This document shows, in pieces, positions 1-64,000 of a stretch of DNA of 64,000 nucleotides (the first letter of the stretch is position 1; every line of letters begins with the position of its first letter). The notes below the pieces were generated by a model. It was not told where the DNA came from. It saw only the letters and a program-made list of their open reading frames with translations, and did no database searches. The position numbers and the translations under genes are program-made. The stretch is from Carcharhinus longimanus (taxonomy: Eukaryota), in contig JASCQW010000081.1 of NCBI GenBank assembly GCA_030264375.1, positions 92,119,768-92,183,767 on the forward strand, read 5' to 3'.

Positions 1-139
1 AAGGTTAATGAAATAAAAGATCCTTGTGATACTTATGGGGCAGAAGGCAGCCTGCAAACCACAGTGCCACCGTCCGCCCCAGTTGGTTAGAAACACCCAA
101 ATCATTGCACTTAAAATAGACATTTTTCACCATACTTAC

Positions 140-148
140 CGTCCTCCA
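140..148 (-). CDS. Possible 9-nt micro-exon, xED
   Basis: tctttcttttccgacataaaaag|TGGAGGACG|gtaagt; consensus donor, atypical acceptor. Confidence 0.45.
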
Positions 149-3100
149 CTTTTTATGTCGGAAAAGAAAGACACGAGTCACTCAAGAGCTACTTCCAGCA
201 CGTTTGAACATTTCAAACATTACATTTGATATTCAGCATATAAAAAACGAGCATTAGGAATGAAATCGATTCAAATATTTGTATATTTCTATGTGAGAGT
301 CTGTGTTTGTAAATGATTCTGAGTAGGGCTTGAGGCCATTGCACTGTATGACATCTATTTTAAATTCTTGGAGGGAATTTTCCTCAGCCTCCGCGGCGTT
401 TACATGAACAGTGACTGGCACAGTCAGTGCGAAATTCACCGGAACTGGTAGATTGCTTAATATTTCGCACTTATTGATATTAGTTTGTCAGAACTATACA
501 TTTGCTTGCTGCTATAACGTAGTGCGATTTCCACAGTTAATCCCGGATGGGGCAAACAAAACAAGGTTACAGTCTTGCCAATGTGATGGGATCACCGTTT
601 TGGACTCGCAACAATTTAATTATGAGCGAAAGTCAATGAAAATGAGAATGTAATGAAATGTTAGCCGGCTGCCGGTTCGAAGTTCAACGCTTTGCACCAC
701 GGAGGAAAGCGGACGTTTGCTCCTCTTTCCTGATTTCTGATGTGGCAGCAAAACTTTGGCTATTGCTTGCCCCTGACTACATTATGGACACCCTCTTCTC
801 AGACAGGAGTATCGAATAAATGTATAAATTTCATTGTCCACAGCACCATGAGAATATGCAAATCCAAGCTATAACTCGCTTTGGAAAACATACTATTCCG
901 GCATTCAGCATAACTGAAACTGTAGCTAGTATGTTTTGGCCTCTTGTAGGCGAAAAATAAGAACGAATTGGTTTTTCAACTTATTTTCCATAGCTTAATA
1001 ATTCGAAACTGACGATGTCTATTCACAACGCAGGGCAGAGTTCCATTCATTTTGTTTCACCGGAAATCTACAGCTCCGATGAACTTCGCACTGACTGTCA
1101 GTCAGTGACCCATTGTCTATGTCAACGCCGCGGAGCCTGAGGGAAATTCAACAGGCAAAACTGAATCAATTAGATAAAAGAGCCAGCATTACGATTGGCT
1201 CGGAGTGAATATTCCAAATATGAGGCGATGCAAGAATATAAGGACATTATATAAGGGCAAATTCAAGGGCATTTGGAGCAGTCGACCATATGGGGCTTGA
1301 AACGTGCTCAGCGCCTCAATAGAATCATGGCTGAACTTATTAATCAACTCAATTTTCCAGTCTGTGTTCATGCATCTTGAACCCCTTAGTGTGAATTTTC
1401 TATTCAATAATTACGTTGCTGGAAGTTTCTGTGGTGGAGGGCACTTTGCGGAATGAAACGTCCTCTCGTCTCTGTTCTGAATATTTCGGTGCTAAAAATT
1501 CACTATAACATTTGGAGTATCATTATGCTAACTGGAACCTTGGGAGTAGTCGTGCGATGGAAAGGTTGAATAAAGCGTGCAATACATTGGCGTCACATTA
1601 TACACAATGACAGATATTAAATCTATGAAGGATAACGCGTTACTTTCTTAATTCGGGTTCCTGCACTACGACAGTAGCATCGTGGCAATATATCCCGGTT
1701 AAGATATTTAAACTTGCACGCTTCTTTTGTGATTCGCTTCACCTGTGGCACCATTGTAAAGCGAACCAAGATATTGACCCAATGTAGGGCATTTTTCTGG
1801 ATTGACTGTCCACAGCGCGTCTTTCAGCGAATAAAGAAGGGGTCGTTTTGAAGAAAAATAGTGTGGCAAAAACATTTTTAATAAATTTATTTGCTGATTA
1901 CGCGTCGCGAGACTGTCCGTATCTGGAAGTGAGACATGACTTAAACAAAACAGAAAAACAGCTTACCAAAGCGATGGTCACTAAATTATTGCAAAGAGGG
2001 CGGCATCGGATCATATCGGCATTTGTCCGATGCCACGTCTGATGTTTCTTTACAGTGATTTCAGTGCAACTGAATATTAATCACTGAGTATAACGGGCTG
2101 CCAACCCAAAGCCCACGTTATGCGGCAGATCTCCAGGGGATTTCCGATCCACAAATGCCGCAATTTGGAGAATATATCACGTACAAACTGTTCGTTGCCG
2201 TTCTCCGATTCAAACGAGATGACGTTGTTGTTGCACCAAGCTGTTCACCAGACAAAAAGAACTCTCGGCCGAGGTTACCGGTTATTCGGAGAGTGGAAAG
2301 ATGATATTTTTGTATTCATTCAAGGGATATGGGGTTCCTGGCAAGGCCAGCGTTTATTGCCCATCTCCAATTAACCTTAAACAGCGTGTCTTGCTCGGCT
2401 ACTTCCTAGTGCTCTAAAAAGTCGGCCACGTTCTATAAAGTTTTCCATGTTGTATAAAGTGTTGGCAACTTTTTTTCCCCCTAGTGAACAATGTTTTCAG
2501 TTCCTTGACTAACGAGTTCTTTGCAACTGAAATTTGTGAGATTTCTGTGCAGGCGAATAGGTCTTGCTTACCTCGAGAAGGCTGTCCGAATCCTGAGAAT
2601 AAATAGCATGAAATGAAGGCTGCTGCAATGCACTTCCGGTATAAGCGGATAGCTATTGGATACCTTTTGCGGTGTCTATCAGTTAGACGCTATTTTACAC
2701 ATATTCGTGCAACTCATCGCGTCTAAAAGACGAATGGTGAAAGCTTCCATATTTCCCGTCGACATTAAAATTCACTGTCATGCGTTTCTTAACAACAAGC
2801 GAGCTACCGAAAGCTACAATATTAGGTAACTCCGTGTATTACAGAACAGCTTCATATTTTATAACCTGATGCAAACATGCAATCCAGGCACATTAATCCA
2901 TAACTATTAATACACTGCAGACTGATCTACAGAAGCTATGCTTTTCCATGCCCAGAGAAGCCAAACTACTGCTGATGTTTGTGGTTGTAAAAATGCACAC
3001 TTCTGTAATATTCCAGCCCAAAATCTTTCACTATTCTGCCAGAAAAAAAAAATATTTATGTTAATAGAACGTCAGTAAGAGGTAATCGTCTAAAGAAAGG

Positions 3101-6100
3101 TCAATGCATCACAGGCCGCCAATACTGTAAACGATCGTCGATTTACAAGCCTGGTTCAACAATTGCTCGAAGCATCGCATGCACCGTGTCAAAAGCGAAT
3201 GCTTCTAATCCGAATTGAATGCAGCGAATGCTGGAATTGCTAAGGTAGTTAGAGAAGCCTGACACAATGCAATCGAGCTGAAGGTTCTGCTTTGTTTGCA
3301 AATGCAAACTACCCTGAGTGTTGGAAATTCGAAATACAATCGGAACGTTGTAGCAATTCTCATCAGTTCGGGCGTGTTACCCACTGTTCTGTAAAGGCAG
3401 TTAGATAAGGCCCCTGAAGCGTTAACTCTGTTCCTCTTCACAGATGCTGATTGACCTGCTGAGAATTTCCAGAATTTTTTTTAAACTTGGCTTGCTTTGC
3501 AAGCCAGACTCTGCTGATTGGAGATTTTCCCCGCACTTTGCGCTTCAGTTGCTCGAGAGTAATGTTGTCAATTAATTGGTTCAGGCCTTTAATTTTGCCT
3601 TGTTCCATTAGTCTCCCCATCCTGATTCAATTTCCTGGTGCATCTTACGTTGTCCCTTCATGTCGCACTCTGNNNNNNNNNNNNNNNNNNNNNNNNNNNN
3701 NNNNNNNNNNNNNNNNNNNNNNNNNNNNNNNNNNNNNNNNNNNNNNNNNNNNNNNNNNNNNNNNNNNNNNNNAACTCTGCACCATTGGCTTTGGCAGCGA
3801 GCTGCAAGAGATGAAAAAAAAACCGATTGACATACACCGCCTGCCAGCTTTTAAGACAACGCGTTCCAAGGGCAAGTTTTCAAGAGACTAGTCGGATATA
3901 TCAAGAAAACAGGCCGTAACTATTTTGTTCCATTCAAGCAAAGTAACCCAATGCTGTCGAGAAGACTATTATTTTGATTATTGCCTCTCATTCCGTGGAT
4001 TTATCAGTCCTGATTGTCGAATTTGCTAATCTGTCAGTATGTGATGAGTTCTACGAGGTATTTTTGAACTGAAGTAAAAGTGATAATTTTGACACTGTTC
4101 ACGTTGCAAAACACGCAACAATAGCTAAGCCACTCAGTAAACTCTCTTCCGATTTTCGTTCACATTAAAATTAAATACATGCAGAAAACATGGCATTGCA
4201 AGCGCGCCAGAACATGTGTCCAACTTGGGTCGCTTAATGGAAGAACACGCACCACTTACCTTTGTAACCGATTTTTTACACTGAATTTCCTTTACCCCAC
4301 AGAGTTTTGAACTAAATCGCAGAGGCGGGTCAAATAATAGATTTCAAAAGTTAATGAGGAAAGACCTGCCAATGGTGCAGAATAGCGAGGCGAAAATTGT
4401 ACACAGATTTTGACAGGAAGGGGCAACATAAGATACACTAGGAAATTGAATCACAATCGGAAGAGTAATGAAACAAGGCAAAATTAAAGATTCTTTAAAT
4501 GAGTTCACGCAGAATTCGTGGCAAGTTGGATGTATTCATGGCATAAATTGAAATAGTTGGCTATGACATGAGAGCTATTTCAGCCACGTGGTTGAAAAGT
4601 GAAGAGTGGTGACTCGTAGATAGTGGTTCTTTGACAGTCAGGAAGGATAAAGTATTTGTAAATTGTGTTACAGTCTGTTAATAAAGAATGACGTCTGCAA
4701 GATGCAAAGTCGATATCCATGAACACAAGCAATAGCAAGAGAATTATGCACTGTTTTGAGTTGTTTACCAAAGGGCAACTGAAAGTCGCTACCTTGTGCA
4801 GTAGAGCATATGTCACGAGTTAATGAAATTAAAGACATCTACTTTATATACTTTAATTTCTCTCATGCCTGTCTTTGGGATTTGAGTACCCACGCATCTC
4901 AGTCTGAAAACACGGACATGTTTATACATTAATTAGTGCGGAAGGCTAATGGAACCTTGGCCTTTATTGCGACTGTTTTAGAATATGTAAGTAGGTAAGT
5001 AGGTACTACAACTCTACAGGATATGGTCGCCATTTCATCTAGAATACGATTTTGTTCTCTTTAATTAAGGAAGAAAATCCTTGTTTTTCCGCAGTTCAGA
5101 TAACTGTCACTGGGGTTATTTCTGGGATTAAGCTCTTGTTTTCTGGGGATTGTTTGAACATTTTTTTGGCATACTGATTGAACTTTAGAAAAATGTGAGG
5201 CCCTCATTGAAAACAATATAAGGCTCTGAGGGTTTCTGAAGAATAGATGCTGAGAGGATGTTTCCTCTTGTGGGGAACTCCAGGTCTATGGAGTACAGTT
5301 TCGAAAGAAGCGCCCTCCCATGTAAGACAACGAGTAGGAGGTTTTTTGCTTAGGGATTCCTTTACTGTTTGAATTATCGTTGTTTTCTTTTGCTGAAAAC
5401 ATGGAATGCGAACGGAACCCGAGGCCTAATGATTCAGAGTGCAGAGTATTGCAAATTGACATACCATCTGCTGGAGTTAGATCTGCAAAAGAAATAAGAG
5501 TCTACAAAGTAATTGTAATAAATCTACATTGTTTTTGCTTGTATCTGATTACACCAAGTGTTACAAAATTAACCATGCAACATGGGCTTAATGCGTAACG
5601 TCAATGATTTGGATTATTTCAGCCTCAGCGCCAATAACAAACCATAAACAAATTTATGCAAATACCTGACCTTCACTTGGCATAATGAATGCAATATTAG
5701 CCACGTGCATGTTTTAGTTTATAATGCATTTTACCTTTACTCAAACCACAAGAAGAGGCAATGACATTTGCGTATACCTGCAGATTCTTTTTGCGATTAT
5801 GACTAAAGTTTTGTCCTATTCATTAACGTGTAAGGATTGCGACACATTCTCTTAGGTACGTGGCGACAAATCGAATATTGTCATCCATCATTCTATAAGC
5901 AGTGCGCTCTGTAGAACTCTCTGTAGAGGTGCACCCTGTTTACTAATTGGTTTCTTACTGGTTTCCAGCTGAATGTGATCTCAGCAGCAGGAAAGGCGCT
6001 TCCATCTGCAATTCTTCCTAGATAGCTGGTGATGAGATATTTGCTGTAGCGCTCATGTCGTCGAATACAATTAAGGAAGTGTTTGTTCTGAATTTGTCCC

Positions 6101-9100
6101 TTTATCTTGCCAAATTAAGTTACTTCTGTTTCGCGTTTCAACTCCAACATGACATATGGGAATGGACGCAGCACGTAAATAGAGTATTGTTGAGAAGAGT
6201 TACGTTTCTTTTTAATTACTGTCTAAAAGCAAAAGGAAAACAGAGGCAAACACATTGTTTGGTGCACGGCTATGTTTCACTTTTTGGAATAAGGAAAAAT
6301 AAAGGTAAATCGCAAAACAAATTTATTAATCTAACTACAAGTGTGATTTAAATTTTAAGTGTATGATTTAGTCACGTCAGGCAGGGAAATAGAAACCTCG
6401 ATCAGCGCGATGCGGAAATAACTTAAGGTGTTACGAAAAAAGAAATGTGAATCACAAATGTTGCGAATATTTGACTTCATTAATAACATTGAGGATAATC
6501 GTAATCTATTTAAATACAATCAAGTCGCTGAGAAGGCAGGGCTAGTTGCAGCAACGTTTCGGTGAGGAAGAGAAAATAGCTGATTTACCTTGTCACAGAT
6601 TATGGAAATGCGAAATGTAGCAAACAGATTAAAGATGGGGCTTGATTGCTGAGGATAGGAGAGGAAGTGCACTCCATATGCGGGTCTGAATGATTTCAAT
6701 TCCGTCTTGCAATACAGAGCGGATATGGCGCTAATTTGCAAGTAGAATAACATCCACATTGGTACGAATGATAAGGGCAGATCTGATTTGATTTGATTTA
6801 TTATTATTGTCATATGTATTAGCATACAGTGAAAAATATTGTTTCTTGCGCGTTATACAAACAAAGCATACCGTTCATAGAGAAGGAAACGAGAGGGTGC
6901 AGAATGTCGTGTTATAGTCAGAGCTAGGGTGTAGGGGAAGATGAACTTTTTGCAAGTAGGTCCATTCAAAAGCCTGATGGCAGCAGGGAGGAAGCTGTTC
7001 TTGAGTCGGTTGGTCAGTTGATGCGTGATTCAGACTTTTGTATCTTTTTCCCGACGGAAAAAAGCGGCAGAAGGAGTGTCCGGGGTCCCCCCCTGCGGTC
7101 TTTAACTATCCTGGCTATGGATGGGAGTCTGGTTTGCGTGATGGATTGGGCTACATTCACGATCTTTTGTAGTCCCCTGCGGTTTTGGGCAGAGCAGGAG
7201 CCATACCAAACTGTGATACAACAAGAAAGGATGCAAATAGAGAGAGAGAGAAAGAGAGAGAGAGGTATTTGGCCATACTCCAAATGTGGATATTAAATTA
7301 GAAAGTGGATAACAGAAGAGCAATCAGCGGATTACTCCCTCCAGCAAGCGCAAGTGAGTATAAAACTAGAAGGATTAGATAGCTGAATGAGCCACTAGGA
7401 AGTTGGTGGAAGAGGGAGACATTTTGATTGTTGGAACATTGCGACTGGCTTTGGGATGCAATGTGTTCAGGAAACATTTGAAAGAAGGACAACAGTGAAA
7501 TAGTGGTATTGATTAAGGAGAGAATCGCAGTGATGGAGAGAGAGGGAGACAATGTTCCAGAGACGTCAAATAAAGACTACATTTGGCTGGAGCTAGGCAA
7601 GAAGAATGTGCAATTTCAAGGCTCCATGTAGGAGCAGCAACAAATGGAAAGGATTTAGTGGAATTAAAGTGCAAGGGAATGGCAAGAAATGTGCAAGAAT
7701 TTGAAAGCGGTTATTGTGAAGGACTTTAAATATCCGCAGGCAGATTGGAAAGGCTGTGCTCCTGCTCCTGGCTTACAAAAAAAGAGAAAACGAAATCGGG
7801 AAAATGTTGGTCTGAGGTATCGAATAATCCCTTATGGGACTGCTTTGAGTCAGTGGACTGGTCAATATTTAAGAACTCAGCGAACAACCTGAAAACGTAC
7901 GCCACTACATAACTGACTTCATTAGTAATTGTGTAGAAGACTTCATGTGTTCCCCAACCGGAAACCATAGGTGAACAGGGATATGCACTGTCTACTGACG
8001 TTCAGGTGTGAGGCGTTCAAGGCAGGCGACCTCGACTATACAAGAAAGCCAGATATGACCTACGGAGATGCATTTAAAACGCCCGAGGACAGTACCGGAA
8101 CAAGCTTGAGTCCCAGGCTAGCCACATGGACTGACACCGACTACGGCACGGTCTGTAAAACATAACAGACTACATGCTGAAGAATGTAGGATCACCATCA
8201 TCAATGCGCCCCTCCACGATGAGCTCAACGCAATCTATCCCGTTTTGAGCAAGACGTCAACGCGAGTGCACCCTCCACTCCGGAAATGTCGGTCGAACTC
8301 GTATCCGAGGTCAACATTGCAGATGTCAGGTCAGCCAGAGTTGAGGGGGATTAACTGCTTTCACTCTCGAAAATGTGGAGAATAATGGGGCACAGCTTTC
8401 GAGTCATTGATAAAAGAGGAAGAAAAAGCGACAGAAGGATAATACTTCTTCACGCAGCGAATGGCCTACAATACACTGCCTGAGCGGAGCCAAGCCCAAT
8501 GGAAGCATTCAAAGGGGAATTCAACTGATATCTGAAAGGGATGAAGATGCTGGATTCCGGGGAGAACGGGGTGCAGGGGAGGGGTGGAGAGGTGGGGGTG
8601 GGAGCGGGAGAACGGCACTAAGTGAATTTGTTATTCGAAAAGTCAGTGCAGACAGTGAGTGGTATACATTCCTCCTGAGCTGCAATAATTACGTGATGAT
8701 GCCACTCATCCAACATGCAACTGATCAGCGCTTGTTCGAGATCACAACAAAGAAAATGGGCATTATGTCAACCGTCTTTAAGGTTGTGCAGAATATTTTG
8801 ATTGTCTTGATTTTTTTCTTGAAAACCAATGCATTAAATGCCACATTGAATAATTATCACAACGTTTAATTCTAAATCAAACAGCACACATTCTGAACAA
8901 GTTCCCGTAAGTTTCCTCACTCGCAGCTTTGAGTTGGTCGATCAGTTTTCCAATTTCTGAAATCAGAATGAGAATGGACATAAGTTTGCTTCACTACAGG
9001 GGCTGTAGACAGCACGACTCGAAAGTAATTCATTTCACGAGAATACGTTGAATAATGATTCATCTGAAGCAGTTCCCAATCTGGAGTTTGGCTGTTTCTT

Positions 9101-12100
9101 GCATGCTCAAAGACAATGATGTGGAGCGAAAGAAATGACTCCTTATTTTCCTCTGGCGGTCACTGCAACGACTAAAGAGATTTCCGATTCTGTTGAATAC
9201 CTGCAGTGTCGACATACAAGTGTTTGACGTCGCAAAGTGGTATTGCAGAATCGCGGAAGTCAGTGATCATAAATTTGCACTGATTTCATTTTGCGTCATT
9301 AAATATTAAGTTGGATAATTTTTGCAATTGGCCGCACAAATTACAGATGTGGGGACATTGATTTACCTTTTGGTCACTGGTGGATATGAACGATACAAAG
9401 TAGTCGCCTATTAATCGCAACGGATTTTCCTAGCAATTATCTAATTTTAGTGGAAACCAGACGTGACGTTTAACACAGCACTTATTCGATATCATACGGC
9501 CTACCCTGTCGGCCGACGAAGAAAACATGGTTCTATCTACTTCATGCCTAATTTTTGAACATCAAATTTATGTTTTCCTTAGCGAAACATCTGTCACCTC
9601 TCAACTTACATATTGAATGTAAGTGCGCTATAAATGCTTGAACGCCACGAAATAAATCAGTGAACACTTTGAAATTTGAACTGAAATTGCAAAAACAGCT
9701 CTGTTATTCAGGACCCGTGCAGAAGTAGGAACAGTATACATCAGAACAGCAGCTGGTCCCCATTTGCACTGCTGCTCCAGGAAATTGAGCATTGAGATAA
9801 GTCAAATGGCATTACTTGGCAGTTGCACGATAAATTACCAAGTACTACAGTAGGATTAATCCATCTAAGTGCATGTAAAATTTACAAAAGTATGTTTCAT
9901 CTTCATTGCTGCATCTGCATCGAAGACTTGTTATTATAAATGTGAGCTTTCATTCCTTCCACTTTTCTTTTTATCAGAAATTAAAATAAATAACATTAGT
10001 ATTTTTTGAAGTTTGCTTTCATCTATTCCCTTTTTCCTTTCGAAAAGGATTTGAATATCATAACATGCTAGTTCAGAATTTTTCTCCGCGTAGTAACTCG
10101 TATTCAGTATGATGGCTTCCGGAGATTCTGAGATGCTTCCATTGCTCACATAAGTCTTGGGCTAACTGTAGAGTTGTGCTGTCCTAAAATGGCATTCTAC
10201 TCACAAAGAAACCTTCTGGCATTCGCATCCGGGGAACCTGTGGGCCTATGCAACTGCATTGTGGCTGCCGGTGTTCATAGAAACATAGAAACATAGAACA
10301 TTACAACACTGTACAGGCCCTTCGGCCCTCAATGTTGTGTCGAGCTATGTCCAATTCCAAGATCAAACTATCCCATTCCGTATAATTCTGGTGTGCTCCA
10401 TGTGCCTATTCAATAACTGCTTGAAAGTTCCTGAAGTGTCCAACTCCACAATCACAGCAGGCAGTCTATTCCACACCCCAGCCACTCTCTGAGTGAAGAA
10501 CCTACCTCGGACATCCCTCTTATATCTCCCACCATGAACCTTATAGTTATGCTCCCTCGTAACAGCTACATCCATTCGAGGAAATAGTCTCTGCACATCC
10601 AATCTATCAATCCCTCTCATCATCTTATAAATCTCGATTAAGTCGCCTCTCATCCTCCTCCACTCAAAGAAAAAAGCCCCAGCTCCCTCAACCTTTCCTC
10701 ATAAGACCTACTCTCAAAACCTTGCAGCATCCTGGTAAATCTCATCCGCACTCTCTCCAATGTTTCCACACCCTTCTTGTAGNNNNNNNNNNNNNNNNNN
10801 NNNNNNNNNNNNNNNNNNNNNNNNNNNNNNNNNNNNNNNNNNNNNNNNNNNNNNNNNNNNNNNNNNNNNNNNNNNNNNNNNNNNNNNNNNNNNNNNNNNN
10901 NNNNNNNNNNNNNNNNNNNNNNNNNNNNNNNNNNNNNNNNNNNNNNNNNNNNNNNNNNNNNNNNNNNNNNNNNNNNNNNNNNNNNNNNNNNNNNNNNNNN
11001 NNNNNNNNNNNNNNNNNNNNNNNNNNNNNNNNNNNNNNNNNNNNNNNNNNNNNNNNNNNNNNNNNNNNNNNNNNNNNNNNNNNNNNNNNNNNNNNNNNNN
11101 NNNNNNNNNNNNNNNNNNNNNNNNNNNNNNNNNNNNNNNNNNNNNNNNNNNNNNNNNNNNNNNNNNNNNNNNNNNNNNNNNNNNNNNNNNNNNNNNNNNN
11201 NNNNNNNNNNNNNNNNNNNNNNNNNNNNNNNNNNNNNNNNNNNNNNNNNNNNNNNNNNNNNNNNNNNNNNNNNNNNNNNNNNNNNNNNNNNNNNNNNNNN
11301 NNNNNNNNNNNNNNNNNNNNNNNNNNNNNNNNNNNNNNNNNNNNNNNNNNNNNNNNNNNNNNNNNNNNNNNNNNNNNNNNNNNNNNNNNNNNNNNNNNNN
11401 NNNNNNNNNNNNNNNNNNNNNNNNNNNNNNNNNNNNNNNNNNNNNNNNNNNNNNNNNNNNNNNNNNNNNNNNNNNNNNNNNNNNNNNNNNNNNNNNNNNN
11501 NNNNNNNNNNNNNNNNNNNNNNNNNNNNNNNNNNNNNNNNNNNNNNNNNNNNNNNNNNNNNNNNNNNNNNNNNNNNNNNNNNNNNNNNNNNNNNNNNNNN
11601 NNNNNNNNNNNNNNNNNNNNNNNNNNNNNNNNNNNNNNNNNNNNNNNNNNNNNNNNNNNNNNNNGGCAGTAAAAACTACCAGGATCAAATCGTTAGGTGA
11701 AAACGTATTTCATTAATCAATGACTAGTAACGCTATGGTTAGATGTGGAGTATGTGAATGATTAGAACAGATTGATGATATGCGTGATTTACAGATATCT
11801 TTTACAAGCAGTTGTCTCACTGTAATAAAAGTCATAAAGTTATTGTGCTGGCTATTGTTGGAATTTTACAAAAACACACTGTATAAATATATAAAATGAA
11901 TGATTCTAGACCATAGGATCCATAATATTATTTTGGAAAATTGAAATGCAAAGCACATTTTGTCCCTTGATTTCGTCGATATTATTTAGGAGAGAAAAAC
12001 TCGGAGATGACTGCGCGGGCTTCTAGCTGGCAATACATATTGTGAGAGCTAACAGCCAAGGTATTACAGAATGCTCCATCAATTTCACCATACGTTACCC

Positions 12101-15100
12101 TGTAACATTATAGGACAGAATTTCCCCTTCCATGATATGGCGGAAGAAATTGCCAGAGAAGTCCGAATTGCGAACGATAGTTTTTTTTTTCACCTGAAAG
12201 TCTCGTGGGGCTTGATTTTGTAAAGACGGAAGAAAATTGCTGAAATTGCCAACAGGCCGAGGCTAAATGTCTGCCTCATATTTGGTGGAGCAACAAATAT
12301 TTCTGCTTTTAGACTTAACTTCTCGCTGTACCTTTTGTGTTACGCGGATTGCACGATCTGATCTTATTTAGATTTGGATTATTTCCTGAGGCTGTTGCTT
12401 GTTTGAAGAGCAAGAACGAGGAAAACAAAATAAATTCATATGCTTGAGTTTGATCTGTAATTCCAATAAACCGAATTAAACTTGCAGAGATATTTATGAT
12501 CTTTCTCGCGTAGAAATGAAAGTAACATCCATAAACCCGTAATGCGTTCATGGATTCCTCAGGCTCTGCGGTGTCAGCGCTGCATTAACGCGTAGGGTGA
12601 TTGATCGTAAAGAGTGTCACTTCCTCCACGTTCTCAAATCCATCGCTGCTTGTATTCTGAATACTACTGAGAAAATACCTGGTTTCGTATGATTCTCCTC
12701 CTTTCATAACGACCTCGGAACATCCAACCAATTGATATTCCAGACTTAACTTATTTTAGCTGAGGTTGATATAATTATTCTAAGCATGTTATTTTCATTT
12801 CTCAAAATGAAGAAACTCATGTTCTGGACATTTGTTAAAATTTCACATTTAAAATGAGTTCTTACTGCTCGCTTGAAGAAGTTTTTTGCATTCTGGTAAG
12901 GGAGAATATGTGAAAAAGGGCAGTAAGTAAACAGTATTAATAATCATTCAATAGAATCCCTACAGTGCACAAGGAGGCCATGCAACACATTGACCCTATG
13001 CTTGGAACCGAACGTATTTACCCTGCTAATCCAGCTGACAGTGAGGGGCAATTTATCATGACCAGTCCACCTAAAATGCACATCATTTCGCAATATATCA
13101 TATGGGTGAATACGAAATATCTAATCTAGTCAAGGTGCTTGGTAAACCCGAAGAAAATGTCGCCTGAAATCACTGCTTTGAGAATGGCACGTGTATAGTT
13201 TTGCTTAATTTATAACATATTGCTAAGATATCAATAATTCGTCATCAAGATCAGTAAAGATACGTAGTAGGTGCATAGTAGTTGCGGCAGAATTTTGATA
13301 TGGTTACTTTCGTTGAAATATATTTGAAATTCGTTTGGCCGCATGTCTTCAGAAATTGTTCTTTGGGCAATGTGTATTGGCTTAACTGTTTTAACTCTCC
13401 GCGCAGTAGAGTTCTGAAGGAATATGACAGATCCCGTGAGCTGCACAGTGTCACAGTGATTAGCACTGATGTCTCACAGCGCCAGGGACCTGAGTTCGAT
13501 TCCCGGCTTGGGCGACTGTCCATGTGGAGCTTGCACGTTCTTCTCGTTTCTGCGTGGGTTTCCTATGGGTGCTCCGGTTTCCTCCCACAGTCCAAAAATG
13601 TGCGGGATAGGTGGATTGGCCATGCTCAGTTGCCCCTTAGTGTCCCAAGATGCGTAGGTCAGAGAGATTAGCGGAGTAGGTATGTGGGGTTACTAGGATA
13701 GAGCCTAGGTGGGATTGCTGTCTATGCAGAATCCATAAGCCAAAATACCTCCTTCTGCACTGTACGGTTTCTGTAATTCTATATTCCACCCATCAGCAAC
13801 CTCGGCAGAGATAAAAACTGTGATGCACCAATTCCCAGCAGTTTGGCTAGCTTGCTCTTTCAATTAAAATTTACTTCACTTAAGCAAATTTGCCCTTTGA
13901 GGCAGTAGAGCGCAACACAATACCGTTAAAGGAAGACACGATTGTTAGGATAAATGGTAAGGCCAGAAAAGCTTTCAAGGTGAACGGGCATTAACTGAAA
14001 AGTTCAATTAGTGCAGTTCCATGTTTTGTACAACACGGTTACATTGCTTCGACAAGGTTTAAACCGAAGAAAGTTTCCACAAGTCGAATAAAAGCAAAAA
14101 TCCAAAACTGTACAAAAAAATTAATTGTCGAACCGCAATTCCACCCAGGCCGTATGGGTGTAACCCCAAATATTTAGCCTGCTAATCCCCCTGACACTAC
14201 TAGGGTCAATTTAGCACAGCCAATCAACCTAATCCGCACATCTTTGGACAGTGAGAGCACCCGGAGAAAACCCACGCACACACGGGGAGAATGTGCAAAC
14301 ACCACACAGACAGTGACCCGAGGCGGGAATTGAACCCGATTCTCTGGTGCTGTAAGGCAACAGTGCTAATTACTGTGCCACCGTACTGCCTAATTCACAT
14401 CTACAGTCATATTCAACAATACCACAGCAAAGCTGCTCATTTTGCTTTAACCCTCTCTACAAAAATGACATGTCACCAGTCTGGAAAAAGAAGAAACAAC
14501 GAATTAAAATCTGAAGATCCCGTTAATCCAGGCAGAAAATTCCCATCTCTTTAAATATCCAATTTCCTTTTAAATGCAAAAATACTACGGTATTTATTAA
14601 AGTTTGCATTGCTTTATGGATGTATAGTAATAACACTACATGGTAAGATCCATAGAAATGTGGAGGCATTTAATTCATAGAATCGTAAAGTCAGTGAATA
14701 CCTGCAATGCAGAAAGTAGCCTTTCAGCCCATCAGGCCTGCACCGACAACAATCCCACCCATGCCCTATGCATTTGCCCTGCTAATCTCCCTGATGTTAA
14801 AGGGCAATTGAGCAAGGGGAATCCACTTAAACTGCCCATCTTTCGGACTGTGAGAGGAAACCGGAGCACCCGGCACCCTGGCGGTGCGAGGCAGCAGTTC
14901 TCACCATTGTTACCTCATCCTGTCCTGATATCACCAGAAGACCATTCGATCTATTAAAAGCAGGCGTGGTACAAAACAGTAAAGTTCAAGACATACTGTG
15001 GCACGTCGCTCTGTCGGAGATTGAAATATGCAAAGCCAACATCATCATTCCCCTTTGTCCGAGAGTGACGGATGAAGGGAGGGCCTGGGCAGGTCACGTG

Positions 15101-18100
15101 ACCCACGATACAATCGATCCAATTGAACCCGACGCTCTTTCTCCCGAGCGATAGCCTTCTTTTCTAATTCCACGGTTCTGTCGAGAATTTTCACTTAACA
15201 GTTAATAACGTGTTCTCGACATATGAACAAATAAGCAATGAAAGGATGGATTGTTTACCAATGAATTCTTCTGGCATATGTACTGTGATAAGGCAGAAAG
15301 GAAGAACAATTAATTTTATTGACCTTTATTTATCACGGGCTTCTGTCCCCGAAGGGTTAATGACGAGGCTCGCTCCACATGTGTTTACAAACCTATTGAA
15401 TAATTCCAACATTTTCTATCCTTATTGTTCCCGGAAGAAAGTCAAAACACGTTGCTTCATGTTTCAAAGAAATTTTGTCCTTCACAACGATTGTAAACAT
15501 ATCATGAGTTCGAAGTCATCGCAAGTGCGCAACAGTCATGGTAAACTTTCCTTATGGAGACATCCACCCGTGCATGAGCAACAAGTCCAGCTGACATCAA
15601 TTTCTAAGTAGAACAAGTTACGACCGAAACTTACTTGCAACTCTGGAGCTGATGAATTCCGAATGAAGCGATTGCCGTTTGACTTAATTGATAGGGCTTG
15701 TGCACCAAACACAACATAGTAAAAAATTGTATTTGAGATTTATGCAATGGTGGCGCCCTTGAATGATTCCTTGTTTATGCCCTCCAGATATCCCATTCTA
15801 ATAACCGCAATATAAATGAATATTTGGTGTCGCGTGTATCTAGGGTCAGTTTTTGAAATGTAGGGCATGGCTAATTGGTACTCCAAGATGTCAGCTCGCT
15901 GGCGTGAGCGGTGCTCTGATTTTGTTGACGGCGCCTGAGTTTGGGAAGAAAACCAAGGATCACCCTTCTGTGGAACACGGTAGCATGAATTTCTAACTGC
16001 ACTTGTCACCTTCATCCAGTAGGATCTCCATGAACAGTAGGAGTGAAACTATTCATTTACTAGGAAGTACTATGGTCTGAAATGCGATTAATAGGGGCGA
16101 CGTTTAAAGGACTTTGAGGTCAAGAAGAATCTCTATCACCGGTTATGCACTACAGGTGCTGTTTAGCTGACTTGCATCTCATCTATGGTGAAGGCATCTC
16201 TACTTTCCCTCCATAAAGGCCGTAAAATAAAAATTCCAGCAGCTATTTCATGTGAGCATCATATTATGGAGCTAGTGAAACGCGTTCCTCTATTAAATTA
16301 GATCAGTCACATCGTGATCTTAATATACTTCTTTCGAACTATACGGCTGATATCCGTAATTTTACCGGCCCCGATTGTAGGAGCGGGCGAGATTCGGAGA
16401 AAGGCATTCTCCTTCGGCCTCAGGCAGGATCGTACGAACTTCGGGCGCACGTGCTGGTAAAGTTCCGCCCCATGTCTACAAAAGTAGTGGCCGCAAAAAC
16501 TTCTAATGCGCACATTTTCTCTGTCATAGCGATCGAAGTAAACTTTTATATCGATTGTGCCTTTCATCTTAAACTCAGAAATCCAACGGATTTTGTGTGA
16601 GAGATGGTAAGAATGAGATGTGTGCAAACTGAATTAATATACCTTGGCATGGTACTAATATGGCGATGACAACAGCATATCCGGCTGCGGCGCTAACCCG
16701 CCGCATTGAATTTTCTGCCCAGCTCCCCACATCCATTAAATTAGAGAATACCACCCGTATAAAGATTCCAGCATCCAATAGATTAGAAAATTATCCCTTA
16801 AATTACATGAAAATTATGCAAGCTATGCCATACCTGACCCCGTTTCTGTTGATCGTGGAATGTAGATATAAGAATACATAAGAATTGTGTTATGAACAAT
16901 GAAGTAATATGACAGGCATCATTGCTAGATACATTTCTGAAAATATAGTGCCGGTGTACTGATGCGCCTCTCGGAAGGTGCTTCCCAGACATGGGCCTCC
17001 TGATTATCAGGCCATGGGAGAGTTTTATTGCATACATCTTCGTCTAATCGATATAAAGAGATCAAATCTCATAACTTATGTGTGCACAAATGTAGGAATA
17101 TACGAATTAGGTGCAGGAGTACGACAGGTCTGCGCTGCTATACATGGATAATTCAATTAAAACCTCAACTTTACGTTTCGGCAATTGATTCCATTGTTAG
17201 CTATCTGTGCGCACCTGCCTTTTAAAAATATGGGGTAATTGCATCTCCCTCTCTCTGGTGAAATAATTCTACAGAGAAAAAAATACCCAGCTCCGTTTCA
17301 AATGGGTGATAACTTACGCATTTGCTTCTCCCCCGAGTCCCTGTTTTTCTTCAGAACATTATTTCAGCATTCACTTCGTCAATTCCATTCAGGATAATTT
17401 ATGTTTCAAAAGGATCATTTCTCATTATTCTAAACAAAGATGGATAGAAGCCCAATTTGTCAAATATTATACTTTTATAGCAGGAAATAGTCGGGTGAAA
17501 TCTCTCAGAAGTGTTTCTAGCACAATTATTCCTTTCCTTAATTAAGGAGATCAAAACTGTCCAGAATGCAACCGATGTGGGTTTCCAAATACATTGCTGC
17601 AAAGCCAGCTTACTTTTATATTCAATTCTTATTGCACAACGGTTATCATTCGATTTACCTTGTTCACCCATTTTTGCCCTGCATATTAACTATTGGTCTC
17701 CTGCAGGAGAACAATATGTCTTTTTACTTCAGAGTGGTGTAATCTCGACGCATTTTATGCGGATCTTCTTGTCTTCCTACCAAAGTAGAAAAGTTAACTT
17801 TTCTCACCTTACGTTTTCTGTCCCACATTTTTACCTTCCGATTGAAACTATCTGTCATCAATTGCAGCGTTGACAACTTGCTTGCGCACTATGTGTCGTC
17901 AGAAAAAATGGCATTGATAATGTGCTTTAATCAACGCAGGTTATAAATAATTGGTGCCCCGGCACTGATCATATTGGGACTGCAATCAATGCATAGAGTC
18001 AAACATAACTTGACCAGATTATGCCTAATCACCGTTTCCTGCTGGCTAACCAATCATGTAACTACGCTAATGTTCATGTCCTCTTACTCTGTACAGAAAC

Positions 18101-21100
18101 ATCTGATGCGTCAAGACTGATAAACGCTGGCTACACCCACATCCACAGTTTCCCATTTGTGCACGTTACTTTCTCCTTCTTCAAGTAATGTTTATAAATT
18201 AGTCACGCACCATTTCTCTTGCACAGAAAGACATGGGCTCTGCCTAACTGAATTGAGACTTTCTAAATACCCAAAAGATGTCAGATCTTTCTAAATGACA
18301 TATGATATAAGACATGAGGGTGGTCACAAGGAATTTGATCGAACAAGTTGGGGGCGAGGAAGGGAAGAGTAAAACTATTGGAAGTATAATGGTTAATAGG
18401 ATACAAAACAGCAGGATAACACGTGAGGAGAATATTTCAACAACATCGAATATCAGGAAAAAAGCTTAAAGGAAGGGGAACTCAGGCGATGTTATTAATG
18501 AAGATGTTAGTATTCAAAAGGAAGGTACAGAAACTCGCATAAGTGCACTTTATCCGAATGCTCCTAGCTTCCACAAATCATTGCAAACAAGTATGATCTG
18601 GTGGCCATTATAGAGACATAACAGCAAGTTGGTCATGACCGTGAGTTAAATTTCCAGGGGTATCAGACTGTTCGGAAGAAGAGACAGGAAGATAAGGGAG
18701 ATGGTATAGCTCTGATATTTAAGAACGACATCAGGGTGGTAGTGATAGATGATATAGCTCCCATGGAAAAAAAAAGATGAATCAATTTGGGTGGAAATTA
18801 AAAATAGTGAGGAGAAAAAATCACTGATAGGCTAATGTATAGGCCACCAAACATTGTCATCTCGGTGGGGCGAAAATAAATAAACAACAGATGCATGTGA
18901 AAACGATACAGCAATTATCATGGGGGATTTTAATCCACATGTCTATTTGTCAAACCAGGTCAATCAAGGCAGCCTTGAGGGGTTGTTCATAGAATGTATC
19001 GTGATACTTATCTTGAACAGTATGTAATGGAACCTACGAAGGAGCAATCTATCCTTGATGTGATCCTGTACAATGAGACAGGAATAATTAATGATTTTAC
19101 AGTTCGGGATCCTCGCAAAAGAAGCAATCATAGTATGGTTGAATTCAAAATATAGATGGAGCGTGAGGGGTAAAATCCAATGCCATTGTCTTGTGCTTAA
19201 ACATAGGTGACTGCAATGGGATGAGGGCGGAGATTGGGATAAGATAGATTGGGAGCAAAACTTTATAGTGGCACAATTGTTGAACAGTGGAGGACTTACA
19301 AAACGATTTTTCACAGTGCTCAGCAAAAGTATATGTCAGTTATAGGGAAGAACTGTAGGAAAAGAGATAATCAGCCATGGATATCGAAGAACATAAAGGA
19401 AGGTATTAATTTGAAAGAAAATGCACGCAAAGTGGCAAAGATTAGTGGGAAATAGAGGATTGGGAAAATTTTAGAGGTCAACAGAAAGCCAAGAAAATGC
19501 TATGAAGGGAAGTAAAATGGATTATGAGAGTAAACCAGCTCAGAATATAAAAATCAGATAGCAAATGTTTCTACGAGTGTATAAAACGATAGAGTGGCCA
19601 GAGAAAATACTGGTCTTTTGGAGGATGAGAAGGGGGAATGTAATAATTGAAAATGAAGAAATGATCCGGGCATTGAACAGATATTTTATGTCTTCACAGT
19701 GGAAGACACAAATAACATGCCAAAAATTGATGACAAGGTGGCTGTGACAGCTGAGGACCTAGAAGCGATCATTATGTCTACAGAGTAAGTGCTGGGCAAG
19801 CTAATGAGGCTATAGCTAGACAAGTCACCTGGCCCTGATGGAAAGCGTCCCAGAGTATTAAAAGAGATGGCGGGGCAAATGGCAAATGCACTAATAGTAA
19901 TTTATCTACATTTCGAAGGACTCTGGTGTGGTTTCCACTGATTAGAATACAGAAAATGTGACGCCACTGTTTCAAAAAGGAACTGGACAAAGGTGGATAA
20001 CTATAGATCGGTTAGTTTAGCTCTGTAGCAGGGAAAATGCTTGAAACTAACATCAAGGAAGAAATAGCGAGACATCTGGATATAAATTATCCCACTGGAA
20101 GACACAACATGGGTTCAGGATAGGCAGATCATGTTTGGCTAATTTGGTTAAATTTTCGAGAACATTACGTGGGCCATTGACAATGGGGAACCTATGGATG
20201 TGGTGTATTTGGGTTTCCAGAAGGCATTTGACAAGGTGCCACACCAAAGGTTGCTGCATAAGATAAAGGTGCACAGTGTTGCTGGTAAAGTATTAACATG
20301 GATAGAGGGCTGGTTGACTAACAGAAAGCAAAGAGTGGGGGGGGCGGGAGTGGTAAATGTATGCTTTTCTGGTTCATGATCAGTAACGTGTGGCGTGCCC
20401 CAGTGATCAGTGTTGGGACGGCAATTGTTTACAATTTACATAGATGATTTGGAGTTGGGGATTCAGTGTACTGTGTCAAAGTTCGCAGGTAACACGAAGT
20501 TGAATGGCAGAGCAAAGTATGCAGAGGACACTGAACGTCGGCAAAGAGACGTAGGCAGTCTAAATAAGTGGACAAGGATCTGGCAGATGGAGTACAACTG
20601 TGGTATATGTGACACCATCCATTTTGATAGGAATACCAGCAAAATGGACTAATATTTAAATGGTAAATAACGGTAGCATACTGCTGTGGAGAGCGACCTG
20701 AGTGTTCTTGTGCACAAATGGCGAAAAGTTGATTTGTAGGTGCAGCAGGTAATTAAGGAATCAAACCGAATTCTGTCCTTCATTGCTGGAGGTTAAAAAC
20801 AGCGAGGTTATGTTGCAGCTGTATAAGGTGCTGGAGAGGCCAGACCTGGAGTACTGTGTACAGCCTTTATCTCCTTACTTGAGAAAGGATATACCGGTAC
20901 TGGAAGGGGTGCAGAGCAGATTCACTAGGGTGTTTCAGAGTTGAGAGAGTTGGCTTATGAGTAGAGACTGAGTAGACTGGGACTACACTCATTGGCATTC
21001 AGAAGAATGTGGGGAGATCTTATAGCAACATATAAGACGACGAAGGGAATAGATTACATAGCAGCACATGAAACTAGAACTAGGGGACGTGGCCTCAAAA

Positions 21101-24100
21101 TGAGGGGGAGCAGATTTAGGACTCAGTTGGAGAAGAAGTTCTTCATGCAAAGTTGTGAGTCTAAGGAATTCCCTGCCCAGTGAAGCCACTGGGGCTACCT
21201 CACTGAATGTTTTTAAGACAAGGGGAGACAAATTTTTGAACAGTAAAGGAGTTAAGGTTTATGGTTAACGTGCAAATAAATGGAGCTGAGACCACGAAAA
21301 GATCAGCCATGATCTTGTTGAATGGTGGAGCATGCTCGATGGGCCAGATGGTCTATTGTTGCTCCTAGGTCCCTTGTTCCAACGAACTGGCTTGTAGAGT
21401 ACTGTTTTCTGTCTTAATTCCTCCTTTATGTCGCTATTGTCCAATCTGATGGGATCCTTCCAGGATCTGGAACATTTGGAATATCAAAAATCAACGCATC
21501 TGGTATCTCAGCAGCCAGCGTTTTTGTGGTACCAGGATTAACTCCATCAGGTTTGACAGATTTTACTTAACTTTCTCAGTACTGTGTTCCTTGCAGCTAT
21601 AACTCTGCGAATCTCTTCCGTCGCTTTCGCATCCCTATTCACACTTATATCTGATATGTTATCTTAATCCTCCAAATGAAGACAGATGCATAATGTGTTA
21701 CCAATCCCTCCTCAATTTTCTCATTCTTTATTGTTAATTTCCATAACTCACTTGTTAGAGGGCACACGCTTATTTGAATTATTCTGGCCGTCTTTTGATT
21801 CCCGTCGGAGCCTTTGCCACCTGTTTTTGTATTCCCAGCCAGATTAGGTGTGTAAATTCTCCTTCGTCATTTTGATTTTATTCTTTTTTTGCTGGTTTCG
21901 AATTCAGTTCCAGCTTCTGACCTGCCCCTAATGTTTGAAGTACATGTCTTTCTTTCAGTCTAATTACCTGTAGATTCCTTCGTTAGCGACAATTGGATTA
22001 CACTTGTAGAACACTTCGTTCTCACTGAGATGTATACCTGCTGAGCGTTATGGAATATGTTCTGAAACATTTGCTACAACATTTGGACTGACCTATGCCT
22101 TAAACCAATTTTCCAGTTCATTGTCATTTGCTTTGTCTTTTTGCCTTGATAATTTTCAGTCTTCAACTTTAAGATGCCAGTCTTAGACACACGTTTCTCT
22201 TTCTCAAACAAATGCGAATTTCAATCACATTATGAGCCCTGTTGCGAGGTGGTGCCTTTATTATATGGTTATGAGTTCAACCTGTCTTGTCGCATATTAT
22301 CAGATGTAGTTTAACACCTCTTTGGCTGTCTGCCAAGGAACAGTCATGGAGACACGAGCAATTCATCTTGCAGCCTTCTCCTACCAATATGGTTTGTCTA
22401 TAAAAAATGAACCATGTTTATCTCTGTACGCGTTTCAAACACACCTGCCTCAGTGTTTATTTCTTTATGCCTCATCCTACTGTTCTGGGGTTCATAAGCT
22501 GCTCCCACAAGTGACTTCCTGCATTTAAAATATCTTATGGTTAACCAAACTGCTTTGACATCATTATCTTTTGAACTAATGTTAGCCCTCTCTAATAGAA
22601 ACATAGAAACACAGAGAGGAGGAGGAAGAGGCCATTTGGCCCTTCGAACCTGCTCCACCATTCATTATGATCATGGCTGATCATCCAACTCAATAGCCTA
22701 ATCCTTTTTTCCCATAATCTTTGATCGCATTCGCCTCATGTGCTATATCCAGTCGCCTCTTGAATATATTCGATACTTTGGCATCAACTAATTCCTGTGG
22801 TAATGAATTCCATTGGCTCACCACTCTTTGGGTGAAGGAATGTCTCCTCATCTCTGTCCAAAATAGTCTACCCCGAACCCTCAGGCTGTGACACCTGATT
22901 CTGGACTCCCTCACAGTTGCGACTAACCTCCCTGCATCTAGCTTGTCTAGTCTTGTTAGAATTTTATAACTCTCTATGAGATCATAGAATCCCTTCAGTG
23001 AGAATCAGGTCTTTTGGCCCATCGAGTCTGCACCGGCTACAATTCCATTCATGTCCCTATCCCTGTAATCGCACATATTTACCCTGCTTGTCCCCATCAT
23101 GAGATCCCCCCTCATTCGTCTGAACATCAGCGAAAACAATCCTAGCCTAGTAAATCTTCTTCCTACATCAGTCCCACCATCCTGGAATCACCTTGGTAAA
23201 ACTTTCCTGCACTCCCTTGAGAGCAAGAGCACCCTTCTTCAGAAAATGAGACCAAAACTGCATGCAGTCGTCTAGGTGTGGCCTCACCAAGGCCCTGTAT
23301 AATGGATTAGTGCCGCACTAAATTAGTGTGGCGAGGAATATTTGAACTATCCGAAATTTGCTGTTTAAGTCGCCTTTTCGGATAGTTCCCGGTGCAGAAG
23401 AATTCCAGAAGGGAACTTTGAATATCTTGGGAATTGTGGCATGTATTCCTTTAAGTGCTATGACTTGGACCTCGGAAGTTACAGGCTTATTGTATTGTGA
23501 CCTCAGAAGCGTCCCGTAGCGTATCTTGAAGCTGCATCGTTTTGAAATGCATTGAGAGCAATACAGCGAAGGTCAACTCCTCTGATTTCAGGGATGAGGG
23601 TGTTATCTAATGAACAATGTTCGGAGAAATGGCGCTGTGAGCTTAGGAAAAAAAATGATCCTATAGAAAAAGTTCTGGGGCAATCTATAAAGGTTATCTG
23701 GTTAAAACAGGAAAATGGCATCGTAATCACCATAATATTTTTAAGGGTCGTAGTGGAGCGGTTAAATAGTCCTAATTTGCCCCTATTTCACATCTCGCAT
23801 GTTAGCAGCTGGTTGTTTATTCCGGAAATGTCGATTGCAGTCCAGTAAAAAGGCCTTGGAGCTACAAAGTCTTCCACGAGTTGAGAAGAACTTGACAGAT
23901 AAATGATCGAATAGGCAAAGCCATGGCGTTGGTACAGAAACAAGCTAACCACCAGCATTTGATGCCAGCAGCATGTATTGTCAGATATATGCCCTGACCT
24001 GTTCCGAAACAGTGACTTTTTAAGGCTTGAAATTCTGTAAAAAAAAGCAGGAGTATGAAGGCAAAAAGTTACATTTCTTTTTGTACTTCCTGGATGTACA

Positions 24101-27100
24101 AAACACAAAAATCATCAACTGGAATTAACAACGTATGCAAATAAAGCGACGACTTCCTGTCAAAGAGTCCATTATTCTGTAGCGCGGGGGCCTCTTTTAA
24201 CGTGTAATGCATTTTATCTTGATGCAGTGAGTTTCAAAAAGGCGTCATTAGCCAATATATTATGAAATATCTGTCAATACCTTTAGAGATTGGACGTAAA
24301 CACACTACTATCCGTGAAGTTAGTGTTTCTAAAATTATATAAAAAAACTTATAAAATTATATAAAAAAACTTATAGAATGTTAAGAGTTATAAAATTGTA
24401 CGGTCTGTTCAAGAAGGTGGTGTTTTGCTATGCTTCGAGAGTTAAAAGAAATGCAGTTGCATGCTGAACACAGGTTGAAACATTATCACGTGAACCTAGG
24501 CAGTGGTGCAACCAAGACAACAGGTTGTTTTTGAAGTTTGTCCAATTAGTTAAAACTAGGAATTTGATTAGCAGCAGCCTATCAGATTCGAATTGATGTT
24601 TTGCAAAGCGCATGGCCTTTGCTATTCTGATCTTCAGACAGTCCTGACTCTCAAGCAAATACGGAATTAAAGATCGACTTTGCAAACCATACTGGGAGTT
24701 CACACATCGCTTTGTTAAGAAATGGATCACGAATAAAAAGAAACTATAGAATTTCAGCCAGGCTGTCTTTCTGTTCCCCCCGAACAAAAAGGAAAATCGA
24801 AAGTGAACTTATGCAAGACAGACATGAATCAATCCTACACACCTCCCCTTGTATCAAGGTTGTTTCCATCATCAAAACGGAGCAGGATGAACCTGAAGCG
24901 TGGACTAACAACGCAGGATGCAAAATCAACAGCTCCGGTTGTTTGAAATAAAATGTATTTGATCTTTTGGAGGTAAGGTGAAGATGAAACCAGTTTGCAA
25001 ACAGTTTTTAAAGTTCAGGAAGAACCTGCTTGTTGACCTAGAAATTTCACAGGAAGCCACCAAACTTGCTGTAATCAATAGAACCGCCAAAAAAGTATAC
25101 AATAGTAGTCACAAAGTAGAAGATCCTGAAAGAGAGAAGGCCTCCTCCCAGTATTTCCAACGTCGAGTCCAATTGAGAAACAAATTACTGGAAAATTGAC
25201 AAAAAGGAAGCTCATAGCTTCATGAAAATTATTCAGTTTACAAAACCTTTGCGTGAACTAAAGCTTCACCTTCCCCCAATAAGCGACAGGCCTAACATGA
25301 GACACACAGAGGCAATCCTGAGCTGAAACAATATTTTACCATTATATGTACCTAACTGTTGTGCATTTAAGTGTCAAATTATTCTTAAGTAATGGGTGGA
25401 CATAAATATTCTTTACATTTAAACTCACGAGAAGCTTGCTTTTTGAACTACTTAATTGGGACACTCACTCTGAGAGGCGATAAATCACGCCCCCTGCATA
25501 GCAAAATGCTAATCAATCAAGTTAAAAAAGTTCAGCCTATCTTATGTGCAAGTCTTGAAAACAATGATGGAATCCATCTCTTTTGCACTATACACACACA
25601 CGCACGCACGCGCACACACACGCACACACACACACTTATATAAAGATGCATTTATTTCACAGCTTTAAAAATCGACACACAATAATTTCAAAAATCTCCT
25701 CACATATTCTTAGAAACTGAAGATATAACATTATGTTTTGCTTTCTGATCACTTTGGATACTTAGTGATGCTAGGTTGATTTTAAAATTCCTGTCCAGAA
25801 AATAATTCAAATGGATAACCTTCATCCGGATGTGGAGTTCACAGAATATTTTGGGTTTGTTTCTTGGAATAGCAGGTGCTGCAGCCATTGAGAGAACAGT
25901 CTATCCTTTACTCGGCGTGGCCCAACAAGGCAGGATTAATTCATTATTTCGTGAGGAAGGAACACCTTGGTAGCAGCGATCATAATATGATTGCAATTTA
26001 CCGTTGGTTTGAGGAAGTGAATGATGGCCCCTTGACTAGTATTTGCAACTTATGGAGGGACTTTAAAGAAGACCACACTTCAGTGAATTGGCAAATGAAT
26101 CGGTCAATAGACATGCAGTGATCACAATTTCAATGGGTGCTGGAGAATACACAATTTAAGGGCATTGCAATAATCAGCAAAAGATTCAAGACGATGATGA
26201 GCCATTCGTGGTTAAATTAAAATGCTCTATATAAAGTAAAACTTAAAGGAAACTTTTTTTACTTATAAAAGGCTGCTTGCAGGTCGGAACCATGGAACCA
26301 CGGCACCATAGAATCCCTACAGTGCAGAGAGAGACTTTTGGCCCATCGAAATCACACCAAATCTCTGAAAGAGCCTCCCACCAAATCCCTCCCTTCCGTC
26401 CTATGCCTGCAGCCCTGCACTTTGTACCATAGCCAACCCATCTTTGTATCGTAGCCAACCCTACAAATCCTTGGATACCAACGATCAATTTGCATAGTCA
26501 ATCCACCTAAACTGCACATCTTTGAAATTTGGGAGGAAACGGGAGCGCCCAGGGAAAACCCACCCAGACACTGGTTTAATGTGAAATCTTAATTCCGTGA
26601 GTCAGCGAAGTACAGAATTGAAGTCGCGTCGCTGGCGCTGTGAGGCAGCAGTGCCAAACACTCTCCACAGTGCCGCCGGAAGATAGTGTGGAATATAAAG
26701 AACAGCAAAAAATGGCTAACAGAGATAGAGGAACATAATCGTACGAGAGGAAGCGAGGTGAAAATATAAGCTTCCAAGGATATTTATACAAACATGGCGA
26801 GCGTCGTTTCTATATAAATTTAGCCGAGGGAATTAATAGAAAAAAGGGAGATCACAGAAGAATTGATCGAGTGTTTTACATTAGCCTTCACCATATAAGG
26901 TAAAAAAAACGCTCCGGAAATAACTGCAAGCCAGGAATTGGAAGGGAAGAACTCAAAAAGAAAGGAAGTTTTACTTCACTTTTTTTTGGATCGACGGGCT
27001 TGTAAATCATTTGGTTCCGATTAACTTTGTTCTAGTGTCGTACAGTCAATGGCTACTGCGATATTTGATGCATTGGCTTTATTTTCCCACAGTGCTCTAG

Positions 27101-30100
27101 GTTCGGGGAAGGCTTCATTAGTTTCGAAAATACTTAATGCAACTCCTTTACTCAAAACGGGAAGGAAACAGAAACAGGAAGTTTCAGCCCAGTTAGTCTA
27201 ACATTTGTCATTTGTAAAGTTTCAGATGTAATATTAAATTGCAGAACAAATCAATAAATTCAAGGCAGTCAGGGAGTGGATTTCTTTGACTTGTGCGGTG
27301 ATAAACAATGTACTGTACTTGGAAGTGATTTTGTTTCATTGAAGCAAACTAATAAAGTGATGGGTATGATTTTTAATTTTTTTAACGTTCTATTAATGTA
27401 ACTACTCGGTTTCACAAAATGTAAGGCTTCTGTTTTTCATGTGTTGTTATATCTCACTTTATATATTGATACACTTAAGTTAAAAGGGAAAGTTTTTTCT
27501 TTAGAGTTTATGTAAACAGGAGAATGTTTGATCATCTACTCATTTATCTTCACTTCCGATTTACATTTCAATTAAATTCAATGCAAAGAAAGGTCAAGAG
27601 AACGGCATAAGTGACTATTAAGCTCTGGCTCGCATTTTGCCTTCTCGACAGAAGCAGATCAATGTTGGACTATACATGCATGGCGGCCTCTGCGGCATAT
27701 GGGAGCCACGGAGTTTTGCCAGGTTTGTCTACTGTCTGTGGCATGAAACCATTTAGTTACTTGTCTTGAAGTATGTTTCCAATGAACGCCTTTGAATTAC
27801 TTGGGGAGTTAACTTGTGCTACGCAAGTACAGAAATAGTTCAGATTTTAACTCGGAACTCTTGTTATGCCAGTAGATTACGCAATTGTCGGCGAAGATTT
27901 GACCTGAGCAGCTGTGCTGGAACAGGTCTGGCCTCTCTTTATAGAGAAAGTGACACCACTCTACTGAAAACATATCTGGAAATACATTTCATAGGAATTT
28001 GCTTGTATCAATCAAGGCGCTCATCCTGTTCACAGAACCAACCGAAAATTGTAGAAGTTGAGGTAATAAATAGATTTTTACCTTTTTCTTTCTCACGCAC
28101 AATATCCGCTGCATGAAAGTAAACGTAAATTAGCGACATTAATGGGAACAAGATACATAGAAGCTCCCATTTTCACAGAAAGTTTTCTGCATGACATATT
28201 CAAAGAACTGTCTCAGAAGAAACAGCTTGCATTCCTCGTCTCAGTTGTATGAATTCAGTCTGGTGTCTTAACTCTCTCTTTGAGCATCAGAAGTGATGTA
28301 ATTTGCAAGATAAATTAACTGATATAGATTTGTAGGCTCGGATTAATGACCAGATAACACGGCGTAATGGGGGAAAACAAGTGTAGTCACCTTTGAAGTT
28401 TACTCTTGGGAATAAGGGACAAATCATTTTCTAAATATATTGTTAGAAGTGAAAAATGTTTTCGAATCCTCATGTAACAAGTAGCTACAAAGTTGGAAAA
28501 ATGGAAGCTGCAATCACGCAGCATGATTGCGGGATTATTCAAGATTTTGACATAAAATTGCTTTGCCAAGAACGGGTGGAAGCATCCAATCATTTCTAAA
28601 TTGCATTGCAAAAACTAACCTCTGATTCAAAAGCCTTTACCTTGTATCAATTTTTGTAAATAAGACTGATGGCTATGGGTATCCTCATCGGCTCCAATGG
28701 TGCCTGACGGTTCGTGGGAAATGTGGAATATTCAGATCCTATTCCGGCTCCTTCGCACGATACTTTTTTTTTCGTTACAAAGATGAGTGTATCCCTGCCG
28801 CTTCGTGGTCTCGTCTGGACCTGACAAATTTATTTACTTTGTTTCCAATTTTCATCCCACTCACACCTTTACATAGTCCATCTCTGATACTTTCGTTCCC
28901 TTTCATTACCTTTCTGTCTTTATTTCCGGTGACAGACTGAGAACGAATATTCATTGCAAGCCTAACCATTCCCACAGTTTCTTAGACGGCGTCTCCTCAG
29001 AACCAGTTTCCACTAAGATCTGGATCCCACTGTCCAGTTTTATTCCCTTCTGGCGCATGTGTTCCGATGATAGTCGTTCCAAAACACCATTTCTGACATG
29101 CTGGAGATTTTCCTGAACCAAGCCCCACCCACACCACCCAACTATTGTTGACAGAGCTCAATATATCTGACTCATTCTTTGCTCTCATCTATTCAGTTCC
29201 CTTCCAAACACATGATATGGTTCCGTTGTCCTCACCCCACCTTTTATCATACCTACCTGTGAATTGAAAGGATCGTCTTCCGCCATTCTCACCAACTGCG
29301 AATTTTTTCCACTGCCATTCTCACCAACTGCAATTTTCTTTCACCGCCAAACAAATCTTGCCATCATTCCCAGTCAGCATTGCACCAGAACCATTCCCTC
29401 CATCAACAGAATTTTTCCCATGCCGACTTTCTATGTAATTGAAGAAGGAGAAACAACTGCCTCTTATCTTCTCTGTCCTCGGTGTCCATGGGAGCAACCA
29501 CTCCTTAAGGATAAAGCAACATTTCACTTGTAGCGTCTTAAATCTAGTCTACTGCATTCGCTGCCTCCAATGCAGCGTCCTCTACATTACTAAGTGCTTT
29601 ATGGAATATTAAAACTCGGTCCGTTTGCATGGCCGCGAACTTCCTGTTGCTTGCCATTTAAACGCACCGTCTTGTTTCGTTTCCAACATATCCTTGCTTG
29701 ACGTAGTGCAATGTTCAACTGAACATAAATGGAGGAACGCTTAAACATCTGACTGGGCATTTTGCAGCCTTCTGGACTCCCCATTGAGTTATGCGACTTC
29801 AATCATGAGTTCTGTATTCCATCTTGGCCTCCTTTGGGCATCTAAGACTTGATTTAAAGTTTTGCTTAATCCATTCAGCTACCTTACCTTTATGCCTGAT
29901 TCAGCACCTTCTTTAATCTTCAACACTTTCAGGAATTCGTCGTTTGCATTTCGTCCATAATATATTTGTCCAATCTCGTGGAGTCAGAGAATTGTACAAC
30001 ACAAAAGTAAGGTGTTTGGTGCATTGTGTCTGGGCTGACCACCTGCACCTATCTATTGGAATCCTATTTTCCAGTACCTACTTCGTAGGTTTGAATACTA

Positions 30101-33100
30101 TGGCGTTGGAAGTGCTCGTCAAACTTCTTCTTAAAAGTTGTGGGGTTCCAAATTTCATTGTCTTTTCTTCTAGGGCTTTTCAGATTCTCAACCAGCTCTA
30201 AATGAAAAATACTTTCCTCAAATTCCCTCTAAAGCTCCAGATCATTACTTTAAATAAATGCTCTTTGTTATTAACCCCTCTATTAAGAGGAAAATTTCCT
30301 TCCTATCTTCCCTACCGATATCCCTCATAATCTTGTACACCTCGAACATCTCCCTTTTAGTCTTCATTGCTCTCAAGAAAACAACTACAGCCTAGCCAGC
30401 CCACTTCTTTATAGCTCAAACGCTCCAGCTCAGGATTTCCTCTGCGTCCTCTTTAGTGAAATCGGATCTTTCCTATGATATGGCGACCAGAACCACAGAT
30501 AATAATCTAGCTGTGGCCTCAGGAACGTTTTCTACAATTCCATCATAATTTCCCCGCTCTTATAGTATATTATTCGATTAATAAGGGCACATATCCCGCA
30601 ATCTCGTCCGTTGTCTCATACAACAGTATAGGATATAACTTACCAGGGCCTGGGGATTTATCGACTTTTAAGTAAACAATGATACGAGATTCAACTCAGA
30701 TTGCTTCGGGGAAATAACGTGCTGTTTAATTCTAAGTCAAACGAGAAGGTATTCTAAATTAATTGCCTCACCAGCATGATGTAGTTGTTCGAGCAGCTTT
30801 TCTATTTCTAGCAACAGAGAATGACAAGAAGTCAGTTTGTTTTAGTCACGAACTGAGCACATTGTGGCATCGCAATTGAAAGTTATCGATAAAATGAAAC
30901 ACACTGGTTATTGATTGATTGTCGGCAAATGTGTAAAGTGAGGGCTGTCAATTTTTTGCAACCGCGAAAGAAATCCGGCGGACGGGAACGTTGTGGTCAA
31001 CTTGCTCTTGACGGTTTGTGTGTCCACTGACGCGAAATTGATACTCAATCATGTTGACTGTTTGGAGTATCGATATACTGCGGGGTCATTCAAGATTAAA
31101 ACATGTTGCCGAGGCACCGCCTTCATGGATACCGATTGATATTCATCCCACAGATTTCATAGAAGTCAAACGTTTCATTTAAATTAAAATTTAATTGTAT
31201 GGTCACTGCAACTGGACTGAAGATAATCCCGAATGTGGTAACATTAGATAAACAGTGGGGGTTCTGATGAAAACATATAATACGTGGGCAGCCCGTTGGT
31301 CATGATCGATTTTGCGTCCAATTGATGTCAGTAATGGAAAGGTCNNNNNNNNNNTGGCATTCAGCGGCCAACTCCATCACAAACATTAAACTTAGTTCTA
31401 CAGGTACTTTGTTTGATTGGCCAGCTTAACGTCTTGACTTTCACTTAGCCACTTATTTCAATTCAAAGTTGCGGGGAGTCGGAGCCGACCCCGACGGGAA
31501 TTAGGCAACAGGAAGGGTAAACCCAGGACAGTAGGCCAGTCAATCACGGGGCGCGCACACACACACACACACACGCTGTATCTCTCTCTCTGTATCTCTC
31601 TCTCTTTCTCACACACAAACATCTATGGACGCAAAGGGACAATATAGCGTGGTCAATCCACCTAACGTTTATATCTTGAGCTGTAGGAAGAAACCAAAGG
31701 ACCCAGCGAAAATCATATATGGGAAGAGCGTCCAAACTCCACACGAACAAGATTAACATGTGACTCATATTTCATCTGTCAAATCCGCCACGTTTCAACA
31801 TGCAGAAAAACTGGCAATAAATTATCAAACACAAAGTACCCGAAATTCCCAAGGATCAGATGGAATTTGAAAAAAAAAACAAGCTAACGAAGGTCTCGAT
31901 CTTTCTGACGCCGAACTGTTCGTAAACATTGCTCGCAATACTGAGCAGCGCTCCAAAAGCTCATGATACCAAATAAGGTTGTTGGACTTTAATCTGGTGC
32001 TGTGAGACTTCTTAGTGTGCCCACTCTAGTCCAACGCCGGCATCTCCACATCATCGCAGTATTGATCACAGGAACGGCAAATTGCCGGCCAATTTTATTG
32101 GCGCAACCAGAAATTAGACGTTACCGGAATTTTCATGTTGAGACGTGCTGACGTGGCAGGCACCCAACACGTTTACTAGAAAAAGTGAAGACAGATCCAG
32201 TTCAGTAAAAGTAAATTTAGAATGCTAAGGCAGAATTGCTGTCAAGGCCCCTTTCCGGCATTGAAAGCTAACATTATTATCAGAGTTGAATTTCCTTCCT
32301 TCAGATTTTAATAGTTGTAGAAAATGAAAAAAATGTGCAAAGTATTTCATGTTTTTGACCTTTACTTTCTTCTTTGGTCATGTCTCTTCCTTGTTTCCTC
32401 CTCGATATTATTCATACTGTACATAACTTGCTATTGATTTGAACATTTTAAATTAGTTAACTCAATAACAATTTTTCAATCTGGTTAATTCAGGAGATTT
32501 AGGCCAGGATATTTCTAATGGTGTGTTTCACTTCCCGCCTTTCGAACAGACAGCGGGGAACACATCTCACCCATTCTGCCTGCCTGCCTGCAAGTCATTT
32601 TAGTCTCGAATGGGCGTCGTCAAGCTGCAGAAGGTACTTCCGCCCTTCGCTCGGGGACTAGTCGCCGTCTTGGCCAACAGCTCTCCAATCCGAGTGCAGT
32701 CCTGGAACTGAACAGAAAGGTGAAGAATGGTGGAGGTGGATATGGGCGATTGGAGGAGAGGATTGGGGTGGATAGAGGGAGGCTGAGCTGACACGGGACC
32801 TCAAGGGAGATGGGGGTGGAAGAGAAAGGGTGCCCGAAATTATAGGGCGTCTTATCACGGAGGCACCGACCTCACCCCCTTCACGCTAGAGGCCAAGGCC
32901 TGATCATTTTCCGTGCCGACACTTGAGCAACCCTCCCGCTAGCCGCGAAACTGTCATAGGACGGGAAAGGGCCTTCAAGTGGCCAATAATTAACTGCATA
33001 AGGCCTGCAATTTGGCAAAGGCAAAGGTGTGCCTGTGCAACCGCATAATCATTGCCGGATGTGCGTGACCTGGAACTCGTTTCTCAAGGGAAGTCCGTTT

Positions 33101-36100
33101 ATTCTACTTCATACTCCTTTCCTCTCTGTTCGCCTAAAAACGCACCAGCGGGCGAGAGTGAGCTCCTTGCACATTTTACACGGGCTCACCTACTTGCAAA
33201 TGGCGCTGTACTGAATCTAGTACTTAGTCAATGGAAATCCCACTGCAAATGCAGTGATTAAATTTGCGGGATAGTGTTAGTTTATTCGCTGACCTGTTTT
33301 GATCATTCACCATTGATGAAGATGCTAGTCCTAACAAGTAAATAAAGCCTTGCTTCCATATAATATGATGTCTAATTTAAGTCGTGCAACAGCAGAAACC
33401 TGCAATTGCCCAATTATCGCATAATATAATTTATTAGATACACGGAAGGACAGAAAGTTAGATTGCTACAAAAGTTAAAATTACGCTGAAAAGATATTGG
33501 TTATAATACTCATTTTTTTATTTGGACTTACCATGCTACAACTTGTAGCATGATTCCGTATCCCAGTTACAAGTTAACCTGACTCAAACTCAAGTATGCC
33601 ATCTGAACAATGAACGGTTGAGTTACCTGTATGTCAACATTTGCAAGAAATGGCCAAGTTCAACGCATGTGACGAGTAAAGGATGCGTTGATGTTTGACA
33701 AATAAGTCAAAAAGAAATTGATATGCAAAATATAAGGGATTACAATGTAATACTCACTTGTATCTCTCTCACTTACCGATATCTTTTAAAAGCAGTTGTC
33801 TCACTGAAATACAAGTCGTCAAATCAATTTTAGAATTCGACAAATAAAGCAGAATATAAATATACAATCGAATATTTATAGAATGAGCATCCAGGTTGCA
33901 ATTACAATTACAAAACACGTTATATCCTTAATTCTGATTGATTAGTTTGGAAAATAGTTTTCAATTAAATTGACGCCCGTTAATTGCCCAGTTGTGTACT
34001 AGTTACAAGAACATCTTGTCATGATATCACCAAGGAATGCTTTATTACAATTCATTAAATGTCAACATGTAACCTTTCATTCCCATGGAGCATATTTTCC
34101 TCTTTAGTGATCTAGTGTAAAACAGGCGGAGAGTGGGGAGGTGGTGGTGTGGGCATGGAGGGTGAAATAGTTGAGGGAGGAGGTATAATTTCAATTTGAC
34201 AGTGTAAATGTTCAGAATTTTTTGCCCCGCAGTTATAATAAAGGAAGAAAATGATTCCCAAGCAAGGATGGGAGGAAACTTCCCTTAGATTTGGTGGAGG
34301 GACGAAGGATGTGGGAAGAGCATTTCATTTGATGCGTTACTTTTGACCTGAGTTGTGCAGTGTTATCACGTTCTAATAACTCTGAAGTTTGAACTGTGTC
34401 CCGAATCGAGTCATGTGTCACAGAAAAGGAATGATCTGTCTATCGAAGTTCAAATGTCTGCATCTGAATGCTATCGGATTTATAACTGTAATTAGCAAAA
34501 TAAACTTGCAACCATGTGGACACTATTGATCTGCATAGAGCAGGCGGCCAGGGAATGAATCTCTCTATATTCCTATCTTTAAATATGTGGAGAAGCACTG
34601 CTCAAGCTTTTCACCTCCAGTGTGTCTGCAGTCGCACAGAAAGGTTTCTCGTAACTCTGAGGACGCCAGACTTCTAATCCTGACGATTAATACTTGCAGT
34701 CCAACTACTTTAAGATGAGTAAGCGATTGAGTATATTAGTCCTTAAATGAATTAAAATGCTGTCGGCCGAACGGTCATCCATGTCATTGCATAGTCTCCT
34801 CTGTGGCCAAAGTATTTCAACTCTACCCAGCCTCATCCAAAAAGCAGAAGCGGATGTTATGGATGATCGGTAAAATTTGACACTGCATGTCATTACGTAC
34901 TGCAGGCTTGAAGAAGTTTCTTGCATTCTGGGATTTGAACAAACAGGACAGTAAATATTTACTAATAGACACTTCAATAGCGGTGGGCGAAACAGATGAC
35001 AGTACAAAATGTGCAACATTTGTGATTGGCTAGAATACTTAACAATTCTGAAAAACATAAAATAAAAATTAAACATGCTGAACATGCTCAACTGACCAGG
35101 AAGTACCTGTGGAGAGAAAAACAGAGTTGAAGTTTCAGATCCGTAGTCTGACCTGAAACTTTGCATATAATTTGATGCTGGCTGTGGAGCCAGGAAGAAA
35201 GGCTGGGTGGGGCATATACTGGATCAGGAAATTGTGGCATGGCCACTCCCGTTGCGGTGTCGATTCCTACCAGTGAATTTGAGGCAGGAAGCGAACGGTT
35301 TTCTTGCCGGGATGTCAATGCAAACCCTTAGTTAGATACTTGAGAGCCTCTTGAGTCATCACCGATATTCAACCAGGAGAGAGTAAGATTCATTGTCAGG
35401 TGAGGTAACTTGCGACCTTCTGATCCTAGGGGTATTCCATTGTTTTCCTGCAGAATAGAACTAAGTACGTCTCCGGCTGGGTTAGCGTGTTATTATGTGC
35501 ACAGAATTAACTAAGCTGCCTTCAGATGGGGAGCAAAAGATCTTACATTTGTTGTTAGCTTAAATCTTTCCTTATATATTTGATGGTTACATGCATGTGC
35601 CAGTAAACACTCATGTTTTTACCAATTACATCTACCCATTTCGGGATGTTTACTGAAATGCTCTATCGAAGTTACTCAAAAACAACGTGTTGTGCATGCA
35701 GAAGGTTAAATGGGTAACTTTAAGAGTCGTCGTTTGACATTCAATTCTGAATGTTACATACGAACTAGAAGCAAAATTAGGAAATTCAGCCCCTCGAAAC
35801 TGATGAATAAAAAAGTAAAGGTTCTGTTAAACCAGGTTTTACTTCAAAAACGTAAAATGACTGTTTTGTTCTAAAAAAAGCTTCACTTAAATTTTCATGA
35901 AAATAATGTAAAACATTTCCTGTAGCATCATTAAATTATATGCGTGTTAACGATACAGAGAAAATTTTCTCCGTAAAAATCCACAATAACATGGAATCTG
36001 CTGTCGCCATAACACCACCTGACGTCACCCCGAGAAGACCATCATACCTCTTAACAACAGTAGCAAAATATAGAAGTTTCCGATGAATAGTGGCAGAAAG

Positions 36101-39100
36101 TGTGGCAGCAGATTCGAAATAAGTTTTCATTTTCATACATCCAGTTAGCTTTTCCCCTCAAGGCTTGCATACGGCGAAGGCAAGTATGCCAATATGATGA
36201 GCAATTCGACAAATCCTTTCCCTTAAACTGTACTCCCAGTCCACTTTCGCCATAGATCGCATTTTCTTATTTACACCTTTCTATTGGCTCCCTCTGTCAC
36301 TCAATATCAACAGAGTCTTTCCAATAGTTGCAAGGATAGACAGTAGGCCACGATAGATTTTATTTTACCTGAGTATAATTCCTCTGTGGTGGCTGTGAAA
36401 AGATAGAGAACACAAAATGAAGCGAATTTCACGAATTTTCACTATTTTCACGAATATAGAAATATCTCCGTGAATTCCTCGCAAACTGATGTAAGATCCT
36501 ATTATGTTAATCACACATGAGACAGTACAACCCGGTCAATGAAGAAAAATTTGATTTTCTTGTAGGGTTAAGTAACAAGCTATTGATGCAAATTGAACAT
36601 GCATACTGATAGCGAGAATGTGTAACAATGGCCATGTTGCATTTAAAAAAAAACTTATGTTCATCAGAGCAGTGTAACGTATGCGCCAGACGATATACGA
36701 ACTGCTCAAGTGTCTTGTTCTTGTTTAAATCGGAGGAATCGTCTGTGTAAGCAAGACATTATTCCAACCAATACAAATTGCAAGGCGAAGTTACTAACGA
36801 TACACCAAATGAAAAGTTGAGTTGATAAATTAGAAAAATTGGATTGTCATTCGAATTAATAGACACAGTCTCATAAGTCCCAGGTAAGTAAGATATCATT
36901 GTGGTGACAGTAAGTCATCAGATTGGCTGCTTATTATATCGACCTACTGAGCAATAGGATCAAAATAATGTTTGAGGTTTTTTTTTCTGTCACGCTTGAA
37001 CAGGGGGTCCACGTGACAATCAATGCTGAAAACTGGGTTGGTGAAATAAACACTAGGGCTAGAGAATTCCAGAGATTTCAGTGTACCTATGGCCTTGGAG
37101 ACGGTGTGAAAATTTGGAACGAATTAATTCGTGCCCACGAATCAGCATACCTGGTCGAACACCAACATGCCAGTGTAACCTTTTCATCGAACCTCTCAAA
37201 TTATCTGGTTTAACACTCATTCTAAATGAATTCTGGAATTTTAGTGCGTGGATCGAATACGATTCAGACATACAGTAGTTTGCCAAAGAGTCTTTCTGTT
37301 AAATATAGAACAGTGCAATCTCTGCATTACCTAGGAATTTCCCTTTTGGTCCTGGAATATAGAATAAATGTAAAAATGTAAAATGTAAAAATGAGAACGT
37401 TACCTGCAGCATCTGGACACACATTATCGTCATGTTCCTTGAACGAAAGGANNNNNNNNNNNNNNNNNNNNNNNNNNNNNNNNNNNNNNNNNNNNNNNNN
37501 NNNNNNNNNNNNNNNNNNNNNNNNNNNNNNNNNNNNNNNNNNNNNNNNNNNNNNNNNNNNNNNNNNNNNNNNNNNNNNNNNNNNNNNNNNNNNNNNNNNN
37601 NNCCAAATAATATAGTTATTTTCAAGATAACGTATCAAAAACAATTTTTTCTCACGCAATTCATTCAAAGCATCGTTGAATTTATCTCGGTCTGATTCGG
37701 CAAATTGAAACTGGTTTAGGTTGCATCGTGACTGTGTATTGCCGAACTGCATCAGGAACACGAATATTTTGATTTAAAAAAATACTAACATGCAAATTGC
37801 CTGCCCACTGACAAGGAGAATTCTGGTTATCGGCAACAATAACCAGCATTCGACAGGCAAGATGTGATGCAACAATCACAACTACAATATGAACCGATGT
37901 CTAGACAAAAGGTCGTATAATTTGCCATATGCATTAAAATAATTTAAACAGAAAAAAAGGAGTTCAATTGATTCTTGCATTTCTTAAATTCTATTTGAGA
38001 GGCAAATGGCAGCGCAATTCTCAGTATGACATATCAATGATACTGCTTTGTGCTATTGTCTGTATAGTCAGAGGCCGCACTGCCAGTAAATCGAAGGATC
38101 CCAGAGGCGAGGTTCCATCTAACAGCTAAATATCATACATCTTTAGAGAGTCCTCGAACGTGAAGAGCCAGCAAATACTGCAAGAATTCTCCTCTACATG
38201 TCACCGTTTCATACCTTCGCACAATCACTAAATACACCAGATCAGGCTTTCGAAAAAAATCAACAAACTGAATTTGCTTTTGGAGATACTGGTTTGCCAA
38301 TGGGATCATCTAACTGACTTCCAAGTGGTTGGGTATAATTTTGGACGGAAGTAGATTTAGCAGATTGGTTACTGTTACCAATTCATATTCTTAGTCATCA
38401 TCGTATTTTATAGTATTTCGTGTTGCTTTCCTAACCAGTGGCTCAAGGAGTTTCTTTGCTCCATAGTCTTTTGCTATGTTGTATCTTAGTGCGACGTCGA
38501 GAAATTGAATGGGTCCATATCGTTAGTCAACACGGAGTATGTTCAAATATTTTGCATGCAAATCAAGACGTGTGAAGACTAAGAAATCAAAAAGGTGCAT
38601 TCAAAACTTACCCGTGGAAAGGGACATTTGATTATTACTTTGTTTTGTTTGCTGAATCAACAATCCAAATCCCCATGAATCAATAGAATCAACCGACCAA
38701 CAGGGACATTGCATGCTACTTTAAAAATAGATTTGTCAATAGGTTCCTGAACAAGTAGCGATAGATCTCACGAAATAATGTTCAGAATAAATCTCACCTA
38801 GCCCAGCTATGACTTATATCCGAAATCAAAAAATTCTGGGAACTAGCCCAACAAATTACCTTCGATGATTTCAACGTCAATTTGGAGCTCAAACTTGCTT
38901 TGCATTATTGGAGATCCATAGGCGTCATTTGATCCAGCGGGCAGATATTTCCAGATCCGAACCTGGGCTGCACATTTCAGACATGTTTTTTTTTCCTAAC
39001 TGCACGTTGTTCACTACATGTAATTACAAACGACGCCTGCGTTGCAGTGGCCCTTCTTAACACCTCATCAATTAGCTCGATGTTATGTATTTTTAAAGCT

Positions 39101-42100
39101 GTCTGCTCTGCATCTTCGAACTTACTTCTGCTATAAAGCATTTCCAATGACGTTTTTCCCCGCGGTCCGGTTAATGGTGCACTTTTCCATCGTCCATAGC
39201 CAAGCACCATTCGAATATATCGACTACGGGGAATCTTGCTCTACTTGACTATATTATGCAGACAGCCCCTTTCCCCGAGGCATCACTAAGATCTGACGGT
39301 TAAACTACCCATCAGGCCAGTTTCATGTGTTTGATTAATTTCAATGGAGTGCAAATTCCGAATGTTTTCTTTCTATAGCCCCAAAATTACGGTGAAGCTT
39401 TGTGTGGTTCAATAGTGCATGACTTATGACGTTATCGGCAAAATTCTGGAGTGGTAGAATAATGTATAAGTTGCTAAATGTGCAGCAAATATGCCATGAC
39501 TTTAGGCAAGTGTAACACATCCTTTGAAATGCGGCCATCGTTCTTCTCTCGCTCATCTGTTCTTCCTGCTTCACATTCTGACTATATGCCAATAACTTAC
39601 ACGTCGTCAGTTCCTCAACAATGACAACTTTTTTTTTACTGCTAAGGGTCGTCAAGCCAAATGGGTTAGCAATCCCTATAATTAAAAATTACGACTGATT
39701 AATTTCAAAGATATACGGGCTATTGCATGCCACATTCGACAATAGAAACATAGAAAAAAACTACAGCACAATAAAAGCCCTTCAGCCCACAAAGTTGTGT
39801 CGAACATATCCCTACCTTACAGATTACTAGGCTTACCTATAACCTTCTATCTTACTAAGTTCCATGTACTTATCTGAAAGTCTCTTAAAAAAAAACCCTA
39901 TCCAATTTCCCTCCACAACTGTTGCTGGCAGCCCATTCCACACACTCACGACTCTCTGACATCCCATCTATATCTACTCCCCAGCACCTTAAATCTGTTT
40001 CCACTCGTGGCAAACATTTCAGCCCTGGGGGGAAAAAAAAACCTCTGACGATCCACTCCATCAATACCTCTCAACATCTAAAACACCTTTATCAGGTCAG
40101 CCCTCATCCTTTGTCTCTCTAAGGAGAAAAGGCCGAGCTCAGTTAACCTATCCTCATATGGCATGCTTCCCAAACCAGGCAACATCCTTGTAAATCATCT
40201 CTGCACCCTTCATATGACTTCCACATCCTTCCTGTAATGAGGCGACCACAATTGAGCACAATACTCCAAGTCGGGTATTGAGCAGGGTCCTATATAGCTG
40301 CAACATTATCTCTCGACTCCTAAACTCAATTCCTCGATTGATGAAGGCCAGCACACCATATGTCTTCTTAACCACATCTTCAACCTGTGCACCTGCTTTG
40401 AGCGTCCTCTGAACTTAGACCCCAAGTTCCTTCTGATCTTCCACACTGCCAAGAGTTGAACCATTAATATTATATTTTGCCATCCTATTTGACTTGCCAA
40501 AATGAGCCACTTCAGACTTACCTGGTTTGAACTCCATCAGCCACTTCTCCGCCCAGTCTTGCATCCTATCAATGGCTCACTGCAACTTCTGACATCCCTG
40601 CACACTATCCACAACATCTCCAACGTTTATGTCATCAACAAACTTNNNNNNNNNNNNNNNNNNNNNNNNNNNNNNNNNNNNNNNNNNNNNNNNNNNNNNN
40701 NNNNNNNNNNNNNNNNNNNNNNNNNNNNNNNNNNNNNNNNNNNNNNNNNNNNNNNNNNNNNNNNNNNNNNNNNNNNNNNNNNNNNNNNNNNNNNNNNNNN
40801 NNNNNNNNNNNNNNNNNNNNNNNNNNNNNNNNNNNNNNNNNNNNNNNNNNNNNNNNNNNNNNNNNNNNNNNNNNNNNNNNNNNNNNNNNNNNNNNNNNNN
40901 NNNNNNNNNNNNNNNNNNNNNNNNNNNNNNNNNNNNNNNNNNNNNNNNNNNNNNNNNNNNNNNNNNNNNNNNNNNNNNNNNNNNNNNNNNNNNNNNNNNN
41001 NNNNNNNNNNNNNNNNNNNNNNNNNNNNNNNNNNNNNNNNNNNNNNNNNNNNNNNNNNNNNNNNNNNNNNNNNNNNNNNNNNNNNNNNNNNNNNNNNNNN
41101 NNNNNNNNNNNNNNNNNNNNNNNNNNNNNNNNNNNNNNNNNNNNNNNNNNNNNNNNNNNNNNNNNNNNNNNNNNNNNNNNNNNNNNNNNNNNNNNNNNNN
41201 NNNNNNNNNNNNNNNNNNNNNNNNNNNNNNNNNNNNNNNNNNNNNNNNNNNNNNNNNNNNNNNNNNNNNNNNNNNNNNNNNNNNNNNNNNNNNNNNNNNN
41301 NNNNNNNNNNNNNNNNNNNNNNNNNNNNNNNNNNNNNNNNNNNNNNNNNNNNNNNNNNNNNNNNNNNNNNNNNNNNNNNNNNNNNNNNNNNNNNNNNNNN
41401 NNNNNNNNNNNNNNNNNNNNNNNNNNNNNNNNNNNNNNNNNNNNNNNNNNNNNNNNNNNNNNNNNNNNNNNNNNNNNNNNNNNNNNNNNNNNNNNNNNNN
41501 NNNNNNNNNNNNNNNNNNNNNNNNNNNNNNNNNNNNNNNNNNNNNNNNNNNNNNNNNNNNNNNNNNNNNNNNAAAGAAAGAAAGAAACAAACAAAGAAAG
41601 AAAGAAAGAAAAAAAGAAAGGAAGAAAGGAAGGAAGGAAGGAGGGAGGGAGGGATGAAAGGGGAAGGGATGAGTGAGAACGGGAGAAGGAAAGAAAGAAA
41701 GACAGAAAGAATAACAGAAAGGAAGGAAGACNNNNNNNNNNNNNNNNNNNNNNNNNNNNNNNNNNNNNNNNNNNNNNNNNNNNNNNNNNNNNNNNNNNNN
41801 NNNNNNNNNNNNNNNNNNNNNNNNNNNNNNNNNNNNNNNNNNNNNNNNNNNNNNNNNNNNNNNNNNNNNNNNNNNNGACAGAAAGTCAGAAAGGAAGAGA
41901 CACAGAAAAGAAGAAAGAAAGAAAGAAAGAACGAACGAAAGAAAGAAAGACAGTCAGACAGGCAGAAAGAAAGAAAGATAAATAAATAATGAAAGAAAGA
42001 AAGAACGAAAGAAAGAAAAAAGAAAGACAGACAGGCAGAAAGAAAGAAACACAGNNNNNNNNNNNNNNNNNNNNNNNNNNNNNNNNNNNNNNNNNNNNNN

Positions 42101-45100
42101 NNNNNNNNNNNNNNNNNNNNNNNNNNNNNNNNNNNNNNNNNNNNNNNNNNNNNNNNNNNNNNNNNNNNNNNNNNNNNNNNNNNNNNNNNNNNNNNNNNNN
42201 NNNNNNNNNNNNNNNNNNNNNNNNNNNNNNNNNNNNNNNNNNNNNNNNNNNNNNNNNNNNNNNNNNNNNNNNNNNNNNNNNNNNNNNNNNNNNNNNNNNN
42301 NNNNNNNNNNNNNNNNNNNNNNNNNNNNNNNNNNNNNNNNNNNNNNNNNNNNNNNNNNNNNNNNNNNNNNNNNNAGTGACATGTATTCATTTTGCTTTGT
42401 GCATATTTCCATTGACTTCTCATTGGTGGTATATTGATGCACCACTTCGATTGTTCCATATTAACACATACTTCCTGATTTTGGTAGCCATACTTGTGAG
42501 TGGGCAAAGAGAGACCTCAACATGCGATAAGGGAAGATCTTTCGATCTGTAAGTCTAAGAAAGAATGTGCACTCTTGAGAGGTTAAGCATATTTTTGGCA
42601 TCAATGAAGTTTAGCACAGCAGTTACAACACAATTTCCCTGATAAAGATACCAACTACACGAGGAAATATTTTCATCTGGAGTTTGACTCTTGAAATCAT
42701 TACTGCAACCCGGTGTATTATTTTGCAAATAAGTAAAGAAGATCAAAAATATTAACATGATACATGAGCAAAAATGTGAAGAATTGTGCACAAATAAACG
42801 ACCAATGCAAGCAACACGTATCTTGGAATGAAAAGCAAAAGCACAATCTTTTATCAACCTTTGGCAGAACCTTTTCCTCGTAGTGCATGGATTTCTGTAT
42901 ATAAAAAAAAGTATCAGAAAGTCAACACTTCATTTTGAGTTGTTCCTTTTTGAAATTTGTGTCAGTGATTTGTCGTTGCCCAAACTATGTAAATCGCCCC
43001 CTGTGTTTGGGAAATATGCACCAAGATTTGCATTCTAAAGTCTACCTTAATAATTAACAAGCGCTGCAAAACAAAGAGCAGTTGCAGATTGAGCAATTAT
43101 GTTTCAGAACAATTTTAAAGTATTCATTTGTAACGAATTACACAATATAGAGTTAAGCTTATAAAAGGTGAGCAATGCGATGTTACCTCTTTTGCTTGAC
43201 AAATCACCACTTCACTTCCCGCCATTCCATTCACCAACACTCCTCATTCCCTCACGCGGTTTCTAATATGCATTAGTCATTTGTATATGGAACATGAATT
43301 AAATTTGTCATTTTCTGAAGATATAAATCAGGAAGAATCACAAAATCGAACTGTGCAGTGCACGATTTTCATATGGATGGCCGTTAACAGGGTCAGAAAA
43401 TGTTGAATAAAGTGCAGTATATAAAAGTAATTTGCGAGAGCAAGCATTTTACATTCATTTAACTATGACACTTTTATCAAAACATAAGGCCACAGAACAG
43501 CGGTACTGATGATTGCCCTGTATGCTCTACTGTTGACAATTTCTCAGGTACTGAAGCAGCCGGTGTTCACATGTAGCAAGACTTGGGCAATATTCCAGTT
43601 TCGACAAGTGATTGGTTAGTAAATCATACGCCACGAATTTATCTGCATTACGGTAGAAGAACACAGCCCCATTAAATAGCCAACGGCATTACCATTGTTG
43701 GCTGAACTAATGTCAGCGTTTTGAGTGGAACCTAGCTGAACCATTGATATAAATACTGCGTTTATAAAAACATGTTCAGATGTTTGGAATTGTCAGACGA
43801 GTAACTGAATGTTAAATTTCTCCACCCATCTCTAATGCACAAATCAGGATTATAATCGTATACTATGCACCTATTTGAGAGAGTTCCACTTCAACAGCGT
43901 TCAAAATGTCGACCTTAGCAGAAAAAGCAGACCACACGATCAGCTAAACAACCCTCTCTGCCGTCAGCGCATTGATTAACAGTGTGCATAATGTACAAGA
44001 TACGCTGCCCCAGTCTCCCACGGCAGGGCAATGCAATCCTTCCACTTTCTTTGCCTCGGGCACGAGAAGAATGGGAACTCGATTAGTTTCCCTCTAAATC
44101 ACATCTTACCCTGGCTTGGAAATATATCAACTTCTCTTCACCGTTACTGATCAACATACTGGAATTCCTTACCTCACAGCGCTGACCCATCAGTTGCACT
44201 ACATGAACTGCAACTTCTCAGTAAAGAGATCCATTTCACATTCTTAATATCAATGAATGGACGATAAATATTGAGCTTTGAGCGATGCTCACAATCCATG
44301 TCTGAATGAAAAAAATACGTTTATATGGATTCGGTGAGCTTGGGAAGAACTTACAAAGTGGAAAACGTTGATGCAAAATTAATTAGAGGAGAAATATTTG
44401 TCTTAAAAAGTGGCACGAGAGGGGTATGCTGCTTTTACTCAGAAAATTATGATATTGGGCGGTATGGTGGCACAGTGGTTAGCATTGCTGTCCCACAGCT
44501 CCAGAATCGTGAATTCGCTTCAGGTCCCTGGTGACTGTGGAATTTGCATGTTCTCCCCGTTTCTGTATGAATTTTCTCTGGGTGCTCCAGTTTCCTCCTG
44601 CAGTCTAAAGATGCAGGATTAGGTTGATTGGACATCCTAAGTTGCCCCTCAATGTCAGGCGAATTAGCAGGGTAAATCACAAGGGTCGGATTTACGGGGA
44701 TAGGGCCTGAGTGAGATTACTGTTGATGCAGGCTCCATGGGCTGAATGGCCTATTTCTGATCTGTATGGATTCTGTTCTACTGAGGCTAGTATTCGAGGA
44801 AATAGCTGCAATTAGATATTTTCCAACCATCCAATATGTACTCTTTATTTAATGTGGTCGGAAGCAAACATCATTTACCTGCTGTTTTTTCCAAGAGTTG
44901 TCGCACTGCAAGGTAAATGGCATTTGTAAGATTTAAATTCTGTTCGGTAAACTGATATATTTGGACGATTTTAAGCAATCTTAATCAGTAAGTGTGATCC
45001 ATAGCTTTAACATCCCCAAAGCAGATTGATAAACTGTGCATTCCTCCTTGCCTCCATATCAATGTCTTATTTGAACACTGGTGACAATCGTTTTAGTCTT

Positions 45101-48100
45101 AATCGGGGTAGACTACGAAATGCTAAAACATCGGGCATAGTTTAATTAGATGGCAGGCTGTCATCGTAATCATCGCGATTCCAAGAGGAAGTAATATTGA
45201 ACTCCTAGACCCGATGTCAGACCGCAGACCATAAGACAAGGCGCAGAAGTAGGAGAATCCGATCCATCGAGTCTGCTCTGCTACTCCATGAGGGTGATTG
45301 ATATGATAATCTTCAAAGTCACTTTCCCACCTGTCACTTTACAACGTTGATTATCTTACTAAAAATCTTTCCGTCTCAGCCTTGAACACACTTGATGATT
45401 CCACCTCTAACCCTCTCTACGAAAAAGATTCAATTGATTCACCACACACACCGTGAGAAGAAAATACACCCCATCTCTATCTTACTCTGAGATTATGCAC
45501 CCTTTGAAGCCCTCATCTCTATTAATTAAGAATACTTAATCCAAAGCAACTAATTTCACCATCCTTTCCTCCATCCCTGAAGCAATTCTGCTATGCTAGA
45601 ATAGTGTCAGCTGAGTTTTATTTGGGACCCCATTCTTTTCCGTCCTTTCATTCTCCTCTGATTTTCGTCCAGTGGGCTCTCCGTTCCTAAATCATGGGGG
45701 TTTTCATATCTCTTCTTGTGCTCACATTTGATGAGAGATCGTTTGTCATACATAACGAAAGCAGCCACTTCTGTGTGCTTATATTGTTGTCTGTGCGCCT
45801 GCGACCAAGGCTTATGTTTTTAGACCTGCAATTTTAATCTAGCATACCTATCGGACAACCAAGAGCGTGTTACAGGAATCATGTTTATTGGAGGAACTAA
45901 TGAAATTCGTTGTTCTACCTCTGTTCTCTTCCATCCTAAGGAGTTCCCGACTCGCACGCTAGGCCTAGTTTAAATATTTATTATCAGATGGGGAAGAAGT
46001 GACGTAGTGGGTATTGTCACTCGACTGGTCATTCAGAAACCGGGGAAAGACCTGGGGATTCGGGTTCAAATCCCACAGATGATGAAATTTGGATTAAATT
46101 TCAAAATCTGGAATTAAAAATTTAAATCCATGAAACTACTGCTGTCAAAATCCATTTGGTACACGACTGTCCTTCAGCAAGGAGAACCTGCAATCTTACC
46201 TGGATTGGGCTCCAGATCCAGAGCAATGGCACTGACTCTCAAGCCCTCTGCAACTGGGGGCAGTTAGGGATGCGCAGTAAATGCTAGTCAAGCCAGTGAA
46301 CCTGCGTGCACACCTTACCTTAGATATCTATGTTAAAAAAGTAATTTGTCAAGACTGCTGTGTGTCGAGTGCCCGACTGACGTTATGAACCAGGCCAATC
46401 ACGTCTGCAAAAGTACTTGAGGAGATGTAGCTCATGGTCATGTAAGGCCCAGTTTATGACACTGTGACACATCAGCGAGGGAGAGAATTAACTGAGCACT
46501 TAGTTTCAGCGGTTGATCACACGGCTGAATATGCCTTGCGCATGTGAAGTGGGAGAGAGCCTGAGTGAGGCCGTCAGAGTGGGATTGGAATTTGGTAATT
46601 TGGAGCAGTGTGGTAATGAAAGAGTTAGGTGATAAATCTAATTTTCCTGTTTTTTTCAGTAATAAGTGTAGTGATATAGTTAGTTGGTAAAAAATGAACT
46701 ACCCTACCCAAATAGCTGAGTAGCAGTTATTTGCCAAACACCTAAAGAATGATCAGAGGCAAAAGATGTAAGTTGTATTCTTCTGTTTGAAACCTATCTG
46801 GTGTGTGAGTCATTTTTGCCCAGCTGAACATGAAATAAGAGACAGTCATAAGAATACTCTCAGCGAGCTTTGTGCACGTGAAGGGGGAGACAGCCTGAGC
46901 GAGGAGACAGAGTGGGATTGATATTTGGTAATTTGGAGCATTGTGGTAATTAAAGAGGGAAGCGGTAAATTTAATTTTCCCGTTTTTTCAGTTATGAATT
47001 TAGTTGTCTGTCAGTTGATAAAAATGAGCTGCTCCCACCCAAATAGCTGACCGGTAGTTATCTATCAATCACCTGAAGATGATAAGAGTCAAAAGGTATA
47101 AAACGCACTCTTCTGTTTGAAGTGTAACTGGTGCGTGAATCATTTCAGTCCAACTGATCTCGAGATGCATAAGCGCACTCTTATTAAGCTTGTGCACATG
47201 AAGTGGGAGAAAGCCTGATTGAGAAATCCAGAGTGGGATTGAAACTTGGTCATTTTGGGTAGTGTGGTAATTCGATGCAGCGTGGGAGGAGGTGCTTCTT
47301 CCGTTCTTCTTTTGTTTACTTTCTGTGCCACGTGCCAGTGAGACTAGAAATATGAATATAGTCCAGCGCAACACATGGCTACACAGCTGGTGTAGGATGG
47401 AGGGTTTCACATACCTGGGCCATTGGGATTCCTTCCGGGGCAGATGGATCATCTACAAGAAGGACAGGTTACTTCTAAACTGGAGGGGCATACATAATTT
47501 GGCCGGGAAATTTGCTAGTGTCATGCCGGAGGATTTAAACTAGTTTGGTAAAGGAGTAGAAAACAAAGCAAATGTTAATTAACTGGAAGAAAATTCGGGA
47601 GTCGGGCCAGTAAACCCCACATGAAGAGCATGCATGGTTTCGTTGCTGCTCGAATACGGTCTTGTGCACTGAAGAGCATTTGTTTCAATGCGAGAAGTGT
47701 AGTAGGTAAAGCAGATTAGAATAGAGCTTGAATTAGTGTTTGGAACTATGATGTTTTTACCATTAAAGAGAATTGGTTAAAGGAAATACAGGACTGGCAG
47801 CTTAACATTCCAGGATACAAATATTTCACGCGGGATTGAGGGGTTGTAAAAGGTATGGGGGAATTGTACGATTGGTTAAGGAAAATGTCACAGCTGTGCT
47901 GGGGGAGGACACCTTGGAAGGCTCATATGACGGGTCAAGATAGATAGAGTTCGGGCAGAGGAAGGGTGTAGTCAAAATGTTGGGGGCCTGCAAACAGCCA
48001 GTGGGAGATAGAGGAACAGATATGTAGGNNNNNNNNNNNNNNNNTGTAAAAGTGGCAGGGTTGCTGTGGTGGGTAATTTTAACTTCCCCTGTGTTGTCTA

Positions 48101-51100
48101 GGACTCAACAAGTGTAAGGTGCCTGGATATAGCAGAATTTGTAAGGACCATCCAGGAGGGCTGCATGAACCAGTATGTCGATAGTCCAACTCCTGAAGGG
48201 GCCGTTCTGGGCCCGGTACTGTGGAATGAGCCCGGACAGGCGATCACTGTTTCAGTAGGAGAACAGTTCGGGAAAAATTATTTCAATTCAGTAAGCTTTA
48301 ATGTACTGCATAGATAGTTTGAACAATTAGATAATAAATTAAATAACGGAACCACTGAAGTTTTAATCTCCTGATTGGGACCCAAGTCGCGTACATGTTG
48401 GCATTACGTATGCAAAATTGGGAGCTGAATGCGTCATTGAAAGACTGCTGTGGGAGAAGTGGGTTTTTGTGTGTGCGCCATTGGCAACAGCACTGGGAAA
48501 GTGGAGGCTATATCTCTGGGATTGCCTACATCGAACGGTGCTGAAACCAGGGTTCTTGCAAACAGTGTAACTGGTATTTAGAGAAGACCTCAAAGTAAAT
48601 AGGAGCGGAATGGTTCTGAGGGAGAGCACGTGTGCATTCAATGTGAAAGGATATGGCACAGTAAGACGTCTCACAACACCAGGTTAAGTTCCAACAGGTT
48701 TATTTGGAATCACAATCTTTCGAAGAGCTGTTCCTTCATCAGGTGAGTGTGTGGGTAGATTTCACAAACACGACATATACAGCCAAAGGCTCAATTGCAA
48801 GGTAATAGTTGGAATGCAAGTTTTTAAGCTAATCAAATGCTCTCAGGTACAGACAATGCGAGTGGAGAGAGGGATAATCACAGGTTAAAGAAGTGTGAAT
48901 AGTCTCAAGCCAGGACAATTAGTGGATTTTGGAAGCCCAGACCAAATATTGGGATTACATGTAGTATGACATGAAGCCAAGATCCCAGTTGAGTCCATCC
49001 TCTTGCATGCGGAACTTGACTATTAATTTTTGCTCGGCGATTCTGCTTTGTTGTGTGTCTTGAAGGCCACCTTGGAGAAGGCTTACCCGAAGATCGGAGG
49101 CTGAATGTCCTTGACTGCGGAAGCCCTCCCCAACTGGAAGGGAACACTCCTGCCTGGCGATTTGTCGCACGGTGCCCACTCATCCAACTTACTCCCTGCG
49201 TGGGAGATCTCTACTTCCTCCAAAGAACACAAGGCCAACACACCCGGGGGTCCCTTGGTATCAGTCAATGGAACCCCATGTGAGAACCTCTCTGGCTACA
49301 TCGAAGGCATCTGGAACCCATCGTACAAAGGAACCCTCAGCTTCTGCCGTGCCACTACGGACATTTACAGAAACTCAGCACCAATGGACCAGTTGAATCA
49401 GGAACACTCCTCGCCACAGTGGACGCTTGGCACTCTACACCAACATCTCCCGAGACAACGACATTGCTGCAGCAGCTTTTTTCTCAACACCGACAACTGC
49501 CAATCTCCAGACACAATTCTGCAACTCATCTGGTTCATCTTGGTCCACAACGTCTTTTCATTCGACAACCAGTTCTTCATCCAGCCAAATAGAACAGCCA
49601 TGCGGACCACACTCGCACCTCAGTCTGCCAACACCTTCATGGAAGTGTTCGAACAAAACCTCGTCACCACACAGGACCTTCAACCAGCGCTATACACCAG
49701 AGATATCAATGACATTTTCTTCTTTTGGACCCACAGCAAAGAATCACTGAAAGGTCTACACGATGACATCAACAAGTTCCATCCCATCAGCAGACGCTAT
49801 GGATTACTCTTCAGAATCGGTTGCATTCTTAGACACATGCATCTCCATCAATGACAGTCACCTCAGCACTTCCCTCCACCGGACGCCCACGGATAACCTC
49901 ACAATTCTCCACTTCTCCAGCTTCCACCCTCAACACTTTAAAGAAGCCATCCCCTACGGACAAGTCTTTCATAAACACAGGATCTGTTCAGACGAAGAGG
50001 AACACAACAGATATCTACAGACACTAAAAGACGCCCTAGTAAGTACGGGATACGACGCTCGACTCATCGATCATCAGTTCTATCGCACTGCAGCAAAGAA
50101 CCGCAATATCTTCTCAGAAGACAAACATGGGACATGACGGACAGATTGCCCTTCGTCGCCCAGTAGTTCTCCTGAGCAGAGAAACTACGACACCTTCTTC
50201 AAAACCTTCAACATATCATTGCTGAAAATGAATCTCTCGCCAAGGCCATTCCTCCCCTCCCCAACTGCTTGCCTTCAAACAATCACACAACCTCAAAGAG
50301 GCCATTGTTAGCAGCCTTCAGGAGAAAAGCGACTATGGCATCACACAAACCTGTCATGACAACCTCTGCAAGACGTGCCAGAACTTCGACATGGGTGCCA
50401 TGATCACATGTGAGAACACAACCCACTAGATACATGGTGCTTACTCATGCGACTCAGTCAAAATTGTCTATCACATCCGCTGCAGGAAATGATGTCCAAG
50501 ACATGGTACATTGGCAAAACCATGCAGATGCTACTACAATGGATAAGCAGACACTGCGCAACAATCACCAGGCAGAAGCGTTCCCTTCCAGTTGGGGAGC
50601 ACTTCAGCAATCAAGGACATTCAGCTTCCCATCTTTGGGTAAGCGGTCTCTAAGGTGGGTTTCAAGACACACAAGAATGCAGAAACGCCATGCAGAAACT
50701 GATAGCCAAGTTCTGCATGCATGAGGATGGCCTCAACTTGGTTCTTTGGTTCATGTCATACTATGTGTAAACCCCACCAGTTGGCCTGCACTTGCAAAAT
50801 CCTACTAACTGTCCTGGCTTGTGACATTCATGCCTCATTAACCCGTGATTATCCCTCTCACCACTTGCATTGTCTGTGCTTGTAAGGACTTGATTACCTG
50901 AAAAGACTTGCATTCCAACCATTATCTTGCAATTGAGCATTTGCTTATATATGCTACGTTTGTGAAAGCTACCTCTTCACTTCCTGATGAAGGAGCAGCT
51001 CTCCGAAAACTCGGCATTTCAAATAAACCTGTTGGATTTGGACATGGTGTTGTGAGACTTCGAACCGCGCCCACTTCAGTCCAACGATGGCATCTCCACA

Positions 51101-54100
51101 TCAAAGGCTATGGCAGAATTGGAAGTTCACATAATGATTTCCAGAGTGTCAAGTGAAGGGACAGAGTGTACAAAACAATAAACCACAGCAGTAACTGGAA
51201 CTAAAGTAGAAAAAGACAGTAAAAAAACCAAAGAAAAATGTGTTTTTCTTAAATGCACATAGTATATGGTATAAAATAAATTAATTAATGGCACATGTTC
51301 AAGCTAATGACTATGCTTTTATCTTGATGTGTGTACAAGTAGATCGAAGTTTCGAACTAAATATTCAGGGCAATGTGACTTTTTGTAGAAAAGGCTGGAA
51401 GAATGCATGGTACGTGTTGGTGCCATGCATTCTTGTTGATACAAGATGGAATAAGTATGATAGCAACAAATGACCATGGATTGGAAGAATTCATCTGACC
51501 GCTGCTCAGAAATAACCAGGGAAGGACCCATATGGTGGGAGTAACCTATAGCCATAGCTACATCATAGGATGGAAAATTAATTGGGTGATACCGTTGGCA
51601 TGCAAAAAGTTGGTGCATAAATCATGGGTGAATTTATTCTTCATGTGCATTGCGAAAATTATGTTGGCAGAGGTAGACATGCTGACGATTCAATAGCATG
51701 TAATGGGAACAGAATCCTGGAATAAGATGCCGTGACCCAGACAGGAAACAGGTTTTTTTGGATCATGAATGTGTAATGAGGCAATTTTAATCAACTAAGT
51801 CAGAGTAATAGATCTCCTGGGTAACAGTGACCACAACAAATCGAATTTAGCATTTACTTTGATGGTGATGAACCTGGGTGAAAACCAAGTATGCACGAAT
51901 TAAAGAAGGGTGATTACAAATAAACGAGAATAGAGGTGGCTGGTGTAGACTGGGAAAAAAATTCTTCAGAAGATATGATGTAGATCAGCAATGGCAGACA
52001 TTTATGAAAATATTTCATGACTCACAAAGAGGACATACTCCAGTGAGGAAGGGAATTCTTGGAAGGGGATGAATCAACTGTCCCAGGAAATTAGGATAAA
52101 CTGCTAGTGAAAGACTAATAAATCGGTGTAGATGAATTTAGAAATAATTACTGTACAGAAAAGGTATAAAGTGCTTGAAAATACAGAGGTACAGTTGCAC
52201 TGAAACACATAAAACTACTGCTACAAAATTTAAATATGTATTTTTGAAATATTCTGCACATGTTTGCAAAAAGAGATTGCCACAAGGATAATGGAATGAA
52301 AGCTAAGTGAGAGGAACCACATTTTTAAAGAACAATACAGCCATTGAGGATAGTTTTTATTAGTATAATTTACAATTTCCAAGACACTAACATGAATGGT
52401 GCAATTCAATTTCTACTGATAAGAAACACTGGGCAGACAATGAGAATGATAGTGCTTGAACGATACAACCTAAGTAATTGAGAGACTTGTAAGTGACAAG
52501 TGGGTGCAAATTTCCAGAATCTATGGACGAATTAATTTGCATGCTGCCAGAGGGTAGGAAGTAATAGGCCAAAGGTAAATAATCAATTTTAGCACGATTG
52601 AGCTGTCCTATTAAGATGGACAGATTTGGCAAGCAGATGATTTCTGAAAACGTATAATTGCGGAACATGTTGATAATGTAATTAGAGTAATTTAAGCTGC
52701 CTCAAAATGCTCTCCCTCCATGGTGGAACCAAACCCGGGCAATAAATTGCGTCTTCAAATCAGAATTACTGTGTTCTTTGTTATTGCTGAGCTGTATTAA
52801 TAAGGAAAAATCTCCTACATGACGTCAGCAAAATACATAGGTCTTTGAAAAATTCTTACTTCAACCTTGATAAACCAAGAAAACTAAAGGTGTGAGTAAA
52901 CTAATTTATACAATTTAGCGATGATTAGTAGCAAGCCAGAAGACGTGAACAGTTTTGAAAAAAATAGACAGCCAAAATAATATAAAGAAGGGGGAGGTAA
53001 ACTTTAATGTTAAAACCAGCAATGCCAAAACGAAGAGCAAGTGGCTCTTGAAATACATGAACAGAAAAAGGGGCCAAAGTAAGCATCGGTCTTTTGATGA
53101 ATTGAGACTGCACAGCACGAGGGACACGGGTTCGATTCCCAGCTTGTGTCACTGTCTGTGTGGAGTTTGCACCAAAGCATGGAATACCCTGACCTGTCCA
53201 CCTAACCCCACATGCCAATACTTGGCCCATAGCTTTGAATGTTATGGAATGCCAAGTATTCATCAGGTTCTATTTAAGGATGTGAGGCATCACCGCTCCA
53301 CTATCATCTCAGGCAATGCATTCCAGANNNNNNNNNTGTTCTGAGTAGAAAGGATTTTCCTCAAATCATCTCTAAACCTCCCATCCCTCACTTTGAACTT
53401 GTGTCCCCTCTTAACTGACCCATCAACAACGGGAACTACTGCTCTCTGTCCATCATGTCCATGCCTCTCATAATCATGGACACCTCAATAGGGTCGCCCC
53501 TCAGTCTTCTCCATTCCAGCGAAGATAAACGAAGCCTGTTTGTTTTCAACTTAAATATTCCATCCCAGGCAGCATCCTGGTAATTCTCCTCTGCACACCT
53601 CCAGTGCGTTCACGTCCTGTGGCAAAAGTAAAATCGGCAAACTCTTACTGGTTCTTTGCAGAAGTTGTTTACATTCTGAAAAATAAATGCATGATGTCAG
53701 AAAGGTATTTGAAAACAACACAAAGACATTTCTTAAACATTGTCACAGAAAAACTATGAAGGACCATCCAACTATAGTAAAGCTATGGCGCAGGAAGTAG
53801 TCAATAAATGTTTGCACCAGCCAGAAAAAAATATTAGCCACTCATTTTAATCTAATTTTCCAGCACCCAGCCCATAGCTTTGTATTTTAAAGTATTTTGT
53901 ATGAAGATCCAGGTACAGCTCTTAATGTCAATGCGCACAACTTAATTTTTTTTCACTTTAATCTTTTCCTGTCAATTTTATGCTCTTTTATTCTATCTAT
54001 TTTACTTTCGATGCTCATTTTATCCTCCACACAGCTTACCTTCTGACCTATAAATGTATCGTCGGCAAAACTGGCTATGATGTAATCGGCACCTTTGTCA

Positions 54101-57100
54101 AAATCATTAATGTAAGTCGTAAATGCGTATGGTCCCAGCACGTATCCTTACAAATCGATTTTCGTTATAGTTCTCCTGCCTGCAAATAATCCATTTATTA
54201 TGACTCACTGTTTGCAGTTAGTTAGCCAAAGTTCCATTCTTGTAATTATTTCACTCTTTACAGAATGAACTTGTGCAGTAATATTCAGATTAGTATCTTA
54301 TTCCATATCTATTGGAAATAGGAGTAATTCTACATCAATTGGTTCTTCTTGATTCAACCTTCAGCCAAGCTTAGCCATTTTGTCCTTCAATCTATGCAAA
54401 AGTTTCAACCATCCATGATTATGACAGTAGTTTACTTCCAAGGTCGAATTATATCTCCATTTTCCTGACACACTGACCTCTCTGTAATTAGTCTACTATA
54501 GAGTTCTGTTGAAAATCGAAGCAACTTCGAGAAACAGCACTTCATCTTGCAAGTGACATTTTACAACGTTTTTGATGAAGTATTGAGTTCAACAAATTAG
54601 ATGGTAACCTCTGTGTCATTCTGCTATTTTTATTCGTTTCTCTCTCTCGCTGTTTTGTCAGTTATGTTGTGTTCAGACGACAAATCTTTACTCATTCTCA
54701 GCTTCTCTAAGTATACTTTGTTTTGGCTCTTTACACATCCTCTTGGTCTTACTCCAATCAATATTTGTCCTTTATTGTGTCCTTCCCATCGGCTAATCAC
54801 AAATCTCATCTTTAGTTCCTTTCCCATTCCCTTTCTTCATTTACTCAATAACTATTGCCAACTGATTCCGCGTTGTAATTTACCGGTACGGACGTTAACT
54901 TTTTCTCTCGGCACCAGTACGGCCTGAATTACTGTCTATTTCCAAAGTGTTCTATTCATATTCCACGTTATTTTCTTGTTGTAAAGCATTCCAAACACTT
55001 CAAAAAATTGTGTTAACACAAGATATAAACGTCTGTAATAAATTACGAGTCCTCCATTCAAGAGAGACCTGATTTTAAGTCGCTTAAAACGACTCATTAT
55101 TTGTATGAGATTATTTAGTTTATTAGTCACAAGTAAGGCTTAGTGCAATGAAGTTACTGTGGGAGGAAGTACCAGCGACCCAGTTCAATTCCTGGCTTCT
55201 CCTCGCACAATTACCTCTAATCGCCACAATCCGGCGCCTGTTCACGTCAATTAACCTAACCAGTATATCTTTCAGATTGTGGGAGGAAACCGGAGCACCC
55301 TGAGGGAAAACAAGGAGAGACGGGGAGAACGTGCAAACTCCACATAGACAGTGAACCAAGCCGGGAAGCGAACCCGGGTCCTTGGCGCTCTGAGGCAGCA
55401 GTATTAACCTTTGTGCCACCATGCCGCCCAATTTACTGCCCCTAATGATACACTGTAATGAGATTTTCCTGGGTAAGTATGTTTGAGAGAATTTAAACAT
55501 CTTAGAGAACCTCCCTGCTGCCTGTCGGTCCACTAATCAAAAGCAATTCCGTGAGTCTTCCGTTAAGCTCCATGGAACGTCACAATCTCAAACTTGAGAT
55601 GTGGTGGGCTTTTTGAACTGACCTTGATCCAACTCATTCAACCTTAAACCAAGATGATTGTATTCATCGCTGGCATTATCAAGAGCCAATTCTAGATATG
55701 CATTAATCTATGAATCCGAATCATACATTATGTTGCGTCGTTTACCTTTACACTTCGGGTCAATTCCTAATAAAACCGAAAAACAAAAAGCAGATCAAAC
55801 ACTTTCTGTTAAATTCACAGCACGTACGTGATACGAAGGTCATATTTGATCGAATCGTCAGTAGAAAGGGAAAGCAAAAAAGCGGGTACCTGGAGCGGCA
55901 TAGAAACAACCTCAAATGCAATGGATGCTTCCAGACTGAAATTACCCACTTCTTGGGAAAGCTGTTTGTACGTGTCATTGATGTAAGGGGGTGGGGGTCG
56001 CTAGAGGGGCGAGAGTGTTTTACCTATTGTATTGCAGAAAGTTGTCAAAATACACAGGTGAAAGCAGATGGCTCTAATCTTGTATATTTTGTTTGAATTC
56101 AGGGATTATGTTTTCAGAACGGCTTTTCTCAGTGTCGCCCGGGATCTGGAGCAGCATGTGAATTACACATTCCGAAGTATATTTCAAGGACATTTTTAAC
56201 ATTGGGCAATGGTTGAATTGCTCTTTCGATGTCAAAGAACAACAGGGCATTAAAGACTGATCCAGAGATTGCTGCGGCAGGGTTGTGTGGTGTCATGGTC
56301 GCTGTTCTCTGAAGGCTGGGTAGTTTCATGCGGACAATGGTCTGTTTGAGGTTGTGTTGTTATTTGAAGGCAAGAAGTAGAGCTGTGGGGATGACCTTGG
56401 CGAGATGTTCGTCTTCATCAATGACACGTTGAAGGCTCTGGAGGAGATGTCGTAGCTTCTCTGCTCCTGGGAACTACTGGACAATGAAGGGTATACTCTG
56501 TCTGCCATTTCCCATGTTTGTCTTCTGAGGTGGTCGGTGCGGTTTTTCACTGTGGTGCATCGGAACTGTCGACCGATCAGTCGAGTACCATATTCTGTTC
56601 TGAAGAGGGCATGTTTCAGCATCTGGAGGTGTCTGTTGCAATCCTCCTCATCTGAGCATTGTGAACACGACTTGCACTCACCTGATGTAGGAGCAGCGCT
56701 CCGAAAGCTTGTAGCTTGTGGTGCCAAATAAAGCTGTTTGACTTTAACCTGGTGTTGTGAGACTTCTTACTGTGCTTACCCCAGTCCAACGCCGGCATCT
56801 CCACATCATGCCAATTATTACTGACAGGGAGCTCAAGTGGAAAATGTCATGGAAATTCCATTCTAGTTCTTAGGTCGAGCTGGCATTTATGCAGGATCTC
56901 CTTTTCTATCTGTAGGGTAACGAATAATGCATACAGGATATAAAGTTGCATGAACACTTCCACATCACTTAAGGCAGCCTGGCAAGTGAAAACTTAAAGT
57001 CTTAAGGATATATTTGAGAAAATAATTTCGTCGTACCTGCCTTTACTTTGCCCTTCAGATCTGCAAGTGAACATATTACATTAGACTGATTATGTCCTTT

Positions 57101-57341
57101 ATTAAAGTTTCAATGAAATAATGGCATGCGACTATGCGCAATGTTCTAAGGCAAATGATTGCGATTCAACGCCTTGTCTTTATTCCTACGGAATAATTTT
57201 TTTCTATTAACTGCAACAGAAAACCGGGACAAAAATCTACCACAGGTTGTAGATTCTATATATTAAATCACTGTATCTTATTAATATCTCCGTCCAATCT
57301 GCAGTAAGTCGCCGTCGTTTGTTAGCGACGAGAGATATCAC

Positions 57342-57372
<31 letters not shown>

Positions 57373-60300
57373 GAGAGGGAAGGAGGGAAGGAGATGGGTA
57401 AATCCCGAGGCAACCACTCCTTATCAAGCGTTGACAGAAGGCAAGCAAGAAGCCTCCAAGCTTGAACCGTCGTGGTTGGCGTTTATTTTCACCAGTCTAG
57501 CCAACTGAGGTGATTGATAACAAATAGCAGCACACTGACTACCTTGACAACAAAACCCTACATCACATTTTAGAGCGGTGTTTCCAATAAATTAAGAATA
57601 TTGATAACGATGAGAAGACAGTTACGATAAGGATAAATCATAAAATGTATTGACGTTAACATCTAATCATATATTCATATATCAGACATAGAATATTGTT
57701 CATTCACGTAATGGCAGACAATGTTAACTCGTCTCTTGATTTTTTTTCTGAATCACTACACTATATCTCTCTGGGAGGACATTGCTTATATTGCTTAACA
57801 GATGCCAGTATCGTAGGTAGTCATATGTTGGGGGAGCCCATATGCAATTTTTTTTCACATTGAAATGCAGTGGCTTCGCCGTTTTGCACCATTGAAATTT
57901 TATTCATGTCACATCTCAGTGATAACGAGTTTCTTCTTCTTCAGTATGTCCCCGGTTTCCTGCTGCAGTGAGTAGAGAAAAAAAAGTAGGGATAAACACA
58001 GAACGTTGACTTTCATCCTTTGGTGTTCCAACACTGCTACATTAGGAACACTGAACCCATGCTACATAGACATCAACGGACAGAAGTTGAATATTTCTTA
58101 CCTTGTGTCACAAGAGACATAGGCGGCCTGGCTTAAAAGTCAGTGAATGCTAACGTGCAGATCCAGCAAGCAATCGGCAAGCAAAATGGTAAGTTGACTG
58201 TTATCGCAAAAGGATTTGAGTACAGAAGCAAAAATGCATTCCTCCACTTTTATAGAACGTTTGTTAGATACGAACTTGGAGTGTAGTCTACAGTTTTGGT
58301 CCATTACATAAGGAACGATACAATGTAGGACGATGGCTCGTGCACGCTGTCTTCACCAGACCTATTACCGGGATGGCAAGTTGCCCTGTGAGAAGTGATT
58401 GAGAAGACAGTGCCGGTATTAAGAATTTGTTAACGCAGAGGGTATTCAATAAATGGAATTCTCTACCACAGAGAGCTGTGGGCACTCTGTCATTGAACAT
58501 GTTCAAGATAGCGATCAATATCAATTTAGGTGTTAATGACTTCAGGCATATAGGAATAGCGAAGAAAATAATTTTGTGATAGACCATCATCCAGGATCTA
58601 ATCCAATGGCAAAACATGTTCGAGGGTTTGAATTGCTTCCTGCCGTTTACATATCCATATGTTCGCTATGACACTCAGCTAGACTGGTGCAGATGCTTAT
58701 CCAACTCTGAATCGGACGCTGTAGCGAGGTTTCTATGATTAAGATGTAAATGCATCCCTGGGAACATCTAGTCCAGCTCCAATTACTGCACGGAATGACT
58801 CACCGTGAAATCATTAGTTGGAGAATCCCTACATTTAACTTTTTACAGACTCAATAATCTAACTCTGCCTCATAAACAGTGCAACTATAATAATATTAAA
58901 TTGTCCATATCTTGCTCACGCAAAGTCGCAACGTTTACCGCTTTGCCCTTCTAACCCCTTCTAACTCGGGTCAACAAGCTTAAGAAACTCAACTCAGACC
59001 ACAAAAATCGGCATTGCTGTACATTTGGCGCTACTCCGATGTCTCAATTTCATTCATGAAATAAAATACCAACACCTGAGATGGCAGACATAGAGCAGGG
59101 GCATCTTCATCTTCACTTTCGAAATTTAATATTCCTCAAATCTCTAGAAAGTGACATTCAGTCTGCACGTTTATGGTCACGAAAAGCCTAAGCAGCAGAA
59201 AGTTGTACATAGAAATTTGCTGATGCATTACAGTTTGTCATGCAGAGTGTTTTATAGAAAGTGAAATAAACTATTGCTTTGATTGGGATTTTGCCTTAGC
59301 ATCATGTGATTTGAACGCAGTCTCATAAGATGCACAATATTTACACTGCCTATTTCCAACTTACCTTTCAGTGCCTTGAGCGTTTCAGCTGTGAGACAGA
59401 AAACATAGATCATTAACTGACACGGAAGATGTTTTTGCAACTGAAAATAGAGAACATAACATAAGAACATAAGAAATAGGAGCAGGAGTAGGCCATCTGG
59501 CCCTTCGAGCCTGCCCCGCCATTCAANNNNNNNNNNNNNNNNNNNNNNNNNNNNNNNNNNNNNNNNNNNNNNNNNNNNNNNNNNNNNNNNNNNNNNNNNN
59601 NNNNNNNNNNNNNNNNNNNNNNNNNNTATACGTCTCAATGAGATCTCCCCTCATTCTTCTAAACTCTAACGAGTACAAGCCTAGTTTATTCAGTCTCTCC
59701 TCACAGCTCAACCCCCTCAATTCCGGCATCAGCCTAGTAAACCTCCTCTGCACTCCCTCCAAGGCCAAAATATCCTTTAGTTCAATTATGATTACATTCA
59801 ATTATTTACTTATAGTCCTTTAATTATAGAATATTCGAGTTCTTGAATGATGATGTTGAAATTTGCCTACTGTTCGTCTTGAACCTAATATAACATATTA
59901 ACAATTGTTGTTTCCAAGTTTTGCATAATAAATCCATGTCATTGTTTTCGACATTATTTCAGAACCATCTTTACATTGAATCATAGCCAATATCCAGTTT
60001 GTACAGGCAGAATCTATGCGAGAAAAACTCTTTCTACACAGTTGGAAGCTTTGCTGACAGGGTCAGCATTATTATCTTTCTCTAAATGCCGTTGGGAAAG
60101 TCCTGACAATCTGCTTTAAAGAAAAAACTTATTTAATTGTTAAGGAATAATTATAATATGGTAAGCCATTAAGTATTAACAACGGATAAAACATATGAAG
60201 GATTGCCTTTATTCGTGGTGAAGGAGTGGGATATTATCGGTCCTGAGGAAATGTCATCGACTTGACATATAACCATTTGAGCGCCAAAGCATTTCCTGCA

Positions 60301-60438
60301 TTTCTGTTTTTAGTTCATTTCCACATTGACTTCCATTCCTTGCGTCGCAATAAATATAATTCCACATAACAAGAAACTGCTCATAACCATGAACATATAT
60401 TCCTCAGTTACCAAGCTTTACTCGCAGTTCGTCTCTCT
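140..60438 (-). CDS. Internal part of an unidentified multi-micro-exon gene (about 20 symmetric phase-1 exons, roughly 150-160 codons over 60 kb); start and end not seen
   Basis: Repeated (Y)n-AG|3n nt|GT units on the minus strand, all open in phase 1. Paralogous exons differ by synonymous codons. Individual exons are listed below. Confidence 0.8.
374..1150. mobile_element. MITE-like non-autonomous DNA element with ~80-bp imperfect terminal inverted repeats
   Basis: 374-454 is an imperfect reverse complement of 1065-1150 (ctccgcggcgtt / aacgccgcggag; acagtcagtgcgaa / ttcgcactgactgt). Confidence 0.65.
1902..1922 (-). CDS. Possible 21-nt micro-exon, DTDSLAT
   Basis: atgtctcacttccag|ATACGGACAGTCTCGCGACGC|gtaatc; weak donor. 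Confidence 0.35.
2306..2420 (-). mobile_element. L2-type 3' tail fragment
   Basis: ttttgtattcattcaagggatatgggg...ctggcaaggccagcgtttattgcccatc resembles the reverse of the L2-like tails at ~44250 and ~46270. Confidence 0.55.
2572..2592 (-). CDS. 21-nt micro-exon, xFGQPSR
   Basis: gctatttattctcag|GATTCGGACAGCCTTCTCGAG|gtaagc. Confidence 0.8.
3400..3485 (+). mobile_element. Penelope-related short 3' fragment
   Basis: gttaactctgttcctcttcacagatgctgattgacctgctgagaatttccag; related copies at ~35075-35180 (minus) and ~54890-54950. Confidence 0.5.
3649..3669 (-). CDS. Possible 21-nt micro-exon, ECDMKGQ (acceptor abuts an N gap)
   Basis: NNN-cag|AGTGCGACATGAAGGGACAAC|gtaaga; pyrimidine tract hidden by the gap. 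Confidence 0.45.
4900..5380 (+). mobile_element. Decayed CR1 LINE 3' fragment
   Basis: gaaggctaatggaaccttggcctttattgc...gatgctgagaggatgtttcctcttgtgggg, CR1 ORF2 C-terminal sequence. Confidence 0.7.
5465..5482 (-). CDS. 18-nt micro-exon, (N/D)LTPAD
   Basis: ctcttatttcttttgcag|ATCTAACTCCAGCAGATG|gtatgt. Confidence 0.8.
6785..7235 (-). mobile_element. LINE 3' end (Rex1/Babar-like)
   Basis: ORF 7014-7283 [35 protein letters not shown] is a typical Rex/Babar RT C-terminus; (gattt)n tail. Confidence 0.75.
7330..8700 (+). mobile_element. Nested decayed LINEs: CR1 endonuclease fragment, Rex/Babar-like fragment (~7850-8330), CR1 3' fragment
   Basis: [13 protein letters not shown] matches the APE GDFN motif; KPWMN-like region ~7960; 3' cttcttcacgcagcga...gcattcaaagggg. 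Confidence 0.6.
8921..8956 (-). CDS. 36-nt micro-exon, (E)[11 protein letters not shown]
   Basis: ttctcattctgatttcag|AAATTGGAAAACTGATCGACCAACTCAAAGCTGCGA|gtgagg; amphipathic helix pattern. Confidence 0.8.
10277..10782 (-). mobile_element. CR1 LINE 3' end, runs into a gap
   Basis: ORF 10363-10653 [17 protein letters not shown]...[14 protein letters not shown]; (catagaaa)n tail. Confidence 0.9.
11793..11819 (-). CDS. 27-nt micro-exon, VRQLLVKDI (weakened donor)
   Basis: cttttattacag|TGAGACAACTGCTTGTAAAAGATATCT|gtaaat; near copy of 33777-33803. Confidence 0.65.
12950..13085 (-). mobile_element. HE1-type SINE 3' fragment
   Basis: atagaatccctacagtgcacaaggaggcc...tttaccctgctaatcc, shared with the other SINE copies. 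Confidence 0.7.
13442..13782 (+). mobile_element. Full-length HE1-type tRNA-derived SINE
   Basis: A/B-box head (cagtgattagcactg...gagttcgattccc), body ggagcttgcacgttcttc...gctccggtttcctcccacagtccaaa, CR1-like tail. Confidence 0.88.
14135..14390 (-). mobile_element. HE1-type SINE
   Basis: Reverse complement of the SINE at 13442-13782 (gggaattgaacccg, cagtgctaattactgtgccaccg). Confidence 0.85.
14677..14922 (-). mobile_element. HE1-type SINE, internally deleted
   Basis: ccctgctaatctccctga...gtgagaggaaaccggagcacccgg...ctggcggtgcgaggcagc. Confidence 0.75.
15259..15282 (-). CDS. 24-nt micro-exon, VHMPEEFI
   Basis: ttcctttctgccttatcacag|TACATATGCCAGAAGAATTCATTG|gtaaac; like ATTEELYS it is a 24-nt EE exon directly before a VRQLL exon. 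Confidence 0.75.
16834..16845 (-). CDS. Possible 12-nt micro-exon, ETGS
   Basis: cattccacgatcaacag|AAACGGGGTCAG|gtatgg. Confidence 0.4.
18300..21385 (+). mobile_element. Long decayed CR1 LINE (near-complete ORF2: endonuclease plus RT)
   Basis: Frameshifted fragments [29 protein letters not shown]...SKFAGNTKL and [12 protein letters not shown], followed by a CR1 3' tail. Confidence 0.93.
21400..22580 (-). mobile_element. Older decayed CR1 ORF2 fragment
   Basis: AVWLTIR...[10 protein letters not shown] (APE VWxxI...GxxYRPP-like); ccaggattaactccatcagg region. Confidence 0.55.
22595..23305 (-). mobile_element. CR1 3' end carrying a 5'-truncated SINE insertion (22984-23098)
   Basis: ORF 22690-22914 HSLRVRGR...[13 protein letters not shown]; insertion flanked by ATGAGATC at 22976-22983 and 23099-23106. 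Confidence 0.88.
23999..24034 (-). CDS. 36-nt micro-exon, [12 protein letters not shown]
   Basis: cctgcttttttttacag|AATTTCAAGCCTTAAAAAGTCACTGTTTCGGAACAG|gtcagg. Confidence 0.7.
24281..24328 (-). CDS. Possible 48-nt exon, [16 protein letters not shown]
   Basis: tttttatataattttag| 48 nt open in phase 1 |gtattg; longer than the other exons and compositionally unlike them. Confidence 0.25.
25591..25635. repeat. (CA)n/(CACG)n microsatellite
   Basis: Directly visible. Confidence 0.95.
25900..27370 (+). mobile_element. Highly decayed CR1 ORF2 fragment interrupted by a SINE
   Basis: [14 protein letters not shown] (APE SDH motif); aatgcaactcctttactcaaaacgggaagg...cagcccagttagtctaac (NYRPVSL-like). 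Confidence 0.7.
26305..26678 (-). mobile_element. HE1-type SINE
   Basis: catagaatccctacagtgcag...gggaggaaacgggagc...ctggcgctgtgaggcagcagtgc. Confidence 0.85.
28082..28108 (-). CDS. 27-nt micro-exon, ADIVREKEK
   Basis: tttactttcatgcag|CGGATATTGTGCGTGAGAAAGAAAAAG|gtaaaa. Confidence 0.75.
28650..29800 (+). mobile_element. Highly decayed Penelope-like element (RT C-terminus to GIY-YIG region)
   Basis: ggctatgggtatcctcatcggctcc (AMGTxMGP-like); gtctactgcattcgctgcctccaatgcagcgtcctctacatt (VYCIRC..C..LYI). Confidence 0.65.
30050..30670 (-). mobile_element. Decayed CR1 3' fragment
   Basis: ccctcataatcttgtacacctc...ggcgaccagaacc...tctagctgtggcct. Confidence 0.75.
31552..31750 (-). repeat. (CA)n-(CT)n microsatellite followed by a HE1-type SINE fragment
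   Basis: Visible repeats; atagcgtggtcaatccacctaac...caaactccacac. Confidence 0.75.
31940..32053 (+). mobile_element. Solo Penelope pLTR 3' fragment
   Basis: gagcagcgctccaaaagctc...gtgagacttc...gtccaacgccggcatctccacatc matches 50990-51102 and 56690-56808. Confidence 0.85.
33777..33803 (-). CDS. 27-nt micro-exon, VRQLLLKDI
   Basis: cttgtatttcag|TGAGACAACTGCTTTTAAAAGATATCG|gtaagt; 25/27 identical to 11793-11819. Confidence 0.85.
36369..36392 (-). CDS. 24-nt micro-exon, ATTEELYS
   Basis: tgttctctatcttttcacag|CCACCACAGAGGAATTATACTCAG|gtaaaa. Confidence 0.8.
37331..37351 (-). CDS. 21-nt micro-exon, GPKGKFL
   Basis: tttattctatattccag|GACCAAAAGGGAAATTCCTAG|gtaatg. Confidence 0.75.
   Translation of the reverse strand, partial: DQKGNS
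39742..40645 (-). mobile_element. CR1 LINE 3' part, runs into a gap
   Basis: [30 protein letters not shown]; tagaaacatagaaa tail. Confidence 0.9.
41573..42054. repeat. Complex (GAAA)n/(GGAA)n purine tract between gaps
   Basis: Directly visible; explains the spurious KER-rich and FLS-rich ORFs. Confidence 0.95.
42859..42894 (-). CDS. Micro-exon of 24 or 36 nt, EIHALRGK(GSAK)
   Basis: T-run-atatacag|AAATCCATGCACTACGAGGAAAAG|gttctg, or extended 12 nt to aag|gttgat; resembles the EFQALK exon 23999-24034; both donors weak. Confidence 0.55.
43540..44312 (+). mobile_element. Decayed L2 LINE 3' part
   Basis: gcagcaag-like acttgggcaatattccag...acaaatcagg...cttggaaatatatc...ataaat...gatgctcacaatccatgtctgaatgaaaaaaa tail. 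Confidence 0.65.
44457..44780 (+). mobile_element. Full-length HE1-type SINE
   Basis: gggcggtatggtggcacagtggttagcattgctg...gctccagtttcctcc...gggctgaatggcct. Confidence 0.88.
44879..44905 (-). CDS. 27-nt micro-exon, xRQLLEKTA
   Basis: catttaccttgcag|TGCGACAACTCTTGGAAAAAACAGCAG|gtaaat; paralog of 33777-33803 and 11793-11819. Confidence 0.85.
45225..45510 (-). mobile_element. CR1 3' tail fragment
   Basis: gaccataagacaaggcgcagaagtagg...catcgagtctgctctgc...tctcagccttgaa. Confidence 0.7.
45995..46300 (+). mobile_element. tRNA-derived SINE with an L2-like tail
   Basis: gtgacgtagtgg...cgggttcaaatccc (B box)...gggcagttagggatgcgcagtaaatgct. Confidence 0.65.
46490..48310 (+). mobile_element. CR1 5' portion: tandem 5'UTR monomers, ORF1 esterase end, ORF2 endonuclease start
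   Basis: [37 protein letters not shown] (CR1 ORF1 SGNH esterase); ttcaatgcgagaagt (FNARS) and ggtaattttaacttcccc (GDFNFP-like). Confidence 0.85.
48659..51102 (+). mobile_element. Penelope-like retroelement (decayed RT plus GIY-YIG), 5'-truncated, with inverted pLTR and TSD
   Basis: [39 protein letters not shown]; [21 protein letters not shown]; [14 protein letters not shown]; 48659-49180 is an inverted copy of 50540-51060. Confidence 0.93.
50978..51016 (+). ncRNA. Minimal hammerhead ribozyme motif in the Penelope pLTR
   Basis: CTGATGA-a-GGAG cagct CTCC-GAAA; the inverted copy at ~48711-48748 reads cac-CTGATGA-aggaacagctcttc-GAAA-gattgtg. Confidence 0.65.
51116..52110 (+). mobile_element. 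Decayed CR1 (endonuclease region); continuation of the ORF1 remnant at ~48430-48645 split by the Penelope insertion
   Basis: ttaaatgcacatagtata (LNAxSI), atcatgggtgaattt, ctgggtaacagtgaccacaac (LGNSDHN). Confidence 0.7.
52392..52415 (-). CDS. Possible 24-nt micro-exon, IEIELHHS (NAGNAG acceptor, 21-nt alternative)
   Basis: gtttcttatcag|TAGAAATTGAATTGCACCATTCAT|gttagt. Confidence 0.4.
53090..53620. mobile_element. HE1 SINE head (+, ~53090-53172) joined to a CR1 3' fragment (-)
   Basis: cacagcacgagggacacgggttcgattcccagcttg...tggagtttgcac; then ccctcactttgaacttgtgtcccc...cagcatcctggtaattctcctctgcac. Confidence 0.75.
53649..53675 (-). CDS. 27-nt micro-exon, ECKQLLQRT
   Basis: gcatttatttttcag|AATGTAAACAACTTCTGCAAAGAACCA|gtaaga; KQLL motif related to the RQLL exons. 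Confidence 0.75.
53860..54350 (-). mobile_element. CR1 RT fragment
   Basis: [17 protein letters not shown]....ASFADDT. Confidence 0.8.
55112..55430 (-). mobile_element. HE1-related SINE
   Basis: gtgggaggaaaccggagcaccc...gcgaacccgggtccttggcgctctgaggcagc...gtgccaccatgccgccc. Confidence 0.88.
55746..55766 (-). CDS. 21-nt micro-exon, GIDPKCK
   Basis: ctttttgtttttcggttttattag|GAATTGACCCGAAGTGTAAAG|gtaaac. Confidence 0.75.
56290..56808. mobile_element. Rearranged Penelope fragment: coding part on the minus strand joined to a plus-strand pLTR end
   Basis: [32 protein letters not shown] matches 49980-50100; 56675-56808 matches the pLTR at 50978-51102. Confidence 0.88.
57037..57060 (-). CDS. 24-nt micro-exon, DLKGKVKA
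   Basis: atgttcacttgcag|ATCTGAAGGGCAAAGTAAAGGCAG|gtacga; KGK shared with exon 37331-37351. Confidence 0.7.
57190..57210 (-). CDS. Possible 21-nt micro-exon, VNRKKLF
   Basis: ttttctgttgcag|TTAATAGAAAAAAATTATTCC|gtagga; weak donor. Confidence 0.3.
57340..57395. repeat. (GA)n/(GACA)n/(GGGAA) microsatellite
   Basis: Directly visible. Confidence 0.9.
58110..58670 (+). mobile_element. Decayed CR1 3' fragment
   Basis: gcaaatggt-like...ggatttgagtacagaagc...tggaattctctaccacagagagctgtgg. Confidence 0.8.
59365..59388 (-). CDS. 24-nt micro-exon, AETLKALK
   Basis: gttttctgtctcacag|CTGAAACGCTCAAGGCACTGAAAG|gtaagt; consensus donor. Confidence 0.85.
59452..59778 (-). mobile_element. CR1 3' end (gapped)
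   Basis: [49 protein letters not shown]; (ataagaac)n tail. Confidence 0.9.
60412..60438 (-). CDS. 27-nt micro-exon, (E)RDELRVKL
   Basis: gctttattccctttcag|AGAGAGACGAACTGCGAGTAAAGCTTG|gtaact. Confidence 0.75.
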
Positions 60439-60821
60439 CTGAAAGGGAATAAAGCATACATAACACGCATTACGGGAAGTTTTAAATACGAATGCATCAT
60501 TGAGTTATTGGAGAATTCTGAGCTCAAAAAGGTCAAGGCGTATTTCCAAAGAGCGGAACATACCTAACAACGCTTTTTGATTTTGTAATGTGATGTCGAG
60601 GAATTTAGACATGGCACCATTAAAGCGGGCAGCAGGGAAACGAACGTTTACGTAACTGTAAGCAGGTTTTTCATATGAAATCTCATTACGAGTCAAATTA
60701 TGACTGATGACCAAAAACCATAGAGTGTGATGATAGGGGCAAAATTTATTGTAATATAGATCGAGATAGTAATAACGTAAATAACAAGCGACAGAAGAAT
60801 TTAATTAGCATGATCAAGTCA

Positions 60822-60930
60822 ACGGGGAGAACGTGCACACTCCACACAGACAGCAAACCAAGGCTGGAATCAAACCAATTTCCTTGGCGCTGTGAGACAG
60901 TCCTGCTCATCACAGTGCGATCTTGTCACT
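60822..60930 (-). mobile_element. HE1 SINE head fragment
   Basis: acggggagaacgtgcacactccacacagacag...cttggcgctgtgagacag. Confidence 0.75.
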
Positions 60931-62669
60931 GCTACGGGTAAGAATTGGTCAAATAGATCAAAACGTCAGGTGGAACTTTATTACTACACTGCGAAACTCT
61001 TGGCATAGAGTTTAAAGTAAATATGGAAACGACGAGAAATATCAACATTTACTTTGCTGGAAGGCCAGTTTCAATGGTTTCAGAACAGATCTCTGCAGGA
61101 TGTGCTGGAATCAAAAACTGACAGGCAGAACTGTAATCCAGCAATATATTGTCTTTAGAATCAAATGGTTTTGAAATGGTAATAGTGCAGAAGACCGCAA
61201 ATATAGGCCAGCCAGTACTTTTTGTTCCTATGATATAATGCTTTTCGATAGGATGATATGGACCAATTCTCAGTAACTAAGAGAAATGTAATTTAGTTAA
61301 TTAAGTCAGAACAGACTTATTAAAGGAAAATCGTGTCTTACTAACTTGATTGTATTGTCCAGAAAAGTTGCACCTCAAAAACAGAGAATGGAGTACGCCT
61401 CTGCTGTTCGACAGACAGAGGAAACAGAATGGTGGATCACTACCCTTTTTCATATTGGAGGAAGCAATGTAGGGGTGTTCTTTAGGAGTTGCTTCCAGGA
61501 CCACTGTCTGTTTCTTAGTTTTTTCATAGACTTGAGCATATAGCGAAAAATGTAAGCACGTGCAGGTGACACAACAGCCGTTTATGTTATGAACTGCGGT
61601 GAAGGGAGCGTTGGGTTTCTACAGGAAGTGGGCGGACTTGAAGAAACACAGAACACCGACGCAAAGTCAATAACTATGTAATCAAAATAGATAGGAGGAA
61701 AATCCTTTCTTTACGTTGGAATTTTTAAAAATACGAAATGCATTATCTGAAAATATGGCAGAGAAGGTCTCAATCATCTCTTTCAAAAGGTATTTTATCA
61801 TCATCCAAAGGGATAAAATAAAACCCGCAGGACTACATGATAGGGGCTGGGGAGAGGGAATTGCTCAGTGGCTCTGGTAGAGAAAGAGCACTAAAATGAC
61901 AGTTTAAACCATCTCCATCTGCATTGTAATCACTGTTGATGAACCTGTGATTCGATATTTATTAATAACTACATAATGCAAGGAATATTTGTATTCTCGA
62001 GTCTACAAAAGACACAAATCTTTGAGGTATATATTGAGTTAAAGGTTACTATAAAATGCTTGAATGTAGCCAGCATTTTAGGGATCAGAATCATACATTT
62101 TGAAATGTTTTTCGCAGATCTTTACTTTCTGTGCAAACTTCAGATTTCAAGTGGGCTCGCCTGGTACAAACCACAATATGTTTTCGCGGTTCTAGTGTAA
62201 CAGATTCACACCACGTTAGTGCTCCATTTAATTTCAAAAGAGGAGCATTCGAATAAACGAAGAGCTAAAAATAGCTACGTTTTAACCAGTGACTACGCCT
62301 TCTTCATTGGAGCCTAACATATTAATAATGGTATTGATACTTAGCGGGCAACTATGGTTCCTCTCATTCCCGAAAGATAACGCAATTAGCCACGCTACTT
62401 ATGTAACAAGAGTAAACGGTTCATCAAGCATATCAGATATTCTATTCGTCTATAGAAAATTAATCAACTGATTTCTACTAAACAATGCACTTTTAGTTAC
62501 ATTGCCGATTGCTGTTTCCATAGAAGACAATGGAAAATAACATTTAGTTGACGTTAGGAGCGGCGGCAGATACGACACATCAGCTGATGAATACTGAAAA
62601 ACACTTGACTTAATAGTCCCACTTAATGTGACAGGCCACGGAAAAGTTAAATGTCTAAAGTAAGTGGAT

Positions 62670-63390
62670 TTGATTTGGGAGTTGGGGAATTGGACATCAT
62701 AGAGTTGGGTGTCGGACATTAGGGGGATTGCTGGAGTGGAAGTTGGTGCTTGGACATCAGGCAGGGAGACGGACAGCGGCAGGTTGGCCCACCAAGCTGG
62801 GTGTGGAGTCAAAGAGTGGCGCATCGGAAATGGGGAATGGATTCGTGTGTACGAATATCAGGGGGATTGTGTATTTTACCACGCATGCTCAGACATCGGG
62901 ACACATCGGATATCAAGGGGTTCGTGTTCGGACATCAAACAAGTGAATGGAGGGGTGGCAGATATCTCAAGTTGGGTTGTGTTAGACATTGGGGGTGAAT
63001 GAGGTGTCGAAAATCCTGGGCGGTGGGTTTGCGATAGTGTCCTGGGTCGAGGGAGTAGGGTTTTGGTCAGTTGGATGATTAATTGGTTTGGTCAAAGGCA
63101 ACGGGGACAGTCAGTTCAGGACAGGATGTTGGAACGGGGTCTTTCCATGTGTGGTTGCGCCAGGTTGGTTGTGGAGGTATGTAGTCACTTCAGTCGGGGG
63201 TGCGGCGGTGTGATGCGTTCCAGTAGGTTCGTGTCCGGCCCTGAGTCAGATCGAGGATGTTTTGGGTACATTCATTCCACTGGCGTTTAGAGATGGGGAA
63301 CAAACTGCGGGTGGAAGATTGGTGTAGGTACGATTCAGAGGCGGCAAGGATGTCAGCTTTGGGATCGAGAGAGTTGGCTGGCACTGGTCG
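62670..63390. repeat. Degenerate G-rich minisatellite-like tract
   Basis: Recurrent (C/T)GGACATCA-like motif with GGGG runs at irregular spacing. Confidence 0.6.
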
Positions 63391-63783
63391 CTGTGTTAAA
63401 AATATTTACACTGAAGTCAGAAGTCGTTTTATATTCTCTAGTTTTTTCAGCTTATCTCGTAGAATAACAGTTGCAGAACCATGTGAAGCTGCTCATTTTA
63501 ACGGCTTTGTTTGTGGTTCCCTGCGCACAACAGTCGTCCAAGTGATGTTGGATTACTGTAGCGTATACTCCTACCTGTGAACTTCCGAAAAAGCTTACTT
63601 AGTGCACCTTTAGTGTGCCACCCAAAAATGACACGGGGGTGGGNNNNNNNNNNNNNNNNNNNNNNNNNNNNNNNNNNNNNNNNNNNNNNNNNNNNNNNNN
63701 NNNNNNNNNNNNNNNNNNNNNNNNTGGAGTATGGTCATTTGCTGCATTAGAATATCCATTTAGCATGTTAGGAACTGATTAAC

Positions 63784-63813
63784 CTTGTGTCACTCCTTCA
63801 AGTGAGGTTGCTG
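63784..63813 (-). CDS. Possible 30/27-nt micro-exon, AATSLEGVTQ
   Basis: ttatatttctctcag|CAGCAACCTCACTTGAAGGAGTGACACAAG|gttaat; NAGNAG acceptor, weak donor. Confidence 0.35.
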
Positions 63814-64000
63814 CTGAGAGAAATATAATGTTTAAAACAAAAGTCATGAATTAGTATATTTTAACATAATGATTGCATTTGCAGGCACAAAATGAGGCAC
63901 AAATCATTGATTGCAATGATTGGTTATGGAAAAATGCATGGATAAGTGGTTCACTGTCCTGCCCGGTTAACATCTCCAAGCTGAAGAGTTGACATTGACC

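Follow-up and report, generated by a model that had tools for sequence, protein, structure and literature searches.

The micro-exon genes of schistosomes encode secreted products, and combinatorial skipping of their exons has been shown in transcripts. Guinea-pig enterophilin-1 is a soluble protein that combines an extended leucine zipper of about 30 heptads with a B30.2 domain; proteins of its type bind trafficking or cytoskeletal partners in epithelia. Predicted RefSeq isoforms of the sort discussed below rest on RNA-seq. Enterophilin-1 is described as binding SNX1 and lowering surface EGFR (PMC13749957). Chicken BG genes are described as having signal, IgV and transmembrane (TM) exons followed by 13-36 tail exons of 21 (18, 24) nt, with a split first codon (1+2) (PMC5938342, PMC4046983). 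The structure so described includes no B30.2 domain (PMC5938342), and the zipper protein, a soluble BG tail, is reported to regulate actin-myosin (PMC4046983). In butyrophilins, a variable number of heptads is reported to precede B30.2, and the genes to be MHC-I-linked in several cartilaginous fishes (PMC12841164).

Here, we examine a window of 64,000 nucleotides from the shark Carcharhinus longimanus (G000:C81:92119768-92183767), which is the middle of a single minus-strand gene of ~408 kb, called gene B. A preliminary description of this window had likened its small exons to BG and butyrophilin tails, and the comparison is apt: heptad repeats lie on small phase-1 exons with a B30.2 exon downstream. 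Like BG and the zipper protein as these are described, gene B belongs to an MHC-linked tandem family with a coiled-coil tail of many tiny exons that split a codon 1+2, a variable exon number and a likely soluble tail form; unlike chicken BG it has ~120 exons, mostly of 27 or 36 nt, and ends in a B30.2 exon, and the search for Ig and TM exons yielded none. Butyrophilins, which have a signal peptide, an extracellular IgV (+IgC) domain and a TM segment, share with it heptads followed by B30.2 on one terminal exon and the MHC-I linkage, but they have few heptads as against over a hundred, no Ig or TM module was found in gene B, and its B30.2 falls outside the butyrophilin rows that we sampled. By general architecture rather than by any alignment of sequences, enterophilin-1 resembles gene B as a soluble long heptad rod with B30.2 and without Ig, TM or RING; it is, however, mammalian, and its 30 or so heptads compare with well over 100. 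TRIM7, TRIM21, TRIM39 and A33 likewise join a coiled coil to PRY-SPRY, are cytosolic and lie in near-MHC clusters, and TRIM7 and TRIM21 are the top fold matches; in TRIM proteins RING and B-box precede the coiled coil, which forms an antiparallel dimer. No RING or B-box was found in gene B, its micro-exon rod is about ten times longer and its B30.2 forms a separate clade. The gene B family differs from the schistosome genes in having no signal-like start and in isoform models that skip one or two exons. As candidate families, triadin, TSBP1 and the schistosome genes were set aside on account of the terminal B30.2 exon and the leucine heptads. The tiny-exon heptad tail of BG and butyrophilins is here stretched to ~120 exons over 400 kb, with a 27+36-nt unit equal to three heptads and with no Ig module or membrane anchor found.

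The micro-exons of the window

The window (GC content 41%) is vertebrate DNA in which an informative long open reading frame is absent. As the preliminary description had proposed, AG..GT units were scored on both strands and in shuffled sequence, using position weight matrices built from generally known vertebrate base frequencies (units of 6-45 nt, score >=6) and 60 local dinucleotide shuffles of the window. The minus strand yielded 35 candidates, 20 of which had lengths divisible by three (3n) and 18 of which were also open in phase 1; the same counts were 18, 7 and 5 on the plus strand and averaged 13.5, 4.7 and 3.1 (+/- 1.8 on the last) in the shuffles, with maxima of 25, 12 and 8. The exons and candidates are listed in the order of transcription, with catshark values as identical residues and paired paralog scores given against the control.

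63784..63813, minus strand: probable 30-nt micro-exon, absent from the preliminary list; weak splice score, in-order paralog A alignment 64 vs 34
60412..60438, minus strand: 27-nt phase-1 micro-exon; splice scan, catshark 4/8
59365..59388, minus strand: 24-nt micro-exon; top splice score of the window, catshark 4/7
57037..57060, minus strand: 24-nt micro-exon; catshark 5/7
55746..55766, minus strand: 21-nt linker micro-exon; splice scan, paralog 85 vs 34
53649..53675, minus strand: 27-nt micro-exon; catshark and paralog alignment
44879..44905, minus strand: 27-nt micro-exon; catshark 7/8, paralog alignment
42859..42894, minus strand: 36-nt micro-exon; ortholog and paralog, both donor choices (24 or 36 nt) weak
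37331..37351, minus strand: 21-nt micro-exon; splice scan, catshark, paralog
36369..36392, minus strand: 24-nt micro-exon; splice scan, catshark, paralog
34901..34927, minus strand: 27-nt micro-exon, overlooked earlier; ab initio, catshark 7/8, paralog
33777..33803, minus strand: 27-nt micro-exon; ab initio, catshark 7/8, paralog
30772..30807, minus strand: 36-nt micro-exon, overlooked earlier; splice scan, catshark 8/11, paralog
28082..28108, minus strand: 27-nt micro-exon; splice scan, catshark, paralog
23999..24034, minus strand: 36-nt micro-exon, divergent; splice score 11.5, weak, partial, in-order paralog match
16834..16845, minus strand: 12-nt micro-exon; catshark 3/3, paralog 104 vs 34
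15259..15282, minus strand: 24-nt micro-exon, divergent; splice scan, catshark 2/7, weak in-order paralog match
12866..12892, minus strand: 27-nt micro-exon, overlooked earlier; splice scan, catshark 8/8, paralog
11793..11819, minus strand: 27-nt micro-exon, last base T, weak donor; catshark 8/8, paralog
8921..8956, minus strand: 36-nt micro-exon; splice scan, catshark 9/11, paralog
5465..5482, minus strand: 18-nt linker micro-exon; splice scan, catshark, paralog
3649..3669, minus strand: 21-nt candidate, unconfirmed; pyrimidine tract inside an N run
2572..2592, minus strand: 21-nt linker micro-exon; splice score 11.9, weak in-order paralog match
140..148, minus strand: 9-nt candidate, doubtful; strong donor, poor acceptor, 1/2 protein match

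Fifteen of the 22 window exons tested with their flanks align in order to a tandem paralog, with scores of 62-172 against 31-42 on the control strand. Three more (23999, 15259 and 2572) align weakly but in order, and for 60412, 59365 and 57037, whose catshark identities are given above, the paralog copy did not exceed the control. The earlier claim that the gene is real, lies on the minus strand and consists of symmetric phase-1 micro-exons is backed by both the strand and 3n enrichment and the ordered paralog and catshark matches, and we regard the reality of the gene itself as practically certain. All 20 of the units originally reported were located, every one on the minus strand, although 140-148 and 3649-3669 are unconfirmed, the latter with an acceptor that cannot be scored because its pyrimidine tract falls in the N run. 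The original list had, on the other hand, passed over 34901-34927, 30772-30807, 12866-12892 and probably 63784-63813, and the unit near 42.9 kb, which it took as 24 nt, is better fitted by 36 nt, going by the length in ortholog and paralog. Coding sequence totals ~580-610 nt in 64 kb, or ~0.9%, in agreement with the earlier figure of less than 1%.

Two further candidates were rejected, 53599-53616 because it lies only 32 nt from the previous exon and its paralog match is out of order, and 20879-20899 because it matches a repeat on the control strand. The stop-to-stop reading frames and tandem repeats of the window look like remains of retroelements or like simple sequence repeats, and neither accounts for the micro-exon units; by eye, degenerate retroelement-like remnants lie within introns at 49105-50137 (plus strand) and 56326-56766 (minus strand). 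A trio of 27-, 27- and 36-nt exons occurs three times in the window (8921-12892, 30772-34927 and 42859-53675) and again just downstream, which shows that the array grew by the duplication of multi-exon blocks.

Extent of the gene and its relatives

In window-based coordinates (contig position minus 92119767), the scan of neighbouring stretches followed the micro-exon array from about -122,850 to beyond +600,000. Gene B is bounded by two larger exons.

C81:92399484-92399615 (window-based 279717-279848; L046:5717-5848), minus strand: start exon of 132 nt, the first coding exon
C81:91991296-91991804 (from window-based -127,963; L037:1529-2037), minus strand: terminal phase-1 B30.2/SPRY exon, encoding 169 residues

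An ab initio model trained on minus-strand seeds was run over 664 kb: at F>=10 the minus strand had 82 candidates and the plus strand 4, and the 76 kb that follow the last micro-exon had none. Chaining by homology gave 124 micro-exons, 82 of them also found ab initio; some of the 124 are spurious and some real exons were missed. Our estimate for the gene is ~120. Their lengths are 27 nt (66 exons), 36 nt (29), 24 nt (13) and others (16); a GT donor follows 119 of the 124, the last base is G in 101, introns have a median length of 2.35 kb and the residue at the junction is Glu in 67/123 cases. Together they contribute ~1,190 residues, and the protein is therefore put at about 1,400-1,500 aa. 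The chained pick at window-based 113847-113885 is noise. Seven introns measure only 109-144 nt (e.g., window-based 101669-101831 and 174621-174815), and several of these close pairs recur in paralog A, a neighbouring gene described below. The start exon also carries a tyrosine motif, Y-I/M-N-I (L046:5800-5834, minus strand), which we take to resemble an SH2-binding site; it is kept in paralogs A, B and C and in the catshark and is absent from the Narcine model. The locus offers a natural test of how exons of 9-36 nt are recognised among kilobase introns.

The terminal exon matches Pfam SPRY (E=8e-10), and the structure that AlphaFold predicts for it (mean pLDDT 71, with the first 38 residues poorly modelled) finds its matches among the PRY-SPRY structures of TRIM7, TRIM21 and butyrophilin. 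Its best database match is the catshark protein XP_038671249 (945 aa, 63% identical over the exon), and searches with this protein and S. torazame XP_072329363 brought in more models from S. canicula, S. torazame and Narcine. The relatives are as follows.

S. canicula: XP_038671248 ('CENP-E-like') and XP_038671249 ('zinc-binding protein A33-like')
S. torazame: XP_072329362/3
Narcine: XP_069775413, -418 to -428 and -384 to -390
Callorhinchus: XP_042191566-8, chimaera models of 202-230 aa, almost without a rod

When AG..GT/GC 3n candidates were chained against the catshark protein, the chain scored 1862, as compared with 304 for the plus strand, 445-457 for three shuffled references and 481 for the reversed reference. 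Conservation in other sharks, on which the preliminary description had made its proposal depend, is evident at the protein level in ordered matches to catshark, and to a ray as well. The same description had considered the gene lineage-specific and probably unannotated. Neither view holds: relatives exist in sharks, a ray and a chimaera, and they are annotated, in fragments under misleading names. These RefSeq models agree with gene B in their exon peptides, the order of these, the start Met and the B30.2 clade; they differ in being automatic, fragmented or misnamed, and no database entry that we found spans the full ~1,400-1,500 residues. The start Met is common to the catshark and Narcine models, and the S. 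torazame model adds 22 residues ahead of it. Because the S. torazame and Narcine N-half models overlap both catshark half-models, a single reading frame from the start exon to B30.2 is likely, with a splicing pattern taken from the predicted XP_ models of relatives.

In a tree of 38 B30.2 rows (midpoint root, limited sampling, the broken copy of paralog A left out), 15 rows form a family branch of their own with 100/100 support, apart from the sampled TRIM-like, butyrophilin and teleost A33 rows. The branch includes six exons of contig C119, one unnamed protein and models from basking shark, epaulette shark, catshark, Narcine and Callorhinchus, and all its named members are cartilaginous fishes. 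A family HMM, built from some of the proteins it scored, outscored the outgroup HMM for 21 of 206 SPRY-matching proteins (17 named, one query and three unnamed), and 17/17 named ones are chondrichthyan. The teleost 'zinc-binding protein A33' was rejected as an ortholog, since the tree places it outside the family branch; for the 55-kDa 'A33-like' protein of shark skin mucus, A0A401NX33, as it is described (PMC10707392), no tie to the micro-exon family could be established. A literature search, with most subscription papers outside its reach, found no description or functional study of this family. Automatic annotation has split a conserved chondrichthyan family and mislabelled its parts as CENP-E-, golgin-, LRR- or TRIM-like.

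A tandem cluster linked to MHC class I

Gene B stands in an MHC-class-I-linked B30.2 cluster, next to at least three tandem paralogs. Paralog A, at window-based 645.6-310 kb, is collinear with gene B over two-thirds of the rod and lacks the remainder; its B30.2 exon (L049:5976-6456, minus strand) is broken by frameshifts and a stop, and 67/67 paired micro-exons are open. It is possibly a B30.2-less, BG-like rod or else a recent pseudogene. The 67 paired exons of A and B are 74.5% identical, contain no stops and give a dN/dS of 0.43 (95% 0.35-0.57), a value biased downward because the exons were picked by protein alignment; intron identity drops to 0.33-0.38 within 60 nt of the exons. Chained paralog A 'exons' after 327.7 kb and before 645.7 kb are noise. 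A third start exon lies at C81:93338109-93338180 (93.34 Mb) with micro-exons behind it; those at window-based 701-733 kb are probably part of this third paralog. A fourth gene has a related B30.2 exon at C81:94266558-94267058 (94.27 Mb) with matching micro-exons upstream; its 40 kb gave only 4 minus-strand against 3 plus-strand ab initio candidates, so its support is peptide likeness. Contig C119 holds another six B30.2 exons of the family branch, at 6.3-11.3 Mb, with one upstream micro-exon candidate in 20 kb.

The wider contig is rich in B30.2 sequences: 51 of 86 matches fall at C81 85.9-102 Mb, and 12 of 22 MHC-I matches at C81 84.5-88.9 Mb, 3-7.5 Mb from gene B, a distance that we count as linkage. 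A search for MHC class II beta matched nothing, and its control likewise matched nowhere. These surroundings, together with TRIM7 and TRIM21 as top fold matches and a copy number and length that vary as widely as in immune families (models of 202-945 aa; paralogs A-D), lend some weight to a RING-less, TRIM-like innate-immune sensor or decoy, the heads of which would read a pathogen or host pattern while the rod sets their spacing or recruits RING-bearing TRIMs. We judge such a sensor possible, if on the unlikely side: no RING or B-box was found, the sampled TRIM-like exons fall outside the B30.2 clade of the family, and the dN/dS, calculated for rod exons only, is below 1 and gives no sign of an arms race.

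The modules that would make gene B a butyrophilin or a TRIM were sought directly. Across 934 kb (N runs unseen), tblastn with butyrophilin and RING-bearing queries matched only the SPRY exon and revealed no Ig, RING or B-box. Near the locus, no IgV match occurred among 102/197 scored candidates, and the stretches upstream of the start exons of paralog A and gene B contained no TM-like exon with a phase-1 end. No membrane-like segment was seen in 7/7 family proteins (highest 19-residue hydropathy <=1.35), nor any hydrophobic signal-like start in family proteins; Pfam recognises SPRY alone in the 945-aa catshark ortholog and no domain in the N-half models. Among the flanking modules that the preliminary description had thought worth seeking, a B30.2 exon was thus found downstream and signal peptide, Ig and TM were not. 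Because no Ig, TM or RING module was found, the gene is filed as neither butyrophilin nor TRIM, although it is built from the same parts.

A giant butyrophilin anchored in the membrane might nonetheless have gene B as its cytoplasmic tail, with signal, Ig and TM exons farther upstream or in unseen sequence. The small phase-1 exons of gene B followed by a B30.2 exon have the layout of a butyrophilin tail, and its start exon is preceded by a splice acceptor, with phase 1 open ahead of the ATG. The same contig, which also holds the MHC-I matches, carries five butyrophilin-like IgV exons at C81 99.8-101.6 Mb; lying among many B30.2 exons (99.7-101.6 Mb), they probably form a shark butyrophilin cluster. 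Against these stand the negative Ig and TM results just given, the mere ~30 kb between the start exon of gene B and the end of paralog A, and the start Met shared by the catshark and Narcine models; we hold a membrane butyrophilin to be very improbable. The gene B family bears on the modular assembly of ancestral-MHC B30.2 genes.

The rod, its isoforms and a possible function

Judged from its predicted translation, the product of gene B is likely a soluble coiled-coil rod of 1,400-1,500 residues with a terminal B30.2 domain. In each of three segments, the 3.5-residue hydrophobic periodicity (2.3-3.1) exceeds all 300 shuffles (maxima 1.5-1.8), and for the catshark N-half AlphaFold predicts helices, 55-170 residues long and joined by short linkers (3-sequence alignment, pTM 0.22). 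Single exons are rarely multiples of 21 nt (6/124), whereas such multiples are formed by 44 of the 123 pairs of neighbouring exons, for the most part 27+36. By length, therefore, the frame survives any skip, but the heptad register would be kept only by the skipping of pairs. Predicted isoform models of the relatives vary in frame. Nine Narcine isoform proteins have in-frame losses of 8, 8, 11 and 12 residues, one 23-residue extension and alternative ends; isoforms of the chimaera, catshark and Narcine paralog differ by 6-9 residues; and for the Narcine N-half the record name implies at least 17 isoform models. The combinatorial exon use foreseen in the preliminary description is not borne out by these predicted models, which skip one or two micro-exons each rather than combining them freely. 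Its statement that any subset of exons keeps the frame is correct as to length; yet 75 of 7626 exon pairs create a stop codon at their junction, and the skipping of a single 27- or 36-nt exon shifts the heptad register.

One such stop arises between the consecutive exons 11793-11819 and 8921-8956. The last base of the former is T, as against G in the paralog and in five sister exons, and the next visible exon starts with AA, so that the assembly reads a stop at the junction where the catshark models have Glu. The full-length protein consequently needs skipping, another allele or an assembly error. The T weakens the donor (score -2.8), and the exon may therefore be skipped, in frame; an 882-nt N run lies inside the intron concerned. 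In-frame skipping, a null allele and an assembly error may each apply and are equally open. A separate question from that of function is whether, in a family that is itself real, this copy is truncated or decaying, with translation ending after 11793-11819 to leave a rod without B30.2. The altered base and the resulting stop speak for truncation, which we nevertheless consider unlikely: the chained exons downstream and the 169-aa B30.2 exon are open and conserved, the weakened donor could permit a skip that keeps the frame, and the change could be a single-base assembly error, with that N run in the same intron, or a rare allele. Exon 11793-11819 is in any case a natural test of whether symmetric micro-exons buffer damaging mutations through skipping.

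Tentatively, we favour a reading in which the micro-exons splice into a soluble rod with B30.2, a cytosolic dimeric spacer-adaptor like enterophilin or the chicken zipper protein. Two chains would zip into a parallel rod of up to ~170 nm (1,190 residues x 0.15 nm), their paired B30.2 heads would bind a protein target and the rod would tie that target to the cytoskeleton or to the membrane-traffic machinery; the dimer geometry, the partner and the tissue of such an adaptor are here drawn by analogy with zipper protein and enterophilin-1. Rod length might be tuned by the duplication, loss or skipping of micro-exons, with 27+36-nt pairs (21 residues, three heptads) preserving the register and single skips adding a stutter. 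The whole could have originated as a butyrophilin- or TRIM-type tail cassette in which small phase-1 exons precede a B30.2 exon, without N-terminal Ig/TM or RING, although the B30.2 tree, in not grouping the family with butyrophilins, argues against a butyrophilin origin.

A rod of ~1,200 residues is far beyond the needs of an adaptor, and this feature would suit a structural filament or spacer of a specialised cell type (e.g., sperm, electrocyte or sensory epithelium), in which B30.2 would serve for assembly or anchoring. The open micro-exons of paralog A despite its broken B30.2, the BG genes described as likewise without B30.2 (PMC5938342) and the many isoform models of the Narcine N-half are consistent with such a filament. 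Gene B and its relatives in sharks, a ray and a chimaera nevertheless all have a conserved, intact B30.2 domain, and the chimaera models almost dispense with the rod, so that we rate a purely structural role as quite unlikely.

One may speculate, and we do so with considerable doubt, that these genes are an undescribed, ~400-million-year-old chondrichthyan family of MHC-linked, soluble B30.2 'molecular rulers', in which over 120 interchangeable micro-exons would set the reach (up to ~170 nm) and register of the rod by duplication, loss and cell-specific skipping, and in which damaged exons would be bypassed. If that were true, the family would represent a splice-programmed diversifier of spacing for an immune recognition domain, and its micro-exon arrays would be among the largest in vertebrates.
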